From: an uncultured Gammaproteobacteria bacterium
GTDB taxonomy: Bacteria > Pseudomonadota > Gammaproteobacteria > HTCC5015
Length of the DNA: 64,000 bases
Direction of reading: 5' to 3'
NCBI GenBank assembly: GCA_964495705.1
Contig: CAZBWS010000007.1
Location: forward strand, 688-64,687
This document shows, in pieces, positions 1-64,000 of the stretch. Positions within the stretch are counted from its first letter, which is position 1; each line of letters begins with the position of its first letter. The notes below the pieces were generated by a model, which was not told where the DNA came from, ran no database searches, and saw only the letters and a list, made by a program, of their open reading frames with translations. A program made the position numbers and the translations under genes.

Positions 1-1632
1 CTCGCCTGCTTTGGCAAACGGCATTCCCGGAACGCGTACTACGCGATTACCTTGTTTATCTTGTATGTCATAACTATCACCTAGATGGCTGGCGAGTAAA
101 CTGGGGGCTCCAGCGGGATCCAGCCAAAAGCGTTCAAAGTTTCGTAGAGATAGAGGCATATTGCCTCGACGATAAACATATTCAACAATCTGTTCTTCAA
201 ATGTTTTGAATTTTTCATAGGAAGAAAAATTAACCGCTGTACTAATGAAGTTGTTTATACCTTGTTGTGTACTGCCTTGTAGTGCATGACAGCTATAGCA
301 ATGGGGTTCTACAACCTGTTTAAACAGCAATGCTGTACCTGTTGGGTTTTTCTTGGCGGGGTCTTGTACCCAAGGGGTATTATCTCTCCAACCTTCTGGG
401 ATAAAACTGCTAGTGCTCCTTCCCGACGTTGTACTACCTGAATAACGCCCTTGTGATACCTCAAATGCATAACTGGCATCCCAGCTCCCTTCTGTTGCAT
501 CCGTAGTATATGAACGACTGATAAAATCATTGATCATTCTAATCGCATCATGTAGCTCACCCTTTGAAAACCCACTATCACTTGAGTACTCAAAGCTTTC
601 TGCGTTTAATAAATTGAGTTCTGCGGAGCCCAGTGCTAATGAATTAAAAGACCCATCATTATTCAAGGGCAACACTCGACCGCCATGACATGAAAGACAA
701 ACACTGGGCACAGACTTGAGCCCTCTTCCGTCCATATCAATAACATTTCGTCGTAGTTGTTCCTCATCTGTGCTGCCGGGTAAAAAAGTATAAAACTTAA
801 CGATACTATCTTTGATATCACCGCCCTCTTTCACTGGGCTAAATTCTATGGCGTTTGTGCCGTCATGAAATTTTCTCGCGCGAAGTACTGCAGCATCTAA
901 ATTTAAACTTCCATAATTTGCAGAAGAATCACCAGTCGCTAGGTCGACTAAATAGTTGTCGACCATGAAGGCCATACTTCCATCGGTATTTCTATGCGCT
1001 GTAATATGGCGACCATAACCCAAATCGTTAACATCTCTAAACGTTGCGGATACAGTGGTACCGCTACCAGAGTTGAAGCCATTTTTTGTTTTCCATTTAG
1101 CAAGATTAGTACGTTCATCTGCAGGATCAATAGCGCGATAATAGGCCTTACTATAGTCTTCACCATCAACTTTACTGGTTGGGATAGTGATACGCCCAGC
1201 TGCTGTGTGGATTAGGTTTCCTGCGCGGTCTACGAGGCTTACCTGGCTTGGGACGGTGGCACTTAGGCTTAGCTCTATACCTCCAGGGTAATCAAGGTTG
1301 ATAGATTCACAGGGGCGTTGAAGCCCTGCACAGCTATTACCTGGGCCGTTAGATGTATTAATAGAGCCGGTACGCGTTTCGCTGTGGCCATCATCAAAGG
1401 TGATCTTTAATGTATAGCTGCCTGATTGGCCTGAACTATTCGTTGCTATAACAGCTGTATAGTCACTCGCACTTAAGCTGTGTTGTTTATTGACAAAGCT
1501 GGCAAACTCATTGGGTACACTGGTCGCTACTTCAGTGTTTTCTATTACTGGATCTGAATCACCACGACTACACGCCGAAATAGCCAGGATGATACTCAAT
1601 AAAAGGGTTAGTTGAACAAGTGAGTTACACAT
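1..1632 (-). CDS. Lipoprotein with two CxxCH c-type haem-binding motifs (N-terminal 544 codons; 3' end lies beyond the window edge)
   Basis: This ORF is absent from the track because it runs off the window. My manual minus-strand translation from ATG 1632 to base 1 is stop-free. It starts MCNSLVQLTLLLSIILAISAC (signal peptide plus lipobox Cys). CLSCH is at 685-699. CYSCH is at 286-300 and is followed about 45 aa later by GNMPL (Met 157-159), as in a class I cytochrome c fold. The start lies 2 nt after the stop of the upstream barrel gene. Confidence 0.75.
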   Translation of the reverse strand, partial: MCNSLVQLTLLLSIILAISACSRGDSDPVIENTEVATSVPNEFASFVNKQHSLSASDYTAVIATNSSGQSGSYTLKITFDDGHSETRTGSINTSNGPGNSCAGLQRPCESINLDYPGGIELSLSATVPSQVSLVDRAGNLIHTAAGRITIPTSKVDGEDYSKAYYRAIDPADERTNLAKWKTKNGFNSGSGTTVSATFRDVNDLGYGRHITAHRNTDGSMAFMVDNYLVDLATGDSSANYGSLNLDAAVLRARKFHDGTNAIEFSPVKEGGDIKDSIVKFYTFLPGSTDEEQLRRNVIDMDGRGLKSVPSVCLSCHGGRVLPLNNDGSFNSLALGSAELNLLNAESFEYSSDSGFSKGELHDAIRMINDFISRSYTTDATEGSWDASYAFEVSQGRYSGSTTSGRSTSSFIPEGWRDNTPWVQDPAKKNPTGTALLFKQVVEPHCYSCHALQGSTQQGINNFISTAVNFSSYEKFKTFEEQIVEYVYRRGNMPLSLRNFERFWLDPAGAPSLLASHLGDSYDIQDKQGNRVVRVPGMPFAKAGE

Positions 1633-1634
1633 GA

Positions 1635-2531
1635 TTAAAACCTTTTGGCAATGCTGAGGCGACTAAGTACACGCTGATAGTTATTATCACCTTTTGCCTC
1701 TACATCTGCCATCAATACAGATAAATCTACCGACATGGACGGGCTTATACGCTTGTTATATCCGAGTTTATAGGTATTCGTTTTTGCTGATAAGCGATAG
1801 GCTATCCATGTCCCCGGTAGTAGTTCACTAAAGGCACGGTCTGGTTCGGAAGCGTCTTGTGCATTGATGACTTTAAAAGGTTGGTTATTAGCAAAGCCAG
1901 TAGACACGCTGTCACCATCGATATAGCTATAGTTAAAGTAAATAAGGGATGAGCTATTTAAACTAAGATCGGCATTAGTGAAAAGCTTTGTGCGGTCCAA
2001 ATCAAAAACAGTTCCGTCAGAATCTGTTGATTGGTGTTCGGCACCTATACCTAAGGTTAATTTGTCAGTTATACGTTTTTTAATCTGTGCCCTTAGCTCA
2101 ATGGTTGTGCTGTCGCGCTGGTCAAACTCAAACTCTTCCGCCTTAAGGGTAGCACTGACTTGATATAAAGGTTGAGTAAAACCAAGCTTGGGTTGTATGC
2201 GATAAATAGCCGTCACACCTAAGCTACCGCTGTCCAGAGTAGTAAATTCTCTGTGCCCTTTAAATTTTGTAAAGCCAGCTATAGTGTATCCTTGTTTTAG
2301 TGTCAGCAAGCGGCTAAAAGCTAAACTGGCACTTAACTCTGCAGACTGATCTTCCGCTATATCACTGTTTTGTTCTGCTTGGCTAAGATTGTCATCACTA
2401 GTCAAACTGATTCGTGCATTAGTACTCCAAGGAGATTTATCTTGAACTGCCCAAGCGGTATTGCAAAGACTTATAGTTAAAATAAAACAGATGTGTGCAG
2501 TAGTTATTTTCAAGCTCATGTTCGAGGTCAT
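1635..2531 (-). CDS. Predicted outer-membrane beta-barrel protein, family unassigned
   Basis: 298 aa. The signal peptide ends ...CNTAWA/VQ. The sequence has alternating amphipathic strand-like segments with D/N/S/G-rich turns. The C-terminus ...LSIAKRF ends in Phe, like OMP beta-signals. The ATGA start/stop overlap with the adhesin gene (2528-2531) implies translational coupling. Confidence 0.6.
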   Translation of the reverse strand: MTSNMSLKITTAHICFILTISLCNTAWAVQDKSPWSTNARISLTSDDNLSQAEQNSDIAEDQSAELSASLAFSRLLTLKQGYTIAGFTKFKGHREFTTLDSGSLGVTAIYRIQPKLGFTQPLYQVSATLKAEEFEFDQRDSTTIELRAQIKKRITDKLTLGIGAEHQSTDSDGTVFDLDRTKLFTNADLSLNSSSLIYFNYSYIDGDSVSTGFANNQPFKVINAQDASEPDRAFSELLPGTWIAYRLSAKTNTYKLGYNKRISPSMSVDLSVLMADVEAKGDNNYQRVLSRLSIAKRF

Positions 2532-5500
2532 TTTTGTTTCACAAAAGGGAGTAAACCGATTATCAAAAATAGGCCGAGGAATATTATGTTAAAGGAGCTA
2601 GAGCCACCCGCTTTGACACTATCGTTAATCTCAGCGGTTTGTGCAATATTAGCTTCTATCAGGGAATCAGGTGTGTTGCTATTGGGTATTGATATACCTC
2701 CAGGGTCAACAATGACACCGTTTGCAAGGCCATCTGCATCATTTGGACCACCATCTTTAATAGTTAGCTCAAGACAATTAGCAAATGCTTGTAAGCCGTT
2801 AACGTAATCCTCATTCATAATGTCTGGGCAAACTCCCTCAATACTGTTGGCAGACTTGATACTGTTTTCACTGTCTTCAACAAAATTATTCCAGCCCGAG
2901 GCTAAATCAAACTTTCTATATACCGCATTGGCTGGCAAATTTATGGATAGCGGGATAACAATTTTTGCAGTGTTTTTGATTGAATTAAGCCCGTGTATTT
3001 CAAAGTCAAATAAACTACTTATTGGTGTATAAGCTGAGTCCGTAGCAACGCTATCGCTGGTCTGAGGGTCTTCAATACTCTTTTGAATATCTTCAATACT
3101 GACTTGTGCTCCAGAAGTTTGAGCTGCAATGGCACGACTGCCTAACCTCAAACTAAGTCCGGCCTCTGTTTGCATTGTGTTGATATAATTGTTTTCTAAG
3201 GGACTGACAAAAATACTTAATACATGGTTTTGAATAATAGGGTCTAAAAAGTCGGGCAGACCGTTTGAGTCACTATCGCTGGCTCCTTCAGTAACATCAT
3301 CGACTCCATCTCCATCGCTGTCAGCTGTTGTTAATGGCGTTAGTGTATCTTGCAATAATAGATTTAGGGTATGGGTTACGTTGTTGTTGCCATCGCTAAC
3401 GCTCACCGGAATGCTGTAAAGCCGACTCGCTAAGCTACTGGGGTCGAATACAACACTGCTGCTATTAACGGTGGGCATAGGGTTGAAGCTAATGTCGTCT
3501 ACCGCACTCCAGTCATAACTTAGAGTATCTCCATTTGCATCACTGGTGTTCGCGGTCAGCGTGACCATGCCTTGGTCTTTATAAATATAAATTGAATTGC
3601 TCCCCCCCTGGTTGACACTCAACGAGACTAGCGGTGGCACTTGTTGTTCGACGATAGTGATTATTTGTTGCTTTTGTACCCCAACAACAGCATTGGTTGC
3701 TGTATCTAAAGTGACAATGATTTCTTCTGTTCCCTCTATTAGTGAGTCACTGGCAATATTGATGGGTAGTGTGGCTGATAGCCCAGCGTTAATATCAATC
3801 TGGCCCATAAGTAAGTCGTGATCCAGAGGGGCACTGGCACTACCTGAAACTAGATAATTAATAGATACAGGATAAATCGCTGCTGGGCCACTCAGTTCTA
3901 CACTGAGGTTGAGTGTGCGCCCTTCCCCGCTGACTTGGCTGGCGGCCACGGAGACTATGGGAGCAATATTAACGATTTGATCTAGATTGGCTATATTGCC
4001 GGCTTGGTCTTGTGCAAACCAACTGACCGTATGCGAACCTGATAGGAACGGGCCTGTATCACTGTTAGTATTAATATTTATAACACCATCAAGAGCGTCT
4101 AGTGCACTTGCGGCTAAGTCGACAGTAGTTAACACAGCACTTGCGTCTATATTAATAGTATCAGCAGAAATGACCGGTGGCACCGTATCCGCATTGGGGT
4201 TTGAGCCTTGTGCCGCTTCTTCGGCATTAGTCAATCCATCACCATCGTTGTCTAAGCCAGCATCATTTGCATCAAAGGGGTCTAAGCCGTTGGCTAATTC
4301 AAAGCTATCTAGTATTGTATCGTTGTCATCATCTAGGTCACAAAGGTCTCCTTCAGTATCTAGATCGTTATTAGCTTGATCGGTATTGGCTGTATCAGGG
4401 CAGTTGTCTTCGTAGTCTGCTATGGTGTCTAGATCCCTGTCTGCGGTAGTCACGATTAATGTAATAGCTTCTAGTGCTGGAGTAGCGCTATCTTCCCTCC
4501 CGTCTTCAACTTGTACGCTAAAGTTATAGGTGTTTGCAGAGTCCTCCCCTGGCGTCCATGTTATTAAGCCGCCATTGAGTGTGACCTGCATATCAATAGG
4601 TGCCCCAATTAATGAGTACGCCAGTCCCGTACCTGTGTCGTCAGGGTCATTGACGATAACTTGATATTGATACTGTACAAGTTCAACAACGCTATTGGGC
4701 GAGATTGATGTGATTTGTGGTGCATCATTAACCGCTCTAATTGTTACCGACACCTCCGCCGAGGACTGGCTGCCAGCGGTATCTTGCATGATGTACTTGA
4801 ATTCAAATAATCCGTTTTCATTTAAAGCGGGGTTGAATAGCACTTGATTATTAATATCAGCAGAGTTTAGTGTCACTGTTCCCATGGCAGCAGTATAAGT
4901 GTTAGACGTACAGGCAATATCAGTTGTACCTTTGGCGCACAGGGCAATGATCCTTTTGGTATCTCCTGCATCAGGATCAGTGTCATTTGCCAGTACATCT
5001 AATAAATTATTACTCGAGTCTTCTAATACATCACTAAAGCTATTATCTGCTAAGGCAAGGGGCATATCATTTACATTGCTGATACTAATATTGACGATTC
5101 CATCCACGCTTTGCCCATCATTATCGGTAAGTGTATAAACAAAGCTGTCACTATGTATTTCACTTTCGTTGTGCGTATAGCTGAAGGTGCCATTGTTATT
5201 CAGTGTAAACGCCGCAGCTTGGTTGGGTGCTGTTTTAAGGCTAATCACAATGGGAGTATCTAATAATCCCGTATCATTGCTTGTCACATTGTTCGCACCG
5301 CCGACCAGTGCAGTCGCCGTGCCGCCTTCAGTAATAGTAATCGAGTCGTTCAATGCAGCTGGTGCACTATCACTAACTTTACTGATAACAATGCTAACGA
5401 GTCCATGGGCTGTTTGCCCATCATTATCAGTAATAGTGTAGCTAAAACTATCATTGAAATTTTCACTACCGTCGTGTTGATAGCTAAAAGTGCCATTGGG

Positions 5501-8221
5501 GTTTAAGGTGAAATTGCTGGCAAAATTGGGGTTGTTTAAAGGAGTAACAACAATCGGTGTATCCAATAAGCCTGCGTCATTATCAATCACACTAGTATTA
5601 CTGTTAGTTAGAACTGCAGTAGTGCCTCCCTCGGCCAGGCTGATGCTATCTGCTAAAGCGGATGGCGTTGAGTCACTGGTAGCTATGATGGATATACTGA
5701 CAAAAGCCGTATCAAGCTCCCCGTCTAAATCTTTAATTTGGTAACTAAAACTGTCGCTGAAATTCTCGCTGCCATTATGTTGATAACTGAAAGTACCGTC
5801 GTTAGTATTAAAGGAGAAGGCGCTTGCATGGACCGGGCTACTTAGCTGGGTAACCGTGATCGGTGTGTCTGTTAAACCCGTATCATTACTCAATACACTG
5901 CTGGCTCCACCTACTAAGCTTGTCGCCGTTGCCCCCTCATTTAGGCTAATGGATTCTATATTAGCGACAGGTGTTGAATCACTAACGGCTAACACAGTCG
6001 TAGACACTAAAGCCATAGACACGGCGCCATTGCTATCCTGCATTTTATATTTAAAGCTAAAGGGGCCGTTATAGTTACTAGTGGGGGTGAATAATACACG
6101 GTTGTTAATCGTGTTTGCACTGAGACTTAGTGCCCCGTTAGCATCACTATAAGTATCTGTAGTGCAGCTGGCCGCATTGGCCGTGGATGGTGCGCAAAGC
6201 GCAATAATTTGCTGAGTATCGCCCTCTCGACTCAGGTCGACGTCGGTATCATTACTCAGTACGTTAAAGCTGTTATTACTAGTGTCTTCGTTCACTGCCG
6301 CGGGGGTGTCCGCAACAGCAAGCGGCGGGTCATTTTGTGCTGTTACACTCAATGAGGCCGTTGCGGTTGACGTCAGGCCTGCCGCATCACGTATCTTATA
6401 TTTAAAGGCAAAGGGACCGTTATAATGGTTCGCAGGGGTAAATACCGCTTGGTTATTAAGCGTTGTTGAACTGAGCGTAACACTGCCTTGGCCGCTTATT
6501 GTGTAGTTTGTGTTTGTACAGGCTGCATCGGAGCTTGCCGTGGCACAGAAGGCTATAATTTCCTGGCTATCCCCTGCGTCACTATCAACATCATTGGATA
6601 ATACATCAAATGCATTGGCCCCAGAGTCTTCGACTACAGACCCAAGAGTGTCATTTATGGCGGTGGGTTGGTCATTAACATTGGTCGCACTAATATTGAC
6701 AGTGGCATTTGATGTTTGTCCATCATTATCAGTAAGACGGTAAGTGAAGCTGTCGCTGAGTGTGTCGCTGCCATTGTGCTGATAACTAAAGCTACCGTTG
6801 CTATTTAAGTTAAAAGTTGAGGCTTGGCTGGGGGGCGAAAGTACCGACACTAGAACCGGAGTGTCAAGTAACCCCGTATCATTATCAGTTACATTATTAC
6901 TGCCACCGACTAATGTGATGGCAGTGCCGCCCTCAGCGAGAGCGATCGAATCTGTATTAGCAATCGGCGTACTGTCGCTCACCTTGGAGACAGCGATAGA
7001 TACTGTTGCGTTACTATTTTGACCGTCTAAATCAGTAACTTTGTAGGTGAAATTGTCCGTAAAATTTTCGCTACCATTGTGCGTATAACTGAATGTGCCA
7101 TCGCTATTAAGCGTAAAGCTAGCTGCATGGATAGGCGGCGATACAACACTGACTGTGACCGGGGTATCCGTTAAGCCGCCATCATTGCTTAAGACAGAGC
7201 TTGCTCCACCTACGAGTGTCGTAATTGTTGCCCCTTCTACTACTGCAATATTGTCAGCTGCTGGGTTGGGGCTAGAGTCGCTAACTGCAGACACTGTTAC
7301 CGTAATCTCAGCGTTTGAGGTTGAGCCCGCTGAGTCTTGCATGCGGTATTCAAAAGTAAAACTACCATTGTAATTGTTAGCGGGAGTATAAATGATGTTA
7401 TCACCAGATTTACTCAGAGTACCTGGTACGCCTAAGCTAAAACCCGATGAAGTATTAGTACAGCTAGTATTGGCGGTGCCTTGCAAACAATAGCCCACCA
7501 GGGTTTTAGTGTCGCCATCCCCCCCGGCAGTGTCATTACTTAAGGGTGAGATGATTTTCGTACCTCCATCTTCAGTGTGTGTGATAGATGGGTCATTAGC
7601 GGCCGTGGGTGCAGTATTTACCGTTACCGTATTCGAAGTACATCTAACAGTGCCGTCATCAGCTTCGGTACCTAGGTCGTTCACCGGGTTACCACAGGCA
7701 TAGAAGGTATAATTACCAACCGTGCTTGGCGTGGTCCATGTATAGTTCCAAATATAGCTATTTGAACTATTGGTCTTCTTGCTTGAATGGACTATTTCTT
7801 TGCCAATTGATGCATCACTGGTACCGCCGTTATCAGCAGTGGTTTTTACTTTGGTGTTCTGTCCACCTTGGGCGATAAGTGTTCCCGAGGTTACTGACAA
7901 ACCAAAACCCGCGCCAGAAGCCTGTACGCCTACAGAGCCCCGTGTTAGGCGAAAGCTTAAATCTGTATAAGAACTGCTATTGTTGAGTCTAGGGAAGCTG
8001 CTGCTTCCATTTTTCATGATAGCCGCAGAGTAGCCCGTATGAGTCGTTGTAAAATGACAGGCTGCACAGCTCGACCCACTGCCAAAAGCTGCTGATGGGT
8101 TGTTAGAGTGTTCAAACTGCCCGGAAGCACTTGCCCAGACGGTTTGATTCACTATGGCAATAAGTAGAAAAGCTGAAAAGAGTATTTTAGGCATAAGTAC
8201 TACTTGAATGGCTGTCTTCAT
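2528..8221 (-). CDS. Giant (1897 aa) secreted cell-surface repeat protein / adhesin with GlyGly-CTERM-like sorting tail
   Basis: It has a signal peptide; the start could also be Met10 at 8194. The N-terminal module carries CAACH (8054-8068). About nine tandem ~100-aa Ig/cadherin-like (VCBS-type) repeats follow, in two alternating kinds (...ND.GLLDTP...NGTFSY.H.GSE..DSF.Y and ...VLSND.D.D.GD...FTP..NYNGPF.FKY). Further modules are a He_PIG/cadherin-like module and Asp-rich thrombospondin type-3-like Ca-binding repeats (DNCPDTANTDQ, DDDNDT, DNDGDGL). HYR-like, Calx-beta-like and PKD-like modules follow. Near the C-terminus there is a DGGPNDADGLANGVIVDPGG motif and then the sorting tail. Confidence 0.9.
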   Translation of the reverse strand: MKTAIQVVLMPKILFSAFLLIAIVNQTVWASASGQFEHSNNPSAAFGSGSSCAACHFTTTHTGYSAAIMKNGSSSFPRLNNSSSYTDLSFRLTRGSVGVQASGAGFGLSVTSGTLIAQGGQNTKVKTTADNGGTSDASIGKEIVHSSKKTNSSNSYIWNYTWTTPSTVGNYTFYACGNPVNDLGTEADDGTVRCTSNTVTVNTAPTAANDPSITHTEDGGTKIISPLSNDTAGGDGDTKTLVGYCLQGTANTSCTNTSSGFSLGVPGTLSKSGDNIIYTPANNYNGSFTFEYRMQDSAGSTSNAEITVTVSAVSDSSPNPAADNIAVVEGATITTLVGGASSVLSNDGGLTDTPVTVSVVSPPIHAASFTLNSDGTFSYTHNGSENFTDNFTYKVTDLDGQNSNATVSIAVSKVSDSTPIANTDSIALAEGGTAITLVGGSNNVTDNDTGLLDTPVLVSVLSPPSQASTFNLNSNGSFSYQHNGSDTLSDSFTYRLTDNDGQTSNATVNISATNVNDQPTAINDTLGSVVEDSGANAFDVLSNDVDSDAGDSQEIIAFCATASSDAACTNTNYTISGQGSVTLSSTTLNNQAVFTPANHYNGPFAFKYKIRDAAGLTSTATASLSVTAQNDPPLAVADTPAAVNEDTSNNSFNVLSNDTDVDLSREGDTQQIIALCAPSTANAASCTTDTYSDANGALSLSANTINNRVLFTPTSNYNGPFSFKYKMQDSNGAVSMALVSTTVLAVSDSTPVANIESISLNEGATATSLVGGASSVLSNDTGLTDTPITVTQLSSPVHASAFSFNTNDGTFSYQHNGSENFSDSFSYQIKDLDGELDTAFVSISIIATSDSTPSALADSISLAEGGTTAVLTNSNTSVIDNDAGLLDTPIVVTPLNNPNFASNFTLNPNGTFSYQHDGSENFNDSFSYTITDNDGQTAHGLVSIVISKVSDSAPAALNDSITITEGGTATALVGGANNVTSNDTGLLDTPIVISLKTAPNQAAAFTLNNNGTFSYTHNESEIHSDSFVYTLTDNDGQSVDGIVNISISNVNDMPLALADNSFSDVLEDSSNNLLDVLANDTDPDAGDTKRIIALCAKGTTDIACTSNTYTAAMGTVTLNSADINNQVLFNPALNENGLFEFKYIMQDTAGSQSSAEVSVTIRAVNDAPQITSISPNSVVELVQYQYQVIVNDPDDTGTGLAYSLIGAPIDMQVTLNGGLITWTPGEDSANTYNFSVQVEDGREDSATPALEAITLIVTTADRDLDTIADYEDNCPDTANTDQANNDLDTEGDLCDLDDDNDTILDSFELANGLDPFDANDAGLDNDGDGLTNAEEAAQGSNPNADTVPPVISADTINIDASAVLTTVDLAASALDALDGVININTNSDTGPFLSGSHTVSWFAQDQAGNIANLDQIVNIAPIVSVAASQVSGEGRTLNLSVELSGPAAIYPVSINYLVSGSASAPLDHDLLMGQIDINAGLSATLPINIASDSLIEGTEEIIVTLDTATNAVVGVQKQQIITIVEQQVPPLVSLSVNQGGSNSIYIYKDQGMVTLTANTSDANGDTLSYDWSAVDDISFNPMPTVNSSSVVFDPSSLASRLYSIPVSVSDGNNNVTHTLNLLLQDTLTPLTTADSDGDGVDDVTEGASDSDSNGLPDFLDPIIQNHVLSIFVSPLENNYINTMQTEAGLSLRLGSRAIAAQTSGAQVSIEDIQKSIEDPQTSDSVATDSAYTPISSLFDFEIHGLNSIKNTAKIVIPLSINLPANAVYRKFDLASGWNNFVEDSENSIKSANSIEGVCPDIMNEDYVNGLQAFANCLELTIKDGGPNDADGLANGVIVDPGGISIPNSNTPDSLIEANIAQTAEINDSVKAGGSSSFNIIFLGLFLIIGLLPFVKQK
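2531..2614 (-). other. GlyGly-CTERM-like C-terminal sorting signal (putative rhombosortase substrate tail)
   Basis: The last 28 aa are KAGGSSSFNIIFLGLFLIIGLLPFVKQK. This gives Gly-Gly, then a Ser-rich stretch, then a hydrophobic helix, then a basic end. That layout matches the GlyGly-CTERM domain recognised by rhombosortase in Vibrio and Shewanella-type bacteria. Confidence 0.6.
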
Positions 8222-8254
8222 ATTATGTTAGTCTAGCTCAATAAAAGTGAGATT

Positions 8255-8270
8255 TGTGACTGTTTTCACG
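8255..8270. promoter_or_regulatory. CRP/Vfr-like binding site in the divergent adhesin / FecR-like promoter region
   Basis: TGTGA-CTGTTT-TCACG matches the TGTGA-N6-TCACA consensus at 9 of 10 half-site positions. It lies in the 105-bp gap between the divergent starts at 8221 and 8327. A TATAAT hexamer at 8292-8297 precedes the plus-strand gene. Confidence 0.4.
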
Positions 8271-8326
8271 AATTTGACTGCAATCATGATCTATAATATA
8301 GCCAATTAATACAAAAGACGATAAAA

Positions 8327-8869
8327 GTGGATGAAAATACTTTATTAGCACGGCGCCAGTTTTTAAAGCAGTCGGCAGCTGCGGGTCTTATATCCCTTGG
8401 AACACCAACGGCGTGGACTGACAGTGTCTACGCTATGGGTAAGATACCCAGAAAACTTAACCCGCCAAAATCTATCTATGAGCTTAAAGGCCGCGTTTTA
8501 GTCAATGGCCAGCTTGCAAATGCCCGCTCTGTCATTTCAGCGAATTCAACAGTTGAAACGGGTAGTAATAGTTTTGTGGTTTTTGTTGTGGGTGCAGGCG
8601 CTCATATTCTGCGTGAAAACAGTAAGGTTAGTTTTACGGGGAGTGAATTTTTAGAACAAGGCTTGCGCTTGCTCACTGGTAAGCTTATGTCAGTCTTTGG
8701 GCACCGTGATACTGCGCGAGACCGACTGAAAATGCATACAACAACAGCCACTATTGGTATACATGGCACGGGTGTATATGCTGAGTCATACGCAGATCGC
8801 AGCATCGTAGGACGAAGGCCTCCCTTTTCCAGTATCAATGATTACAATCAATCTATCATTGATTATTAA
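8327..8869 (+). CDS. Tat-signal FecR-domain-like periplasmic protein, short paralog (internal ~64-aa deletion relative to its neighbour)
   Basis: GTG start. It has a twin-arginine motif ARRQFLKQSAAAGL. FecR-like strands are present (IYELKGRVLVNG...VETGSNSFVVFVVGAGAHILRENSKVSF...TATIGIHGTGVY). It aligns along its whole length with the 8898-9632 product, except that the segment between ...SYADRS and IVGRRPP is missing. Confidence 0.6.
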   Translation: MDENTLLARRQFLKQSAAAGLISLGTPTAWTDSVYAMGKIPRKLNPPKSIYELKGRVLVNGQLANARSVISANSTVETGSNSFVVFVVGAGAHILRENSKVSFTGSEFLEQGLRLLTGKLMSVFGHRDTARDRLKMHTTTATIGIHGTGVYAESYADRSIVGRRPPFSSINDYNQSIIDY

Positions 8870-8897
8870 AGACGACACTTACATAGAGATGTAAAAC

Positions 8898-9632
8898 ATG
8901 AATAAAGTAGAGCTAGAAGAATCAAGGCGTGAGTTTTTACTCAAATCCATTAGTGCAGGGACATTGGCTATTTCGGCATCCAGTGGTTTATTAGTCCCTG
9001 CTCCTGCTCAATCTATGGGAAAAATCCCCGAAAAGCTCATCCCTGGTAAGTCTATATATGATATACGAGGAACAGTTTTAGTGGATGGTGTAAAAGCGAA
9101 TGAAGAAACCTTAATTAAAGCCTCTTCTAAGGTAGAAACTAAAAGCGGCAGTCATGTTGTTTTCGTCATTGGCTCAGATGCACATGTACTACGAGAAAAT
9201 AGTACTGTGCAATTCAAAGGCGCTGAATTTTTTGAGGAAGGGCTGCGTTTAGTCACCGGCAAGTTACTATCGGTATTTGGTGCTCGCCCTAAGCATCAAC
9301 AACATACATTACGTACATCCACGGCAACCATTGGTATACGCGGAACAGGGGTTTATACCGAGTCCTACGAGGATGCTAGTTATCTATGTACATGTTACGG
9401 GACGGTCGATCTATATGCGGATAATGATGACTATAGTGCAGAACGCATTGTTTCTAAGCAGCACGAAAATCCTCGTTATATTTTAGCTGATGGTAGCAAG
9501 GGAAAACTTATTGAAGACGCACCGATTAAGAATCACTCGGTGGAAGAGCTTATTCTTGTCGAATCTTTGGTGGGTCGCAAGCCGCCAGTATCTTTTGTAA
9601 GTGATTACAGCCCGCCTCGGGATGATTACTAA
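8898..9632 (+). CDS. Tat-signal FecR-domain-like periplasmic protein, full-length paralog
   Basis: It has a twin-arginine motif SRREFLLKS and then an A-rich h-region. FecR-like segments are IYDIRGTVLVDG...VETKSGSHVVFVIGSDAHVLRENSTVQF...TATIGIRGTGVY. An extra CTCYG-containing segment is absent from the upstream paralog. Both paralogs end in ...DY. Confidence 0.65.
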   Translation: MNKVELEESRREFLLKSISAGTLAISASSGLLVPAPAQSMGKIPEKLIPGKSIYDIRGTVLVDGVKANEETLIKASSKVETKSGSHVVFVIGSDAHVLRENSTVQFKGAEFFEEGLRLVTGKLLSVFGARPKHQQHTLRTSTATIGIRGTGVYTESYEDASYLCTCYGTVDLYADNDDYSAERIVSKQHENPRYILADGSKGKLIEDAPIKNHSVEELILVESLVGRKPPVSFVSDYSPPRDDY

Positions 9633-9638
9633 GTCAAC

Positions 9639-9678
9639 AAGCATAAAAAAAGGCTCAGATGAGCCTTTTTTTATGCTT
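9639..9678. terminator. Bidirectional rho-independent terminator between convergent genes
   Basis: Perfect palindrome AAGCATAAAAAAAGGCTC-agat-GAGCCTTTTTTTATGCTT. The GC stem is flanked by an A-run and a T-run. Confidence 0.8.
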
Positions 9679-9689
9679 GTTTATTGAGC

Positions 9690-10235
9690 TTAGCCAAGTT
9701 GCGCGTCAATGACTTTCTGAGCATCTTCAATTAAAGGGTGCTTGGGATGTGCCTTAATAAAGCTTCGCATTAATTCAATACTCTGTGCTTTTTCACCTTG
9801 CCCGCCGCTCACTAAAGCCTTTGTAAACAGTGCGTTGGGGTACAGTTGAGTACCTTTGTACTGTTGTATAAAGCTGTCTAAATTTTTCCCAGCTGCTTGT
9901 AAGTTGCCTTGCTCAATAGATTTTTGTGCTTTGTTAAATAATTTTAAAGACTCAACAAAAACAGGGTCTTCAGATTGGTCCCCCTTCCAATAAGGCTCTA
10001 GGATGCTCTCTGTCGTTTCATTGCCACGAATACCTGCAGTAGTCACAGCACGGTACTTAGTATTTTTAGCTGTACTTGGATTCAATGCACGCAACTTCCC
10101 CCAGACCTGGTAGAAAATGCCTTTCAATACATTACTGGACTTATCTTCTTGTATGATTGCATTGTCTTCAGCAAAGCTGAATTGCGGTACGCTGATAGCT
10201 AAAGCCACTGACGCTACTATTACTTTAATATGCAT
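9690..10235 (-). CDS. Small secreted protein with C-terminal TPR/BamD-like helical region (hypothetical)
   Basis: 181 aa. Signal peptide MHIKVIVASVALAISVPQFSFA. The C-terminal half is helical-repeat-like (LFNKAQKSIEQGNLQAAGKNLDSFIQQYKGTQLYPNALF...). It lies 82 bp downstream of, and on the same strand as, the 1694-aa gene. Confidence 0.5.
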   Translation of the reverse strand: MHIKVIVASVALAISVPQFSFAEDNAIIQEDKSSNVLKGIFYQVWGKLRALNPSTAKNTKYRAVTTAGIRGNETTESILEPYWKGDQSEDPVFVESLKLFNKAQKSIEQGNLQAAGKNLDSFIQQYKGTQLYPNALFTKALVSGGQGEKAQSIELMRSFIKAHPKHPLIEDAQKVIDAQLG

Positions 10236-10317
10236 GAAACGGCCCTTTGTTTGTTCTGCATTGTTTTTATCAGTTTAACGGTATTTATGAAGAAAAACCT
10301 TGAATTCAATCTCATTT

Positions 10318-13300
10318 TTAGTTGACCAACAAGCTGCCTAAGCTTGCATAGCGCTGGCTTAAGTCAGGGTGTTGTTGCAAAGCTTGTTGATACTTATTTC
10401 GAGCAGAGCTCAATTCGCCACCACGATAGTAGGCAATCGACATGTTTATTTTAATACCGCCATCCTCTGGGTCTAAATCCTCTGCTTTTTGATAGGCATC
10501 GACAGCTTGGGCAAAGTCTCCAGAATTCAGATAGATGTTGCCCTTAGTATTATAGGCTTCTGCGCTACGTGGATTTAATATTAGCAGTTCAGAGAGTGTG
10601 TCCAGTGCGCGTTGTACTAAGCCATATTTTGCGAAAACAATAGCCATTTGGGTTTTGGCCACTTGGTTTTCAGGGTCGCTTTCTAACAGCAGTACATAGG
10701 GTTGGATGATACGATCTATGCCCTGCTCTATTAAACGATCAATTTCTATATTCACTAAACGTTGTACCGCCAGCTTAGGTGGCAATGCAAGATCATTGCC
10801 ACTGTGCTTTAAAGTGACTGGCTGGAAGTCTTTCCAAGCGTCTTTTAAAGCAATAGCGTTGAGCTTATTCTCGCCTAAATATTTATGATATTTGCGTGCA
10901 CCTTCGGCCCATGCCTCTGCAAAACTCGTATTAATCATCGTTGCTTCGATAGGTACCCAGACAAAGCCATCTCGAATGACTACGAGACTTTCCTGTTGAC
11001 TAATGACTGTACGATCTCTTTCAGGGATGCCTGTATTAAACATCATTAACAAATGTCCTGGCACATCTAATAATGCAGTCGCGATGCCTAAGTTTTCTAA
11101 GCTAGTACTCAACAACACAGAAAGATCGTCACAGTCACCGCTTTTGAGCTTTAAGGTTTCACGGGCAAATTGAACATAATCCACGGTATCTTCACCTAGC
11201 TCGGCAAAGGGATTGCTGGGGTCCACTACATAGCGAATACCCAAGGCATTAAAACTGTTAAATAGTGTCATTGCAGACACTAAGCTTTCGCTGAGTGGAC
11301 CATGTTCAGGCTTGTATTCGTTAATAGCCTGACGCACAAAGCCTCGTAACAAGTCGTCTTTGGGAGTGACGAATGAGCCAGCCATATGAGGTTGAGACCA
11401 AGTGATAGCATTTTTGCCGTGTATCGTCATGGGGCGAGTAATACTGATGCTGTCCTTCTGACCGTTACGCACAAAATTGAGTTTGATCTCAACTTGCACA
11501 CCAGTGTCTTCATCAATATCTAAGACTTGGTTGTTAAATGCTGCATTTAAAGGCAGTTCTATACTTTGCCCTCCTGAAATCATATTAATCGGCGTTGTCG
11601 TGGGGAAGTCCATATAGCCCTTTACATTAAAGCTTAAGCTCAGGTTGCCATAGCTCGTTGCAGCAGCGTTGCGCACCACAATGCTGCCAACGGGTTTATT
11701 AGAATACTGTTTGTAAGCAGCTGAAAAAATGGGGTGTATATTAAAATTTTCAAATACAAGCTGAGGTTGATTAAAGCGAAATTCTTCAGATTTCTTTTTT
11801 TCTGCGTAGGCGGCATTAACTAAGTTTTTATTTTCTACGGAGGGGGTAATCTCTGCGGCTTTTTCATAGCTTTCTATAGCGGCTTCATACAGCCTACGCT
11901 GTATATAGAGGTCGCCCTGGGTAACAAAGGCCGTAGCTAACTTAGGGTTTAATATTAAGGCCTGCTCAATTGCAGCCAGTGACTGATCATATAAACTGTT
12001 GTGTAAATACAGTGTCGCCAAACGAACGTGTAAAGTTGCATCAGTTTTATCGATAGCAATAGCTTTGCGAATACTTTCCAGTGCATCGCCAGTCTTTCCT
12101 TGTTGTTCTTGAATTTTCGATTTGGTTAATAAGGGCTTAATATTTTTAGGTTGTATGCGGATAGCCTGCTGGGCGTGCTTTTCAGCTTGTTTAAGAGCAC
12201 CAGAATGAGCTTGCGCTTCGGCCATCGCAAGGTGTGTCGAAAAGTCATTAGGCTTAATTTGTAATGCAGTTGTTAACGCGCTGACGGCATCATCATTGTT
12301 ATTATTAATAAAGGCCGCACGGCCATAGGCAAGTTGAGCGTCATGACTTTGAGGATTGTTGGTAGCGGCAGTTTGTAGTGTTTGTAAAGCCCTCTCCTTC
12401 TCTTCTCGCTGAGAGTATAAAGCCGCTAGCGCAATCCATGCAGGAACATTGTTAGCATCCGCACGGCTGGACTTTCCCAGTGATAATAGTGCAGTTCCCT
12501 CATCTTTATTTGCCAGAGCAACAACACCGAGTAAGTAATTCCCCTCAGATAGCGTATCCACATTGCCTGCCAGAGCTATAGCAATATTTCGGACTTCTTC
12601 GTATTTCTCTTCTAATAGATAAACATTCGCCAAGCCCAATTGGGCTTGAGTATTTTCACCTTGCAGGCTTATAGCGTGTTGATACTTAGTCGTTGCTAAT
12701 TCGTATTCTTGAAACTGCACATAGATATCACCCGCTTCAGACCATAGTAAAGCCGCATCTGTACGTTGCTTATCAGTCAAGCCTTCTACATCAATACTAC
12801 CTGCTAAAGCTTTTTCTAGTTGTGCAAAACCTTGTTCTTTAGCTCCGACTTTTAAATATGCCCTGCCTAATAGCAGCTGGCTGTGGATATGCTCAGGCTG
12901 TAACTTAATTGCCGCCTCTAAGCAGTCTACTGCGCCAATTGCATCATTCATTTCAAGGCTTAGCTGGCCACAATATAGCTGTGTTTCTGCGTCGTTAGGG
13001 GCTTGTTTAATCAGTTGTTGAACTAAGGCGAGAGCTTCAATGAATTGCTGGTCTTCGTGTAAAGTCTCGACCTGCAATTTAAGCCCTTCTTCTCTAAAGC
13101 CGTCAACATTAGCGAGAGACTTAAATTGGCTTAAAGCCGCTTCACTTTGTCCCATCTTTTTATAGCTTAAACCTAGATACTTTATGGCTGCAGCATGTTG
13201 CGGGTTTTGCCCAATGGCTATACTGAGTATTTTCTCGGCTATATCGTACTCAGCATTTTTATAACCCTGATAAGCTTCTAAGAAGATATCTTCAACACTA

Positions 13301-15345
13301 GCAGATGCAATACCTTGTTTGTCAAAACCACTGATAGCTGAAACACGGTATTTTGCATAGGTTTTGTTAGGCTTTTGTGAAATATTGAGCTGTGTTGATT
13401 GCACGGTGTCGATAAGTTCATATGTATCACTGGCAACGTTTAAGGCCCCAAAAACACGGTAGCCCTTGATATGCTGCCCTGCAACCTTAGACCAGTCTAA
13501 ATGAGCGGCGTTGACATCACCGGTTACCTTTAGACCTGAAACCTTTGCAGGCACCTTAATATAGTGATAGTTAAGCATGCCGCCTTTTTTGGCATCAAAA
13601 ATAGCGATGCTGGTTTTTTGTTTAGGCGTTAAGGTTAAAGATGTTGCGTTTTGTAATGCGGAGCTTTCTTTTTTTGAATAGTTAGCAAAGCGGAATATAC
13701 GTTGTTTTCCTTTATAGATATGTACACTTTGCTTATTGGCATTGGTGCCGGCTAGCACGTAAAGGTTATCGTCAACATCGACTGCTAAATCAATAAAGTG
13801 TGTGAATGCATCAGGGGATTTCAAGGGTGCACCAATATCATACATAAACTGATTATTAGCCGAAAACACTACGATTTTTTTCTTTTCATTATCAGCAACA
13901 AAAATTTCGCCTACGCTATTAACCGCTACAGCAGTAGGCTTTATTAGCAAATTGGGGCTGTCGCCGGGTCTAGGTAGCTTGCCTAGAAAAACGCCTTTTT
14001 GTGTAAAAAACTGTACTCTTGGTAGGCCAGATTCCGCCACATAGATACGCTTGCCAGTTAAAAATAGATCTTTAGCGCCTTTTAACTCCCCCTCTTTTTT
14101 TCCTCGTGCGCCAAATTGAGCAATACGGGTTCCTGCGTGATTAAAAACAAATACCCCTTTACTGCCCAGTACCGCAATTTTTTGGTCGTCAAAGGAGGCT
14201 TGTATAGGGTTCTTAAGCTTACTATCTAGGGTTTTAATAACTTTTCCATTGTTATCAAGAATATTCACCGCATTTTTCTTGTTGTCTAAACACAGCAGTT
14301 GGCCATTATTTAATTCATAGGCATTACTGCATTGCAGTTTAGCTAAGCCTGTAAATCGAATGCTTGCATAGGGTGCGGGATCTTCTTTTCCTAGGCTTTC
14401 TGAGGGGAGTTGGTATACGTCTATTTTTTTGTTGCCACTATCTGCGACGGCAATTTTAAAATTATCAGATACCGCCAGTGCTGTGGTATTAATATATTGC
14501 CCAGGCCCTTTGCCTGAGCTGCCAAATACGCGCTTTACTTTGTTGCTGTGCCAGTCGTATTGTAAGATTTTTCCAGAGATTTTATCCGCAATAAAGAGCT
14601 GCCCTTGAGCGCTTACAGCAATAGCGCTCAGTTTTATCTTTTTTGCCCCAGTAGTCGCGTGCAACTGTGCCGCTTTAATTGTTTTCAGGCGCTTCCCTGC
14701 CTGGGTGAAAATATGTATAGAGCCCATTTCTGCGCTATCTAAGACGTAAACACGCTCCTGCTTGTCGAGTTTTACCTGCTTAGGTATTTTTAGGTTTCTT
14801 GCGGGGTTGGTATTGTCTCTACCAATACGGTACAGAAATACACCATCAAGGCTAAATACTGATATATGACCTGCCTCATCAGCCAGATAAATACGTTCAT
14901 TATGCGAATAAGCTAAACTGCTCGCAGATTTGAGTAGCCCTGCACCTGCACCACTGGCACCAAATTTATTACTAACCTCGCCTGCCGAGTCAAGGATAAT
15001 GATTGTGTCATCTCCACTGTTAGTAACGGCTAAAGCACCATCAGGTAAAGCATCGATGCCGCTGACTTTTCTTGACGAAAATGCTTTAGCTTTACCTGCA
15101 ATCACTACTTTGTTCGCGATACCTTCAGAAAATGTCGTTACAGCTCCCAAGCTTGAGTCTGCTGCGACTAAACTACCATCATTAAGAAATTCAAGATCAG
15201 AGATATATTTGATAGCCGCTTTAGCATTGGTAGAGTTATAGCTTTGTAATAACTCAACATCCGCAGCAGGAGAAATACCAGAGTAAGTCAGCAGTGAAAC
15301 TATTAAGCAATTCAGTAGTCGTAATTTAGGTGATTTTAAACCCAT
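10318..15345 (-). CDS. Giant secreted NHL-repeat beta-propeller / FN3 / TPR / transglutaminase-like (SirB1-type) / TPR protein
   Basis: The track ORF is 10318-15402 (1694 aa). I prefer Met20 at 15345 because it is followed directly by a signal-like sequence, MGLKSPKLRLLNCLIVSLLTYSGISPAA. Many NHL-type blades are present (e.g. FGASGAGAGLLKSASSLAYSHNERIYLADEAGHISVF; FGSSGKGPGQYINTTALAVSDNFKIAVADSGNKKIDVY). One FN3-like module is present (VSGLKVTGDVNAAHLDWSKV...YRVSAI). A TPR array of roughly 600 aa follows. The Cys/His core is SGDCDDLSVLL...VPGHLLMMF...WVPIEAT. The protein ends with C-terminal TPRs. Confidence 0.85.
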   Translation of the reverse strand: MGLKSPKLRLLNCLIVSLLTYSGISPAADVELLQSYNSTNAKAAIKYISDLEFLNDGSLVAADSSLGAVTTFSEGIANKVVIAGKAKAFSSRKVSGIDALPDGALAVTNSGDDTIIILDSAGEVSNKFGASGAGAGLLKSASSLAYSHNERIYLADEAGHISVFSLDGVFLYRIGRDNTNPARNLKIPKQVKLDKQERVYVLDSAEMGSIHIFTQAGKRLKTIKAAQLHATTGAKKIKLSAIAVSAQGQLFIADKISGKILQYDWHSNKVKRVFGSSGKGPGQYINTTALAVSDNFKIAVADSGNKKIDVYQLPSESLGKEDPAPYASIRFTGLAKLQCSNAYELNNGQLLCLDNKKNAVNILDNNGKVIKTLDSKLKNPIQASFDDQKIAVLGSKGVFVFNHAGTRIAQFGARGKKEGELKGAKDLFLTGKRIYVAESGLPRVQFFTQKGVFLGKLPRPGDSPNLLIKPTAVAVNSVGEIFVADNEKKKIVVFSANNQFMYDIGAPLKSPDAFTHFIDLAVDVDDNLYVLAGTNANKQSVHIYKGKQRIFRFANYSKKESSALQNATSLTLTPKQKTSIAIFDAKKGGMLNYHYIKVPAKVSGLKVTGDVNAAHLDWSKVAGQHIKGYRVFGALNVASDTYELIDTVQSTQLNISQKPNKTYAKYRVSAISGFDKQGIASASVEDIFLEAYQGYKNAEYDIAEKILSIAIGQNPQHAAAIKYLGLSYKKMGQSEAALSQFKSLANVDGFREEGLKLQVETLHEDQQFIEALALVQQLIKQAPNDAETQLYCGQLSLEMNDAIGAVDCLEAAIKLQPEHIHSQLLLGRAYLKVGAKEQGFAQLEKALAGSIDVEGLTDKQRTDAALLWSEAGDIYVQFQEYELATTKYQHAISLQGENTQAQLGLANVYLLEEKYEEVRNIAIALAGNVDTLSEGNYLLGVVALANKDEGTALLSLGKSSRADANNVPAWIALAALYSQREEKERALQTLQTAATNNPQSHDAQLAYGRAAFINNNNDDAVSALTTALQIKPNDFSTHLAMAEAQAHSGALKQAEKHAQQAIRIQPKNIKPLLTKSKIQEQQGKTGDALESIRKAIAIDKTDATLHVRLATLYLHNSLYDQSLAAIEQALILNPKLATAFVTQGDLYIQRRLYEAAIESYEKAAEITPSVENKNLVNAAYAEKKKSEEFRFNQPQLVFENFNIHPIFSAAYKQYSNKPVGSIVVRNAAATSYGNLSLSFNVKGYMDFPTTTPINMISGGQSIELPLNAAFNNQVLDIDEDTGVQVEIKLNFVRNGQKDSISITRPMTIHGKNAITWSQPHMAGSFVTPKDDLLRGFVRQAINEYKPEHGPLSESLVSAMTLFNSFNALGIRYVVDPSNPFAELGEDTVDYVQFARETLKLKSGDCDDLSVLLSTSLENLGIATALLDVPGHLLMMFNTGIPERDRTVISQQESLVVIRDGFVWVPIEATMINTSFAEAWAEGARKYHKYLGENKLNAIALKDAWKDFQPVTLKHSGNDLALPPKLAVQRLVNIEIDRLIEQGIDRIIQPYVLLLESDPENQVAKTQMAIVFAKYGLVQRALDTLSELLILNPRSAEAYNTKGNIYLNSGDFAQAVDAYQKAEDLDPEDGGIKINMSIAYYRGGELSSARNKYQQALQQHPDLSQRYASLGSLLVN

Positions 15346-15496
15346 GGCGGCCTCAGCAGATTTACAATTGATACTGCGCTTATTATGCTGATCAATAGCC
15401 ATAAATTACAAGAGGCTAACACTGATAAATTCACTGTCTTTTCGCGCAATTTACGTTACATTTGTGTACGGTCTTTACTACATATAAGAAACCATA

Positions 15497-16411
15497 ATGA
15501 AAAACCAACTCCAAACAGCCATTAAGTCACTTAATAGTATTATTTTAGGCAAGCCAGAAGTGATCCGACAAGCCTTAACTTGTTTGTTGGCAGAGGGACA
15601 CTTACTCATAGAAGACTTGCCGGGTACAGGGAAAACGACACTCGCCCATGCATTGGCGAGTGTTTTAGGGATGAATTATCAACGCGTTCAGTTTACCAGT
15701 GATATGCTACCCGCAGATATTATTGGTGTTTCCATATTCCAGCAAGATAAAGGTGACTTTCGCTTCCATGCAGGGCCTTTGTTTAATCAGCTAATACTGG
15801 CAGATGAAGTCAATCGGGCCACTCCCAAAACGCAAAGTGCACTGCTGGAGGCGATGGAAGAGCAACAAGTCACTGTAGACGGTAATACCCATAACCTACC
15901 GCAACCGTTTTTTGTGTTGGCTACACAAAACCCGTCTACTCAAATTGGTACTTTTCCCCTTCCTGAGTCACAGCTAGATCGCTTTCTTATGCGCGTTAGT
16001 ATGGGGCAATTAAGTGCTGATGCCGAACGCTCGTTACTACTGGGTGAAAGCCGCCGAGATATGTTGAAAAATATCGAACCTGCTTTGAATGGCAGTGACT
16101 TGCTTGCATTACAAAAACGCACCCGTGAAGTACAGGTTTCAGAAGCTCTAGTTAACTACTTGCAAGACATATTACAACACTCCCGTGACAGTGGTTTCTT
16201 TGAACAGGGCTTATCGCCTCGAGCAGGCCTGGGAGTAAAGCGGGCAGCACAAGCTAATGCCTTGCTAATGGGACGTGACTACGTAACACCAGAAGATGTA
16301 CAGGCCGTTATATTACCTGTGGCTAATCACCGTTTATTAAGCAGCCGCCACGAGGCGCTATCAGAAGCTATATTGCGAGAGCAGTTAATTCATCCAGTTC
16401 CTATCCCATAA
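15497..16411 (+). CDS. moxR: MoxR-family AAA+ ATPase
   Basis: Walker A is LIEDLPGTGKTTLA and Walker B is LILADEVNRATPKTQSALLEAMEE. The size is typical (304 aa). It is the first gene of a moxR-DUF58-transglutaminase triad. Confidence 0.9.
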   Translation: MKNQLQTAIKSLNSIILGKPEVIRQALTCLLAEGHLLIEDLPGTGKTTLAHALASVLGMNYQRVQFTSDMLPADIIGVSIFQQDKGDFRFHAGPLFNQLILADEVNRATPKTQSALLEAMEEQQVTVDGNTHNLPQPFFVLATQNPSTQIGTFPLPESQLDRFLMRVSMGQLSADAERSLLLGESRRDMLKNIEPALNGSDLLALQKRTREVQVSEALVNYLQDILQHSRDSGFFEQGLSPRAGLGVKRAAQANALLMGRDYVTPEDVQAVILPVANHRLLSSRHEALSEAILREQLIHPVPIP

Positions 16412-17383
16412 ATGAATAATAAATCCACTTCTTTTCAGGCGATGCGCAACAAACTGCAAAGCTGGTTTAACAGTCGAATAGAGCGCCACGGAAATAGTAT
16501 TACGCTAACGGGACGGTCTGTTTATGTCATCCCAACACGTTATGGTTTTATGCTGGGGATAATGCTGCTAGGCTTGCTGCTGGGGTCGATGAACTACAGC
16601 AATAGCATGTCCTTTATGTTGACGTTTTTACTGGCCAGTATTGCTTTGCTGGGTATGCATTATACCTATGGCAATATAGTGAAACTAAAAATTAATGCGG
16701 GGAATATAACGCCGATATTTGCAGGTCAGTGTGCGAATATTCCCTTTCTTTTATCTGCATTAAATGAACGCCCGCGCTACGGTTTATTCTTAGGTGATGC
16801 GGATAGGCTGCAGCAACCGGCTAATGTCGAACAACCTCGTTCGCCACTCTATTTTAAAACACAGGCCTTAAGTCGAGGCCGCTATGTGCTACCTCGTACA
16901 AGGATATGGACTACATTTCCCTTTGGGATTTTCTATAGCTGGGCTTGGTTGAAACTGGATCAAATCGTATTAGTTTACCCGCAACCACAGAATTTTTTAG
17001 CCGAACTAGAATCTGAAGGGCAACAACAAGGTGAACTAAGCAGTACTCGTAAGGGCGATGATGATTTCGCTGGCATTCGCCGCTATCAAGAAACAGATTC
17101 ACCCAACCGCATTGCATGGAAAGCGCTAGCCCATAGCGGTGACTTACTATCTAAAGACTTCCATGGAACGACAGATAATAATATCTGGCTTAACTATGAA
17201 CTGCTCATGCAGCTTGAGCCCGAAGAGCGCCTCTCGCAACTATGCCAATGGGTGTTGGACTGTGAACGCGATCACCTGCCCTATGGCTTGTGTCTACCTG
17301 GTTACAGGGTAGATATTGACTTAGGTGAACGGCATAAAAAGCACTGTTTAGAGCTACTTGCCCTATTTGAGATACGACAGTGA
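16412..17383 (+). CDS. DUF58-family protein (MoxR partner, vWA-related)
   Basis: It starts immediately after the moxR stop. It has two N-terminal TM helices and the conserved DDFAGIRRYQETDSPNRIAWKA segment typical of DUF58. Its stop overlaps the next gene's start (GTGA). Confidence 0.85.
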   Translation: MNNKSTSFQAMRNKLQSWFNSRIERHGNSITLTGRSVYVIPTRYGFMLGIMLLGLLLGSMNYSNSMSFMLTFLLASIALLGMHYTYGNIVKLKINAGNITPIFAGQCANIPFLLSALNERPRYGLFLGDADRLQQPANVEQPRSPLYFKTQALSRGRYVLPRTRIWTTFPFGIFYSWAWLKLDQIVLVYPQPQNFLAELESEGQQQGELSSTRKGDDDFAGIRRYQETDSPNRIAWKALAHSGDLLSKDFHGTTDNNIWLNYELLMQLEPEERLSQLCQWVLDCERDHLPYGLCLPGYRVDIDLGERHKKHCLELLALFEIRQ

Positions 17384-19371
17384 GCCTATTTAACAACAAG
17401 CCAGCACTAGAGGCGGTTAAGAACCCCGTACTGAACTCTAAGCATCTCATTCTTCTGATGTTGGTGATTATCGTAGCTAGTACAGCACACTTTCTACGCA
17501 TGCCGATTACCCTTAGTGCTTTAATTATTAGTGCACTCGGCTTAAAGGTACTTATGTTGTGGCGTGGTCGTATTGCCGCTAATAGATTGATGTTATTACT
17601 ATTTACCATCGTAGTCACTGGCTTGGTGTTTATTAATTATGGCACTATCAATGGCCATGAAGCAGGTTCGGCTTTACTGGTGGGTATGTTAGGGCTGAAA
17701 TTATTGGAGGCTAAAAACCATCGTGACGCGATGATCTGCCTATTTCTAACTTATTTTCTCACAGCCGTTAACTTCTTGTTTACTCAAAGTATTGCCACTG
17801 CTGCTTGGATGTTTTGCCAAGTGACTATCATTACATTCTGCTTGATTACCCTGAGCCAAACCCAATATAAAAGCCCTTGGAAATTTAGAGCCAAATTTGC
17901 TGTTAGGAGCGTGCTGCAAGCCGTTCCTATAATGGTTGTTTTGTTTTTACTCTTTCCTCGGATACCAGGGCCCCTGTGGGGGATTCCGAAGCCAAATAGC
18001 TCCGCTACAACCGGTTTTTCGGACACTATGTCGCCAGGTCAATTTTCTGATTTGGCAAAATCAGCTTCAGTGGCTTTTCGAGTTAAGTTTGAAGGGGATA
18101 TTCCCCAACAAAACCAACTCTATTGGCGAGGCCTAGTACTGTGGCACTACGACGGGTTTACATGGAACAAGGGTAAAAGTGTCAACTCTTATGCCTCAGC
18201 TTTTGAAAAACAAGGTGAGGCAATCGATTATACAGTGACATTAGAACCACATAAAAAGAAAACCCTGTTTACCCTAGACATGCCCGGAGATTTTAAGAAT
18301 GCGTATAGGCTGGATAGGAACTTTCAACTCAGCGCTAAGCGCGCAGTTACCCAGGTGATCCAATATCAGGTTAGCTCATTCAACACGTATCGAATAAATG
18401 CACAGTTAGAGCCTTTTGAATGGCGCAAAGGCTTACAACTACCTCGTGATTACAACCCTCAAACTATTGCGCTGGGAAAGCAGTGGAAACAGGATATTGG
18501 GGATCCTGAGAAAATTGTTGATAAAGCGCTACATTTTTTTAATCAAGAACCGTTCTATTACACCTTACGTCCACCACCTTTAGGTAAGCATAAGGCGGAT
18601 GACTTCTTATTTAATACGCGCAAAGGTTTTTGCGAATATTATTCTAATGCATTTGTTATTTTAATGCGTGCAGCGGATATCCCCGCACGAGTAGTTGTCG
18701 GTTATATGGGGGGTGAGCGAAACCCTATTAATAACAATCTAACCATTCGTCAATCAGATGCCCATGCCTGGGCAGAGGTCTGGCTTAGTGGCCGTGGTTG
18801 GGTGCGTATCGACCCTACCGCTGCGGTTGCTCCGTCTCGTATAGAGCAAAATCTCGATGCCGCCTTACCTGAAGAAGATCGCAGCGCCCTGCCCTTTTTC
18901 AGTAAAGCCTCACCACTAAAAGGTCTAGTTAATCTTTGGGATGCTATCGATAATGGTTGGAACCAATGGGTGCTAGGCTACAACCCAGAGTTTCAACGCA
19001 AGTTTTTAGCGCGTTTTGGTCTCGAAGACTTTATGCAATTCACCTATGCCATGATCGGACTTATCGGTATTGCCTTAGCCCTGTTTAGTTTCTGGATGTT
19101 ACGCCCGATTAATAAAATAAAACTCACTGTAACCCAGAAGACATTTAAAAAATTCTGTCAACGCATGGCGACTAAAGGCTATACAAGAAATAGCCACGAA
19201 ACTGCTAGTGATTATATAAAGCGTTTAATAAAAGTGATGCCCCAGCAAGAGCGGCAATTACTAGAGATTGCCCGCACTTATAATCGCTTGCGCTATGAAA
19301 ATGAGACTAGCGATAGACTAGAACACTTTCAGAAGTTGGTTAATGGGTTTAAGGCTGATATTAAGCCATGA
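17380..19371 (+). CDS. tgpA: Transglutaminase TgpA-like membrane protein (DUF3488 + transglutaminase core)
   Basis: It has a polytopic N-terminal domain. The classical Cys-His-Asp core is GFCEYYSNAFVILMRAADIPARVVVGY...SDAHAWAEVW...WVRIDPT, followed by a C-terminal TM. The gene order is the same as the Pseudomonas moxR-DUF58-tgpA locus. Confidence 0.9.
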   Translation: MSLFNNKPALEAVKNPVLNSKHLILLMLVIIVASTAHFLRMPITLSALIISALGLKVLMLWRGRIAANRLMLLLFTIVVTGLVFINYGTINGHEAGSALLVGMLGLKLLEAKNHRDAMICLFLTYFLTAVNFLFTQSIATAAWMFCQVTIITFCLITLSQTQYKSPWKFRAKFAVRSVLQAVPIMVVLFLLFPRIPGPLWGIPKPNSSATTGFSDTMSPGQFSDLAKSASVAFRVKFEGDIPQQNQLYWRGLVLWHYDGFTWNKGKSVNSYASAFEKQGEAIDYTVTLEPHKKKTLFTLDMPGDFKNAYRLDRNFQLSAKRAVTQVIQYQVSSFNTYRINAQLEPFEWRKGLQLPRDYNPQTIALGKQWKQDIGDPEKIVDKALHFFNQEPFYYTLRPPPLGKHKADDFLFNTRKGFCEYYSNAFVILMRAADIPARVVVGYMGGERNPINNNLTIRQSDAHAWAEVWLSGRGWVRIDPTAAVAPSRIEQNLDAALPEEDRSALPFFSKASPLKGLVNLWDAIDNGWNQWVLGYNPEFQRKFLARFGLEDFMQFTYAMIGLIGIALALFSFWMLRPINKIKLTVTQKTFKKFCQRMATKGYTRNSHETASDYIKRLIKVMPQQERQLLEIARTYNRLRYENETSDRLEHFQKLVNGFKADIKP

Positions 19372-19401
19372 GGTTGCACTGATACTTTACAGATAGTGTA
19401 T

Positions 19402-19431
19402 AAAAAAGGCCTGCTTATGCAGGCCTTTTTT
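19402..19431. terminator. Bidirectional rho-independent terminator (tgpA and tRNA-Ser)
   Basis: AAAAAAGGCCTGC-ttat-GCAGGCCTTTTTT. Confidence 0.8.
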
Positions 19432-19438
19432 AATAATA

Positions 19439-19528
19439 TGGCGGTGAGACAGGGATTCGAACCCTGGGTACGCGTAAACGTACACACGCTTTCCAGGCGT
19501 GCTCCTTCAACCACTCAGACATCTCACC
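19439..19528 (-). tRNA. tRNA-Ser (anticodon GGA)
   Basis: The reverse complement reads GGTGAGATGTCTGAGTGGTTGAAGGAGCACGCCTGGAAAGCGTG...(long variable arm)...CAGGGTTCGAATCCCTGTCTCACCGCCA. The acceptor stem is 7 bp. The anticodon stem is CACGC/GCGTG with loop CTGGAAA. The T-loop is GGTTCGAATCC and the CCA end is encoded. Confidence 0.9.
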
Positions 19529-19622
19529 GTGGTTTGCTAATCTAGCCTAAGCTATTTCAACAAGGCCGCGAGATTACATGATTCAAAGCCTGCAGGCAAG
19601 TGATTCAATATTGCTTCTGGAG

Positions 19623-20354
19623 TTATTTAAGCTCTATACAATAGCGTGGGTTAAAATCTTCGCGTTCGGCTAGGCCGTGGTAGCCTCGAGGGTTACACAC
19701 TACACGAGTGTTGCCTAGTGTATAGTCTGACTGGCTATGAATATGACCGTGTACCCATAAGGCTGCTGGACAGTTTAATAACGCATTATCTAGGTCATTG
19801 CAGTAGGCGAACTGAAGGGCATCACTGGCGCTACGTGCCCAGCTGTGTTTACTGGGGGCGTGGTGAGAGACAACCACTTGGCGCTGGCCTTCATACTGTT
19901 CGAGCTGGCGCTGTAACCAGTCTAAACTCGCTTGGTGTTCACGATAAAGGTCATCGGCTGTTAAGGCGCGATTGTCTTCTTGGATGTATTTAAAGTCGTT
20001 TATTTTCGACTCCGCTTCCTCCATGACCCATTGATTGCCTTGGGCGTAGTCAGTCCAGAGGGTGCAGCCATGAAAAACAGTGCCGTCAATTTCGATGCTG
20101 TCACGTTCTAAAAAATGAATATTACTGCCCGAGCAGTCTTGGCGGAGTTGCTGTTGCGTGCTGTAGCGTTCCCCATGCCAATATTCATGATTGCCACAGA
20201 TATAAATAACCGGTTGCTTAAACTTTTTAAGCCATTCTATCGCTTTTTCTTGTACGTGGATATCGCCAGCCGCAATCACCACATCCGCATCGGTGTGCGG
20301 CACATCAATCATGCCAAATTCTAAGTGTAGATCTGAAAATATTTGCAGCTTCAC
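19623..20354 (-). CDS. Calcineurin-like metallophosphoesterase
   Basis: Motifs seen: FSDLHLEF, AGDIH, GNHEYW, VVVSHHAP and GHIH. Confidence 0.8.
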   Translation of the reverse strand: MKLQIFSDLHLEFGMIDVPHTDADVVIAAGDIHVQEKAIEWLKKFKQPVIYICGNHEYWHGERYSTQQQLRQDCSGSNIHFLERDSIEIDGTVFHGCTLWTDYAQGNQWVMEEAESKINDFKYIQEDNRALTADDLYREHQASLDWLQRQLEQYEGQRQVVVSHHAPSKHSWARSASDALQFAYCNDLDNALLNCPAALWVHGHIHSQSDYTLGNTRVVCNPRGYHGLAEREDFNPRYCIELK

Positions 20355-20404
20355 ATAACCCCCTATGTTGACTGCAGTATTACTTATTTAGTGGTGAAAG
20401 CAAA

Positions 20405-21004
20405 TTACTTAGGAGTAAACATATGCCCTAGTTTATTCACTTTAGTCGACAGGTAGCCCTCGCGTTCTGGTTCGTGGGGGGCGATGATTTCTAGCCGTTG
20501 TAGTACTTGAATATCAAACTTTTCTAAGGCGGCAACTTTGCGCGGGTTATTGGTCATTAAGCGTACTGACTGTATGCCTTCCAGTTTGAGCATGTCGGCG
20601 GCAACTTGATAGTCTCTGGCATCAGCGGGAAAGCCTAGGTGCTCATTAGCCTCCACGGTATCCATGCCTTCATCTTGCAGCTCATAGGCTTTAATTTTGT
20701 TGGCTAGACCAATGCCTCGTCCTTCTTGGCGCAAGTAAAGTAAGACACCATTGCCCTCTGCGGCTATATGGCCAAGGGCCATATCCAGTTGCTCGCCACA
20801 GTCACAACGCCTTGAGCCTAATACGTCGCCGGTCAGGCACTCAGAGTGCAGCCTCACTAACATGGCTTGATCAGTATTTTCTTTACGTTGACTCAATGCC
20901 ATATGCTCATACCCTGTTTCATCCACATAGACGGTGGCAATAAATTCGCCATGACGTGTGGGTAGACGGGCGGAACTGGTTTTTTTTACTGAGTACTGGG
21001 TCAT
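20405..21004 (-). CDS. ribA: GTP cyclohydrolase II
   Basis: It has the RLHSECLTGDVLGSRRCDCGEQL zinc motif and the LLYLRQEGRGIGLANKIKAYELQ segment. At 199 aa it is the typical RibA length. Confidence 0.9.
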   Translation of the reverse strand: MTQYSVKKTSSARLPTRHGEFIATVYVDETGYEHMALSQRKENTDQAMLVRLHSECLTGDVLGSRRCDCGEQLDMALGHIAAEGNGVLLYLRQEGRGIGLANKIKAYELQDEGMDTVEANEHLGFPADARDYQVAADMLKLEGIQSVRLMTNNPRKVAALEKFDIQVLQRLEIIAPHEPEREGYLSTKVNKLGHMFTPK

Positions 21005-21129
21005 ACAGAAAATATAGTTTTGAGGATTAGTAGCTCAATTATAACCTGTAAGGCAGGTAACTAGCTAAATACATTTATAGATATAAAAAAGGACAGCCTA
21101 GCCGCCCTTGTTTACATTTGATGTGTAAC

Positions 21130-21891
21130 CTAAAGTTTACACATAATCGCTTCAACGCGTACTAAGTCTTCAGGTACATCTACGCCTGGGCCTGGAGACT
21201 CAACAGCGTGAGCTACATAAATTTTAGCATCATGGCGCAAGGCTCTTAGTTGCTCAAGGCATTCAATTTCTTCTAAACGCCCCATCGACATAGAAGTGTA
21301 GCGCTTTAGAAATTCAGCGCGATAACCATAGATGCCAATATGACGAAGTGCATATTTAGGCGGCTCTTCTGGGTCACGATCACGAATAAAAGGAATGGGG
21401 GCGCGACTAAAGTAAAGTGCAAAATTCCTATTGTCGTGCACAACTTTTACGATATTGGGATCATCTAAGTCTTCATAATCATCTATTTTAGCGCACAGGG
21501 TCGTCATGTCCGCATCTTTGTGCAGCGATAGATCTGTGGCAACCTGTGTTAGCAAGGATGCTGGCGTCAACGGCTCATCGCCCTGCAAATTTACAATGAT
21601 AGTCTCATCGCCCCAGTCTTTCTTAGAGATGACTTCAGCAATTCGATCACTCCCTGACTCATGTTCTGAGGAGGTCATAACGACCTCTGCGCCAAAGGCT
21701 TCAGCGGCTACGCGAATTTTATCGTCATCTGTTGCAATCAGCACTTCATCAGCTCCTGCTTGCATGCCACGTTCCCACACATGCTGGATCATGGGCTTGC
21801 CACAGATCATTTCAAGGGGTTTGCCGGGAAAGCGATTGGACGCATAGCGCGCAGGAATAACAATTTTAAAGTCAACGACAGCAGAGCCCAT
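21130..21891 (-). CDS. kdsB: 3-deoxy-manno-octulosonate cytidylyltransferase (CMP-KDO synthetase)
   Basis: Motifs seen: VIPARYASNRFPGKPL and NLQGDEPL. I chose the start at internal Met13 (21891) to avoid overlap with ycaR; the track ORF extends to 21927. Confidence 0.9.
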   Translation of the reverse strand: MGSAVVDFKIVIPARYASNRFPGKPLEMICGKPMIQHVWERGMQAGADEVLIATDDDKIRVAAEAFGAEVVMTSSEHESGSDRIAEVISKKDWGDETIIVNLQGDEPLTPASLLTQVATDLSLHKDADMTTLCAKIDDYEDLDDPNIVKVVHDNRNFALYFSRAPIPFIRDRDPEEPPKYALRHIGIYGYRAEFLKRYTSMSMGRLEEIECLEQLRALRHDAKIYVAHAVESPGPGVDVPEDLVRVEAIMCKL

Positions 21892-21904
21892 AGCTCCACG
21901 GTTA

Positions 21905-22078
21905 CTAGGTGTTATTGGTGAGGTCACGAGCTTCTTCCTCCAACATGACTGGGATGCCGTCTCTGACGGGATACGCCAGGCCAGCTACTTCACTGATTAA
22001 CTCTTGGTTTTGTTCGTCATAACTTAGTTTACCCTGTGTTTTAGGGCAGACTAATATGTCTAATAGTGCTTTATCCAT
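21905..22078 (-). CDS. ycaR: Trm112/YcaR family small protein (UPF0434)
   Basis: The sequence [23 protein letters not shown]...[18 protein letters not shown] is the conserved YcaR pattern. It sits between lpxK and kdsB, as in many proteobacteria. Confidence 0.8.
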
Positions 22079-23093
22079 CGATTTTCTCACTTGCTAGCAA
22101 GTCTTGAATTTCGTTTAACAAGGCAGTGCTAAAATCATTTGGCAGCTGCGCTTCTACGGGGACATACAATAGCTTATCAGCGCCTAATTTTCGACACTTA
22201 ACGGCGTCTTTTTCGGTCATTAAGACCGGTAAGTCATCATCAAACTGTACATCAGCCAATTCAAAGTGGTGATGATCGGGTTTTGCATGCTCAATACACT
22301 GAATGCCCCGCTCTCTCAGTGTATTAAAAAAACGTTGCGGATTACCTATACCCGCAATGGCGTGTACCGTATTAGCACTAAAGTCTGTCAATGTAGCGAC
22401 CGGCTCATTATTGCTCACCGATAATACGCGATCTGCTATTAGGCGCATTACTGGAAAATGCTGGTAGTTTTGGCTATTCGCCACGATAAAGTTGACCTTA
22501 CGCAGGCGTTCAGGTGGCTCGCGCAAGGGCCCTGAAGGGAGCAAGTGCCCGTTGCCAAGGCCCCGTGTTCCATCGATCATGGCAATTTCTAGCTGCCTTC
22601 CCATGGCATAGTGCTGCATGCCGTCATCAGAGAGAATTAAATCCAGCTCATAATGAGCCAGCAACAACTTTATGGCTTGCACACGGTCTGCGCCCACTGC
22701 CATAGGACAGTGCAAGTGTTGGTAGATCATGTAGGGCTCATCGCCTACCTGCTCTGGTAGGCTATCCGCATTTAACAGGCTAGGCTCATGTTCACTGGCG
22801 GACTTATAGCCGCGACTCACAATACCTATGCGGATAGGCTCACCATCGGCTTTTTGTTTAGCTTGTAATAGCTTGCCTAGCCAAATAATAAAAGGGGTCT
22901 TCCCCGTACCGCCCACGCTAATATTACCCACGACTATAATAGGTACCGCGGCCTGGTACTGCGCTGACAAGCCTTTTGCATAGGCTTTTTGACGCCCCCA
23001 AACGACCGCTTTTAATACGTAACTTATGGGTCGCAGAGCTAGGCTGAGCGGGTGGGACTCATACCAAATGTCATTCCAGAGATTGTTGGGCAT
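22071..23093 (-). CDS. lpxK: Tetraacyldisaccharide 4'-kinase
   Basis: It has the P-loop [13 protein letters not shown] and the SRGY motif, with lpxK-ycaR-kdsB synteny. Confidence 0.9.
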
Positions 23094-24856
23094 CAGTGTT
23101 CGCTGAATTGCATTTTGTGTAACTGGGAGTAAGCGCCCTGCTTTGTTAGCAGTTCGGTATGGCTACCTTGCTCAATTATTCGCCCTTGCTCCATAACCAC
23201 AATCAAGTCAGCCTTTTCGATCGTCGAGAGGCGATGGGCAATCATTAATGTCGTTCGATTTTTAACCAATTCATCTAAAGCTGCTTGAATATGCCGCTCT
23301 GACTCCGTGTCCAGTGCGGACGTTGCTTCGTCTAAGATCAATATGGGTGAGTCTTTTAGTAGTGCTCGAGCAATTGATATACGCTGTCGTTGACCACCTG
23401 AGAGCTGCGCTCCACCCTCACCTACCAGGGCGTTAAAACCTTCTGGTTTAGCTTCAATAAAATCAATTGCACGTGCCGCTATAGCGGCTTGTCGAATCTG
23501 AGTGTCACTGAAACCTTCCATTTCACCGTAGGCGATATTATTGCGAATGCTATCGTCAAATAAGCGTATATCTTGACCCACATAAGAAATTTGTCGGCGT
23601 AAATCGCTCAGGCTATAGTCTTGGATGTTGTGATCGTCGAGTTTGATTGCGCCATTATCGACATCGTAAAACCGCGGTAATAAACTCGCTAGTGTTGTCT
23701 TGCCACTGCCAGAGGCACCAACCAAGGCAACGGTTTGCCCTGCCTTTATGCTTAGGTTTAAGTTGTTGATAGCAGCAGTTTCTGCGCCCTGATAGCTAAA
23801 ACCGACACCGATGAAGTCTAAATTACCGCGTGCCTTTTCAATAGTCGCCTGCCCTTCATCAAGCTCAGACTCTGAATCGATGATATCAAAAACCGATTGA
23901 GCTGCAGCCACTCCACGTTGGATTTGTAAATTTACTTTAGTTAATGATCGCAAAGGTGCAAATAAACCAGCAAAGGCAAAAAAGAAAGCCATAAACTCAC
24001 CAGCTTTCATGGGCGCTTCAATAAACATGCCCGTGGCGGCAACATAGATAATTAAGCCTAAGGATATCCCCACCAAAATTTGTACAAAGGGTGAGACTAG
24101 GCTATTTATAACTGCAAGCTTTAATTCTTGGCTGCGTGTGTAGTCATTCACTTTTCCAAAGCGTTGCTGCTCTGTTTTGTGCCCACCAAAGACTTTAATA
24201 ATGCGGTGTGCAGTAATAATCTCGCTCACTACTTGAGCTACATTGCCAACAGAGTCTTGAATTCGCTTGCTGTAGCGACGTACTGCCTTATTACCTAAAC
24301 CAACTAATAATAACATGACAGGAAAAATGACTAAAAACACTAAAACAAGTTTGGCACTGATCGTGCACATTATAAAAATAAGGCCGACACCCGTTAAGCC
24401 ATCACGAATCAAAATAGTAATTGATTTTGAGCAGGTATGCGAAAGCAGGCCAACGTTGTAAGTGACTTTTGATAATGCCTCGCCTGAGGAAGACCTGTCA
24501 TGCATACTGCTTGGGACATTCAGGTATTTTGAAAACAGCTGTTTACGGATGTCACGGATAACACTCATAGCAACATAATCCATACCATAGCTACCCATAA
24601 TTCCACCTAGCGCTCTTAAACTAACGGCTAGTATGATTAACATAGGTACCGTCCAGACGGCATTAGGGTCTTGTTGGGTAAAGACTTGTTCAACCAATGG
24701 CTCAACTTGTTTGACAAAAAAGGCGTTGGCTCCAGCAGTGATGACCATGCCAACGATGGCAAAATAAAATGCCAAACGATAATTTTTTGAATAAGCCAAA
24801 AGCCGTAGGTAGACAGCTTTAGTTGAATACTCTACGGCTTTATTATCGACTGCCAC
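23093..24856 (-). CDS. msbA: Lipid A export ABC transporter (permease/ATPase) MsbA
   Basis: It has six N-terminal TM helices. ABC motifs are Walker A GASGSGKTT, signature LSGGQRQR and Walker B LILDEATSALD. It is adjacent to lpxK. Confidence 0.9.
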   Translation of the reverse strand: MAVDNKAVEYSTKAVYLRLLAYSKNYRLAFYFAIVGMVITAGANAFFVKQVEPLVEQVFTQQDPNAVWTVPMLIILAVSLRALGGIMGSYGMDYVAMSVIRDIRKQLFSKYLNVPSSMHDRSSSGEALSKVTYNVGLLSHTCSKSITILIRDGLTGVGLIFIMCTISAKLVLVFLVIFPVMLLLVGLGNKAVRRYSKRIQDSVGNVAQVVSEIITAHRIIKVFGGHKTEQQRFGKVNDYTRSQELKLAVINSLVSPFVQILVGISLGLIIYVAATGMFIEAPMKAGEFMAFFFAFAGLFAPLRSLTKVNLQIQRGVAAAQSVFDIIDSESELDEGQATIEKARGNLDFIGVGFSYQGAETAAINNLNLSIKAGQTVALVGASGSGKTTLASLLPRFYDVDNGAIKLDDHNIQDYSLSDLRRQISYVGQDIRLFDDSIRNNIAYGEMEGFSDTQIRQAAIAARAIDFIEAKPEGFNALVGEGGAQLSGGQRQRISIARALLKDSPILILDEATSALDTESERHIQAALDELVKNRTTLMIAHRLSTIEKADLIVVMEQGRIIEQGSHTELLTKQGAYSQLHKMQFSEH

Positions 24857-25275
24857 TATTTACCTGCTACTTCACTGGTTGAGAGAGACATTTTCACCAA
24901 GCCTAACTTGCCGATCACATCCATGATAGTGACGACAGATTGATAGTCTGCCTTACCGTCGCCGCGAATAACAACATGACGATCTTTATTGCCTACGGTG
25001 ACTTTTTGAATCGCTTTTCGCAACGTGTCGGGGCTGGTATTAAGTAGTTCTTTGCCGTCTACAAAAAAGCGGCCGCGGGCATCCACGACAATTTCTAAGG
25101 GTCGATCTTTATCTTGACTCTCTTCAGCACTGGCCTCAGGTAAGTTAATTTGTAGTTCAGTTTCTTTTTGAAAAGTAGTCGTAATCATAAAGAAAATTAA
25201 CAACAGGAACACCACGTCAATTAACGGGGTAACATTGACATCTAACTCTTCGGCTTGGCGATTCTTAAAGTTCAT
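24856..25275 (-). CDS. exbD: ExbD/TolR-family biopolymer transport protein
   Basis: 139 aa. It has one N-terminal TM (NVTPLIDVVFLLLIFFMITT) and the typical ExbD periplasmic domain. Confidence 0.85.
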   Translation of the reverse strand: MNFKNRQAEELDVNVTPLIDVVFLLLIFFMITTTFQKETELQINLPEASAEESQDKDRPLEIVVDARGRFFVDGKELLNTSPDTLRKAIQKVTVGNKDRHVVIRGDGKADYQSVVTIMDVIGKLGLVKMSLSTSEVAGK

Positions 25276-25277
25276 GC

Positions 25278-25928
25278 CTAGGCCTCGCGCTCGCCTTGCA
25301 CAACTTCTACCAGTTTAATCGCTTCTTGTTCCATACCAACGACCAAGGCGTCAACGCGTGCACGAAAGTAACGATGGAAAATCAAGCTTGGAATGGCTAC
25401 TGAAATTCCTGCTGCGGTTGTAATTAAGGCTTTGGATATACCCCCAGCTAATAGTTCTGGGTCACCGACTCCTGCAGAGGTGATGACGGCAAATACTTGG
25501 ATCATACCAATGACTGTTCCCAGTAGGCCCAATAAGGGGGTAATCGCTGCTACAGTACCTAAAGCATTTAAGAAGCGTTCGAGCTCGTGAGCCACATGGC
25601 GGCCGGTCTCCTCAATACTCTCTTTCATGACTTCTCGTGAGTGCTTGCGGTTTATCAAACCAATAGCGAGAACACGCCCCAGTGGAGACCCCTCATAGAT
25701 ACTTTGAATTTTCTTGTCATCTAGCTTATTACTTTTAACCATATCCCAAATATCTGCGACCAATGATTTTGGCAGTACTTTTTCAGGCTTGAGGCTCCAA
25801 AAGCGTTCTACAACGATTCCTAAAGCTAAAATTGAGCAGGCTAGTATAGGAAACATTAAAATGCCCCCAGCTTGTATGATTGCAAACACAGTATTTGATC
25901 CGTTAATTTTTGAATATGCGCGAATCAT
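25278..25928 (-). CDS. exbB: MotA/TolQ/ExbB proton-channel family protein
   Basis: 216 aa with three TM segments. It has the conserved LGLLGTVIGMI and ALITTAAGISVAIP segments. Confidence 0.85.
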   Translation of the reverse strand: MIRAYSKINGSNTVFAIIQAGGILMFPILACSILALGIVVERFWSLKPEKVLPKSLVADIWDMVKSNKLDDKKIQSIYEGSPLGRVLAIGLINRKHSREVMKESIEETGRHVAHELERFLNALGTVAAITPLLGLLGTVIGMIQVFAVITSAGVGDPELLAGGISKALITTAAGISVAIPSLIFHRYFRARVDALVVGMEQEAIKLVEVVQGEREA

Positions 25929-25956
25929 ACTGTATTTAAGTCCTGCTTAAAAAGAC

Positions 25957-28266
25957 TTATTTAATGTGCTTTTTCAATTGCCAACGCCGTTGCGCATGTC
26001 TTCTGAAGCAACTCAATCGAGATTTGGAGTATTCCAGCATTCCACAATCTGAAGTTGCAGCCTTATTTACACTTGCATCCCTATACCTCTGCAGAACCTT
26101 GGCATGGGGGTGTCCGAAGCGACTTCGATAGCCTGCGGAGAAAATAACCCAGTCAGGATTAACGGCTTGTATAAAGTTCGTGCTAGATGAGCTATTACTG
26201 CCATGATGAGGGGCCAGTAATATATCCGACTGTAAGCTGGCACTATTATCGACAAGCCACTCCTCTACGGCTTTTTCTATATCCCCCGTTAGTAAAACAG
26301 ACTGGTTTGCCGACGAAATGCGCAACACACAGGAACGATTGTTGTGTGTTGGCCTTATTTTTGTATGCCCAGGTAATTTAGAAATGGGCCAGAGCATATC
26401 AAAATTAACACCATCCCATTGCCACGAGCTGCCTCGGTGACATTGTTTCGCATTTAAACTGGTAAATACGCGTTCTGGTTCGCCACTGATTACACTGTAA
26501 ATATCGACACTCTCAATCAAATGTGCCAGTCCCCCAAGATGATCTTTGTCGCCATGAGAAAGTATTAATTTATCAATTTTATTAATATGCTGGTTTTTTA
26601 GATAAGGCAGTACAGCGGCTTGAACCGTATTGAATCCAGAGGGAAATTCGGGCCCAGTATCAAATAGCAATGAATGATTCTGAGTTTGTAAAAGTACCGA
26701 TAACCCCTGACCAACGTCGATAACTGCAAGTTTAAAATCACCTTTTTCTAACACCTGCTTGGCAGGTATTAAAGCTATTATGACAAGTATAGCCATCATC
26801 ATTTTTAAGTACTTAGCTGTGCCTCTCGGCCAGAGGACTATAAGCATCAATAGTTGTAGTAATACAACTTGTTCAATGCTCAGTTGCCAGCTAATTGGGC
26901 TCGCCCAGGTGGCGGCATTAAATGCTTCAAGGAAGCTTAAAATACCTCGATATATTTCATCAATAAAACTGAGTATCCATACATTAGAAGTCGGCATGAG
27001 AATTTCTAATAAGCTTGCAAACAAGCATAAAGGCAATAAGACAACACTTACTAGGGGTATAAGCACCATATTTGCTACGGCCCCTAGTGTTGCTGAGCTG
27101 CCAAAGTAATATTGTAGAATAGGCCATAGTAGTACAGGTAATAGCAATTGAATTAAAAACACCTTCTTTGCCTTAGGTAGATAGGCTGGGAGTACATGTA
27201 AAATATAGGCTATCCAAGCCACTGCCAGAAATGACAGAAACAAGCCTGCCCCTAACACAGCGGCAGGCTGAACCAATAGAATAAGTACTAATGCGATAGT
27301 AAAACTCTGTATTGAAAGCATGCGTTTACCCAGTGCGCATGCTAGATAAGCGACCGACAACATGATTAAGGCACGCTGTGTAGAAAGAGATAGCCCCGCC
27401 AGTATTGAATAGGCAGTGCAACCTAACCAAGAGCAAGCTAAATAGACTTTCAAAGGTGTGCGCCTGTATATGGCTATGCTGAGAAAGCGAGGTAGGAAAG
27501 TGGCATGCAAGAGAATAAATACTAGCGTTTTAGCTAAAAAGTAGAAAACTCCAGCTAACATGCCAATATGTAGCCCAGAGATAGCAAACAAATGAGCTGT
27601 TCCGCTATCAATAAATAGTTGGCGTTGGGCATAGCTTAAGCCATGTTTCTCTCCGAGCACCAGTGCAGCAACCAGGCTGCCTGCATCACCTGGATATGAC
27701 TGCAAGGAGTCCCATAGTCTTTGGCGAATATTTAAGCCCAAAGGGCTATATAGCCTATCCGCATGACGAATATAGCCTCGCCCATGCAAGTTGCGAGACA
27801 ACATCCATTTTTCATGGTCAAAGCCACCTGGGTTGGCATAGCCGTGAGGTCTTTTTAAGCGCACGGTAAATAGCCATACCTCACCTACTTTGGGGCTTAC
27901 TGCGTCATCGTACCAATTGAGCTGTAGTGATTTTATGTTTGCAATGGGTTGACTGTTTTTTACATCAACGATTAAGCGCCAACCCTTGTGTCGCTTTACC
28001 GGAATTTCAGCGATTCTGGCCTTAATTGAAAGGTCTTTACCCTCTAGCTCAAGGGGGAGTAAATGATGGTAATAATCGTTTAAATAATTCCCCCCCCATA
28101 AAAAACCAATAAGTATCATCAACACAATAAAATAGTTTGATAGACATCGTTTAGAGAATAAGTAAACGCTAGCTATAAAGGCAAATAGAGAGACTAACAA
28201 GCTAGGCTCCGGCCAGTAAAATGCCGACAATATACCCAGAATAAATGCCGTAGATGCTATGAGCAT
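25957..28266 (-). CDS. comEC: DNA internalization competence protein ComEC/Rec2
   Basis: It has a polytopic competence domain (LFIDSGTAHLFAISGLHIGM). The C-terminal metallo-beta-lactamase domain carries LILSHGDKDHLGG and APHHGS. I chose Met18 (28266) as the start so it does not overlap the divergent gene; the track ORF extends to 28317. Confidence 0.9.
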   Translation of the reverse strand: MLIASTAFILGILSAFYWPEPSLLVSLFAFIASVYLFSKRCLSNYFIVLMILIGFLWGGNYLNDYYHHLLPLELEGKDLSIKARIAEIPVKRHKGWRLIVDVKNSQPIANIKSLQLNWYDDAVSPKVGEVWLFTVRLKRPHGYANPGGFDHEKWMLSRNLHGRGYIRHADRLYSPLGLNIRQRLWDSLQSYPGDAGSLVAALVLGEKHGLSYAQRQLFIDSGTAHLFAISGLHIGMLAGVFYFLAKTLVFILLHATFLPRFLSIAIYRRTPLKVYLACSWLGCTAYSILAGLSLSTQRALIMLSVAYLACALGKRMLSIQSFTIALVLILLVQPAAVLGAGLFLSFLAVAWIAYILHVLPAYLPKAKKVFLIQLLLPVLLWPILQYYFGSSATLGAVANMVLIPLVSVVLLPLCLFASLLEILMPTSNVWILSFIDEIYRGILSFLEAFNAATWASPISWQLSIEQVVLLQLLMLIVLWPRGTAKYLKMMMAILVIIALIPAKQVLEKGDFKLAVIDVGQGLSVLLQTQNHSLLFDTGPEFPSGFNTVQAAVLPYLKNQHINKIDKLILSHGDKDHLGGLAHLIESVDIYSVISGEPERVFTSLNAKQCHRGSSWQWDGVNFDMLWPISKLPGHTKIRPTHNNRSCVLRISSANQSVLLTGDIEKAVEEWLVDNSASLQSDILLAPHHGSNSSSSTNFIQAVNPDWVIFSAGYRSRFGHPHAKVLQRYRDASVNKAATSDCGMLEYSKSRLSCFRRHAQRRWQLKKHIK

Positions 28267-28310
28267 GCGGTATTGTCCTTTATAATTCTGTGACTTACAG
28301 CGGTCACTCC

Positions 28311-28883
28311 ATGTCACTAAAGCATAGACTACAAAAACTACTCCCTTCTCCAGAGTCTTTTAAGCAAGATAAACGCTTAAAAATACTGGGGGACTGGTTA
28401 CATGACCCAAACATTTGGCATATCAATCGTCGTTCGGTATCAGGGGCTTTTGGTATTGGCTTTGCGGCTGCATGGTGCCCCTTTCCGATACAAATGTTTT
28501 TAGCGGCTGCTCTGGCCATCTACTTTCGTAAAAACCTACCCGTAGCCGCATTTACAACCTGGATTACCAACCCAATTACCGTTCCCCCCATGTTCTATTT
28601 TGCTTATTGGGTCGGCACCCTAATACTGGGTATTCAGCCCATCAGCTTGATGGACTTAGACATACAACTATCTCTAGATTGGTTTTTTACTCAGCTAGGG
28701 GCTAGCTGGAGACCCTTTTTCTTAGGTTGCGCTGTACTTTCTATGGTCTCAGGAACACTGGGGTATTTGGCCATGCAATTGCTTTGGCGCTACCATGTAT
28801 TGACAAAGATTAAGCAACGTAAACAGCGAATGATCAATCGTATACGACACACCCCTCCTATGGACGATCAAAACACTGACTGA
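28311..28883 (+). CDS. DUF2062-family membrane protein
   Basis: It has the conserved pattern ...NIWHINRRSVSGAFGIGFAAAWCPFPIQMFLAAALAIYFRKNLPVAAFTTWITNPITVPPMFYFAYWVG. It is divergent from comEC, as in Pseudomonas. The track ORF starts at 28290. Confidence 0.75.
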   Translation: MSLKHRLQKLLPSPESFKQDKRLKILGDWLHDPNIWHINRRSVSGAFGIGFAAAWCPFPIQMFLAAALAIYFRKNLPVAAFTTWITNPITVPPMFYFAYWVGTLILGIQPISLMDLDIQLSLDWFFTQLGASWRPFFLGCAVLSMVSGTLGYLAMQLLWRYHVLTKIKQRKQRMINRIRHTPPMDDQNTD

Positions 28884-28888
28884 AAATC

Positions 28889-29557
28889 ATGAGTAGTATC
28901 GACGTTCTTTTTCACCGTGACTTTATATTCGCTATGCTATGTCATAGCTTTATTGCACCCAGCTTGATCGTGGCTGTGTTTTGGTTGCTAGATAAGGCTA
29001 ATCAGAGTGCTCGCGGGTCAAGTTGGGTTACTGAACTCAACAACTGGACCACTCAGCACATATGGCTACCTCTAGCGAGAATTATAGCCATACTTTTATT
29101 TGTTACTATGGCCCACCCTATCCTCTTCGGTATAGATTCAGCTAGCTCAATACCAGTACTCTTAGATTCACACCGCATTAACACCTTAATTAATGTATTG
29201 TTTTTACTCAGTATCTTTCTCCCACTCTTACCTATAGTGGGAAAAATGCACTCTTTGATCCTGCCTGTACAAAGCCTAGCGGCTGCTCAACTACTGTTTA
29301 GCTGGATGAATCAACGCGATTATCAATTGGATATTACTTTTTTACCCAGCTTCAATACATTAATGTTGCTCAGCAGCCTGATTATTGCCAGCCACTTTAT
29401 CGGTCAGTATACAGCCCGTTATATTGGGCGACTTTTAGATGAAAATTTTAATGTAGAGGGTAGTACAGACTTGATTTTTCAATCAGTGTTACTACTTCTA
29501 CAAGGGCCATTACTACTGGTTTATACCGTAGGGCTTGGCTCACAGCTTACTCATTAA
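28889..29557 (+). CDS. Hypothetical polytopic inner-membrane protein
   Basis: 222 aa with about 6 hydrophobic helices. It lies 5 nt after the DUF2062 gene. I recognise no motif. Confidence 0.5.
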   Translation: MSSIDVLFHRDFIFAMLCHSFIAPSLIVAVFWLLDKANQSARGSSWVTELNNWTTQHIWLPLARIIAILLFVTMAHPILFGIDSASSIPVLLDSHRINTLINVLFLLSIFLPLLPIVGKMHSLILPVQSLAAAQLLFSWMNQRDYQLDITFLPSFNTLMLLSSLIIASHFIGQYTARYIGRLLDENFNVEGSTDLIFQSVLLLLQGPLLLVYTVGLGSQLTH

Positions 29558-29572
29558 TACGCATAGGAAAAC

Positions 29573-30097
29573 ATGTTAAAGAATATTGAAAAAGGCTTAG
29601 AGGCCACGATTTTTAAAAGCCGTTGGCTATTGGCGCCCTTTTATTTAGGGCTGATATTCAGCATTATTTTGCTATTTATTAAATTTGTCCAAGAGTTTTG
29701 GCACATTGCCAGCCATATTGTCACCGCTTCTGAAAGTGATGTGATTATTGGTATTCTTGCTCTAGTAGATATGTCTTTAGTGGGCAGTTTATTGCTAATG
29801 ATCATATTCAGTGGCTATGAAATTTTTGTCTCAAAAATCGATATAGCTGACCATGAAGACCGTCCTGGCTGGATGGGTAAAGTAGATTTCTCTGGACTAA
29901 AGCTCAAAGTAATTGGAGCAATTGTTGCCATCTCTGCTATCGACCTTCTCAAAGCCTTTATGAATATGCCAGCCGAGCTCAGCGCTGAAAACGAAAGCAC
30001 CCTATACTGGAAGGTCTGTATTCACATGGCCTTTGTTTTTTCAGGGGTGTTATTTGCTGTGATGGACAAAATTGCTGGGGATACGGTTAAGCACTAG
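29573..30097 (+). CDS. yqhA: YqhA/UPF0114-family membrane protein
   Basis: The N-terminal ...IFKSRWLLAPFYLGL... signature and a 4-TM layout of about 170 aa are typical of YqhA. Confidence 0.8.
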   Translation: MLKNIEKGLEATIFKSRWLLAPFYLGLIFSIILLFIKFVQEFWHIASHIVTASESDVIIGILALVDMSLVGSLLLMIIFSGYEIFVSKIDIADHEDRPGWMGKVDFSGLKLKVIGAIVAISAIDLLKAFMNMPAELSAENESTLYWKVCIHMAFVFSGVLFAVMDKIAGDTVKH

Positions 30098-30121
30098 AGC
30101 TGGCACTTAATCGGTACAATG

Positions 30122-30158
30122 AATGCGGATAGCCTCTCAGAGGCTATCCGCATTTTTT
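30122..30158. terminator. Bidirectional terminator built from an inverted pair of the ATGCGGATAGCC word
   Basis: AATGCGGATAGCCTCT-cag-AGGCTATCCGCATTTTTT. It lies between convergent yqhA and the methyltransferase gene, and the T-run abuts the latter's stop codon. Confidence 0.8.
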
Positions 30159-31341
30159 ATGCCTCATTCAATAAACTCTCCAAACAGTGCTCTTTAATGC
30201 CATAGTAAGTCTTGATTTCGGCAATTTGCTTCAGCACTTCAGTTTTGTGTTGTTCATCGGGCTTGGCATTCTTGACTGCTAAGATCATTTTGTTTTTATT
30301 GGTATGCTCTAAGCTAATAAATTCAAAGACTTTAGTCGTATACCCGTTAGCCTCTAAAAAAAGCGCACGTAAAGAGTCAGTGACCATCTCTGCCTGTTGC
30401 CCCATGTGGACACCATATTGCAGCATAGGCTGAAACAGTTCTGGACTTTGCATTTGTGGGCGTATTTGCTTATGACAGCAAGGTGAACACATGATGATGC
30501 CCGCCTCTGCCTGTATGCCGTAGTTAATGGCATAGTCAGTGGCTACGTCACAGGCATGTAGAGCGATCATTACGTCGGTCTGTTTGGGGGCATGAGTTTT
30601 CACGTCCCCGCAGACAAACTCTAAGCCTTGATGGTCCAACGCCGCCTTATTACATAGATCAGCCAGATTTTGGCGCAGCTCGACACCCGTCACCTGAGCT
30701 TTATTGCCCATGCTGTGACTGAGATAATCGTGTACCGCAAAGGTCAAATAGCCTTTCCCCGAGCCAAAATCAACGACTTTCACCGGCTTCTCTTTATCGA
30801 TGGGGGAAACATTCAGTGCTTGACTGAATACCTCGACAAACTTATTAATCTGCTTCCATTTGCGCGACATTGCTGGAATAACATTGTGTTGCTTATCCGT
30901 TACACCCAGCTGAATCAAGAAAGGACGGCTTACATCAACAAAGCGATACTTTTCTCTATTGTGGTCACGATTGTATTTAGTATCGGCCGCAGCTTTACTA
31001 TTATGCAGGCTGATATTGATCTTGCCTTTCTTACTAATATCAACCTGTATACCTGAGTCAAGTAAGCTTAGATGTGCACTTTTGAAGTCACTGCCAAGCA
31101 ATGACTGGATCAGTTCCACACTGGCTCTGTAGTCATGATTTTTAGTAATGTGATTGGTTTGGTGCTCGTATACAAAAGATAACTGGGGATTACCCTGTAA
31201 AGTAACTGGGCGAATACTAATACGACGCAGGCTCTTATCTTCCCCACGATGCTTGCTGAGTAACAAGGTTTTTAGGTTGTTATTATTTAAAGCTTCTGTG
31301 AGCTTACTATAGAAGTATTCTAAGTTATTAGTGTTAGTCAT
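30157..31341 (-). CDS. Class I SAM-dependent methyltransferase with N-terminal extra domain
   Basis: Motif I is VVDFGSGKGYLTF. Further downstream are VELRQNL, GDV and ALHACDVATDYAI, which resembles Methyltransf_32-type proteins. The gene lies 25 bp downstream of lolD on the same strand. Confidence 0.75.
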   Translation of the reverse strand: MTNTNNLEYFYSKLTEALNNNNLKTLLLSKHRGEDKSLRRISIRPVTLQGNPQLSFVYEHQTNHITKNHDYRASVELIQSLLGSDFKSAHLSLLDSGIQVDISKKGKINISLHNSKAAADTKYNRDHNREKYRFVDVSRPFLIQLGVTDKQHNVIPAMSRKWKQINKFVEVFSQALNVSPIDKEKPVKVVDFGSGKGYLTFAVHDYLSHSMGNKAQVTGVELRQNLADLCNKAALDHQGLEFVCGDVKTHAPKQTDVMIALHACDVATDYAINYGIQAEAGIIMCSPCCHKQIRPQMQSPELFQPMLQYGVHMGQQAEMVTDSLRALFLEANGYTTKVFEFISLEHTNKNKMILAVKNAKPDEQHKTEVLKQIAEIKTYYGIKEHCLESLLNEA

Positions 31342-31366
31342 GGTTATTTAATAGATAGCTTATGAA

Positions 31367-32056
31367 TTAAACGACAGAATGTTGCTCTGACAGCACTCCG
31401 CTATCCATTCGTAAAACGCTATCCATTTTCTTCGCCAGTACCGTGTCGTGAGTCACAATAATAAAACTCGTTTGCAGCTCTTGCTTTAACTTCAATAGAA
31501 TATCAAACACCTGTTCTGCGGTTTCTGAATCTAAATTCCCTGTTGGCTCATCAGCCAACACACAGGCCGGTTTAGTCACTAGTGCTCGAGCAATGGCAGC
31601 GCGTTGGCGCTCTCCACCAGACAACTCGCCAGGCTTATGTTCTAAGCGATGGCCTAGACCAACCTGTTCGAGCATTATGGTTGCCTGGTCTCTGGCCTGT
31701 GCGGGTTTGGTGCCTCGTATCAATAAGGGCATGGCAACATTTTCTACCGCGGTAAATTCCGCTAATAAGTGATGAAACTGATAAACAAAGCCTAGGTGTT
31801 GATTGCGCAGCTCTCCACTTTTGATAGCACTAAGTTTATGTATTTCTTGCCCCATGACTTTTACTTGGCCTTCAGTCGGTGAATCTAGGCCGCCAAGTAT
31901 TTGTAATAGTGTTGATTTGCCCGAGCCAGAGGCTCCCACAATTGCCAAGCTCTGGCCAGCATCTAAACGTAAATTCACGCCCTTTAATACATGGGTTTCT
32001 ACACCGTCTTGATAGTCTTTAAATAGTTCTGTGCACTCAATTACCGCATTATTCAT
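31367..32056 (-). CDS. lolD: Lipoprotein-releasing system ATP-binding protein
   Basis: ABC motifs are [17 protein letters not shown] and [10 protein letters not shown]. The start at Met32 (32056) gives an ATGAATAA overlap with the lolC stop. The track ORF's 31-aa extension looks spurious. Confidence 0.9.
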
Positions 32057-33299
32057 AGCGTAGCGCCTCCGCAGGCTGTACTTGTGCGGCACGCCAAGCG
32101 GGGTAGATGGTGGCCAAGATGGAAACAATGAAGGCAAATAAGCCAGCAACTAATACATTTTCTAAGCGTAGCTCAGAGGGTAAGTCACTGATGTAATAGA
32201 CATCAGCGGCCAAAAACTTGAAGTTAAATAAAGACTCCACTGCTGAGATAGCTTGGCCTATATAGGCCCCAGAGATAGCCCCTGTGATCATGCCAATGAT
32301 AGTGCCAATCACGCCGACCATCGTGCCCTGTACCATGAAAATCTTCATAATACTGCGCGGTGATGCGCCTAGCGTACGCAGGATAGCGATATCTGCCTGC
32401 TTATCCGTGACCACCATAATTAAGGTTGAAATAATATTGAAAGCAGCCACTGCAACGATCAAGGTAAGAATTATAAACATTACCATACGTTCAGTTTTGA
32501 TGGCGCTAAAGAAGTTTGCATGGCGGCGTGTCCAGTCATCTACCCAATAAGCCTCACCCAGCGTATCCGCAACCTCTTGTGCCGTCTGTCTAGCATTAAA
32601 CATATCGGTCAGTTTTAAGCGTACACCCGTCACACTGCCCTTGGGCATGCGAAATAATTTGGCGGCATCAACGCTGTGCATAAACACTAAGGCGCTGTCA
32701 TATTCATGCATGCCCAGCTCAAATACACCACTTACTGTGAATGTTTTTAAGCGAGGAATAAAGCCCGCTGCAGTAATATTAGTTTGCGGGGTAATTACAG
32801 TGACTTTGTCCCCTAAACCCAAGCGCAATGCATAGGCCAGTTCTTTACCTAGAATAATATTCCAGTCCCCAGCCTGTAAACTATTAATACGCCCGGCGAC
32901 CATTTTATCCTCAACATCAGCCACCTCCCCTTCATACTGAGGCAGTATACCGCGAGAGATTGCACCACTTACCTTACCGCCACTGCTAAGCATTAACTGG
33001 CCTTCTACATAGGGGGCAGCACCAAGGACGTCTTTATGACCTTTTACTTGCTCTAATACGCTATCCCAGTCTTGTAGTACGCCGCTATAATCTGAAATTG
33101 TAGCGTGGGAGGCCATGCCTAAAATACGGTTGCGTAACTCTGATTCAAAACCGTTCATCACAGAAATGATGGTTATCAAGGCCCAAACACCTATAGCAAT
33201 ACCAAAAATGGAGATTAAGGAAATAAAGGAAATGAAATTATTGCGGCGCTTAGCACGTGTATAGCGTAGGCCGATGAAAAATTCGTAGGGTTGAAACAT
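32049..33299 (-). CDS. lolC: Lipoprotein-releasing system permease, LolC/LolE family
   Basis: 416 aa. It has the MacB-like FtsX fold, with N-terminus [33 protein letters not shown], a large periplasmic loop, and C-terminal FtsX helices ending ...PAEALRYE. Confidence 0.9.
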
Positions 33300-33530
33300 A
33301 AAATGCTTTTAAGCCATATATAGAGTGATGCGGATTAAAACATAGAACAGAACAATAAACACGGGTATTAAAGGGATTAATGCTGAGTAATAAAACTAAT
33401 ATATTCTTCTTCAACATAAAAAATGGCGTGTATCCCCAGGCTTGCAATATCTTGCTAAGTGCCATTATTAAATTGTTGTTTTTAGCCTTTTATACAATAT
33501 CTTCTAATGGCCCCTCTATCGCGCTCGCAA

Positions 33531-34220
33531 CTAGCAACGGACTTGTTTAATAATGCGGATATGCTCAAAACTTACTTCGCAGGTAAATGCATACACTTCA
33601 ACGCCCTTATTTTTAGCCTGTACCAGTATATCCGCATACTCAGCATCAAACTCAGGGGCCGTGCGCAGCTGATGTATATCGTCACGCTGTATACAAAACA
33701 ACATAGCTACGCGGTGCCCCTGCTGCTTCAATGTCATTAATTCCTGTAGGTGTTTGCGCCCACGTTGAGTTTTAGCATCGGGGAACAGTGCCACACCAGG
33801 CTCGCTGCTCGCGGTCACACTTTTCACTTCGACATAACAATCAAGACCGCCTCCAGTGAACAAAAAGTCTAAACGACTATTGCCTACCTTAACTTCTCGC
33901 TGGCAATATAAGTATTCATCAAAGGGACTTAATAAGCCAGCTTGCCAAGCTTCTTCAACTAAATCATTCGCACGCGCTGAATATATACCTACAAGATTAG
34001 TCTGATCACTGGCCAGCTCCCAGCTATAGTCTAATTTACGTTTTGGAGAAGGAGCATAACGTAGCCAAACCTTACTTCCCTCGTCTTGGCAACCCAACAT
34101 TGCCCCAGTATTAGGGCAGTGGGCAGTAACGATATCGCCATTGCATAATTCAACGTCTGCTAAAAATCGTTTATAACGCCGTATAAGCTTGCCTTGGATA
34201 AGGTCTTTGTCAAATTTCAT
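33531..34220 (-). CDS. sfsA: Sugar fermentation stimulation protein homolog (DNA/RNA nuclease SfsA)
   Basis: Conserved segments are LIRRYKRFLADVEL, HCPNTGAM, SRLDF, EVKSV and FPDA.T.RG.KHL. Confidence 0.9.
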   Translation of the reverse strand: MKFDKDLIQGKLIRRYKRFLADVELCNGDIVTAHCPNTGAMLGCQDEGSKVWLRYAPSPKRKLDYSWELASDQTNLVGIYSARANDLVEEAWQAGLLSPFDEYLYCQREVKVGNSRLDFLFTGGGLDCYVEVKSVTASSEPGVALFPDAKTQRGRKHLQELMTLKQQGHRVAMLFCIQRDDIHQLRTAPEFDAEYADILVQAKNKGVEVYAFTCEVSFEHIRIIKQVRC

Positions 34221-34370
34221 GCCGTTATAATCCCAAAAAAATCAATCAACTACTATACTTTCTTAATGTAGAGTTAAACGTAGACTTAAAATGGTTAAGC
34301 TTGTTATAGTTCAACAAAATATGGCTTTGCCAATAATGATACGGTTACATCCATCTGGAGAGATGACGCT

Positions 34371-34814
34371 ATGAAAAAATTCACCGCCCCCTTAATAGCT
34401 GCAGCATTACTGACCACTCTAAGTTCAGCCCATGCAGAACTACCCAGCACGGGAACCATGTTAGACGCAGTGATTGCAGAATACGGCGAGCCAACTGACA
34501 AAACCTTGCCAATTGGCCAGCCTGCCATTACTCGCTGGATGTACGATAGCTTTACCGTCGTATTTGAGAATGATCATGTTATACACTCCTTTGCTAGGCT
34601 CAACAGGGTAGAAAACCGTGAACTGGGGGATATCCCTGAACGTCCCTATTTTGTAAGCTTGATTGACCAAACACGTAACAAGCCCGAGGTCGCCTTAAAG
34701 TCCGTTGACATCATTCAAAGTAATGTTTCAGTCCATGAAGAGAAAATGCAAATTCACGAGGCAGATACAGTAGCAGATACTATTAAGTCCCTAGAAATGG
34801 CCACACCACAATAA
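34371..34814 (+). CDS. Hypothetical secreted protein
   Basis: It has the signal peptide MKKFTAPLIAAALLTTLSSAHA and a GGAGAG RBS upstream. I recognise no family. Confidence 0.5.
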   Translation: MKKFTAPLIAAALLTTLSSAHAELPSTGTMLDAVIAEYGEPTDKTLPIGQPAITRWMYDSFTVVFENDHVIHSFARLNRVENRELGDIPERPYFVSLIDQTRNKPEVALKSVDIIQSNVSVHEEKMQIHEADTVADTIKSLEMATPQ

Positions 34815-35789
34815 GTGTCTACTGTACGCGGCATTCCCGCTCAGTGGGAATTACAGTCTGGCCTGCTTATCAGCTGGCCACATAGCATTGATGAGCTAGT
34901 TTCCATTGAATCTAGCTTAAGACAAATTATTACATCAACAGCCCCTTATCAAGCGGTAATTATCGCCTGCCACGATGCAGAGCTTATAGGTCGCCTAGCT
35001 ATCGAGTTGGGTGACATTTTCGGAGACCTTCGCTTTTTCCATGCCCCTAATGACAGTATGTGGGTACGCGACTATGGACCTATTAGCTGTCGATTAGAAG
35101 GTCGGCTGTGCTTTTATGACTTTCAGTTTAATGGCTCGGGGACTCGAGAGAATTACGAACAAAATAACCGTCTTACAGCACAGCTTGATCAGCAATGTAT
35201 ATTTCAAGCTAATCTGATCTATCAAAATTTTGTTTTAGAGGCCACAAATCTAGAGTCAGATGGTCTAGGCACCCTAATCTGTCACGGGTCAGCACTTGAA
35301 CAGAGTAACCCCGACTACAGTCGCAGCGAGATTGAGAGCTATTTATGCAAGCACTTAGATGCTCAGCAGATTATTTGGCTTGAGCAGCGTCATTTGGCCA
35401 GGTTCATTAACGCTAATACCCTAGTCTATAGCGCCTGTGATAACCCACAAGATGAACGTTACTTGCCGTATCAAGCACTGCATGCAGTGCTTGATACGCT
35501 GTGCAATGCGGAGGGCGAAGCCTATCAGTTACTAGCACTCCCCTTGCCACAGGCTATCCGCAATGCACAAGGTGAATTATTGCCGGCCAATTATTGTGAT
35601 TTTTTGATGACAGACAAGCACGTTTTTGTTCCCCAGTTTAAGGATAGTAATGACCCTGTTGCCTTGCAGTCTATCCAACAGTTATGCCCTGACCGAGAAG
35701 CTATACCTGTTGAGTCACAGGCTCTATTACATGCTCGAGGTAGCCTGCATAAAGCAAGCTTGAACCTTTTTGCTGAAATAACGTATTAG
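34815..35789 (+). CDS. Agmatine deiminase / PAD_porph-family homolog, apparently lacking the catalytic Cys
   Basis: GTG start. Family motifs are IPAQWELQSGLLISWPH, MWVRDYGPI, LESDGLGTLI and LPANYCDFLM. The family's terminal G.IHC.TQQ motif reads GSLHKASLN here, with Lys at 35751-35753 in place of Cys. The DTDGH.D region is shortened to RHLARFI. Confidence 0.7.
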   Translation: MSTVRGIPAQWELQSGLLISWPHSIDELVSIESSLRQIITSTAPYQAVIIACHDAELIGRLAIELGDIFGDLRFFHAPNDSMWVRDYGPISCRLEGRLCFYDFQFNGSGTRENYEQNNRLTAQLDQQCIFQANLIYQNFVLEATNLESDGLGTLICHGSALEQSNPDYSRSEIESYLCKHLDAQQIIWLEQRHLARFINANTLVYSACDNPQDERYLPYQALHAVLDTLCNAEGEAYQLLALPLPQAIRNAQGELLPANYCDFLMTDKHVFVPQFKDSNDPVALQSIQQLCPDREAIPVESQALLHARGSLHKASLNLFAEITY

Positions 35790-35882
35790 TTCAATATTGT
35801 AAATTTTTGTTATGGTCATTGTGTATATATATTAATGATTTTAATATTAGACTAAGTGATAAAATACTTAAGGGCTTAAAAA

Positions 35883-36344
35883 ATGAAAAAAATCATATTA
35901 TCCAGTGTGCTATTTAGTAGCATAAGCTTTGCATCCCCTGCCATTATAGAGAGTAGCGGTGAACCCTGCCCTCGTATGTACATGAAACTATCGGGAGTCT
36001 GTGTCAATCCAGAGAAAATCTGTGACAGCCGCAATAATTTAAAGGCGGCTGTATCACACTACATTTCCTACAAAGAAATAGATAAACAGTACGACTGTGC
36101 TGCAGGCAATACCAGCCCCCATCTGATACAGGATTTAGCCCCTAGCTATTCTTATGCTAATGCCGAAAATGTTTCAACTATTAGTCAAAGCTGTATCGAA
36201 TTGAAAAACACTCTAGATCAGTATCAATTATCCGGTGTTACTCTATTAGACCCAAGTACTAATACGGTACAAAAAATGGATTCAACAACAGCACAGCAAG
36301 TTATTCAACGAGTGAAATCACAGTTTTCTAATAACTGTCAGTAA
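35883..36344 (+). CDS. Hypothetical secreted Cys-containing protein
   Basis: It has the signal peptide MKKIILSSVLFSSISFA and 7 Cys in the mature part. The upstream region is AT-rich, and a terminator follows. Confidence 0.5.
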   Translation: MKKIILSSVLFSSISFASPAIIESSGEPCPRMYMKLSGVCVNPEKICDSRNNLKAAVSHYISYKEIDKQYDCAAGNTSPHLIQDLAPSYSYANAENVSTISQSCIELKNTLDQYQLSGVTLLDPSTNTVQKMDSTTAQQVIQRVKSQFSNNCQ

Positions 36345-36375
36345 TTACATTCATTTCGCCTGAAAAACAGGCAAT

Positions 36376-36404
36376 AAAAAAGGCGGCCACTGGCCGCCTT
36401 TTTT
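36376..36404. terminator. Bidirectional rho-independent terminator
   Basis: AAAAAAGGCGGCC-act-GGCCGCCTTTTTT lies between convergent genes. Confidence 0.8.
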
Positions 36405-36422
36405 ATGACTGATTAAACACGC

Positions 36423-37580
36423 TTAGTGCTTAATACCTAATGCGTCAATTACTTCAATAGTCAAAGCACCAACAGCTAGGCCTTTATCTTTCTGATATGC
36501 CTTAACTGCTTGAGTAGTTTGCCAGCCATAAATATTGTCTACAGGGCCCGCATTATAGCCAAGAGCGTTTAACTTGCTTTGTAGTTGACCAACAATCTCA
36601 CCGGTCATGTTTGTCTTACACAAGATTGGAGCCCATTCAATACGCCCTTCTGAGACCTTTGAACGCTTAGTCACTGTGCCGTAAACAGGAGCAACAGGCG
36701 TCTTTGTAGATGAAGCGGCTGTGACTAGCTTTTTCACTTTTACTTGGCCGTATTCAGCTGGAATAGTTTTAGTCACTGTTTTAGCAGGTGTCTTTACAAC
36801 GCGTGTTTTAACTGTCTTGTACTGAGCTGGCTGCACAACGACTTCTTTAGTTGTTGCCGCTGTTACCAGTGTACGCTTTGTGACTGTGCTGTATTGTGCA
36901 GGCACTTCAACTAAACACATAATTTCGCCAGTGCTTTCGTCGACTTTAGTTATTGGGCCAGTACCCTTTTTCCAAATAGAGTGAGCGGCTTTTACTAAAA
37001 CCTTCTCTGATGTTGAACCATAAACAGCAGGTACCTTACGTAGCTCTTTAATTTCAGGGCTAACTAGCACTTGTTCTTCTTTCCAACCGTAGACTGCAGG
37101 TACTACTTCTAGAACCTCTGTCTTTTCTTTAACTAAAACAGTTTTCTCTTCAGTTGCATATTTGGCAGGTACTAGACTAATAACATCATAACCTTCCTTT
37201 TTCAGAACTTCGATAGACTCTGTTTTGTAAGTAGGCTCAATGAATACTCGCGCATAACACTCACCTGGCTTTGCATTTGGTGGCAGTAAATCACCCATTG
37301 CTGAACTTGAGATGTTATCCCCTGTTAGCGCAGAAGATGTAGATTGACGTTCAGCTAACATACGCTTTAGATCCGTGATCTGGCGCTCGCGAGCTTGTAG
37401 CTCTGACTCCCTTTGAGTCAAACGATTTTGTAAGTCAACACTATTAGCAGAATTAACCGCTTGAGTTTGAGTGCTTTGAGTCGATGCAGATACATCATTA
37501 GCCTTAGTCGCTGTTGACCCACAACCTGTCATCGTAGTGACTGCAGCCGCAATGGATAGTACGAGTAGTTTCTTTTTCAT
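36423..37580 (-). CDS. Lipoprotein with coiled-coil, seven P-A-x-Y repeats and a C-terminal peptidoglycan-binding (PG_binding_1-like) domain
   Basis: The lipobox is AAVTTMTGC. A coiled-coil segment reads LQNRLTQRESELQARERQITDLKRMLAERQ. The repeats are PAKY/PAVY/PAVY/PAQY/PAQY/PAEY/APVY, each followed by K/T-rich ...VLV strands. The C-terminus is LQSKLNALGYNAGPVDNIYGWQTTQAVKAYQKDKGL. Confidence 0.75.
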   Translation of the reverse strand: MKKKLLVLSIAAAVTTMTGCGSTATKANDVSASTQSTQTQAVNSANSVDLQNRLTQRESELQARERQITDLKRMLAERQSTSSALTGDNISSSAMGDLLPPNAKPGECYARVFIEPTYKTESIEVLKKEGYDVISLVPAKYATEEKTVLVKEKTEVLEVVPAVYGWKEEQVLVSPEIKELRKVPAVYGSTSEKVLVKAAHSIWKKGTGPITKVDESTGEIMCLVEVPAQYSTVTKRTLVTAATTKEVVVQPAQYKTVKTRVVKTPAKTVTKTIPAEYGQVKVKKLVTAASSTKTPVAPVYGTVTKRSKVSEGRIEWAPILCKTNMTGEIVGQLQSKLNALGYNAGPVDNIYGWQTTQAVKAYQKDKGLAVGALTIEVIDALGIKH

Positions 37581-37710
37581 TTGTGTTTCCCTTTATTAAA
37601 GTGCCCAAAGTCTAGTCTTATTGCTGCTTAAGCTCTGTTAATAATTGTAAATTACTGAATAAATAAATTTGCGCGTGTAGAATAACCTCCTTTTTATACT
37701 TTGCATAGTA

Positions 37711-40700
37711 ATGATCACGCTTCCCCCAATCCCCCAGCACTCTGGAAACACCTTTACTTGGGGGCAACTCTACGGCAGTGCTAAGGCCCTGGCTATTGCT
37801 GAAGCGGCTAAGCAGTTTAAGGGCTTAAGTTTAGTTATCGTAGACAGCGCTCAAGAAGCTTGGCAACTTGAGGCCAGTATTAAGTTTTTTCTGGGGGCGC
37901 AAAAACTACCTATATTGCATTTTCCCGACTGGGAGACCTTACCTTATGATGTCTACTCACCCCATCAAGACATCATTTCAGAGCGCTTAAGTTCGTTGTA
38001 CCAACTCCCCCAGGTACAACATGGTCTATTAATATTACCGGCTATCAGCCTATTACAGCGCCTGCCCCCCGTAGATTATTTAGACCAACAAGCCTTTATT
38101 GCCAAGGTGGGTGATCGCTTAGATATAGATGCTTTGCGCGCTAGATTAGAACGTTCAGGCTATAGTTATGTGACACAAGTGTTAGAACATGGTGAGTTTG
38201 CCGTGCGAGGTGCTTTGATTGACCTTTTCCCCATGGGCCACGCCCAACCCTACCGCATTGATTTATTTGATGATGAAATAGAGTCTATTCGTGATTTTGA
38301 CCCTGAAACCCAGCTTTCCAATGCAAAACACGCAGAGATTCGTCTACTTCCAGCAAGGGAGTTCCCCTTGCATGAGCAAGCTATCAGTGAATTTCGCGGG
38401 CGTTGGCGTGACCGTTTTGAGGGCGATCCACAAAGCTGTGTCGTTTATAAAGACGTTAGTAATGGCCTAGCTCCTGCGGGGATAGAGTATTACTCACCTT
38501 TATTTTTTACTAAGACAGCGAGTTTATTTGACTATCTACCCAAAAAAACATTGGTTTTACAAGCCTCCCCCGTTGATAGCAGTAATGAGCACTTTTGGGA
38601 ACAGCTTGCACATCGCCACGAACAACGCCGACACAATACTGAACGCCCCATACTCGAGCCAGATGAGTTATACCTAAGACCCAAAGACAGCAAACAAGCA
38701 CTAGCAGCCTATCCGCATATACAGTTGCAAAGCTTTGAGGCAGCCGAAACTCTTACACATAAACATAATTTTTCTGCCCGACAACCAGACTCTTTCCAGC
38801 TGAAAGTTAAAGAGCAAGACCCCAGTGCCAAGCTGCGCTTATTCACTGAGAACTGTGAAAAAAACATACTTTTTATCGCTGAGTCTGCAGGGCGACGAGA
38901 AAGCTTGCTAGAGCTGTTGAGGGGCATCAATATACACCCCAAACAAGTACAAAGCTGGGACGAGATAAACCAACAGCCATCCAACAATGGACACTTCATA
39001 AGTGTTGCACCACTGCCCGAGGGTTTAGATCTTCCCGAGCTAGTGATTATTGCGGAAAGTCAAATTTACGGCGAGCGTGTCTCGCAATCTCGGCGGCGGC
39101 GTAAAAGCAGTGGCCAAAAAGATGCCCAGGCGATTATTAATAGCCTAGAAGATCTATCCATAGGCGCTCCTGTCGTACATGAACACAGTGGTGTTGGCCG
39201 CTATCAGGGGCTTCAAACACTCCAGCTAGGCGATATTGAGCACGAATTTTTAACCCTTGAATACGCTAATGAAGACAAGCTATATGTACCCGTTAGCGAT
39301 CTACATTTAGTTAGCCGCTTTACCGGTGCCCCTGCAGACTCTGCACCTCTGCATAAACTCGGCTCTGAAACTTGGGGTAAGCAAAAAGCTCGCGCCCTTA
39401 AACAAGCCAGAGATGTTGCAGCAGAACTGCTTGCAATACATGCCAAGCGCGCCGCTAAACAAGGCCAACAATTTAAACTCCCTGTGGTGGAGTATGAACT
39501 ATTCAGCAGCGGCTTCCCCTTTGAGGAGACTGCGGACCAACACGATGCGATTAATGCCGTATTAGAAGACATGCAGAAAACGCAACCTATGGATCGGGTA
39601 GTTTGTGGTGATGTGGGCTTTGGTAAAACCGAAGTGGCTATGCGTGCTGCCTTTATGGCGAGCATGAACCAAAAGCAAGTATGTATATTAGTGCCAACGA
39701 CCTTGCTCGCCCAACAGCACTTTGAAAACTTTCAAAATCGCTTTGCAGATTGGCCCGTGCGCGTCGAATGTTTATCGCGCTTTGGCGGCAAGAAAAAGCA
39801 AGACGCGACGATTGCCGACCTCGGCGACGGCAAAGTCGACATTATTATTGGCACCCACAAACTGCTGCAACCGAGTATTAAGTTTAATGACTTAGGCCTC
39901 GTTATCGTCGATGAGGAACAGCGCTTTGGTGTGCGACATAAGGAAATGATGAAGAAAATGCGTGCTGAGGTAGATATATTAACCCTCACTGCCACCCCTA
40001 TTCCTCGTACGCTAAACATGGCCATGAGTGGCTTGCGTGATCTATCGATTATCGCTACCCCGCCACAACGCCGTACTGCTGTTAAAACGTTTATTAGTGA
40101 ATGGAATGACGACCAAATACGCGAAGCCTGCCAGCGCGAACTATCCCGTGGCGGGCAGATCTACTTTGTACATAACAAAGTAGAAAACATCGGTAAAATT
40201 GCAGCACAAATAGAAGCTATCGTGCCTGAAGCCAGAGCCGCAGTGGCTCACGGGCAGATGGGTGAGCGCGAGCTAGAACAAGTGATGCTGGACTTCTACC
40301 ATCAGCGCGTCAATTTATTGGTGTGTACCACCATTATCGAAAGTGGTATCGATGTCCCCACAGCGAATACGATCATCATCAACCGAGCAGACCACTTTGG
40401 CCTATCCCAGCTACACCAAATGCGTGGCCGTGTAGGGCGTAGCCACCATCGCGCCTATGCCTATTTAATCGCTCCCCATGAAAAAGCGATGAGTGCGGAT
40501 GCCGCGAAACGCTTACAAGCGATAGAGTCCCTTGAAGACCTCGGCGCAGGTTTTACCCTAGCTACCCACGATCTAGAAATTCGAGGTGCGGGTGAGCTAC
40601 TGGGGTCAGAGCAATCGGGACAGATTCAAGAGGTTGGTTTTGGTATGTACACCGACATGTTAGACCGCGCGGTGAAAGCCTTAAAAAGCGGAGTAGACTT

Positions 40701-41175
40701 TGATGCAGCGTTGCCCACCGACTCTGGACCACAGATTGATTTGGGCATCCCCTCACTTCTACCTTCCGACTATGTACCCGATGTGCATATGCGTTTAATG
40801 CTCTATAAGCGCATATCCAATGCCGATGACTTAATTGAACTGAAGGATGTTGAGATGGAGCTTATAGATCGCTTTGGCCTCTTACCCGAAGGCGCTAAAA
40901 ACCTCTTACTAGTGGCTCAAATGAAGTTATCCGCATTGAGCATGGGGATTGGTAAAATAGACGCTGGAAAAAATGGAGGTCGAATAGAGTTTACCCCTCA
41001 CACCACGATCGACCCAGGTACACTCATCATGTTGATTCAACGCAACCCTGCGACCTATCATTTTAATGCCCCAGAGAATAAACTGCGCTTTAAATGTGAG
41101 TCTGACACAGCTGAGGAGCGTTTCGAGTTTATCTTTGCTATGCTCGACGCATTAAGCCAAAAAACCACCCAATAA
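37711..41175 (+). CDS. mfd: Transcription-repair coupling factor
   Basis: 1154 aa. It has a UvrB-homology N-terminus, an RNAP-interacting region (GAPVVHEHSGVGRYQG), superfamily-2 helicase motifs (GDVGFGKTEVAMRAAF, DEEQRFGV, TATPIPRTL) and the TRG motif region. Confidence 0.95.
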   Translation: MITLPPIPQHSGNTFTWGQLYGSAKALAIAEAAKQFKGLSLVIVDSAQEAWQLEASIKFFLGAQKLPILHFPDWETLPYDVYSPHQDIISERLSSLYQLPQVQHGLLILPAISLLQRLPPVDYLDQQAFIAKVGDRLDIDALRARLERSGYSYVTQVLEHGEFAVRGALIDLFPMGHAQPYRIDLFDDEIESIRDFDPETQLSNAKHAEIRLLPAREFPLHEQAISEFRGRWRDRFEGDPQSCVVYKDVSNGLAPAGIEYYSPLFFTKTASLFDYLPKKTLVLQASPVDSSNEHFWEQLAHRHEQRRHNTERPILEPDELYLRPKDSKQALAAYPHIQLQSFEAAETLTHKHNFSARQPDSFQLKVKEQDPSAKLRLFTENCEKNILFIAESAGRRESLLELLRGINIHPKQVQSWDEINQQPSNNGHFISVAPLPEGLDLPELVIIAESQIYGERVSQSRRRRKSSGQKDAQAIINSLEDLSIGAPVVHEHSGVGRYQGLQTLQLGDIEHEFLTLEYANEDKLYVPVSDLHLVSRFTGAPADSAPLHKLGSETWGKQKARALKQARDVAAELLAIHAKRAAKQGQQFKLPVVEYELFSSGFPFEETADQHDAINAVLEDMQKTQPMDRVVCGDVGFGKTEVAMRAAFMASMNQKQVCILVPTTLLAQQHFENFQNRFADWPVRVECLSRFGGKKKQDATIADLGDGKVDIIIGTHKLLQPSIKFNDLGLVIVDEEQRFGVRHKEMMKKMRAEVDILTLTATPIPRTLNMAMSGLRDLSIIATPPQRRTAVKTFISEWNDDQIREACQRELSRGGQIYFVHNKVENIGKIAAQIEAIVPEARAAVAHGQMGERELEQVMLDFYHQRVNLLVCTTIIESGIDVPTANTIIINRADHFGLSQLHQMRGRVGRSHHRAYAYLIAPHEKAMSADAAKRLQAIESLEDLGAGFTLATHDLEIRGAGELLGSEQSGQIQEVGFGMYTDMLDRAVKALKSGVDFDAALPTDSGPQIDLGIPSLLPSDYVPDVHMRLMLYKRISNADDLIELKDVEMELIDRFGLLPEGAKNLLLVAQMKLSALSMGIGKIDAGKNGGRIEFTPHTTIDPGTLIMLIQRNPATYHFNAPENKLRFKCESDTAEERFEFIFAMLDALSQKTTQ

Positions 41176-41190
41176 GAAGTTATTATATTA

Positions 41191-41925
41191 ATGTTGAAGT
41201 ATAGCCTAAGGAAAAATAGTAACACCTTGATTGCATTAGCTTTACTAAGCTTTTGTTCCCTAGCTCAGGCTCAGAGTTTGCGCTGGTATGATGTGGAAGT
41301 AATCGCGTTTGCCCATGCACGCGGTGAATACCTAAATACCGAGACGTGGCCAGCGCAGTGGCCGCGGCCCGACACAGAATCGGCTATTAATTTTGAAACG
41401 ATCAAACATAGCTTGTTTTCCAAAAAAGCCTCTCGTGGTGTTCTATCGGGGATTGCAAAGCGTGTTGATAAGTCCAGTCGCTACAAACTGCTTAGCTATA
41501 AGGTTTGGCGCCAAGCGGGGCTTTCTGAGACCAAGTCGAAGCCGGTACATATTCAGTCTGAGGCGCGGGTGAGCAATTTAGCGCCTCAAGGTAGTGATGA
41601 GTACGGCAATCTAATTAGCCAGCTAATTGAGGTGCCAATGCTGGATGGGACTGTCCGCATTAGCTTGGGCCGCTTTCTGCATATTCACACCGACCTGTTA
41701 TATACCACGGCTTTAGAGGATATACAGCTATTGCCAGAGACAGCAGAAGAAGGTGATGTTGCTATTAAAACCACACAACGCTTAGCGCCAGAGGGTTCTC
41801 AGCAAAATCGTTTACAAGGCTTTGTGTTAAAAACACAGCGCAAAACGCGCAGTAAAGAGACTCAATTTATAGATCATCCAATGTTTGGCTTAATTGTGCG
41901 CATTACACCCGTTAAAACATCCTAG
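41191..41925 (+). CDS. CsiV-like periplasmic protein (conserved mfd neighbour)
   Basis: A signal peptide is followed by ...LRWYDVEVIAFAH..., which is the W-Y-x-V-E-V-I-x-F opening I associate with the CsiV family. It sits immediately downstream of mfd, as csiV does in Vibrio. This is a recollection-based call. Confidence 0.5.
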   Translation: MLKYSLRKNSNTLIALALLSFCSLAQAQSLRWYDVEVIAFAHARGEYLNTETWPAQWPRPDTESAINFETIKHSLFSKKASRGVLSGIAKRVDKSSRYKLLSYKVWRQAGLSETKSKPVHIQSEARVSNLAPQGSDEYGNLISQLIEVPMLDGTVRISLGRFLHIHTDLLYTTALEDIQLLPETAEEGDVAIKTTQRLAPEGSQQNRLQGFVLKTQRKTRSKETQFIDHPMFGLIVRITPVKTS

Positions 41926-41953
41926 CGTCGATAAGACCATCAGGGGGAAACCA

Positions 41954-42967
41954 ATGACATCTAAATCACTCGGCCTCGCCGCCATCTTATTACTACTAGG
42001 TGGCTGCACAACTATAAGCAATATTAACGATAATATCTCAAGTAAATTTAAAAATTTTTATACAAATAAACCTGATGTGGTGGGTCGCCAACCCACACAT
42101 TTGATGCCACATAAAGAACAACTGTTTTTAAACGGCCCTGTTAAAAAGGTGAGTTATTTCATAACACGTCCAGACTTCTCAGGCACGCAAATCACTGATG
42201 AACTGCATATTGAGTTTAATCAGGCGGGTTTTATTACTCAAATTACGGGTAATAAAAAAGCCTTGGCTATCAATGGCTTTTTAAAATACTGGAGCCTGCC
42301 AGCTAATACACAAATCGAATATGATAAAAATAATGTATTAGAAAAAATATCCAGCGCTAAAAGCAGTCATCAATATGAATACGAAGGCGGCCCAGAAGAA
42401 TATAGTGAGAAAACAGGCAATATGCGCTCTGTTATCCTTACTCATGTGCAAAACTCAGAGCAAAAATATCGTACTTTAGATTACATGATCTATGCGGGAA
42501 ATCGCTATATGGTCCTCAGCAAAGACAATCGCCAACGTGAAAAAACGGTAGCTCGTATCTATGAATACGAGAATAATCGCCTGCATAAAGTGTACTTTCA
42601 TGAGAATGACTATCCTCTAGACAAAAAACCTAGTGAGGCATTACAAGACCCTTTGAAATACCGGTTCACGCTTGAAAAACAAATTGACTACGACCTACAG
42701 GGGCGTATTAATCATGTAATGACTAGCCAGCGTAAGGGGGCATTGATTTCAGAGGATCGAATCAGCTACCACATCAACAGTAAAAACCCGAAACGCTTGA
42801 CCAATGTTAATGGTACGGGGTCACAGCAATACCGCATCAAATACAGCGATTATGAGCAAGACCAAAGTGAAAACTGGATTTCACGTAAAGTGATTACAAC
42901 TTATCGCCGTGGCGACAAGGAAGGTAGTGATAAGCGAACGATTGAGTACTTTGAAACAGAAAGCTAA
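41954..42967 (+). CDS. Lipoprotein with YD/RHS-like short repeats (hypothetical)
   Basis: I prefer the start at Met21 (41954), preceded by AGGGGGA. The lipobox is LLLLGGC. YD-like motifs are IEYDKNNVLEKI, IYEYENNRLHKVY and IDYDLQGRINHV. The track ORF starts at 41894. Confidence 0.55.
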   Translation: MTSKSLGLAAILLLLGGCTTISNINDNISSKFKNFYTNKPDVVGRQPTHLMPHKEQLFLNGPVKKVSYFITRPDFSGTQITDELHIEFNQAGFITQITGNKKALAINGFLKYWSLPANTQIEYDKNNVLEKISSAKSSHQYEYEGGPEEYSEKTGNMRSVILTHVQNSEQKYRTLDYMIYAGNRYMVLSKDNRQREKTVARIYEYENNRLHKVYFHENDYPLDKKPSEALQDPLKYRFTLEKQIDYDLQGRINHVMTSQRKGALISEDRISYHINSKNPKRLTNVNGTGSQQYRIKYSDYEQDQSENWISRKVITTYRRGDKEGSDKRTIEYFETES

Positions 42968-42972
42968 GCTGT

Positions 42973-43983
42973 TTACAGCCTATCCGCATCAGCAATTATA
43001 CTCAGTAAACGCTCGCCATCTAAGGCGGGTGTATCACCGGCATCAAAGGCTTTTTTTACCTGCTGAACCACTTTTAGATTCACAGGTGTAGCTATACCTA
43101 CTTGTTTACCTAAGGCGACAATGGCGCCATTCAGATAGTCAATTTCAGGCTGACGCTTAGCCTGTAAATCCTCCCACATAGAAGAACGTGCCTCGGGGTC
43201 CATTTTCAACATGCCCTTGGCTAATAACTGAAAAACCTGATTAGGCAAACGCAATACAAAGGGCAATAAACGCGGCATGACTTTCCCCACTCTGACTGGC
43301 TTTATTTTCGCCTTATCCATACATTTCAGAGCTTCGGCAATACTCAAGGCCAATGCGCGACGATAGTGTCTATCTGCAAGCTGTTGTTGTAAGGGCTTAC
43401 CCGACAACATATTCAGCGCATTATTTAAGTTCATTAACAACTTGCCCCACTGAACGGCTTCTATGTCTTTAACTTGTTTGACGGGGAGCCCCGCTTTATT
43501 GAAATACTCCAAAAGTTTACTAGGTAACGGCTGTATGCACAGTTCACCCTCAGTACCACAGTGAAAGCGCCCCAGTCCCCTATTCACCACATTAAAAGGC
43601 ACCATACCGCCAACAATATTGACATTACTTAGCCCAGCTTTAAGCCGCCCTAGGTTACCTACCCCATTTTGTAAACTGATTAAGGTCGCTCGTGCCTTCA
43701 ACTTGTTTTTCAGCTGCTTTAGGGCCACGGCTGTGTCTTGAGACTTAACCGTCAATATCACTACATCCGCCTCTGTAAGAACATCGGTATCGGTGTGAAA
43801 ATCAAACTGTGAACTAGGCAGACGAATTTGGCTTTGGTTGAAATGAGTAAGGTGTAAGCCTTTATCATTTAACAAGGCTTGCATTCGCGGTCGGCCAATA
43901 AAGCTAACAGTTGCTCCCGCTGCAGCCAAACGCCCTCCTACGTAACAACCAATTGAGCCCGCACCTAATATAACAATCCGCAT
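42973..43983 (-). CDS. 2-dehydropantoate 2-reductase family (PanE/ApbA) oxidoreductase
   Basis: The N-terminal Rossmann motif is MRIVILGAGSIGCYVGGRLAAAG. The length and the C-terminal ApbA_C-like helical domain fit the family. Confidence 0.75.
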   Translation of the reverse strand: MRIVILGAGSIGCYVGGRLAAAGATVSFIGRPRMQALLNDKGLHLTHFNQSQIRLPSSQFDFHTDTDVLTEADVVILTVKSQDTAVALKQLKNKLKARATLISLQNGVGNLGRLKAGLSNVNIVGGMVPFNVVNRGLGRFHCGTEGELCIQPLPSKLLEYFNKAGLPVKQVKDIEAVQWGKLLMNLNNALNMLSGKPLQQQLADRHYRRALALSIAEALKCMDKAKIKPVRVGKVMPRLLPFVLRLPNQVFQLLAKGMLKMDPEARSSMWEDLQAKRQPEIDYLNGAIVALGKQVGIATPVNLKVVQQVKKAFDAGDTPALDGERLLSIIADADRL

Positions 43984-44067
43984 TGTGTATTCTCATCTAT
44001 TATTTATATCCTTATATAAACATAATGGAGGTGAATGCGCCAAGAGAATACGTTGATGAATTGAAAA

Positions 44068-44787
44068 TTACAGAGCGGCCAAAACCCGCTTAACCCCAAC
44101 CATCCCTAGCTCCAGGTTCTTATAAATCTCAGCAAGCGGAATCTCTTCATCCAAAACTCCACTTCCCCAATTAACCACCAGTGCTAAGCAAGCGTAATCT
44201 AAGCCTGCCTCCATTGCTAGAGCCGCCTCGGGCATCCCTGTCATACCAACAATGTCGCAGCCATCGCGCTTCAGTTTGGCAATCTCCGCAGCCGTTTCAA
44301 GACGTGGCCCCTGAGTGGCTGCATAGCAACCGCCATTGACGACCGTCTGGCCTGCTTTTTCTGCGGCAGCTAATAACTCAGCGCGCAGTGTTTGGTTATA
44401 GGGCTGGCAAAAGCTAATGTGCTGTACATCGCCCCCCGCTTCTACAAAGGTATGCTGGCGCCCCCAAGTGTAATCAATAATTTGATCGGGTAGATTGATG
44501 ACCTGTGGGCCATTCGCCGAGGTAATACCACCCACAGCAGCTACCGCAACCACTTTTTTTATACCTAGGGATTTAAGTGCCCAAATATTCGCGCGATAGT
44601 TAATCAAATGTGGCGCCACGCTATGGTCAGTATTGTGACGCGAAAGAAAAAATAGCTTTTTACCCTGCCATATACCCTCTTGCACCGGGCTGGCTAAACG
44701 GCCATAGGGTGTGATCATAAGATGCTCTTGTTGTAGCTCTAGATCCTCAAGCTGCTCTAAGCCACTGCCGCCAACAATCCCCAGCAT
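44068..44787 (-). CDS. S-methyl-5'-thioadenosine / thioinosine phosphorylase (PNP family 2)
   Basis: Motifs are GIVGGSGL, FLSRH and GPRLETAAE...GCDIVGMTGMPEA. It is adjacent to hpt, as at the Pseudomonas MTI phosphorylase locus. Confidence 0.85.
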   Translation of the reverse strand: MLGIVGGSGLEQLEDLELQQEHLMITPYGRLASPVQEGIWQGKKLFFLSRHNTDHSVAPHLINYRANIWALKSLGIKKVVAVAAVGGITSANGPQVINLPDQIIDYTWGRQHTFVEAGGDVQHISFCQPYNQTLRAELLAAAEKAGQTVVNGGCYAATQGPRLETAAEIAKLKRDGCDIVGMTGMPEAALAMEAGLDYACLALVVNWGSGVLDEEIPLAEIYKNLELGMVGVKRVLAAL

Positions 44788-44790
44788 CGC

Positions 44791-45336
44791 TTAAGACTTC
44801 GCGGCGTAGATAGCGTTGAGATTGCGATAGTAGCCCTTATAGTCCATGCCACAGCCAAACACGTATTGATCCGGCAACTTTAGTCCTACATAGTCCGCTG
44901 CAATATTGGGAGCACGTCGCTGATGTTGTTTATCGGTCAGCACGGCAATTTTCAAAGAGGCTGGCGCTTGCTGCTGCAGTGCCCCTTTGATCGCTAGTAG
45001 AGTATGGCCTTCGTCCAAGATATCATCTAATACGAGAACATGGCGATCAGATAAATTGGCTTGGGGCGCCGCCTTCCACATGACTTGTTCACCACGCAGT
45101 TCACCGTTGTAACGGGTAGCGTGTAGATAGTCTTGCTGGTGCGGGAAGTTGAGGCGCTTACATAACTCTGCGGTAAAAAACAAACCACCATTCATAACAC
45201 ATAGAAAAACCGGATCTTTATCTGCATAGTCAATGCGGATAGCTTCTGCCAGCTGGTCTAAGGCAGTACTGATTTGGTCTTCATTGAATACAACGGTGGC
45301 CGAGTCGAAGGCCTTTTGCGCTTCTAGTAGTGACAT
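44791..45336 (-). CDS. hpt: Hypoxanthine-guanine phosphoribosyltransferase
   Basis: It has the PRPP-binding motif HVLVLDDILDEGHTL and a typical length of about 180 aa. Confidence 0.85.
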   Translation of the reverse strand: MSLLEAQKAFDSATVVFNEDQISTALDQLAEAIRIDYADKDPVFLCVMNGGLFFTAELCKRLNFPHQQDYLHATRYNGELRGEQVMWKAAPQANLSDRHVLVLDDILDEGHTLLAIKGALQQQAPASLKIAVLTDKQHQRRAPNIAADYVGLKLPDQYVFGCGMDYKGYYRNLNAIYAAKS

Positions 45337-46452
45337 TTATGCTTCCGCCTTTGTCGTCGCCATATGAATATCTGGCATATTTTCTAAGTGTAATGTTTGT
45401 GTGGGATAAGCCATTTGGGCACCTTCACCCTCTACTATATCGGCTATGCGCATCAGCACATCTTCTTTAACGGCATGAAAACGAGCCCAATTCGTTGTTT
45501 TAGTAAAGGTATAAATAAAGAAGTCTAAGGAGCTATTGTTGAATTGATTGAAATTCACCATCAAGGTTTGTTGTGCGTCTATGCCTTCATGTTCGATTAG
45601 CATTTCCTTGACCTGTTGCACAATCGTTTCCATCTTGCTTAAGTCCTCATAGCGAATACCAATGGTTTCCTTGATTCGACGATTACTCATCCTAGAGGGG
45701 TTTTCCACTACAATACTGGTAAAAATAGAATTAGGTACATACAAGGGGCGTTTATCAAAGGTTCTGATACGCGTTAAGCGCCAGCCTATATCTTCAACCG
45801 TACCCTCTATGTTGCGATCGGGTGAGCGGACCCAATCCCCCACTGAGAAAGGCCGATCTAGATATACCATCAGCCCACCAAAAAAATTGGCCAGTAAATC
45901 CCGTGCGGCAAAGCCAATCGCAATGCCCCCCACCCCGCCAAAGGCAAGTACACCAGACACTGAGATACCCAATGTTTGTAAGCAGACTAAAGCGCCGGTA
46001 ATCATCAGCGCCAATCTAACTAGCTTACTCACCGCTACTGCGGTAGTTTTGTCATAGCTTGGATCTTCTTGCAGACCCAAGTCAATCACATTGCTCTCAA
46101 CGTTTTTAACACCGCGAATTAAGAACCATAAAATACATACAATAACCCCCACATCGCGAATGGGGTCAACGGCATCAAAAATAGTCTCGCCAGTCTCTTC
46201 CTTGATAATATGTGCAGCAAAGGTAACACCGACCACCCAAACCAATAAACGTATCGGCTGACTCAACGCTAAGATGAAAGCATCATCCCAGGGGTTTTTA
46301 GAGCGTCCCGCTTTATCAGCCAGTTTATTGATTAGTCGTTTCAAGAAGAAATTAACCAACAGAGCCACTAAAATAATGATAAACACCTGCACCATCCAAT
46401 CGTCCAGTGTGGCGCTTAAATCACTAAAGCCCATTTTTTCTAAAAAACTCAT
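45337..46452 (-). CDS. MscS-family mechanosensitive ion channel
   Basis: N-terminal TM helices are followed by the conserved MscS pore/beta domain (ANFFGGLMVYLDRPFSVGDWV...GTVEDIGWRLTRIRTFDKRPLYVPNS). Confidence 0.85.
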   Translation of the reverse strand: MSFLEKMGFSDLSATLDDWMVQVFIIILVALLVNFFLKRLINKLADKAGRSKNPWDDAFILALSQPIRLLVWVVGVTFAAHIIKEETGETIFDAVDPIRDVGVIVCILWFLIRGVKNVESNVIDLGLQEDPSYDKTTAVAVSKLVRLALMITGALVCLQTLGISVSGVLAFGGVGGIAIGFAARDLLANFFGGLMVYLDRPFSVGDWVRSPDRNIEGTVEDIGWRLTRIRTFDKRPLYVPNSIFTSIVVENPSRMSNRRIKETIGIRYEDLSKMETIVQQVKEMLIEHEGIDAQQTLMVNFNQFNNSSLDFFIYTFTKTTNWARFHAVKEDVLMRIADIVEGEGAQMAYPTQTLHLENMPDIHMATTKAEA

Positions 46453-46464
46453 ATTTTTTGCCCT

Positions 46465-47493
46465 TTAGTGTCTAAGCGATTCAGCTAATGCAGCAATGTT
46501 TGACCATTCTGGCTGAGCCTGTAAAGCCTGCATATTGGGGTGTTTAAATTTGCCACGCATGGTTTGAATACGGCGATCTGACCATGCCTTTGGAGTGCGC
46601 AACTCTTCCACTACTTGCTCTGCCGCAGTGGCGTTATTGCACACTAATACCATGTCACAACCCGCGTTTAAGGCTAGATCTGCACGCTGGGTGAAGCCAA
46701 TACCTAGGTCCGCCCCGTCCATACTCAAATCGTCGCTGAAGGCTACACCATCAAATTTCAAATGTGCGCGCAAGACTCCTTTAATCCAATATTCAGAAAA
46801 GCCTGCCGGCATATCATCAACCTGGGGATAAAGCACATGGGCGGGCATAACGGCCTTTAAGCCCGCTTTCATAAGCTCTGCAAAGGGGAGTAAATCAGTA
46901 GCTTCTATTTCATCAAAGCTGCGGTTATCCACAGGTTTGGCAATGTGTGAGTCTTCAGCCACATAACCATGTCCAGGAAAATGCTTACCCGTAGAGGCCA
47001 TACCAGCCGTCGCCATACCTTGAATAAAAGCGCCCGCTAGTTCAGTTATTACCTTGGGGTCGGAATGGAAAGCTCTATCCCCAATAATTTCTGAGCCTCC
47101 ATAATCTACATCTAAAACGGGAGCAAAACTGATATCAATACCGACAGCTTGTACCTCAGCGGCAAGTAACCAAGCCAGTTTATGGGCACTGTCATAGGCT
47201 TCATCGGGGTTGTTTGTATACAATTCACCTAAACCCGCCATAGCGGGGATATGGGTAAAGCCCTCTCGAAAACGCTGTACTCGGCCGCCTTCGTGATCAA
47301 CGGCAATAAGTATTTCAGGGCGTATTTCTCGTACTTGACGACTCAGGTCGGTGATTTGCTCTACATCTTCAAAGTTGCGACTAAAGTAAATCAGACCACC
47401 TACATTTGGATGTTGTAACACTTCCCTTTCCACTTGGTCCAGTTGTGTGCTTTTTAGGTCCAGCATCACTGCACCTAGCGGCTTATCCCTCAT
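46465..47493 (-). CDS. nagZ: Beta-N-acetylhexosaminidase (peptidoglycan recycling)
   Basis: GH3 motifs are IAVDHEGGRVQRF, KHFPGHG and FSDDLSM. Confidence 0.9.
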   Translation of the reverse strand: MRDKPLGAVMLDLKSTQLDQVEREVLQHPNVGGLIYFSRNFEDVEQITDLSRQVREIRPEILIAVDHEGGRVQRFREGFTHIPAMAGLGELYTNNPDEAYDSAHKLAWLLAAEVQAVGIDISFAPVLDVDYGGSEIIGDRAFHSDPKVITELAGAFIQGMATAGMASTGKHFPGHGYVAEDSHIAKPVDNRSFDEIEATDLLPFAELMKAGLKAVMPAHVLYPQVDDMPAGFSEYWIKGVLRAHLKFDGVAFSDDLSMDGADLGIGFTQRADLALNAGCDMVLVCNNATAAEQVVEELRTPKAWSDRRIQTMRGKFKHPNMQALQAQPEWSNIAALAESLRH

Positions 47494-47987
47494 TATCCCT
47501 GTTCCTGTATATTGTGTTGTGTAATCAGCACCGTTGCATAAGCCGCTATACCTTCCTCACGTCCGGTAAAACCTAGCCACTCAGTGGTTGTTGCCTTAAC
47601 GCTAACCTGTCCTTCGCTAACTCCTAAATCTTCAGCAATATTAGTTTTCATAAAACTAATGTACGGCGCCATCTTCGGCTGTTGGGCAACCACAGTCATA
47701 TCCACATTATTGATACTGATATTCATTTTATGCATCAACTTCATCACACGCCCCAGCAACACGCGGCTATCAGCGCCTTTGTATTTAGGGTCGCTGTCTG
47801 GGAAGAATTTACCGATATCACCCAGCGCCGTCGCCCCTAATAAGGCATCACATAGCGCATGTAAAAGAACATCTCCGTCTGAATGAGCCTGCAAGGATTT
47901 ATCGTGGGGAATACGCGCACCGCCTATCATAATATGGTCGCCTTCACAGAATGCGTGAACGTCGTAACCTTGGCCTATTCTAATCAT
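47493..47987 (-). CDS. ispF: 2-C-methyl-D-erythritol 2,4-cyclodiphosphate synthase
   Basis: It has [31 protein letters not shown]...GDIGKFFPD and the typical length. Confidence 0.95.
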
Positions 47988-47990
47988 TGT

Positions 47991-48701
47991 TTATATGCTC
48001 TTATTTATTTGTTGTGCTTGCAAATATAGCTCTGCTAAGTGTAAATCTTCAGGTCGTGTGATCTTAATATTATCTTGACTGCCAGATACGAGTTTAACCT
48101 TGCCAGCCGCTGATTCAATTGCCATCGCTTCATCAGTGATGGCTTCGCCCTGCTCGGCGGCACGACTATAGGCACTCAATAACTCCGCGAATGGAAATGC
48201 TTGGGGAGTCAGTGCATGCCAAAGGTTTTCCCGTTCAACCGTAGAGTCTACACAGCCCAGCTTATTTCCACGCTTCATGGTGTCTTTGACCTGAGCAGCG
48301 AGCAGGCCACCGTGGCCACAGCTTTCTAACACGTCGAGCATATTACATAGGTCGGCAGTACGCACACAGGGTCTAGCGGCATCATGTACAAATACCCAGT
48401 CTTGTGCAGCGGCCATGCCTTCAATCGCTTTCAAACCATTCAGTACCGAATCGCTGCGCTGAGCACCACCGTCCACAATAATATATTTATCGTTAATGAG
48501 ATTTAGTGTGGGCCAGTATGGGTCTTTGGGGTTGAGAGCTATAATTATTTTTTCAAAGGCAAGGCTGTTATCTAAGCGCTCTAGTGTTCGCTCGAGTATC
48601 GTTTTCCCCAGTAACGGGAGATACTGTTTAGGGATTTTCGCTTGCATACGAGAACCGATGCCAGCAGCAGGCACGATAGCCCAGAGTTTTTTATTTTGCA
48701 T
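47991..48701 (-). CDS. ispD: 2-C-methyl-D-erythritol 4-phosphate cytidylyltransferase
   Basis: It has AIVPAAGIGSRM...PKQYL, VHDAARPC and ispD-ispF adjacency. Confidence 0.9.
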   Translation of the reverse strand: MQNKKLWAIVPAAGIGSRMQAKIPKQYLPLLGKTILERTLERLDNSLAFEKIIIALNPKDPYWPTLNLINDKYIIVDGGAQRSDSVLNGLKAIEGMAAAQDWVFVHDAARPCVRTADLCNMLDVLESCGHGGLLAAQVKDTMKRGNKLGCVDSTVERENLWHALTPQAFPFAELLSAYSRAAEQGEAITDEAMAIESAAGKVKLVSGSQDNIKITRPEDLHLAELYLQAQQINKSI

Positions 48702-48727
48702 TTAAAACCACTCCCCATGGCGCCGCA

Positions 48728-49030
48728 CTATTCAGGTACTTGTTCTGCCGGCTTAATAGCTTCGGTGATAATTTGATAAAAAACTTCGTTATCTTTAATC
48801 ATACCGAGTTCATCCCGTGCATATTCTTCAACCGCATCGAGACCTTTTTTTAAGTCTTCTACTTCTGCAGCCAAGCTACTATTGCGCGCTTGTAGCTCCG
48901 AATTTTCTTGCTTCTGTTTAGCCAACTCGTCTTCAAGCTTCCAAACTTCTGGCAAGCTACCCTCGCCTACCCAGAGCTGATATTGCAAGCTCAGAAATAA
49001 TAGCAACAGTATGGCGATAAGCACTTTCAT
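48728..49030 (-). CDS. ftsB: Cell division protein FtsB
   Basis: It has an MKVLIAILLLLFLSLQYQLW TM, then a coiled coil (LKQKQENSELQARNSSLAAEVEDLK), then LEEYARDELGM. It lies between eno and ispD. I chose Met10 as the start; the track ORF extends to 49057. Confidence 0.85.
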   Translation of the reverse strand: MKVLIAILLLLFLSLQYQLWVGEGSLPEVWKLEDELAKQKQENSELQARNSSLAAEVEDLKKGLDAVEEYARDELGMIKDNEVFYQIITEAIKPAEQVPE

Positions 49031-49081
49031 TGTGAAAGCCGCTGGAGCACGGGCCAAGCCCGCTCCAGCAGCCTATCCGCA

Positions 49082-50386
<1,305 letters not shown>

Positions 50387-50393
50387 TTACTTG

Positions 50394-50454
50394 GTAGGAG
50401 CCCTTTGCAAGGGCGATTCTAATTAAAAAATTCGCCGTTAAAAACGGCTCCTAC
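50394..50454. repeat. Inverted pair of REP-like extragenic palindromes (BIME-like unit)
   Basis: Copy 1 (50394-50419) is GTAGGAGCCCTTTGCAAGGGCGATTC. The reverse complement of copy 2 (50429-50454) is GTAGGAGCCGTTTTTAACGGCGAATT. Each contains its own GC hairpin, and the outer GTAGGAGCC/GGCTCCTAC arms can also pair. The pair lies in the eno-kdsA intergenic gap. Confidence 0.5.
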
Positions 50455-50466
50455 AATTTATTTCTC

Positions 50467-51300
50467 TTACAAGTCCATCTCAGCAAAGGGTTGCTGTTTC
50501 ACGGTGTCATCGATGACTTTTAGGGTGTGTAACAATGATTTCATCTTATCTAAGGGCCAGGCGTTAGGGCCGTCACTAAAGGCATTGTCAGGGTCAGGGT
50601 GGGTCTCCATAAACACACCAGAGACACCCGCAGCCATTGCTGCACGAGCCAGCACAGGAACCATCTCGCGCTGCCCACCCGATGAGGCACCTTGCCCACC
50701 AGGCAACTGTACTGAATGCGTCGCATCGAACACCACTGGGCAACCTGTCTCGCGCATCACCGCAAGGCCACGCATATCTGAGACTAGATTGTTATAACCA
50801 AAGGAAGTGCCACGGTCGCAGACCATGATTTGATCGTTGCCAGCATCGCGCGCTTTTTCAACCACATGACGCATATCCCAGGGCGCCAAGAATTGGCCTT
50901 TTTTGATATTCACCGGTATACCCGCTTGGGCAACTCGGACAATATAATCGGTTTGACGACACAAAAATGCGGGGGTTTGCATAACATCAACCACGGAGGC
51001 CACTTCTTCGATCGGTGTGTATTCATGCACATCTGTAATAATTGACACACCGACTTCTTGCTTCACTTTTTCTAAAATCGCTAAACCCTTTTCCAAACCA
51101 ACACCACGAGGGCTATTGATGGAAGAGCGATTGGCCTTATCAAAGGAAGACTTATAGATAAAGGGAATCCCTAGCTCTGCCGTCATCGCCTTAAGCTCGG
51201 TAGCAGTGCGCAGGGCTAATTCTTCTGACTCAATCGCGCAGGGACCTGCAATCAGGAAAAAGGGCTTGTCTAAACCAACTTCAAAATCACAGAGCTTCAT
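50467..51300 (-). CDS. kdsA: 3-deoxy-8-phosphooctulonate synthase
   Basis: Motifs are [23 protein letters not shown] and [11 protein letters not shown]. Confidence 0.95.
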
Positions 51301-51308
51301 ATACCTAC

Positions 51309-53057
<1,749 letters not shown>

Positions 53058-53129
53058 CTATTAATTCAATCAATTTTAAATACAAATAACTTTAACTAAG
53101 ATCCGTAAGATATTGATATATAAAACAAC

Positions 53130-54143
53130 TTAAGATTTTACCACCCCCCCTATACCAACTGCCTGCCTTAAACGCGTAATAAAAGGTTGTGCATAAGTCC
53201 TAGCCTTGGCCGCCCCTTCTTGTAGAGCCTGCTCCACTTCAGCAGGATTGGCTAATAACTCGTTATAACGCTCCCGCGGCTCAGCTAGAATATTATTAAG
53301 GTACTCAAATAGTTCCTGCTTCGCCTCACCCCATGCAATACCTTCCTGATAGCGTATCCGCATAGCCGCCACCTCTTCTGCTGTAGCAAAAGCTTTGTAG
53401 ATCGCAAACACCGTACTCGTATCGGGGTCCTTTGGCTCACCAGGCTCTAAAGAATTAGTCACGATTTTCATGATTTGCTTACGGAATTTTTTCTCAGGCA
53501 AAAACAAGGGGATCGTATTGTTGTAGCTTTTACTCATTTTGCGGCCATCCAGGCCTTCGAGCACTGCAGCATCCTCACCAACCACTGCCTCGGGCAACAC
53601 AAAGTGTTCCCCATATAGATGATTAAAACGTTGTGCCATATCCCTGGCCATTTCAATATGCTGGATCTGGTCCTTACCCACGGGGACTTTACTGGCATTG
53701 AACATCAACATATCCGCCGCCATCAAAATAGGATAGTTAAACAACCCCATCGTCACAGCCTTATCTGGATCACTGCCCTCCTCTATATTGGCATCGACAG
53801 AGGCCTTATAAGCATGGGCCCTATTCAACAAGCCTTTGGAGGCCACACAGGAAAGCAACCAATTCAGCTCAGTGATTTCAGGCACGTCTGATTGGCGATA
53901 AAAAACCACATTTTGCGTATCAAGGCCCATCGCTAGCCAAGTAGCCGCCACTTCTAAACTAGATTGGCGTACGCGCTCTGGATCTTGGCACTTAATCAAG
54001 GCGTGGTAATCTGCCATAAACAAGTAAGAGTCGACCGCAGCATCCTTGCTGGCCTCTATCGCAGGGCGAATAGCGCCCACATAATTACCTAAATGAGGAG
54101 TGCCCGTTGTTGTAATGCCCGTTAAAACCGTCGGTTTAGCCAT
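53130..54143 (-). CDS. trpS: Tryptophan--tRNA ligase
   Basis: The class I motifs are TPHLGNYVG (HIGH-like) and KMSKS. I prefer the ATG at 54143 over the track's GTG at 54152. Confidence 0.9.
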
Positions 54144-54270
54144 AATTTCCACAATCTGATGAGGTCTATAAATTGCGCGCAGCTTAGCATTTTCGAGAAG
54201 TAAAAGTTAGCGCTGCGATTGAGTTATGACAACCAGCTTCGTTCAAGCTGACATTCAAACTAAGCGCGCT

Positions 54271-54735
54271 TTAAAACCTCAAAAGTTCAAATTGATACTC
54301 CGCTTTCTCAAAGATATCCTGTTGACGAGGCACGTCCACTGTTGAAAGCTCTACACTATCGTGGAACAGCAGCAAGTCACCATTGTGTATTTTGAAATTC
54401 GTTGGGTTTATAGCCACCCGGCGACCCAACGCCAAGTTATAGGGGCAGTATTCTCCAAATTTGGGAATATAAGCTGCAGGGCTTTGCTTGAACGTCTCTA
54501 TTTGTGCTGCAGAGGTAAAATAGTAAATTTTAGTTTTGTACTTATAGCTGTACTCAGGGTTACCCCGCTCGGCACGATTGTGCTCAAAATAGGAGACGGG
54601 GCTATAACCCTGAATACCGATATTCTTAGGCAGCGACGAATCGTTAGATCGGTGTAGTAGCGAATTATTATAGCCACAGCCGACTAAAACCAGAGCAAGT
54701 CCAGTTGCAACTAGCCATTGAATTACAGTTTTCAT
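54271..54735 (-). CDS. YHS-domain lipoprotein
   Basis: The lipobox is ALVLVGC. A YHS/TRASH-like segment reads GYSPVSYFEHNRAERGNPEYSYKYKTKIYYFTSAAQIETFKQSPAAYIP. Confidence 0.65.
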   Translation of the reverse strand: MKTVIQWLVATGLALVLVGCGYNNSLLHRSNDSSLPKNIGIQGYSPVSYFEHNRAERGNPEYSYKYKTKIYYFTSAAQIETFKQSPAAYIPKFGEYCPYNLALGRRVAINPTNFKIHNGDLLLFHDSVELSTVDVPRQQDIFEKAEYQFELLRF

Positions 54736-55123
54736 GGTTACCCTTTTTATTCATTGTTCTGCCAATAGTCTGACAGAAGGCTTACAGCACAGCAATTTGG
54801 CACTTAACGGCCACAAAAATCTGTACGCTTAAAAAACAAAACCAAGGTATTTATGGTTTCTATGTTGCCAAGGATAACATGAAAAACAGCGCAGTTTATA
54901 TATGCACTTATTGGGTTTTCGGAATTAAGCACAGGGTGAAATTTAATGCGGATGGGCTGAAAAAGTGGCGTGGGTCTTGTGCATTAATGGGCGCAGCTTT
55001 GTACTAAAGGTACAGCGCAACACCGTGGAGCGATTTTGCTCGCATTAGTTAGATGTAATATTATAGGAAACCAGTCATGTCTTATGTAAAGACCTTTCTA
55101 TGCAACTGGCAATATTCAAACCG

Positions 55124-55903
55124 TTAAAAAACAAAAACTTCCAAAATGCCTACCAAATATAAGGCCAGGCCTAACCAAGCTCTTGGGTACTGTGGTTTGT
55201 CCAACAATTTAAGCAGTGCTGAACCAAAAATTCCAAAGGCCACATAGGGCAAAAATATTTCAGCAGAGGTGAAATGCAGCAAGTCACCCGCAAAGTAGTA
55301 GAAGTAATAAGTGTTCAAGGTCGCGAGTGAAAAAATATTTGCTAGGGTTTCCAAGACCATGGCATCTATTGCGATCAATACACCCGAGAAAAATACGTTT
55401 TCAATCACCACCGAGCCGCGTTTGCGCAGTGCTTCATGAAAGCAATATAAATAGAAGCCATACATGGGCCACATAACCGCACCCACACCCGTTGTATAAG
55501 CCCCGTGCTCTGGCCAAATTTGATATTGCCATACTAGACGGCCCAGTAAAGACTCGCCCAAGCCGCCAATGAGGATCTCCCCCAGCGCACCGCCCATAAA
55601 GGTCGCGCCCATATACAGGGCAAGTCTATTCCACTGCGGTACTATCCATTGACGGGCGACTAAACAACCAAACAAATACAGCAAGGGGGTAAAGAACAGG
55701 AAAAAGCCCAGTGTAAATATGACTGCAGACTCTCCTTCAAAGGGGACACTGGTAATCTCATGGGGTTGAATCCAGAAGCCAATAACTAAGCGAGAGACGA
55801 CAAAAATCAGGCCATACACAATAGGCAGAGCGAGCAACAAGCTAAGCCATGGGTTGCGGGCTTTCTTGCGGTTAAGGGTCTCAGAGAACAGTGCAGACGG
55901 CAT
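55124..55903 (-). CDS. Hypothetical polytopic membrane protein
   Basis: 259 aa with about 7 hydrophobic helices. It lies 3 nt downstream of tilS. I recognise no motif. Confidence 0.55.
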   Translation of the reverse strand: MPSALFSETLNRKKARNPWLSLLLALPIVYGLIFVVSRLVIGFWIQPHEITSVPFEGESAVIFTLGFFLFFTPLLYLFGCLVARQWIVPQWNRLALYMGATFMGGALGEILIGGLGESLLGRLVWQYQIWPEHGAYTTGVGAVMWPMYGFYLYCFHEALRKRGSVVIENVFFSGVLIAIDAMVLETLANIFSLATLNTYYFYYFAGDLLHFTSAEIFLPYVAFGIFGSALLKLLDKPQYPRAWLGLALYLVGILEVFVF

Positions 55904-55906
55904 ATT

Positions 55907-57199
55907 TTAGGAGCAGCTAATAATGATAATTCCGCGCAGCTTATCATCCACATAAAGCAAAGGACAATATGCGCGTAACCAATGTGGTACCTTGGCCTCT
56001 TGAAAAGCGTTCTTTAGGCTTTTACTGTGCTGATGTCCCACTTGATAAACTCGTGTGGAATTGGGCTGGTTAAATTTTATATCAACGTGCACTGTTGCTT
56101 CAGGCAAGCGGATATTTTGTTGCTGAAGCAGATCTTCATTCAACTCAAGCTCTAATTCCTTTATAACTAGAGAAGACGTTGTATTCCAAACGCTGTATTT
56201 TTCAGGTGTAAGGCTGGCACGCTGCTTTTCTAATTGCGTATCACAGCAATACAGTCTGCCCCCATAGCTTCGTATGATCACACTGTCATCGAACTCTCCC
56301 CAAGTTACCTCACCCTTAGCATCTTGACGCGCATCTAGTAATTTCTGTATCTGCGCCAATACCCCTTGACTGGGAGTGGCCGCCCCCTGCTCTTGTAACC
56401 ACAGGCGTAATAATGCGGATAGCTTGCTAGCAGCGAGTTTTTCAGCTGGCGCAAAAACGCCTTCCTGGGTATTTTTCTGTAGCGCAGCTTGTAATTCAGC
56501 ATTGAGCAAAATTTGTTGCTCTGCCAGCAGCGCCGCACTGCGTGCCACCGTTGTATTCGCACTGGGCCAGCGCTGCTGTAGGAGTGGCATCACCCGATTA
56601 CGTAGATAATTACGATCATAATTATCTTCAAGATTACTGGGGTCTTGAATATAAGAGAGTTGATATTGCTGCGCATATTCTTCTAGTTCGGCTCGGCTTT
56701 TTGACAGCAAGGGGCGGCCTTGACGGCCTTGACCCAATGCTTTTATCGCGGGCATAGCGGATAAACCTGCTGGCCCTGCTCCGCGCATCAGCTGTAATAA
56801 TAAAGTTTCTGCCTGATCATCTTGATGGTGGGCGGTGAGCAATACCGATGCTATATCCTGTTGAGCGAATAGTGTTTCAAAAGCGTGGTAACGCCCTGCT
56901 CGGGCCGCTTGCTCAGGGCTTTGCCCCTGGGCGGCTTGGGCGTTAATGCGGATAGTCTGAAAAGGCATATTATAGGCAGAGCACTTCGCTTCACAATGAC
57001 TTGCCCATGCCTTAGATTCAGCTTGCAGGCCGTGGTCAATATAAACCGCTAGAAGTTGTGCGTGTAGCGAGCCTTGCAGTTGAGCCAGCGTATGCAACAT
57101 GACACTGGAATCTAGGCCGCCGCTGTAGCCAATAATTAACAGGGTGTTTTTATTGTTAAGCTGATAGCGCTCAAGGAAGTTGAGAAGGGTTTGTTGCAT
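55907..57199 (-). CDS. tilS: tRNA(Ile)-lysidine synthase
   Basis: It has the PP-loop IIGYSGGLDSSV, the HHQDDQAET motif, and a position downstream of accA. Confidence 0.9.
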   Translation of the reverse strand: MQQTLLNFLERYQLNNKNTLLIIGYSGGLDSSVMLHTLAQLQGSLHAQLLAVYIDHGLQAESKAWASHCEAKCSAYNMPFQTIRINAQAAQGQSPEQAARAGRYHAFETLFAQQDIASVLLTAHHQDDQAETLLLQLMRGAGPAGLSAMPAIKALGQGRQGRPLLSKSRAELEEYAQQYQLSYIQDPSNLEDNYDRNYLRNRVMPLLQQRWPSANTTVARSAALLAEQQILLNAELQAALQKNTQEGVFAPAEKLAASKLSALLRLWLQEQGAATPSQGVLAQIQKLLDARQDAKGEVTWGEFDDSVIIRSYGGRLYCCDTQLEKQRASLTPEKYSVWNTTSSLVIKELELELNEDLLQQQNIRLPEATVHVDIKFNQPNSTRVYQVGHQHSKSLKNAFQEAKVPHWLRAYCPLLYVDDKLRGIIIISCS

Positions 57200-57213
57200 C
57201 GCCTTTAGAACGG

Positions 57214-58173
57214 TTATTCAATCTGTCCGAAGGACTTAAGGCGTGCATAGCGTGCCTGCAACAGCTCTTGCTCTGGTAATGCAGAGTATTTGTCTAGTTG
57301 TTTTAACAACATTTTTTTTATGCTTTTGGCAATTTTAGCGGGCTCACGATGGCAGCCACCCATAGGTTCAGTAATCACTTCATCGACGAGCTTAAGCTCA
57401 TGCAATCGCTGTGCGGTGATCGCCATCGCCTCTGCCGCATCGGGGGCACGCTCGGCACTCTTCCATAGGATAGAAGCGCAACCTTCTGGGGAAATAACCG
57501 AATAAGTACTAAATTGCAGCATGGCCAGGTAATCACAAACACCAATAGCCAAAGCACCTCCAGAGCCGCCTTCACCGATAACGGTGGTAATAACCGGGGT
57601 TTTGAGTTCAGCAAATAGCAATAGACTGCTGGCAATCGCCTCGGACTGACCACGTGCTTCCGCGTCAATACCAGGGTATGCGCCTGGGGTGTCTACAAAG
57701 GTAATAACGGGCAGTTTAAAGCGCTCAGCCATTTGCGCTAGGCGCTGAGCTTTACGATAGCCTTCGGGGCGAGGCATGCCAAAATTGCGCTTCAACTTTT
57801 GCTTGGTATCACGCCCCTTTTGGTGTCCAATGACCACAACAGAGCGTCCATCTAGCTTGGCCAAGCCACCCACAATGGCAGCATCGTCGGCAAACATGCG
57901 GTCACCATGTAGTTCTTCAAAATCGGTAAAGATATGTTCAAGGTAATCTAAGGTGTAGGGGCGTTGAGGATGGCGAGCAATTTGTGCAACTTGCCAGGGC
58001 GTTAATTTGTTATAGACATTTTCCAACAAATTATTGCGCTTACCCTCTAGGGACTTCACTTCTTCCCGCACATTGATACCCGACGTGTCGGTACTGTGGC
58101 GCAGGGCTTCTATACGCTCATCTAGTTCCGCAATCGGTTGTTCAAAATCAAGGTAATTTGGGTTCATAGTCAA
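57214..58173 (-). CDS. accA: Acetyl-CoA carboxylase carboxyltransferase subunit alpha
   Basis: It has the [18 protein letters not shown] opening and the [10 protein letters not shown] and [10 protein letters not shown] motifs. Confidence 0.95.
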
Positions 58174-58237
58174 GTTCCAGTATTTCTAGGAATTTTGCCA
58201 CAAGCGAGCCAGTAAGTAACCCGTACTATGAGGCTAA

Positions 58238-61200
58238 TTAATAACTCACTTTAACGGCGTCAATACCCACTAGCTTGCGCAGGTCAGCGACCAAGGTCTC
58301 CCTAGGAGCAACACGCCACTCATCACCTAAGGTGACAGGTGCCTTGGCGGCATAGTTCTCATAGTAAATAAAAATAGGACAGGGGCCATTTTTATAAGGC
58401 TGCAAGGCTAAGCTAAGCTTTTGCATAAAGCCATTAACGACCTGGTTTTCATGCAAGCGTATATCCACGCGCTTGGCAAAGTGATCCCTGGCCGTATCAA
58501 TATCGTATAGCTCTGCAGAGCGCACCCTGACTTCGTTGCGGAAACTGTCCACACCCAAGCCGCCCTTAACAATTAACACCTTATCTTTCACAATCAAAGA
58601 CTCGTAGGCATCCAAGCATTCACCCATCACTTCAACATTTAAGCGGCGGGTATTATCGTCAAGGACCAGCTCCGCTTTTCTGCCCCCATTGCGGAAAGTG
58701 CGGTAGTTCACTTCAATCACTAAACCAGCTACCACAACATCGACATCTTGGTTGCCCCACTTTTTCTGAGAGCTAGGTGCAACACTGCCCAGATTATCCA
58801 AGTGCTCAGACAGCCTACGATGGGTTATCTTGATCACTTCCGAGTCATACTTATCGAAGGGATGCCCCGTTAGGTAAAGGCCTAATACGGCTTTTTCTTC
58901 CTGTAATAGAAACTCTTCATCCCACTCTTCCAGCTCCGGCAGTGCGACAGGGGCAAAATCATTACCTTGATCAACCATGCCAAAGATATCAACCTGTCCC
59001 GCTAAGGCATCTTTTTGATGCTGGCTGGCTGCCTTAAGGGCATCGTCTAGGCCGGCCATTAAACTGGCACGATTAGGGCCAATTTCATCTAAGGCCCCGC
59101 CGCGCACCAAAGCCTCTAGGACACGACGATTGAGCTTGCGCCCCTCCACACGGCGGCAGAAATCGTGTAGATCGCGGTATTCGCCACTAGCCAAACACTC
59201 CGCTTGAACGGCCTCAATCACACCTTCACCAACACCTTTAAGTGCACCTAAGCCATAACGAATCGTCTTTTCATCTTGTACAGTAAATTTATAACTAGAG
59301 CTATTCACTGACGGTGGCAGTATTTCTAACTGCATATGCTCACTGCGGCACTCGTCAATCAGAATTACAACCTTATCGGTGTTATCCATATCTGCCGATA
59401 ATACCGCCGACATAAACTCAGCCGGGTAATGGGCTTTTAACCAAGCCGTTTGATAGGATACCAAGGCATAGGCAGCCGAGTGGGACTTGTTAAAGCCATA
59501 TCCTGCAAACTTCTCCACCAAGTCAAAGATGTTTTCTGCCAGCACAACATCAATGCCTTGGCCTTTGCAGCCCTCAAGGAAAGAACCTTTTTGCTTGGCC
59601 ATCTCCTCCGGTTTTTTCTTACCCATCGCTCGGCGTAGCATATCCGCACCACCAAGACTGTACCCACCCATCACCTGGGCAATCTGCATTACCTGCTCTT
59701 GGTATAGAATAATGCCATAGGTAGGCTCTAGTACCGGCTTTAAGCCTTCGTATTGATAGTCTTGATGGGGGTAAGATACGGGTTCACGACCGTGCTTACG
59801 GTTAATGAAATCGTCAACCATGCCCGAATCCAGTGGCCCTGGACGGAACAGCGCCACCAAGGCAATGATGTCTTCAAAGCTATCGGGTTGCAGCTTCTTA
59901 ATCAGCGACTTCATACCACTGGATTCAAGCTGGAATACCGCAGTGGTTTGCTGAGCCTTTAAAAGCTCGAAGGCCTGTCGATCTTCAAGGTCGATCTTGG
60001 CAATATCAAGGGCTTCTAAGCCTTCTTTAGCTCGGCGCTTGTCTACTTCAACCAGCGCCCAATCAATAATGGTGAGTGTACGCAGCCCTAAGAAGTCAAA
60101 CTTCACCAGTCCGATAGATTCAACATCATCCTTATCAAACTGAGTTACCAAGCTGCCGCCGCCTTCCTCACAATACAGGGGCGTAAAGTCAGTCAGCTTA
60201 GTCGGAGCAATAACTACTCCACCCGCATGCTTACCCGCATTTCGGGCCAAACCTTCCAACTTCAAGGCCATATCGATGAGGTTACTCACTTCCTCATCAT
60301 TATCGTAGCGTTCCTTCATCTCAGGCTCTTGCTCTAGTGCCTGAGATAATTTGATACCCACTTCAAAGGGAATCATCTTAGAAATGCTGTCGACAAAGCC
60401 ATAGCCGTGGCCCATGACACGACCCACATCCCGAACCACCGCCTTGGCCGCCATGGTTCCGTAAGTAATGATTTGCGATACCTGATCGCGGCCATAGGTC
60501 TCTGCCACATGATCAATTACGCGGTCGCGACCATCCATGCAGAAGTCCACATCGAAATCAGGCATAGAGATTCGTTCAGGGTTGAGGAATCGCTCAAACA
60601 GTAGATCGTATTCAATGGGGTCCAAATCGGTAATTTTTAAGGCATAAGCAACAATTGAACCTGCTCCCGAACCACGACCTGGGCCTACGGGTATGCCGTT
60701 GTCTTTAGACCATTGGATAAACTCCATTACGATGAGGAAGTACCCTGGGAAACCCATATCGAGAATAACCCCGACCTCAATATCTAGACGGTCGTAGTAG
60801 CTTTTTATCTTTTCTTCAGACCAAGGTTCAGGGTCAATACTTTGTAACTGTTCAAGGCGCCAATCCAGCCCCTCTCTAGAAACACGGGCAAAAAACTCTG
60901 CTTCAGTTTCACCTGCAGGAATTGGGAAGTTCGGCAAAAAGTACTCACCCGAGTGAGGTACAACATTACAACGCTTAGCTATTTCTACTGTATTTTCAAT
61001 AGCTTCTGGAATATCTTTAAAGAGATTTATCATCTCTTCTGGAGACCTTAAATATTGCTCATTACTGTATATTTTAGGTCTACGAGGATCGTCTAGAGCA
61101 CGCCCATCGTGCACACATACCCGTACTTCATGGGCATCAAAATCATCTTGCTTTAAAAAGCGAACGTCATTAGTGGCTACAACGGGGACTTGAAACTGAC

Positions 61201-61765
61201 TTGCAATGGCTAATACTTGGGCAATATACAGCTCTTCCCCGTCACGCCCTGTGCGCTGTAGTTCTAAGTAAAAGCGCTGTGGAAATAAAGATTGGTATTC
61301 TTGTACTAATTTGGCCGCAAGTTCTAAGTTGCCGCCCAAAATGGCTCGGCCTACATCACCGCTGCGTCCACCTGAAAGTGCGATCAAACCTTGGGTGCGC
61401 GTCGCAATCCACGCTTTATCCACTATGGCCATGCCGCCGCGCTGACCATCGGTATACGCTAGCGAAACGACTTCCGTTAAGTTTTTATAGCCCACATCAT
61501 TTTGGCAAAGTAGTACAATCTGTGTAGGTGCTTCTTGGGGGTCAGGCTGTTTCAGCCATAGATCTGCACCGATGATGGGCTTGATGCCATTACTTTGCGC
61601 TGCACGGCAGAATTTAACCATAGCAAACAAGTTGCTTTGGTCTGTTAATGCCACCGCAGGCATTCCCTGTTCTGCCACAGTGGCACAAAGTGGTTTTAAG
61701 CGAACGACACTGTCAACTAAGGAGTATTCGGAATGCAGACGCAAATGTACAAAAGACTGGGGCAT
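58238..61765 (-). CDS. dnaE: DNA polymerase III alpha subunit (replicative DnaE1 type)
   Basis: 1175 aa. The PHP N-terminus is FVHLRLHSEYSLVDS. The palm region has GPGRGSGAGS and PDFDVDF. It has an OB-fold C-terminus and dnaE-accA-tilS synteny. Its length and N-terminus argue for DnaE1 rather than DnaE2. Confidence 0.95.
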   Translation of the reverse strand: MPQSFVHLRLHSEYSLVDSVVRLKPLCATVAEQGMPAVALTDQSNLFAMVKFCRAAQSNGIKPIIGADLWLKQPDPQEAPTQIVLLCQNDVGYKNLTEVVSLAYTDGQRGGMAIVDKAWIATRTQGLIALSGGRSGDVGRAILGGNLELAAKLVQEYQSLFPQRFYLELQRTGRDGEELYIAQVLAIASQFQVPVVATNDVRFLKQDDFDAHEVRVCVHDGRALDDPRRPKIYSNEQYLRSPEEMINLFKDIPEAIENTVEIAKRCNVVPHSGEYFLPNFPIPAGETEAEFFARVSREGLDWRLEQLQSIDPEPWSEEKIKSYYDRLDIEVGVILDMGFPGYFLIVMEFIQWSKDNGIPVGPGRGSGAGSIVAYALKITDLDPIEYDLLFERFLNPERISMPDFDVDFCMDGRDRVIDHVAETYGRDQVSQIITYGTMAAKAVVRDVGRVMGHGYGFVDSISKMIPFEVGIKLSQALEQEPEMKERYDNDEEVSNLIDMALKLEGLARNAGKHAGGVVIAPTKLTDFTPLYCEEGGGSLVTQFDKDDVESIGLVKFDFLGLRTLTIIDWALVEVDKRRAKEGLEALDIAKIDLEDRQAFELLKAQQTTAVFQLESSGMKSLIKKLQPDSFEDIIALVALFRPGPLDSGMVDDFINRKHGREPVSYPHQDYQYEGLKPVLEPTYGIILYQEQVMQIAQVMGGYSLGGADMLRRAMGKKKPEEMAKQKGSFLEGCKGQGIDVVLAENIFDLVEKFAGYGFNKSHSAAYALVSYQTAWLKAHYPAEFMSAVLSADMDNTDKVVILIDECRSEHMQLEILPPSVNSSSYKFTVQDEKTIRYGLGALKGVGEGVIEAVQAECLASGEYRDLHDFCRRVEGRKLNRRVLEALVRGGALDEIGPNRASLMAGLDDALKAASQHQKDALAGQVDIFGMVDQGNDFAPVALPELEEWDEEFLLQEEKAVLGLYLTGHPFDKYDSEVIKITHRRLSEHLDNLGSVAPSSQKKWGNQDVDVVVAGLVIEVNYRTFRNGGRKAELVLDDNTRRLNVEVMGECLDAYESLIVKDKVLIVKGGLGVDSFRNEVRVRSAELYDIDTARDHFAKRVDIRLHENQVVNGFMQKLSLALQPYKNGPCPIFIYYENYAAKAPVTLGDEWRVAPRETLVADLRKLVGIDAVKVSY

Positions 61766-61877
61766 TGGAGCGTGCTTAACTTATAGCGATACAGGGGCGT
61801 AAGTGTGGTGATTTAGTCTGTTAACTTCAAGTCTTGTTTTTCAATTTATAAGTACATAATGCGGATAGCCTATTTAG

Positions 61878-62834
61878 CTACGCTAGCGCCTGATAACTTT
61901 GACTCGACGTATTGCTTGCTTGGCTGTGCCAAGGTGATACATCAGCAAACAATTCGCCCTGTATACGCTGCGCACAGACTTCCCTAGCAACTAGGCGATA
62001 ACACACTACACCACCTATTAGCTTGGCTTTGCGCTTTTCAAGTTTTGCAGGCCAATCAGCAGACTGATGATCATTCTCTAACCATTGCTGCACCTGCCCT
62101 TCTTGAGTATGTAGCTCAACCATCATTTGGCCGGCAACATAATGGCGCTTAGAAAGTTGTTGGTTTAGCTTGTCTCGATACATTAACAAGGCTTGAATAT
62201 CTAGCTGTTTGGCCTTACTCGCTGCTTGGCCAATGCTCAACTCAACAGGAGGCTGTTTATCCCAAAGTGTACGAGGTACTGATTTTCCCTGTGCCAACAA
62301 GACCAAGGCCTTACCCATTTCACCAAAGCGATTAGTTAAATATGTGCTGGGGACAGATTGAATATCGCTGATTTTACGCAGGCCGTATTGAGCTAAAAAT
62401 CCTGATACACCTGAGACTAAATTATCTAAGACCGTGAGAGGCATACTTGACAATACCCGCTGGGCATCCCAGGCCGGTACGATACGTAAAACCTTAGAAG
62501 TATCTTGGCGAACAGCTAAAAATGCAGCCAAGGCATCTCCTGCTAAGCCTACTTTAATCTCATCCTTATTCGGCAACTGATCCATCATTTGCTTCAGCAT
62601 ATGCACAGGAGAGTTATAATGGCGTTGCTGTGATGTTAAATCCAACAATAACTCACCCGACTCCATTAACTCTATATTTGGGCAATAGCGCGCTAACGCC
62701 TGTATCAACTGTGTTGAAAAATGTTGGTTCCAAGCTTTTAACGCTATCACCGCATAGGCCTTAGGCCAGTGTACTGGGCAAGTCGCCCCCCAAGGGTATT
62801 GAATAGAGCGAGATTGAATGGCTGGAGTATTCAT
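61878..62834 (-). CDS. ImuB-like, catalytically degenerate short Y-family DNA polymerase homolog, co-transcribed with lexA
   Basis: 318 aa. LARYCPNIELMESGELLLDLT aligns with the Y-family ...IEPLSLDEAYLDVT segment, but the DE is replaced by GE. No N-terminal D-x-D-x-F-F/Y motif is present. A thumb/HhH-like segment reads MPLTVLDNLVSGVSGFLAQYGLRKISDIQSVPSTYLTNRFGEMGKAL. The start overlaps the lexA stop (TAATG). Confidence 0.55.
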   Translation of the reverse strand: MNTPAIQSRSIQYPWGATCPVHWPKAYAVIALKAWNQHFSTQLIQALARYCPNIELMESGELLLDLTSQQRHYNSPVHMLKQMMDQLPNKDEIKVGLAGDALAAFLAVRQDTSKVLRIVPAWDAQRVLSSMPLTVLDNLVSGVSGFLAQYGLRKISDIQSVPSTYLTNRFGEMGKALVLLAQGKSVPRTLWDKQPPVELSIGQAASKAKQLDIQALLMYRDKLNQQLSKRHYVAGQMMVELHTQEGQVQQWLENDHQSADWPAKLEKRKAKLIGGVVCYRLVAREVCAQRIQGELFADVSPWHSQASNTSSQSYQALA

Positions 62835-63427
62835 TAATAGACCCTCATCTGACCTTTTAATATGCCTTGGATTTGTACCTGATCTGCTGGGTACAACATC
62901 GGCTGCATAGTGCTGTTAGCGGGAATTAGCTTGATCTGATTACCTGCGGTGTACTCTATCGTTTTTAAGGTCACATCCTGCCCTTCAACCAAAGCGACAA
63001 CAATGTCATAGTTATTCGCTGTATTGGCCGATTCAATAACCACCCAATCTCCGTCATAGATGCCTTCGTCAATCATAGACTCGCCCTTCACTTTTAAGGC
63101 ATAGCGATTTGATCCTGCGAAGATATGGTTGAGGTCGAGGCTGTCTTCGTTGGCAACTGCCTCTATGGGTTGACCGGCAGCGATAGAACCTAACAAGGGA
63201 ATACAACCCGGAGCAATATCATCTTGAGCAATAATGCGGATACCTCGGTGACGACCGGTTTTCTCGATCATACCCGCCTCTTCTAAAGCGGCGATATAAC
63301 GATGTACAACACCCTTAGAATTGATACCTAAGCCTTCACCAATCTCCGTCAGCAAAGGCGCTTGGCCCTGCTCCCGAATGTAGTTAACAATAAAATTATA
63401 AACGTCTTGTTCGCGTGGGGACAACAT
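62834..63427 (-). CDS. lexA: LexA-family SOS repressor (S24 autopeptidase)
   Basis: It has a winged-HTH N-terminus (LSPREQDVYNFIVNYIREQGQAPLLTEIGEGLG), the Ala-Gly cleavage site in GSIAAGQPIE, the catalytic Ser in VKGESMID and the catalytic Lys in VTLKT. Confidence 0.9.
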   Translation of the reverse strand: MLSPREQDVYNFIVNYIREQGQAPLLTEIGEGLGINSKGVVHRYIAALEEAGMIEKTGRHRGIRIIAQDDIAPGCIPLLGSIAAGQPIEAVANEDSLDLNHIFAGSNRYALKVKGESMIDEGIYDGDWVVIESANTANNYDIVVALVEGQDVTLKTIEYTAGNQIKLIPANSTMQPMLYPADQVQIQGILKGQMRVY

Positions 63428-63430
63428 AAA

Positions 63431-63486
63431 GTTCTCTTTTAGTTCTCATTGACTGCAGTATAGAGAACTTAGGGAGAACTTTGCAA
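63431..63486 (-). promoter_or_regulatory. Putative lexA promoter with two inverted GTTC-N7-GTTC operator boxes
   Basis: The plus strand has GTTC-tctttta-GTTC (63431-63445) and GAAC-ttaggga-GAAC (63465-63479). These are arms of a ~49-bp imperfect palindrome, aaaGTTCTC..GTTCTC...GAGAAC..GAGAACttt. Read on the lexA strand, there is a -35 TTGCAA (63481-63486), an 18-nt spacer containing one box, and a -10 TATACT (63457-63462). The second box lies in the short 5' UTR. Confidence 0.45.
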
Positions 63487-63647
63487 GTATTATTTGGCAT
63501 TCTTTTTTTGCCCTGTGTAACTGGGCAAGGCAATTGTTAATTACGACAATAAATGACGCTCATAAACGACCCGCCACCCTTCCCTCGCTTTAAGCTTTTA
63601 GCCTATGGTAAATAACAGCATATGACACACCAACAAGGGGAACAGAT

Positions 63648-64000
63648 ATGCGCAATGTAGATGTACTTATCATAGGAGCGGGCTTATCTGGTATTGGAGC
63701 GGCTTGTCACTTAACCCGCAAATGCCCGAACAAAAGCTATACGATCCTAGAGCGCAGACAAAATATTGGCGGCACCTGGGATTTATTCCGCTACCCCGGC
63801 GTGCGCTCAGACTCCGACATGTTCACCTTAGGCTATAGCTTCCGCCCCTGGACCAAAGAAAAGGTATTGGCCGACGGTGAGTCTATACGCAACTACATCA
63901 AAGACACCGCCGAGGAATACAATGTAAAACAGCACATTCAATTTGGCCTCAAAGTCATCTCATCCAACTGGTCTAGCCAAGACGCGCGCTGGACGGTGAA
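63648..64000 (+). CDS. Flavin-containing / Baeyer-Villiger-type monooxygenase (5' part; continues beyond window)
   Basis: My manual translation gives MRNVDVLIIGAGLSGIGAACHL...ILERRQNIGGTWDLFRYPGVRSDSDMFTLGYSF. This shows the FAD GxGxxG motif plus the GGTW and FxYPGxxxD fingerprints of class B flavoprotein monooxygenases. AAGGGGA precedes the ATG. It is not in the ORF track because it runs off the edge. Confidence 0.8.
   Translation, partial: MRNVDVLIIGAGLSGIGAACHLTRKCPNKSYTILERRQNIGGTWDLFRYPGVRSDSDMFTLGYSFRPWTKEKVLADGESIRNYIKDTAEEYNVKQHIQFGLKVISSNWSSQDARWTV

Follow-up and report, generated by a model that had tools for sequence, protein, structure and literature searches.

The locus and its divergent neighbours

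Three genes lie head to tail on the minus strand at the start of the 64-kb window (by which we mean the whole stretch of DNA analysed): a giant surface adhesin (8221..2528, 1897 aa), a small outer-membrane beta-barrel (2531..1635, 298 aa) and a lipoprotein whose reading frame is open at the window edge (1632..1, 544 codons). Two genes for FecR-like proteins are read in the opposite direction on the other side of a short intergenic gap. The features of this region are as follows.

2528..8221, minus strand: giant surface adhesin gene, 1897 aa (Pfam Big_9, 3e-95, with Cadherin_5, Cadherin_4 and TSP3_bac; NCBIfam tandem-95 repeat, 1.6e-76)
2528..2531, minus strand: ATGA overlap, read in the sequence, of the adhesin stop codon with the barrel start codon
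1635..2531, minus strand: outer-membrane beta-barrel gene, 298 aa, signal peptide at aa 1-28, ending in Phe (AlphaFold2, Foldseek)
1633..1634, minus strand: 2-nt spacer between barrel stop and lipoprotein start, the TAA-TC-ATG junction being read directly
1..1632, minus strand: gene for a predicted trihaem c-type cytochrome lipoprotein, 544 of 734 codons in the window (Pfam Cytochrom_C; AlphaFold2, pLDDT 82)
8222..8326, no strand: divergent intergenic region of 105 bp, separating the adhesin operon from the FecR-like genes
8327..8869, plus strand: internally deleted FecR-like paralogue, 180 aa, with an RR signal
8898..9632, plus strand: FecR-like protein, 244 aa, with a twin-arginine signal (SRREFL); a divergent accessory member with homologues in 45 of 79 related loci

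The sequence thus bears out the head-to-tail packing, with its ATGA overlap and 2-nt gap, on which the original prediction of a coupled three-gene unit was based, and the unit itself is supported. The region 8222..8326 is presumably the promoter region. A promoter scan found no consensus promoter within it, promoter-like sites across the locus were fewer than in shuffled sequence, and the scan returned no convincing terminator between the cassette genes, all of which is consistent with one transcript and is otherwise uninformative.

The original prediction credited the lipoprotein with two CxxCH motifs. Both of these stand, and the Met-Pro downstream of the second stands with them, but the count does not: when the missing 3' end is recovered from identical copies of the locus in other assemblies (L001-L008), the full protein is 734 aa long and carries a third motif, CTLCH (aa 649-653), together with a C-terminal cytochrome c domain beyond the window edge. 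Conservation was judged from an alignment of 25 homologues of 35-67% identity (alignment A1), the closest cytochrome from a species-representative genome being 42% identical. The features of the lipoprotein that fall within the window are these.

1570..1572, minus strand: lipobox cysteine C21 (LAISA-C), invariant in A1
685..699, minus strand: CLSCH, aa 312-316, haem motif 1, with C312, C315 and H316 invariant in A1
286..300, minus strand: CYSCH, aa 445-449, haem motif 2, with C445, C448 and H449 invariant in A1
154..159, minus strand: M492-P493, invariant in A1; by analogy with class-I cytochrome c architecture, probably the source of the axial Met ligand to haem 2

All three CxxCH motifs are invariant across the alignment, as are M492-P493 and H705. 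At aa 647-729 the protein scores 23.6 for Pfam Cytochrom_C (cut-off 21.3), and Cytochrome_CBB3 is matched by 19 of the 25 homologues. On the strength of its conserved motifs, export signal and profile match, the lipoprotein is a c-type cytochrome, with covalent haem predicted. Not one of 20,000 shuffled versions of the lipoprotein had three CxxCH motifs, and the single motif of the adhesin, described below, has a chance expectation of 0.0011 motifs (mean of 20,000 shuffles); on the strength of shuffling and conservation we reject a chance origin of these motifs. The lipoprotein also contains a large, highly conserved domain outside the haem motifs (FRDxxDLGYGR, NAIEFS, DxDGRGxK) that has an enzyme-like look. 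No PDB relative of the conserved 150-530 region was found by sequence profile, and a whole-chain Foldseek search with the model matched a PKD domain and nothing else. The residue at position +2 is Ser in the window and Asp in several homologues; since Asp at this position signals inner-membrane retention by the rule established for E. coli, the location of the lipoprotein may differ between lineages.

That the middle gene encodes a barrel lacking a haem motif, as originally predicted, agrees with the AlphaFold2 model, which is a closed beta-barrel of about 12-14 strands (pLDDT 73, pTM 0.69), and with the absence of any CxxCH from the protein. The mature chain is about 270 residues long and has no periplasmic domain. 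Foldseek matched the model to outer-membrane barrels only. The best TM-scores were to solute channels (COG4313, 0.55-0.57; CymA, 0.55), and the top matches also include the amyloid secretion channel FapF and the beta-domains of EstA, NalP, AIDA-I, EspP and Hbp, the scores to autotransporter barrels being 0.37-0.47; for MtrB (6r2q_B) the TMq was 0.32. No Pfam or NCBIfam family passes its threshold for this protein, and its 27 homologues gave only scattered sub-threshold matches to assorted Pfam barrel families, among them one to MtrB_PioB (E 0.006) and one to SlipAM (E 0.039). Pfam Autotransporter matched neither the barrel nor its homologues. Because these Pfam matches are all sub-threshold, and because a sequence-profile search of the PDB returned nothing even at E 10, we place the barrel in no family. 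The occurrence of a barrel gene beside a lipoprotein gene recalls Slam, a DUF560/SlipAM barrel with an N-terminal TPR domain encoded next to its lipoprotein substrate. We reject this identity, given the solitary SlipAM match among 27 homologues and the absence of a periplasmic domain; the adjacent lipoprotein gene is a mere resemblance.

The adhesin is built, from its N-terminus, of a signal peptide, a haem-motif domain, Ig/cadherin-like repeats, thrombospondin type-3 (TSP3) calcium-binding repeats, a conserved C-terminal domain and a tail that resembles a sorting signal.

8132..8221, minus strand: Sec signal peptide, aa 1-30, the cut after VWA30 being judged by eye from the translation
7649..8161, minus strand: choice-of-anchor V domain, aa 21-191 (hereafter type B; NCBIfam NF041895, 61.2 bits against a cut-off of 42)
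8054..8068, minus strand: CAACH, aa 52-56, the only CxxCH of the adhesin and a candidate covalent haem site
7787..7789, minus strand: His145 within an E-I-V-H motif, a candidate distal haem ligand, suggested by conservation in alignment A4 (see below)
4472..7624, minus strand: stalk of tandem Big_9, cadherin-like and tandem-95 repeats, about aa 200-1250 (Pfam, NCBIfam)
4193..4447, minus strand: thrombospondin type-3-like calcium-binding repeats, aa 1259-1343 (Pfam TSP3_bac, 27.5 bits against a cut-off of 25; TSP_3)
2618..3013, minus strand: conserved membrane-proximal C-terminal domain, aa 1737-1868, from LFDFEIHG (choice-of-anchor U, NCBIfam NF041766, 54.8 bits against a cut-off of 32)
2531..2617, minus strand: sorting-signal-like tail of KAGGSSSF, a hydrophobic helix and KQK, read from the translation

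The region FDFEIHG...DGG.ND.DG...DPGG of the C-terminal domain is kept in the orthologues compared, and the giant proteins of the cassette end in this domain followed by a hydrophobic and basic tail like that of a sorting signal. With a choice-of-anchor V domain at one end and a choice-of-anchor U domain at the other, the adhesin resembles the choice-of-anchor (Haft) proteins, and its Gly-rich, hydrophobic and basic tail resembles those of GlyGly-CTERM proteins processed by rhombosortase. The Litoribacillus orthologue (L009) passes the GlyGly-CTERM model TIGR03501 (22.6 against a cut-off of 15.5), whereas the tail in the window falls under all NCBIfam sorting-signal cut-offs (the best being LPXTG_anchor, 14.2 against 15.9) and has no TIGR03501 match; nor is there a rhombosortase or sortase-like gene among the scanned open reading frames of the 64-kb window.

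Recurrence of the cassette among Gammaproteobacteria

Taking the cytochrome as bait, we searched species-representative genomes and gathered 79 related loci; the genome collection contains about 200 related cytochrome genes, and about 70 gammaproteobacterial species genomes carry the cassette. Carriers are mostly aerobic marine and freshwater heterotrophs and symbionts, and include Alcanivoracaceae and Oleispira (oil degraders), Moraxellaceae, Colwellia, Psychrosphaera and the symbionts of gutless worms and tubeworms. In the source records examined, the barrel and lipoprotein homologues are labelled as hypothetical or in generic terms. The barrel HMM matches 70 of the 79 loci, and in each of these the barrel gene immediately precedes that of the cytochrome; about 63 loci have a giant protein ahead of the barrel (an open reading frame was called in 60, with fragments or mis-called frames in three more). 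Put as a share, a giant Ig/cadherin-repeat protein lies next upstream of the barrel-cytochrome core in about 90% of loci. Co-occurrence of the trio outside this genome, on which the original prediction depended, is therefore wide. About five loci have the barrel and cytochrome with no adjacent adhesin and about seven have the cytochrome alone, so that cytochrome function is not strictly dependent on the adhesin. The invariant core of the cassette is the barrel and the cytochrome, of which the adhesin is not strictly a part. Since the loci were gathered through the cytochrome, these counts cover only loci that possess it, and pairs of adhesin and barrel lacking a cytochrome are not countable among them.

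Several genomes encode adhesin and barrel as one in-frame fusion, with the passenger N-terminal and the barrel C-terminal. This is the case at L040, L044, L049 and L053 (Oleispira/Bermanella), L057, L048 and L074, and two further fused proteins (P0157 and P0159) occur among the representatives. Four fusions retain both the tail helix of the adhesin and the barrel signal peptide with its AxA site, and signal peptidase would therefore probably split the fused adhesin from the barrel.

All-against-all clustering of the loci identified only two additional conserved families, the FecR-like proteins (45 loci) and a CHASE2 adenylate/guanylate cyclase, which is found near the cassette in 29 of the 79. 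Two other genes were considered as parts of the cassette and rejected because neither has a matching family at related loci: a 181-aa TPR protein, which recurs only in contigs of this same lineage, and a 1694-aa NHL/TPR protein. The two FecR-like copies of the window fall just under the Pfam FecR cut-off of 24 bits (21.6 and 22.2 bits, the 244-aa copy having the lower score), and there is no CHASE2 cyclase in the window. Across the loci, a signalling pair of FecR-like protein and CHASE2 cyclase often belongs to the cassette neighbourhood. A precedent comes from Burkholderia, in which a FecR-domain protein and a CHASE2 sensor are paired in an operon that regulates biofilm formation (PMC5192318). 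The likeness consists in a periplasmic FecR-like gene beside that of a CHASE2 membrane sensor, in the vicinity of genes for surface structures or biofilm. However, the output of the Burkholderia pair is a histidine kinase and not an adenylate/guanylate cyclase as in the relatives of the cassette, the FecR-like protein of the cassette has a Tat signal and no LysM, and the window, with its two FecR-like copies, lacks a CHASE2 gene altogether.

Haem-type motifs at the adhesin N-terminus

The adhesin has exactly one CxxCH, the CAACH that the original prediction had placed immediately behind the signal peptide, and it starts 22 residues past the predicted cut. Its position is general: among giant proteins whose N-terminus is intact and in which a motif was called, CxxCH lies about 20-30 residues past the signal peptide in 51 of 51, and every complete orthologous giant protein has a single N-terminal haem-type motif (summarised as Cx2CH or Cx4CH), the variants CTVGGCH (L055) and CTNGCH (L082) included. 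Along with the invariance of the motifs in the lipoprotein, this shows the haem motifs to be conserved in orthologues, and in that sense genuine; the original prediction withstood this check, as it did that of co-occurrence.

The domains that carry the motif are of two kinds. In most loci it is a domain, here called type A, in which the two cysteines, the histidine and a Met-Pro are invariant and which has a class-I cytochrome c-like fold; over its whole length it matches cytochrome c6 (E 1e-3), and it also matches FoxE (E 6e-4). Type A is homologous to the haem-2 domain of the lipoprotein (hhalign probability 92%, E 5.5e-7). In the adhesin of the window the motif sits instead on the type B domain, and types A and B align over the motif only (hhalign probability 24%). 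The sequence matches of the type B tip domain in the PDB are to haem-attachment sites only. An exhaustive phmmer search for choice-of-anchor V relatives yielded 66 representatives; in alignment A4 of this domain, the second Cys and the His of the motif are invariant, the first Cys is conserved in at least 90%, and a motif E(L/I)(T/V)H, which includes His145, is likewise at least 90% conserved. Among about 60 N-terminally complete representatives, the motif is CxxCH in 46 and has another spacing in the remaining 15 (Cx4CH in nine, Cx3CH and CxCH in two each, Cx5CH and Cx6CH in one each). Conventional haem binding is improbable for the CxCH members at least and, because the spacing of the cysteines varies from Cx1CH to Cx6CH across the wider family, we consider haem on the adhesin of the window likely but not certain. 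For the giant proteins as a group, the presence of a motif in the same position on two unrelated domains, a class-I cytochrome c and a choice-of-anchor V domain, argues that the haem itself is the selected feature of their N-termini.

A proposed redox-active adhesion module and its alternatives

We regard the locus as one copy of a conserved outer-membrane and surface cassette. Our favoured reading, for which we judge the case to be evenly balanced, is that the cassette encodes a redox-active adhesion module in which a tethered cytochrome at the tip of an adhesin has a membrane-proximal cytochrome partner. All three proteins would pass the inner membrane unfolded through Sec, with haem being attached in the periplasm. 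The lipoprotein would be lipidated and, in this organism, sent to the outer membrane to pair with the barrel. The adhesin would be exported and tethered by its C-terminus, which would put the haem domain tens of nanometres out, at the tip of its stalk. There the tip cytochrome could serve as a tethered redox or binding head that touches an external surface or oxidant, and it might swing back to trade electrons with the trihaem lipoprotein close to the membrane. The barrel would either give the lipoprotein access to the outside or anchor the base of the adhesin, and the FecR-like/CHASE2 pair would link an envelope signal to expression. Several observations run against this reading: no cytochrome would fit inside so narrow a barrel, and a path for electrons across the outer membrane is not evident; the Cys spacing of the choice-of-anchor V family varies; the lipoprotein has Asp at +2 in several homologues; the cytochrome occurs at some loci with no adhesin beside it; and the CHASE2 cyclase is absent from the window.

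An alternative, which we think unlikely, is that the operon combines two systems. The barrel would be a small-solute channel feeding a periplasmic oxidoreductase, the trihaem lipoprotein, while the adhesin would merely be co-regulated to bring the cell to its substrate, its Cys-x-x-Cys-His being a disulfide or metal site. The status of barrel and cytochrome as an invariant pair, with the adhesin missing in about five loci, would follow naturally from such an arrangement, and the same may be said of the existence of stand-alone cytochrome homologues, the resemblance of the barrel to the solute channels COG4313 and CymA, the enzyme-like conserved domain of the lipoprotein and the variable Cys spacing among choice-of-anchor V domains. 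It does not explain, however, why every complete giant protein of the cassette begins with a haem-type motif, nor why in most loci this motif belongs to a bona fide class-I cytochrome c-like domain with Met-Pro that is homologous to a domain of the lipoprotein. The use of two unrelated domains at the same position is hard to explain unless haem is required, and adhesin and barrel have been fused in at least two lineages.

Those fusions are also a reason to consider a type V-like arrangement, to which we assign a similarly low probability. On this explanation the barrel is devoted to translocating or anchoring the adhesin C-terminus; the two would have been split in most genomes and be fused in some, and the cytochrome would be an accessory. 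The order of passenger and barrel in the fusions is that of type Va autotransporters, the overlap of the adhesin stop with the barrel start in the window is suggestive of the same association, a barrel of 12-14 strands is of the size class of polypeptide translocators, and autotransporter beta-domains and FapF were among the top fold-search matches. Yet this structural likeness is generic, with low TM-scores and no match to a sequence family; the passenger ends in a transmembrane tail resembling a sorting signal, which in Litoribacillus points to rhombosortase and type II secretion, and the barrel travels with a cytochrome lipoprotein, including at loci without an adhesin. A folded holo-cytochrome domain would not pass a narrow barrel, and cleavage would probably re-separate the parts of the four fusions that keep the tail helix and the AxA signal peptide. 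Since adhesin and barrel are separate genes in the window and Pfam Autotransporter has no match, we reject a type Va autotransporter proper.

The original prediction had noted a loose resemblance to porin-cytochrome conduits at a far lower haem count, and loose it is. Such conduits consist of a barrel of 20-26 strands (26 in MtrB) and 10-30 haems. Like the MtrCAB complex of Shewanella, the OmaB-OmbB-OmcB (Pcc) complex of Geobacter and PioAB/MtoAB, the cassette is a tightly packed operon that unites an outer-membrane barrel with c-type cytochromes, of which one is a lipoprotein and one is destined for the surface. But its barrel has about half the strands and could be threaded by no cytochrome, no MtrB_PioB match exceeds threshold, it has one plus three haem motifs, and its surface partner is a repeat adhesin of 1900 aa with the haem at the distal end. 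A conduit of this kind is rejected for the small size of the barrel and the low number of haems, both the large barrel and a spanning cytochrome of eight or more haems being absent. A miniature conduit that, like MtrCAB, PioAB or Cyc2, would move electrons across the outer membrane has in its favour the grouping of a surface haem protein with a barrel and a lipoprotein cytochrome, as in Mtr/Pcc clusters, and the weak matches of the haem domains to FoxE, but we consider it very improbable: three motifs in 734 residues and one in 1897 could provide no chain of haems to span the membrane, the haem of the adhesin is at the end distant from its membrane anchor, the barrel is far from the 26 strands of MtrB in both size and fold, and the carriers are mostly aerobic heterotrophs and symbionts. 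The Cyc2-type proteins of iron oxidisers are fused monohaem cytochrome-porins, and they share with the cassette a single CxxCH near the mature N-terminus and, in the fused variants of Oleispira and others, a C-terminal barrel; in the cassette, however, more than 1200 residues of Ig/cadherin repeats and a hydrophobic tail part the motif from the barrel, and in the window the two are separate genes.

We found no description of the cassette in the literature, in keeping with the original remark that no system of this composition was known, and no account linking choice-of-anchor or GlyGly-CTERM proteins to a pair of barrel and cytochrome. Surface cytochromes are known mainly from specialists in metal respiration or oxidation, where they are multihaem wires in large porins. 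The cassette differs in presenting one predicted haem on the unanchored tip of a giant adhesin, partnered by a small barrel and a trihaem lipoprotein of which neither belongs to a curated family (the lipoprotein reaches only the generic cytochrome c cut-off). That the haem motif was retained although its carrier domain was swapped for an unrelated fold speaks, with a directness unusual for comparative evidence, for the importance of the cofactor. Should the haem prove real, adhesion would be coupled to extracellular redox chemistry or sensing in a way as yet unstudied, and the cell surface may bear an unstudied kind of redox-active attachment device.

The redox-active adhesion module can be extended into a bolder and distinctly speculative proposal, namely that many Gammaproteobacteria carry, in their giant adhesins, 'cytochromes on a leash'. 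Tens of nanometres out on a calcium-stiffened stalk, a single c-type haem domain would shuttle electrons or report redox state between an outer-membrane station of barrel and trihaem lipoprotein and the outside, whether a surface, an oxidant or a neighbouring cell, under the control of a FecR-like/CHASE2 cyclic-nucleotide circuit. Were this true, it would add to multihaem conduits, nanowires and soluble shuttles a further, distinct way of making redox contact outside the cell. Culturable carriers of the cassette exist, for example Litoribacillus peritrichatus JCM 17551, Litoribrevibacter euphylliae KCTC 52438, Psychrosphaera algicola G1-22, Permianibacter sp. IMCC34836, Alcanivorax sp. 1008 and Colwellia sp. 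75C3.

Organisation and conservation of the cassette

The genes at the left end of the window form a conserved cassette, the core of which is a small outer-membrane barrel and a lipoprotein with three haem motifs; in most cases a giant adhesin joins them, bearing a haem-type motif at one end and a membrane-proximal tail at the other. No description of this cassette was found in literature searches. Its genes are arranged as follows:

8221..2528, minus strand: giant adhesin, ORF of 1897 aa
2531..1635, minus strand: barrel, ORF of 298 aa
1632..1, minus strand: lipoprotein, 544 codons in the window, ORF open at the window edge

The stop codon of the adhesin and the start codon of the barrel overlap in the ATGA at 2528-2531, and TC alone separates the barrel TAA from the lipoprotein ATG, which bears out the tight three-gene packing of the original prediction. 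Exact matching of the barrel protein sequence traced this locus to eight further metagenome assemblies (L001-L008), and these supplied the missing 3' end of the lipoprotein gene, which has 734 codons in full. What lies 3' of this gene varies between strains: in L001 an inovirus-like prophage (13271-19018; Zot, DUF2523, Phage_DNA_bind, Phage_CRI) follows it directly, just past the left edge of the window, and in L005 a phage integrase (4074-5315) takes the place of that prophage. Since downstream content differs among assemblies of the same locus, the operon ends at the lipoprotein gene.

The trio co-occurs well beyond this genome. A one-genome-per-species scan with the cytochrome alignment yielded 209 stretches that code for relatives; of these, the best 79 were taken with 10-kb flanks. 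Nearly all are gammaproteobacterial, with a few MAGs labelled otherwise, the carriers being Litoribacillus, Litoribrevibacter, Permianibacter, Moraxellaceae, Colwellia, Psychrosphaera, Alcanivoracaceae, Oleispira, Bermanella, Nevskia and the Olavius Gamma 3 symbiont. The barrel HMM matched in 70 of the 79 loci, every time directly upstream of the cytochrome; a giant ORF (~950-3000 aa) ending at the barrel was called in 60 loci and can be made out in three more from mis-called ORFs or fragments upstream, while about five (L041, L043, L065, L077, L082) have barrel and cytochrome without an adjacent adhesin. The nine loci without a barrel match comprise two short contigs, one lone Paraglaciecola gene and six lone, divergent cytochromes of 820-870 aa (L060, L061, L064, L072, L083, L087), found at ~9800-12400 in long loci between bioH/bioC and rpoH-ftsX/E/Y. 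As these longer proteins occur without barrel or adhesin, the cytochrome can work without its partners. Elsewhere, L069 has two cytochromes (2631-4724 and 9839-11908), the cassettes L041 and L051 lie 34 kb apart on the same contig, and L048 and L074 carry extra barrels 3' of the cytochrome; such second cassettes and barrel paralogues suggest that the system has duplicated and diversified.

Haem motifs of the lipoprotein and the adhesin

Within the window the lipoprotein has the predicted lipobox (LAISAC21), CLSCH312, and CYSCH445 followed by GNMPL, but it is not confined to two haem motifs: a third, CTLCH649-653, lies beyond the window in a domain passing the Pfam Cytochrom_C cut-off. Homologues fall into 160 clusters, mostly of ~730 aa, and where named are labelled hypothetical or 'mono/diheme cytochrome c family protein'. 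The 25 diverse homologues compared (35-67% identity) show no variation in the lipobox Cys, M492-P493, H705 and the three CxxCH motifs, nor in the long non-haem motifs YYxAxDP, FRDxxDLGYGR, NAIEFS and DxDGRGxK. The structural model (pLDDT 82) comprises, from the N-terminus, a beta-sandwich, an alpha/beta domain, helical haem regions, a PKD domain and a cytochrome domain, and PDB relatives were confined to the PKD domain. The +2 residue is Ser in the window and Asp in several homologues, so that the outer-membrane location of the lipoprotein may vary.

The adhesin begins with a signal peptide (likely cut VWA|SAS), and its single CxxCH, CAACH at aa 52-56, stands ~22 residues past that cut, as had been claimed. 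Its 1897 residues include 16 Cys and 20 His, and shuffled versions yield 0.0011 CxxCH per sequence, against one in the real protein. Domain profiles place a choice-of-anchor V domain at the N-terminus (61 bits, with the cut-off at 42) and a choice-of-anchor U match at the C-terminus; the body has eleven Big_9 stretches together with TSP3 Ca-binding, cadherin-like and 'tandem-95' repeats. The tail (KAGGSSSF-hydrophobic-KQK) resembles a sorting signal in layout; no sorting-signal model passed for the window protein, and the tail of the Litoribacillus orthologue passes GlyGly-CTERM.

Wherever a giant protein is intact at the N-terminus and has a called motif (51 cases), one CxxCH lies some 20-30 residues past the signal peptide. 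Variants occur in L055 (CTVGGCH) and L082 (CTNGCH), the L080 N-terminal piece, set apart by a masked stretch, has CTACH, and the remaining entries are cut by contig ends. Two different domains carry the motif. Type A, a class-I-like cytochrome c found in the majority of loci, opens with TVTYDGTDGV; the residues C, C, H, M-P and W are invariant in it, and its profile aligns with cytochrome c6 over the whole domain (E 1e-3) as well as with FoxE (E 6e-4), c-551 and c-552. Type B, the choice-of-anchor V domain, occurs in the window and about 12 loci and is predicted to be beta-rich; C-H is invariant in it, the first Cys nearly so, and E(L/I)TH is conserved ~90 residues downstream. In the PDB its sequence matches only the haem-attachment sites of multihaem cytochromes. 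By hhalign, types A and B align only at the motif (probability 24%), while type A is homologous to the second haem domain of the lipoprotein (probability 92%, E 5.5e-7). The best case for haem as the feature under selection is that two domains unrelated to each other occupy this one position and both retain the motif.

A caveat comes from the wider choice-of-anchor V family (66 representatives, about 60 with a complete N-terminus), in which cysteine spacing is CxxCH in 46, Cx4CH in nine, Cx3CH and CxCH in two each, and Cx5CH and Cx6CH in one each; Cx4CH and Cx3CH bind haem in some cytochromes c3. Outside the cassette (P0153-P0218) the host proteins span 134-1731 aa, with many types of C-terminus, including, as judged by eye, sorting-signal-like tails and T9SS-like and dockerin-like ends. 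P0157 and P0159 are fused to barrels.

The barrel, its fusions and a possible mechanism

Profile searches gave the barrel no curated family match. AlphaFold2 (12 sequences) produced a closed barrel of ~12-14 strands (pLDDT 73, pTM 0.69), and Foldseek matched it exclusively to outer-membrane barrels (autotransporter beta-domains, OmpG, a COG4313 channel, FapF, CymA), all with TM-scores at a generic level of 0.4-0.57, in agreement with its original assignment. It is no scoring member of the autotransporter, Slam or MtrB families. A porin-cytochrome conduit is rejected because barrel size and haem count both fail, and the resemblance is as loose as first supposed. Likenesses are nonetheless spread over several systems: cytochromes around an outer-membrane barrel (Mtr/Pcc), a single N-terminal haem motif (Cyc2), passenger-barrel order within the fused forms (type V systems) and adhesin tail layout (GlyGly-CTERM proteins).

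A single ORF runs from haem motif through repeats and tail to barrel in L057, L048, L074 and the following Oleispira/Bermanella loci:

L040:5368-10008
L044:1850-9997
L049:4930-9621
L053:4816-9486

In four fusions the tail helix has been retained along with a basic loop and the barrel signal peptide with its AxA site, forming a hairpin at which signal peptidase probably cleaves. The three Oleispira fusions have a lone hydrophobic segment, then AQA|E, between passenger and barrel; should this segment stop transfer in the inner membrane, the Oleispira/Bermanella fusion barrel would remain cytoplasmic. Fusion ties adhesin and barrel together functionally, and is no proof that both stay joined.

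The cassette is real and conserved; its biochemistry is predicted. We give an even chance to its being a redox-active surface cassette, with a haem domain at the adhesin tip and the lipoprotein as partner. The proteins would be exported by Sec and haem attached in the periplasm; in this organism the lipoprotein (+2 Ser) would be placed at the outer membrane and the adhesin displayed at the surface, haem domain distal. Redox exchange could then occur between the tip domain and the related lipoprotein domain, and the barrel might be either the lipoprotein's route to the outside or the adhesin's base. A shuttle in the manner of a 'cytochrome on a leash' seems to us improbable.

Neighbouring genes

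All-vs-all clustering of flanking ORFs revealed only two further conserved families, a FecR-like protein (45 loci) and a CHASE2 adenylate/guanylate cyclase (29 loci), a signalling pair that often accompanies the cassette. A FecR/CHASE2 pair has been reported in a Burkholderia biofilm-regulating operon (PMC5192318). There is no CHASE2 cyclase in the 64-kb window, where genes at higher coordinates than the cassette include:

8327-8869, plus strand: internally deleted FecR-like copy, 180 aa, twin-arginine signal
8898-9632, plus strand: FecR-like protein, 244 aa, twin-arginine signal
9690-10235, minus strand: small TPR/BamD-like secreted protein, adjoining the cassette
10318-15402, minus strand: NHL-propeller and TPR protein, 1694 aa, adjoining the cassette
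15497-19371, plus strand: separate three-gene cluster (MoxR-type AAA ATPase, unassigned 323-aa protein, TgpA-like transglutaminase)
19623-20354, minus strand: putative phosphoesterase, sub-threshold match to CpdA (3',5'-cyclic-AMP phosphodiesterase), 10 kb from the cassette

The shorter FecR-like copy lacks the middle/C-terminal part of its tandem neighbour, including the CTCYG stretch. Clustering of the related loci gave no family for the TPR/BamD-like or the NHL/TPR protein, and the former recurs in its own lineage's contigs only. The remaining window is ordinary chromosome (the MoxR/TgpA cluster, ribA, kdsB, lpxK, msbA, comEC, lolC/E, mfd, eno, pyrG, dnaE). The sole reason for noting the putative phosphoesterase is the cyclase found with the cassette in relatives, any link between the two being conjectural.

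Follow-up and report, generated by a model that had tools for sequence, protein, structure and literature searches.

Results

Genes and motif copies in the window

The window, by which we mean the whole 64-kb stretch of DNA analysed here, carries genes for conserved proteins among which a nine-base word, ATGCGGATA, occurs 21 times, 11 times on the plus and 10 times on the minus strand. In 14 of the 21 copies the word continues with G and then S-C-T; its 13-base form, ATGCGGATAGSCT, is dispersed through core genes at about 40 times its chance frequency. The copies are listed here in map order together with three degenerate ones and comEC (labels beginning with L denote the related sequences used for comparison).

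4186..4194, minus strand: adhesin gene, sense copy of the motif at frame offset 1 (..NAD..)
9415..9423, plus strand: motif copy in ORF 8898-9632, sense, offset 1
12155..12167, plus strand: TPR/NHL gene, antisense ATGCGGATAGCCT copy at offset 2 (..AIRI..)
16797..16809, plus strand: ATGCGGATAGGCT copy in ORF 16412-17383, sense, offset 1, ..DADRL..
18299..18312, plus strand: degenerate copy ATGCGTATAGGCTG with a single mismatch in the core and an intact extension
22759..22771, minus strand: ATGCGGATAGCCT copy in lpxK, sense, offset 1
22828..22840, plus strand: second lpxK copy, ATGCGGATAGGCT, antisense at offset 2 and in divergent arrangement to the copy at 22759..22771
25957..28317, minus strand: comEC, with DUF4131, Competence and Lactamase_B domains, a predicted inner-membrane DNA import channel
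27752..27764, minus strand: ATGCGGATAGGCT copy within comEC, sense, offset 1
30121..30161, plus strand: convergent inverted pair (30123 plus, 30145 minus) between convergent genes, terminator-like
33553..33561, plus strand: antisense copy of the motif (offset 2, HIRI) close to the 3' end of sfsA; also present in L002
33629..33637, minus strand: sfsA, sense copy of the motif at offset 1; compared with L002 and L001, non-synonymous changes create the word
35549..35563, minus strand: degenerate copy TTGCGGATAGCCTGT in the PAD_porph gene
38706..38718, minus strand: mfd, antisense ATGCGGATAGGCT copy at offset 0 (AYPH), also present in L002 and L043
40928..40936, minus strand: mfd, antisense copy of the motif at offset 1 (LSAL), also present in L044
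42977..42989, minus strand: ATGCGGATAGGCT copy in the final codons of the panE-like gene, within a C-terminal extension that the L034 ortholog lacks
45233..45241, plus strand: hpt-like gene, antisense copy of the motif at offset 2 (AIRI), also present in L034
49070..49082, minus strand: ATGCGGATAGGCT copy, intergenic between eno and ftsB
53355..53363, minus strand: motif copy in trpS, sense, offset 0, MRI
54946..54959, plus strand: degenerate copy ATGCGGATGGGCTG, again with a single mismatch in the core and an intact extension
56413..56421, plus strand: motif copy in tilS, antisense, offset 1
56946..56954, plus strand: motif copy in tilS, antisense, offset 2
61859..61871, plus strand: ATGCGGATAGCCT copy, intergenic between dnaE and ORF 61878-62834
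63234..63242, plus strand: motif copy in lexA, antisense, offset 2, GIRI

Chance would supply 0.52 copies of ATGCGGATA according to dinucleotide shuffles (with a maximum of three among 100 shuffles) and 0.39 according to a third-order Markov model, an excess of about 40- to 54-fold. An unbiased k-mer scan of the window ranks the word and its extensions first in over-representation at every k from 8 to 13. The two 13-base variants, ATGCGGATAGGCT and ATGCGGATAGCCT, are present in six and five copies, respectively, with fewer than 0.01 expected of each. The excess extends to imperfect copies: there are 25 nine-base sites with one mismatch (11.6 expected), eight 13-base sites with one mismatch (0.07 expected) and 29 13-mer-like sites with at most two mismatches (about three expected). 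Density in the window is 0.33 per kb, as compared to a background of 0.017 per kb in 1 Mb of unrelated viral DNA.

The consensus of the signal is wATGCGGATAGSCTg, in which the base directly after GCGG is always A. Across 98 single copies the informative positions run from -1 to +14 only; the flanks are flat, with no more than 0.23 bits anywhere past +14. An earlier note on this DNA had described ATGCGGATA as hyper-abundant and 14 copies as extended by G, and both statements survive our recount (21 copies against 0.4-0.5 expected), with the frequency far above expectation both in the window and in 243 kb from relatives. The five one-mismatch copies that it cited are all present and its copy positions are right with the exception of 49073 on the minus strand, which lies at 49074.

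Host genes, reading frames and codon choice

Seventeen copies lie in coding sequences and four are intergenic, the same split as had been reported before, so that 81% of the window copies are found within intact conserved genes. Pfam supports the identity of the adhesin, the TPR/NHL protein, LpxK, ComEC, SfsA, Mfd, the PanE-like protein, the hpt product (Pribosyltran), TrpS, TilS and LexA. The host genes named earlier thus stand, apart from ORFs 8898-9632 and 16412-17383: called 'FecR-like' and 'DUF58', they have no Pfam match at 1e-5.

The coding copies occupy five of the six frames in unrelated housekeeping proteins. The remaining frame, in which the word produces TAG, holds none of the 17 coding copies in the window and none of 55 in relatives. 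With the peptides held fixed, codon usage predicts 0.89 copies in the window where 17 are observed, and all six compatible x-I-R-I/M contexts are written with the exact motif codons. Because five frames are used, the TAG frame is empty and the prediction is exceeded so widely, selection acts on the DNA word and not on the protein.

It is accordingly extremely improbable that protein sequence, or codon or composition bias, generated the excess as a by-product, for example through a recurrent xADx or xIRI peptide. Two frames do dominate, sense offset 1 (A-D) and antisense offset 2 (I-R-I), as such a by-product would have it; against it stand, besides the frames and the codon choice, the enrichment rather than depletion of intergenic copies, the identity of the word across species ranging from 45% to 57% GC, and the fact that composition is already covered by the Markov and shuffle expectations. 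A protein motif is rejected, the DNA word exceeding the codon-usage prediction in five frames.

Origin and conservation of the copies

In codon alignments with orthologs the word falls in alignable columns that differ by synonymous (mfd, CCG/CCA and TCC/TCT) or non-synonymous (sfsA) changes. At the mfd site 38706..38718 the outgroup L003 is one synonymous change away from the word, and at 40928..40936 L002 differs by the synonymous TCC/TCT change. Substitution rather than insertion accounts for 10 of the 11 ortholog sites examined. One mfd copy of the PDWJ01 organism sits in a four-codon insertion. The alignments thus indicate that the copies come from point substitution at orthologous positions. 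The L002 ortholog of the PAD_porph gene carries TTGCGGATAGGCTG, matched in position to 35549..35563 by eye and unaligned. Once present, copies are retained: four of seven motif sites are identical between species, while only 9.0% of nine-base words are at 75% DNA identity (p=0.0018).

Orientation, spacing and gene ends

The absence of orientation bias stated in the earlier note holds at every level: besides the overall 11:10, the ratio is 8:9 in the 44 kb (20-64 kb) of uniformly negative GC skew, and the window copies divide 8:9 into sense and antisense, those of relatives 31:24. The word is without polarity toward either replication or transcription. Copies are spaced more evenly than random ones (CV 0.62 versus 0.93; 1.9% of simulations gave a value that low).

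These observations bear on whether the word was left behind by a miniature mobile element (REP/BIME with a RAYT transposase, MITE or a palindromic element inserting in frame like the Rickettsia RPE) or is a polar signal such as Chi or the FtsK-orienting KOPS. The intergenic inverted pairs do look like REP doublets, the PDWJ01 mfd copy lies in an insertion, and Chi and KOPS, too, are short G-rich words. Nevertheless, we regard this origin as very unlikely: the flanks are uninformative past 14 bp and the copies align column by column with word-less orthologs, point substitutions apart, so that the insertion model, tested directly, is rejected for REP, MITE and RPE alike on flat flanks and substitutions at 10 of 11 sites. 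REP and MITE had been dismissed before because such elements were held to be excluded from intact ORFs, which is too general, as Rickettsia palindromic elements do occur in them. Chi and KOPS show strong co-orientation with replication and just a few-fold enrichment, and identity with either is rejected on the 8:9 ratio in the stretch of uniform skew.

Among relatives, 24 of 79 single copies are intergenic, compared with 10% of DNA lying outside ORFs (p=5e-7). Within the window the pair at 30121..30161 forms a 16-bp hairpin of -27.2 kcal/mol followed by TTTTTTA. It had been put forward as a terminator, and the hairpin and U-run between convergent genes agree with this; a simple terminator scan of the window did not call it. 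Convergent inverted pairs are common: they were found at 36 metagenome loci by pair search, plus four extra, unselected pairs. Few have a clear T-run. In some, the arms differ at S (GGCT versus GCCT), which places a mismatch in the stem, and consequently each arm is kept as a word and not just as a pairing partner.

A function in RNA could have come first, with the pairs selected as terminators or RNA-stability hairpins and the single copies being decayed halves or by-products. The frequency of convergent pairs and the strong hairpin in the window speak for it, as does the scarcity of mixed-S arms, 6 in about 37 pairs by hand count against an estimated 14 or so under random mixing. We nonetheless hold it to be unlikely. 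Just two of the 21 window copies belong to a close convergent pair, while 17 are single inside genes, eight sense and nine antisense, with no partner arm; these single copies are conserved across species and shape codon choice, as decayed halves would not. Moreover, the same stem recurs at dozens of unrelated loci, though terminators require no specific 13-mer, and most pairs are without a T-run.

Distribution in related organisms

The word is found in at least three related uncultured species, with GC contents of 45-57% and Mfd at least 80% identical. Over 243 kb of relatives, namely the Ga0105356/Ga0209395 organism (GC 0.50), the PDWJ01 organism (GC 0.57) and L002, the density is 0.32 single copies per kb; most of these loci were picked for containing a pair, and single copies were counted apart. 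L002 alone has 0.2 per kb. Extrapolating the density of the window and the 243 kb, we infer about 10^3 copies per 3-Mb genome. Protein identity of the motif-bearing relatives, to the window or to one another, is 76-91%.

At Mfd identities of 77% and below, in L003, L041, gamma proteobacterium HTCC5015 (L001) and L042, the word is missing. It is thus limited to one clade, roughly of genus to family level. By Mfd, gamma proteobacterium HTCC5015 is the best named relative (71%), and the nearest named relatives as a whole are HTCC5015 and unclassified or sulfur-oxidiser-type Gammaproteobacteria (56-71%). Going by the relationship to HTCC5015, members of the clade are probably free-living.

Comparison with known hyper-abundant words

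In the literature consulted, only Neisseriaceae and Pasteurellaceae are named as bearers of uptake signals (10.1101/2025.10.24.684340). Their DUS and USS measure 9-12 bp, occur in hundreds to thousands of intragenic and intergenic copies, form terminator inverted repeats, have a stop codon in one frame and a frame bias, and come in clade dialects (10.1101/2025.10.24.684340, PMC3630211). The generic features of an uptake sequence are found here as well: abundance, equal orientations, multi-frame and intergenic placement, and clade-limited conservation. Neisseria DUS and Haemophilus USS typically reach about 0.8-2.5 copies per kb, and the 0.33 per kb of the present word is below this.

The USS of Pasteurellaceae (Hin-type AAGTGCGGT, Apl-type ACAAGCGGT; predicted receptor the minor pilin ComN/PpdA) resembles our word in its gammaproteobacterial host, non-palindromic form, similar length, occurrence in both orientations and in genic and intergenic DNA, inverted pairs at gene ends, biased frames and accumulation by point mutation. 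Of the sequence itself, only the pentamer TGCGG is common to both, and AATGCGGAT and AAGTGCGGT align on that core. GCGG, which the word contains, comprises the four bases critical in Haemophilus uptake (PMC3458573), and the conserved inner core of USS is GCGGT (PMC12616744). In our word GCGG is followed by ATAGSCT and not by T, the 3' extension consists of seven to eight specific bases instead of AT/T-rich tracts, the host lies outside Pasteurellaceae and the density is roughly half. Membership of the USS family is rejected, since the GCGGT core, the AT/T-rich tracts and a Pasteurellaceae host are all missing. Judged by sequence, a shared pentamer is a poor sign of common origin.

With the DUS of Neisseriaceae (ATGCCGTCTGAA and seven or more dialects; receptor ComP) the word shares a length of 12-13 bp, a core that is strong compared with the outer part, clade specificity with absence from more distant relatives, a stop codon that blocks one frame, and inverted pairs as terminators; the coexisting GGCT and GCCT variants recall simDUS and kingDUS in Simonsiella (PMC3630211). 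The sequence, on the other hand, is unrelated, the host belongs to Gamma- and not Betaproteobacteria, and the density is lower. All DUS dialects keep the CTG core and the A at +10 (PMC3630211). Membership of the DUS family (GCCGTCTGAA-like 10-12-mer) is rejected: compared with the dialect description in PMC3630211, no alignment holds the CTG core and +10 A in register.

The cyanobacterial HIP1 (GCGATCGC) is likewise a hyper-abundant short word, dispersed in coding DNA and conserved through a lineage. It is an 8-bp palindrome tied to DNA methyltransferases, in contrast to the non-palindromic 13-mer described here; ATGCGGATAGSCT is not its own reverse complement, and a HIP1-like palindrome is rejected.

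Discussion

At the level of sequence anatomy the word carries every hallmark of known self-DNA uptake tags. Given its excess, its independence of frame and strand, its origin by substitution, its conservation across species and its restriction to one clade, we consider wATGCGGATAGSCTg to be, with fair probability, a candidate DNA uptake (enhancing) sequence belonging to an uncultured clade of Gammaproteobacteria that had gone unrecognised. The earlier note had read it in the same way, and none of the in silico outcomes tested that it had set against this reading, such as a frequency near expectation or a repeat family with conserved flanks, was found.

The most serious competitor is another abundant sequence-specific DNA reader that multiplied its site via selection, biased repair or gene conversion: a nucleoid-associated protein, a methyltransferase or epigenetic system as proposed for HIP1, or a nuclease of repair, recombination or defence that spares self DNA. 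From the excess, the lack of orientation bias, the restriction to a clade and the conservation it follows that something reads the word, be it the uptake machinery or not, and over-representation by itself fits uptake bias and other sequence-specific drives alike. A precedent is HIP1, likewise hyper-abundant and with a function other than uptake (preprint 10.64898/2026.06.24.733823). Furthermore, a prepilin-motif search of the window and about 0.3 Mb of related loci, a small and non-random sample, identified neither ComP nor any ORF of the prepilin type, the class in which a receptor would be sought. This 13-mer is non-palindromic, whereas HIP1 and the majority of methylation sites are palindromes or specify no more than seven bases, and matS, parS and SlmA sites number tens per genome rather than lying in every other gene. 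We know of no R-M or methylation target that is enriched 40-fold, and stop-frame avoidance, terminator pairs and spacing all fit DUS and USS specifically. On balance, such a reader seems rather unlikely. We give similarly little credence to the notion that the word is a self-DNA tag for a non-uptake, orientation-independent recombination, repair or defence system that prefers or spares tagged DNA; to our knowledge, a genome-wide self-tag read by a non-uptake system is a signal class without described precedent.

Were the word an uptake sequence, a surface receptor of the competence/type IV pilus machinery would, by analogy with Neisseria DUS/ComP and Haemophilus USS, bind double-stranded DNA with the 13-14 bp word in either orientation. 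Tagged fragments, that is, those from the same clade, would enter preferentially via ComEC and then recombine. Biased uptake coupled to homologous recombination would act as a 'molecular drive' that fixes word-creating mutations and resists word-destroying ones, and the word would build up where coding permits: between genes, at synonymous sites, in C-terminal extensions and in those protein segments that vary. Inverted pairs located where genes end may serve also as transcript-end hairpins. The presence of comEC in the window had been pointed out earlier, and its Pfam domains agree; the gene is intact and is the sole competence gene seen in the window. ComEC is widespread, non-transformable bacteria included. 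A variant of the uptake explanation is that the signal is genuine and the GCGG core may be common to it and USS through shared descent of a ComN/PpdA-like receptor across Gammaproteobacteria.

If the uptake interpretation is right, this clade would be a third lineage with sequence-specific DNA uptake beside the host-associated Neisseriaceae and Pasteurellaceae (10.1101/2025.10.24.684340), using a different word in uncultured Gammaproteobacteria that span 45-57% GC. Self-preferring transformation would then not be confined to mucosal commensals, and the molecular-drive model would gain an independent test case. Because the GCGG core is shared with USS, the finding would bear on the convergent or divergent origin of uptake signals, and shared descent of the receptor would support divergence. 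Closely related motif-bearing and motif-free genomes would constitute a data set for receptor discovery by co-variation. The word itself offers an inexpensive marker by which contigs of this clade can be binned and, should its members ever be cultured, would provide a design rule for their transformation.

Abundance of the word in the window

An exact search finds the 9-mer ATGCGGATA 21 times in the window, 11 times on the + strand and 10 times on the - strand, which reproduces the count and coordinates of the earlier note, made from the sequence alone, except that the copy it placed at 49073 is at 49074. Dinucleotide shuffles of the window contain a mean of 0.52 copies (maximum 3), and a 3rd-order Markov model predicts 0.39; the excess over chance that the note had estimated by hand is borne out. 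In an unbiased scan of all words, the most over-represented word at each length from 8 to 13 is ATGCGGATA or one of its extensions. Fourteen of the 21 copies continue, as had also been noted, with G, then G or C, then C and T; ATGCGGATAGGCT occurs six times and ATGCGGATAGCCT five times (<0.01 expected for each). Imperfect copies are present as well: 25 9-mers with one mismatch versus 11.6 expected, and eight 13-mers with one mismatch and ten with two, versus 0.07 and 3, respectively. The over-representation of the word in the window is thereby confirmed.

Placement, reading frames and polarity

According to Pfam annotation, the window is an ordinary core-chromosome region.

Genes of the window (Pfam annotation)
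Part 1: large Ig/cadherin adhesin, TPR/NHL protein, MoxR, TgpA
Part 2: ribA, kdsB, lpxK, msbA, exbBD, comEC, lolCDE, sfsA, mfd
Part 3: panE-like, hpt, mscS, nagZ, ispDF, ftsB, eno, kdsA, pyrG
Part 4: trpS, tilS, accA, dnaE, lexA

Of the 21 copies, 17 lie within genes (13 of these, unrelated to one another) and the other four between genes, the split originally proposed. For ORFs 8898-9632 and 16412-17383, initially described as 'FecR-like' and 'DUF58', Pfam returns nothing at E<=1e-5. The latter ORF sits between the MoxR AAA_3 ATPase and TgpA, the usual place for a DUF58 protein.

Relative to the coding strand, eight intragenic copies are sense and nine antisense, and five of the six frames are occupied. 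The dominant frames are xAT-GCG-GAT-Axx (Ala-Asp, seven copies) and, on the opposite strand, xxT-ATC-CGC-ATx (Ile-Arg-Ile, six copies); the sole unused frame is the one where ATGCGGATAG reads TAG. If the real peptides are kept and codons are drawn at the frequencies used in the window, the 34 compatible peptide contexts should yield 0.89 motif-encoding sites; 17 are observed, and x-I-R-(I/M) contexts use the exact motif codons in six cases out of six. What is constrained is therefore the DNA word rather than the encoded proteins.

The GC skew of the + strand is negative all along 20-64 kb, which places this stretch within one replichore; the copies inside it split 8:9 by orientation, and there is therefore no replication polarity. 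The lack of orientation bias claimed earlier thus holds both overall (11:10) and in the uniform-skew stretch, and this absence of polarity rules out a Chi- or KOPS-type signal. The copies are spaced more evenly than at random (CV 0.62 versus 0.93; 1.9% of simulations reach 0.62).

Relatives carrying the word

The window Mfd is 93%, 91%, 84% and 80% identical to metagenome-assembly proteins (the 80% match being the Mfd of PDWJ01) and 71% identical to that of the unclassified gammaproteobacterium HTCC5015, below which follow diverse Gammaproteobacteria at 56-60%. The host is a member of neither the Neisseriaceae nor the Pasteurellaceae. We searched for relatives with a strict inverted-pair pattern (ATGCGGATAGSCT, 0-30 nt, AGSCTATCCGCAT). 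Among 185,579 GTDB species representatives it occurs in one unrelated contig and in no related genome; in JGI and other metagenomes it is found at 36 loci, 31 of which are of the clade. One clade organism has a GC content of about 0.50 (Ga0105356/Ga0105355, identical to Ga0209395), and a second one of about 0.57 (PDWJ01, GCA_002754885.1). Word-bearing contigs in Ga0105356 reach 203 kb; ERZ1694382 and ERZ23487491 are further candidate sources of clade genomes. Loci from PDWJ01 and Ga0105356 share 83-90% identity, and the window genes 42973-46452 have orthologs on the retrieved locus L034, with proteins 76-91% identical. On one PDWJ01 contig (PDWJ01019715.1, L014), we also observe a perfect tandem array of about nine 11-bp units GGCCTGGAAAT at about 4090-4200 (- strand positions 2248-2337).

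Once the pairs used for selection are removed, the relatives hold 79 single copies in 243 kb, or 0.32 per kb, as compared with 0.33 per kb in the window. Their frame profile (sense+1 26, antisense+2 12, antisense+1 10, sense+0 5, antisense+0 2, stop frame 0) matches that of the window. Intergenic single copies are enriched (24/79 versus 10% non-ORF DNA, p=5e-7), and this enrichment, combined with the codon test, rules out a protein or codon artefact. In a sequence logo, 98 single copies are informative at -1 (A/T) and at positions 1-14 alone; the other flanks are flat, and the signal is therefore a word of 13-14 bp, not a piece of a longer repeat.

Gene order in the syntenic sfsA-mfd region is conserved among the relatives, yet their base composition is very unlike: locus GC is 0.385 in L003, 0.45 in the window, 0.51 in the motif-bearing relative L002, 0.58 in L043 and 0.60 in L042. 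The GC of mfd ranges from 0.41 to 0.65 across the window, L002, L003, L041, L001, L042 and L043, at 69-93% protein identity. This divergence is unusually steep for a small clade.

Limits of the distribution

The next relatives by Mfd identity are L003 (77%), L041 (76%), HTCC5015 (L001, 71%) and L042 (69%), and their syntenic loci (11-23 kb each) contain no extended copy and no comparably enriched word. GCA_051747425.1 is likewise grouped with the motif-free sister genomes. L003 has two copies of the 9-mer, both lacking the extension, and no convincingly enriched word in 18.7 kb; we treated it as motif-free or undecided. In mfd, four clade members have one to three copies per gene, over four different sites in all; four outgroups have none. 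In a 1.0 Mb viral control, the contigs of which were chosen for one chance copy of the 14-mer, further 9-mer copies occur at 0.017 per kb; across the viral contigs searched, the 14-mer is present as single chance matches only, and no inverted pair is found.

The five remaining metagenome loci and the one GTDB match carry the pair only, and were left out as coincidental. L004, L006 and L031 are probably from Bacillota, one being labelled a Bacillota MAG and one having a T-box leader. They have in common a conserved element of roughly 200 nt (L004:7300-7500, L006:5960-6320 on the - strand, L031:1985-2345); its conserved sequence, some 170 nt and apparently non-coding, ends in an identical 31-nt hairpin, GATGCGGATAGGCTGCCTGAGCCTATCCGCATT, whose 13-nt stem is the same as the gammaproteobacterial word; these contigs have no dispersed copies. 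The element matches no Rfam family at the gathering threshold; its appearance suggests an undescribed structured RNA, of which it would be the 3' end, or the end of a mobile element. L010 (OHMW01003223.1) is an enterobacterial-type contig with the SraC/RyeA and SdsR/RyeB sRNAs (2374-2518 and 6271-6325 being the regions of note), and its 55-nt inverted pair with 13-mer arms, at the contig's very end, probably arose by chance or as an artefact of the assembly's end.

The word CAAGGGCATAAAGGC, over-represented in the HTCC5015 locus L001, was considered as a possible 'dialect' of the signal and rejected, since its intergenic sites and conserved flanks give it a REP-like look. On the same contig (DS990601.1), four intergenic ..caaGGGCATAAAggcgc.. 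with partly conserved flanks lie at 5478-5580, 8206-8230 and 9001-9020; these look like a REP-like intergenic repeat family of HTCC5015, unrelated to the window's word.

Origin and maintenance of the copies

In codon alignments of orthologs, motif sites fall in ordinary alignable columns. The mfd site GCC-TAT-CCG-CAT (AYPH) is common to the window, L002 and PDWJ01, while the outgroup L003 also encodes AYPH, but with CCA; at a second mfd site the sole difference between the window and L002 is TCC/TCT. One sfsA site owes its word to residue changes in a variable part of the protein (ADI versus AQA, AKT), and one PDWJ01 mfd copy lies within a 4-codon indel. Copies are thus the product of point mutation at places where the protein can bear a change, not of the insertion of an element; the substitution pattern and the flat flanks rule out a REP/MITE/RPE-type element. 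The panE-like gene (42973-43983, - strand) has a 3' extension of six codons (..ADADRL*) that is missing from its L034 ortholog and is essentially the motif itself: here the word has reshaped a protein terminus.

Between species, 9.0% of all 9-mers are the same over 19 kb aligned at 75% DNA identity, as compared with four of seven motif positions (p=0.0018). The word is actively maintained across species.

Inverted pairs at gene ends

The sole close convergent pair in the window, 30123/30145, lies between convergent genes and folds as a 16-bp hairpin (-27.2 kcal/mol) with UUUUUUA after it. This fold, together with the run of U, makes the pair at 30123-30153 terminator-like, as the earlier note had it, although a simple terminator scan does not call it. 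A secondary terminator role for the pairs is likely. A role solely at the RNA or terminator level fails to account for the word: it does not explain why single copies within genes are conserved in either orientation, and gives no reason for one 13-mer in dozens of unrelated hairpins. Moreover, in some pairs the arms differ at the G/C position, mismatching the stem, and it is therefore the word that is kept, not pairing alone.

A candidate uptake sequence of a new clade

The signal is real, strong and clade-wide. Another sequence-specific reader, such as a methylation system, a nucleoid protein, or a repair or defence nuclease, is an improbable source, since no system of this kind is known to yield a non-palindromic word of 13 bp so densely. 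The best explanation, which we hold to be somewhat probable, is that the word serves as a DNA uptake (enhancing) sequence, because its full set of properties matches that of the Neisseriaceae DUS and Pasteurellaceae USS: a non-palindromic 13-mer in 40-50-fold excess, its use of both orientations and of every permissible frame, point-mutational origin, cross-species maintenance, even spacing, restriction to one clade, intergenic enrichment, and inverted pairs at gene ends. The same set has been described for both families (10.1101/2025.10.24.684340, PMC3458573, PMC3630211).

The word itself belongs to neither family, and its host taxon differs from both. DUS have a conserved CTG core, which the word lacks in register (PMC3630211); aligning the two through the common ATGC start or the AGGCTG segment was dropped as not meaningful. 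USS have a GCGGT core (PMC12616744) and AT-rich flanks, and the word has neither, the flanks being judged from the logo. The pilin ComN has been modelled with AlphaFold3/DeepPBS (PMC12616744). It does include TGCGG, and GCGG is critical for Haemophilus uptake (PMC3458573); this common 5-mer might be a slight lead to shared receptor ancestry within Gammaproteobacteria. In the literature consulted, uptake signals of this sort are named for Neisseriaceae and Pasteurellaceae only (10.1101/2025.10.24.684340). Literature searches for the 9-mer in both orientations returned coincidental primer or sequence matches only, and topic searches found neither a third uptake-signal lineage nor a description of this word.

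We infer uptake bias, receptor and competence from the genomic footprint. On this reading, the competence/type IV pilus apparatus would include a receptor at the cell surface with a preference for word-bearing DNA, which would enter through ComEC and recombine; the resulting bias ('molecular drive') would spread and preserve the word. The window does encode comEC, as previously annotated, and this is the only part of the competence machinery seen; a regular-expression search for a prepilin N-terminus found none in the window or the retrieved loci (roughly 0.3 Mb). The uptake-signal reading first put forward is thus supported as far as sequence analysis reaches. If true, it would mean that uptake signals exist in a third, ecologically different lineage.
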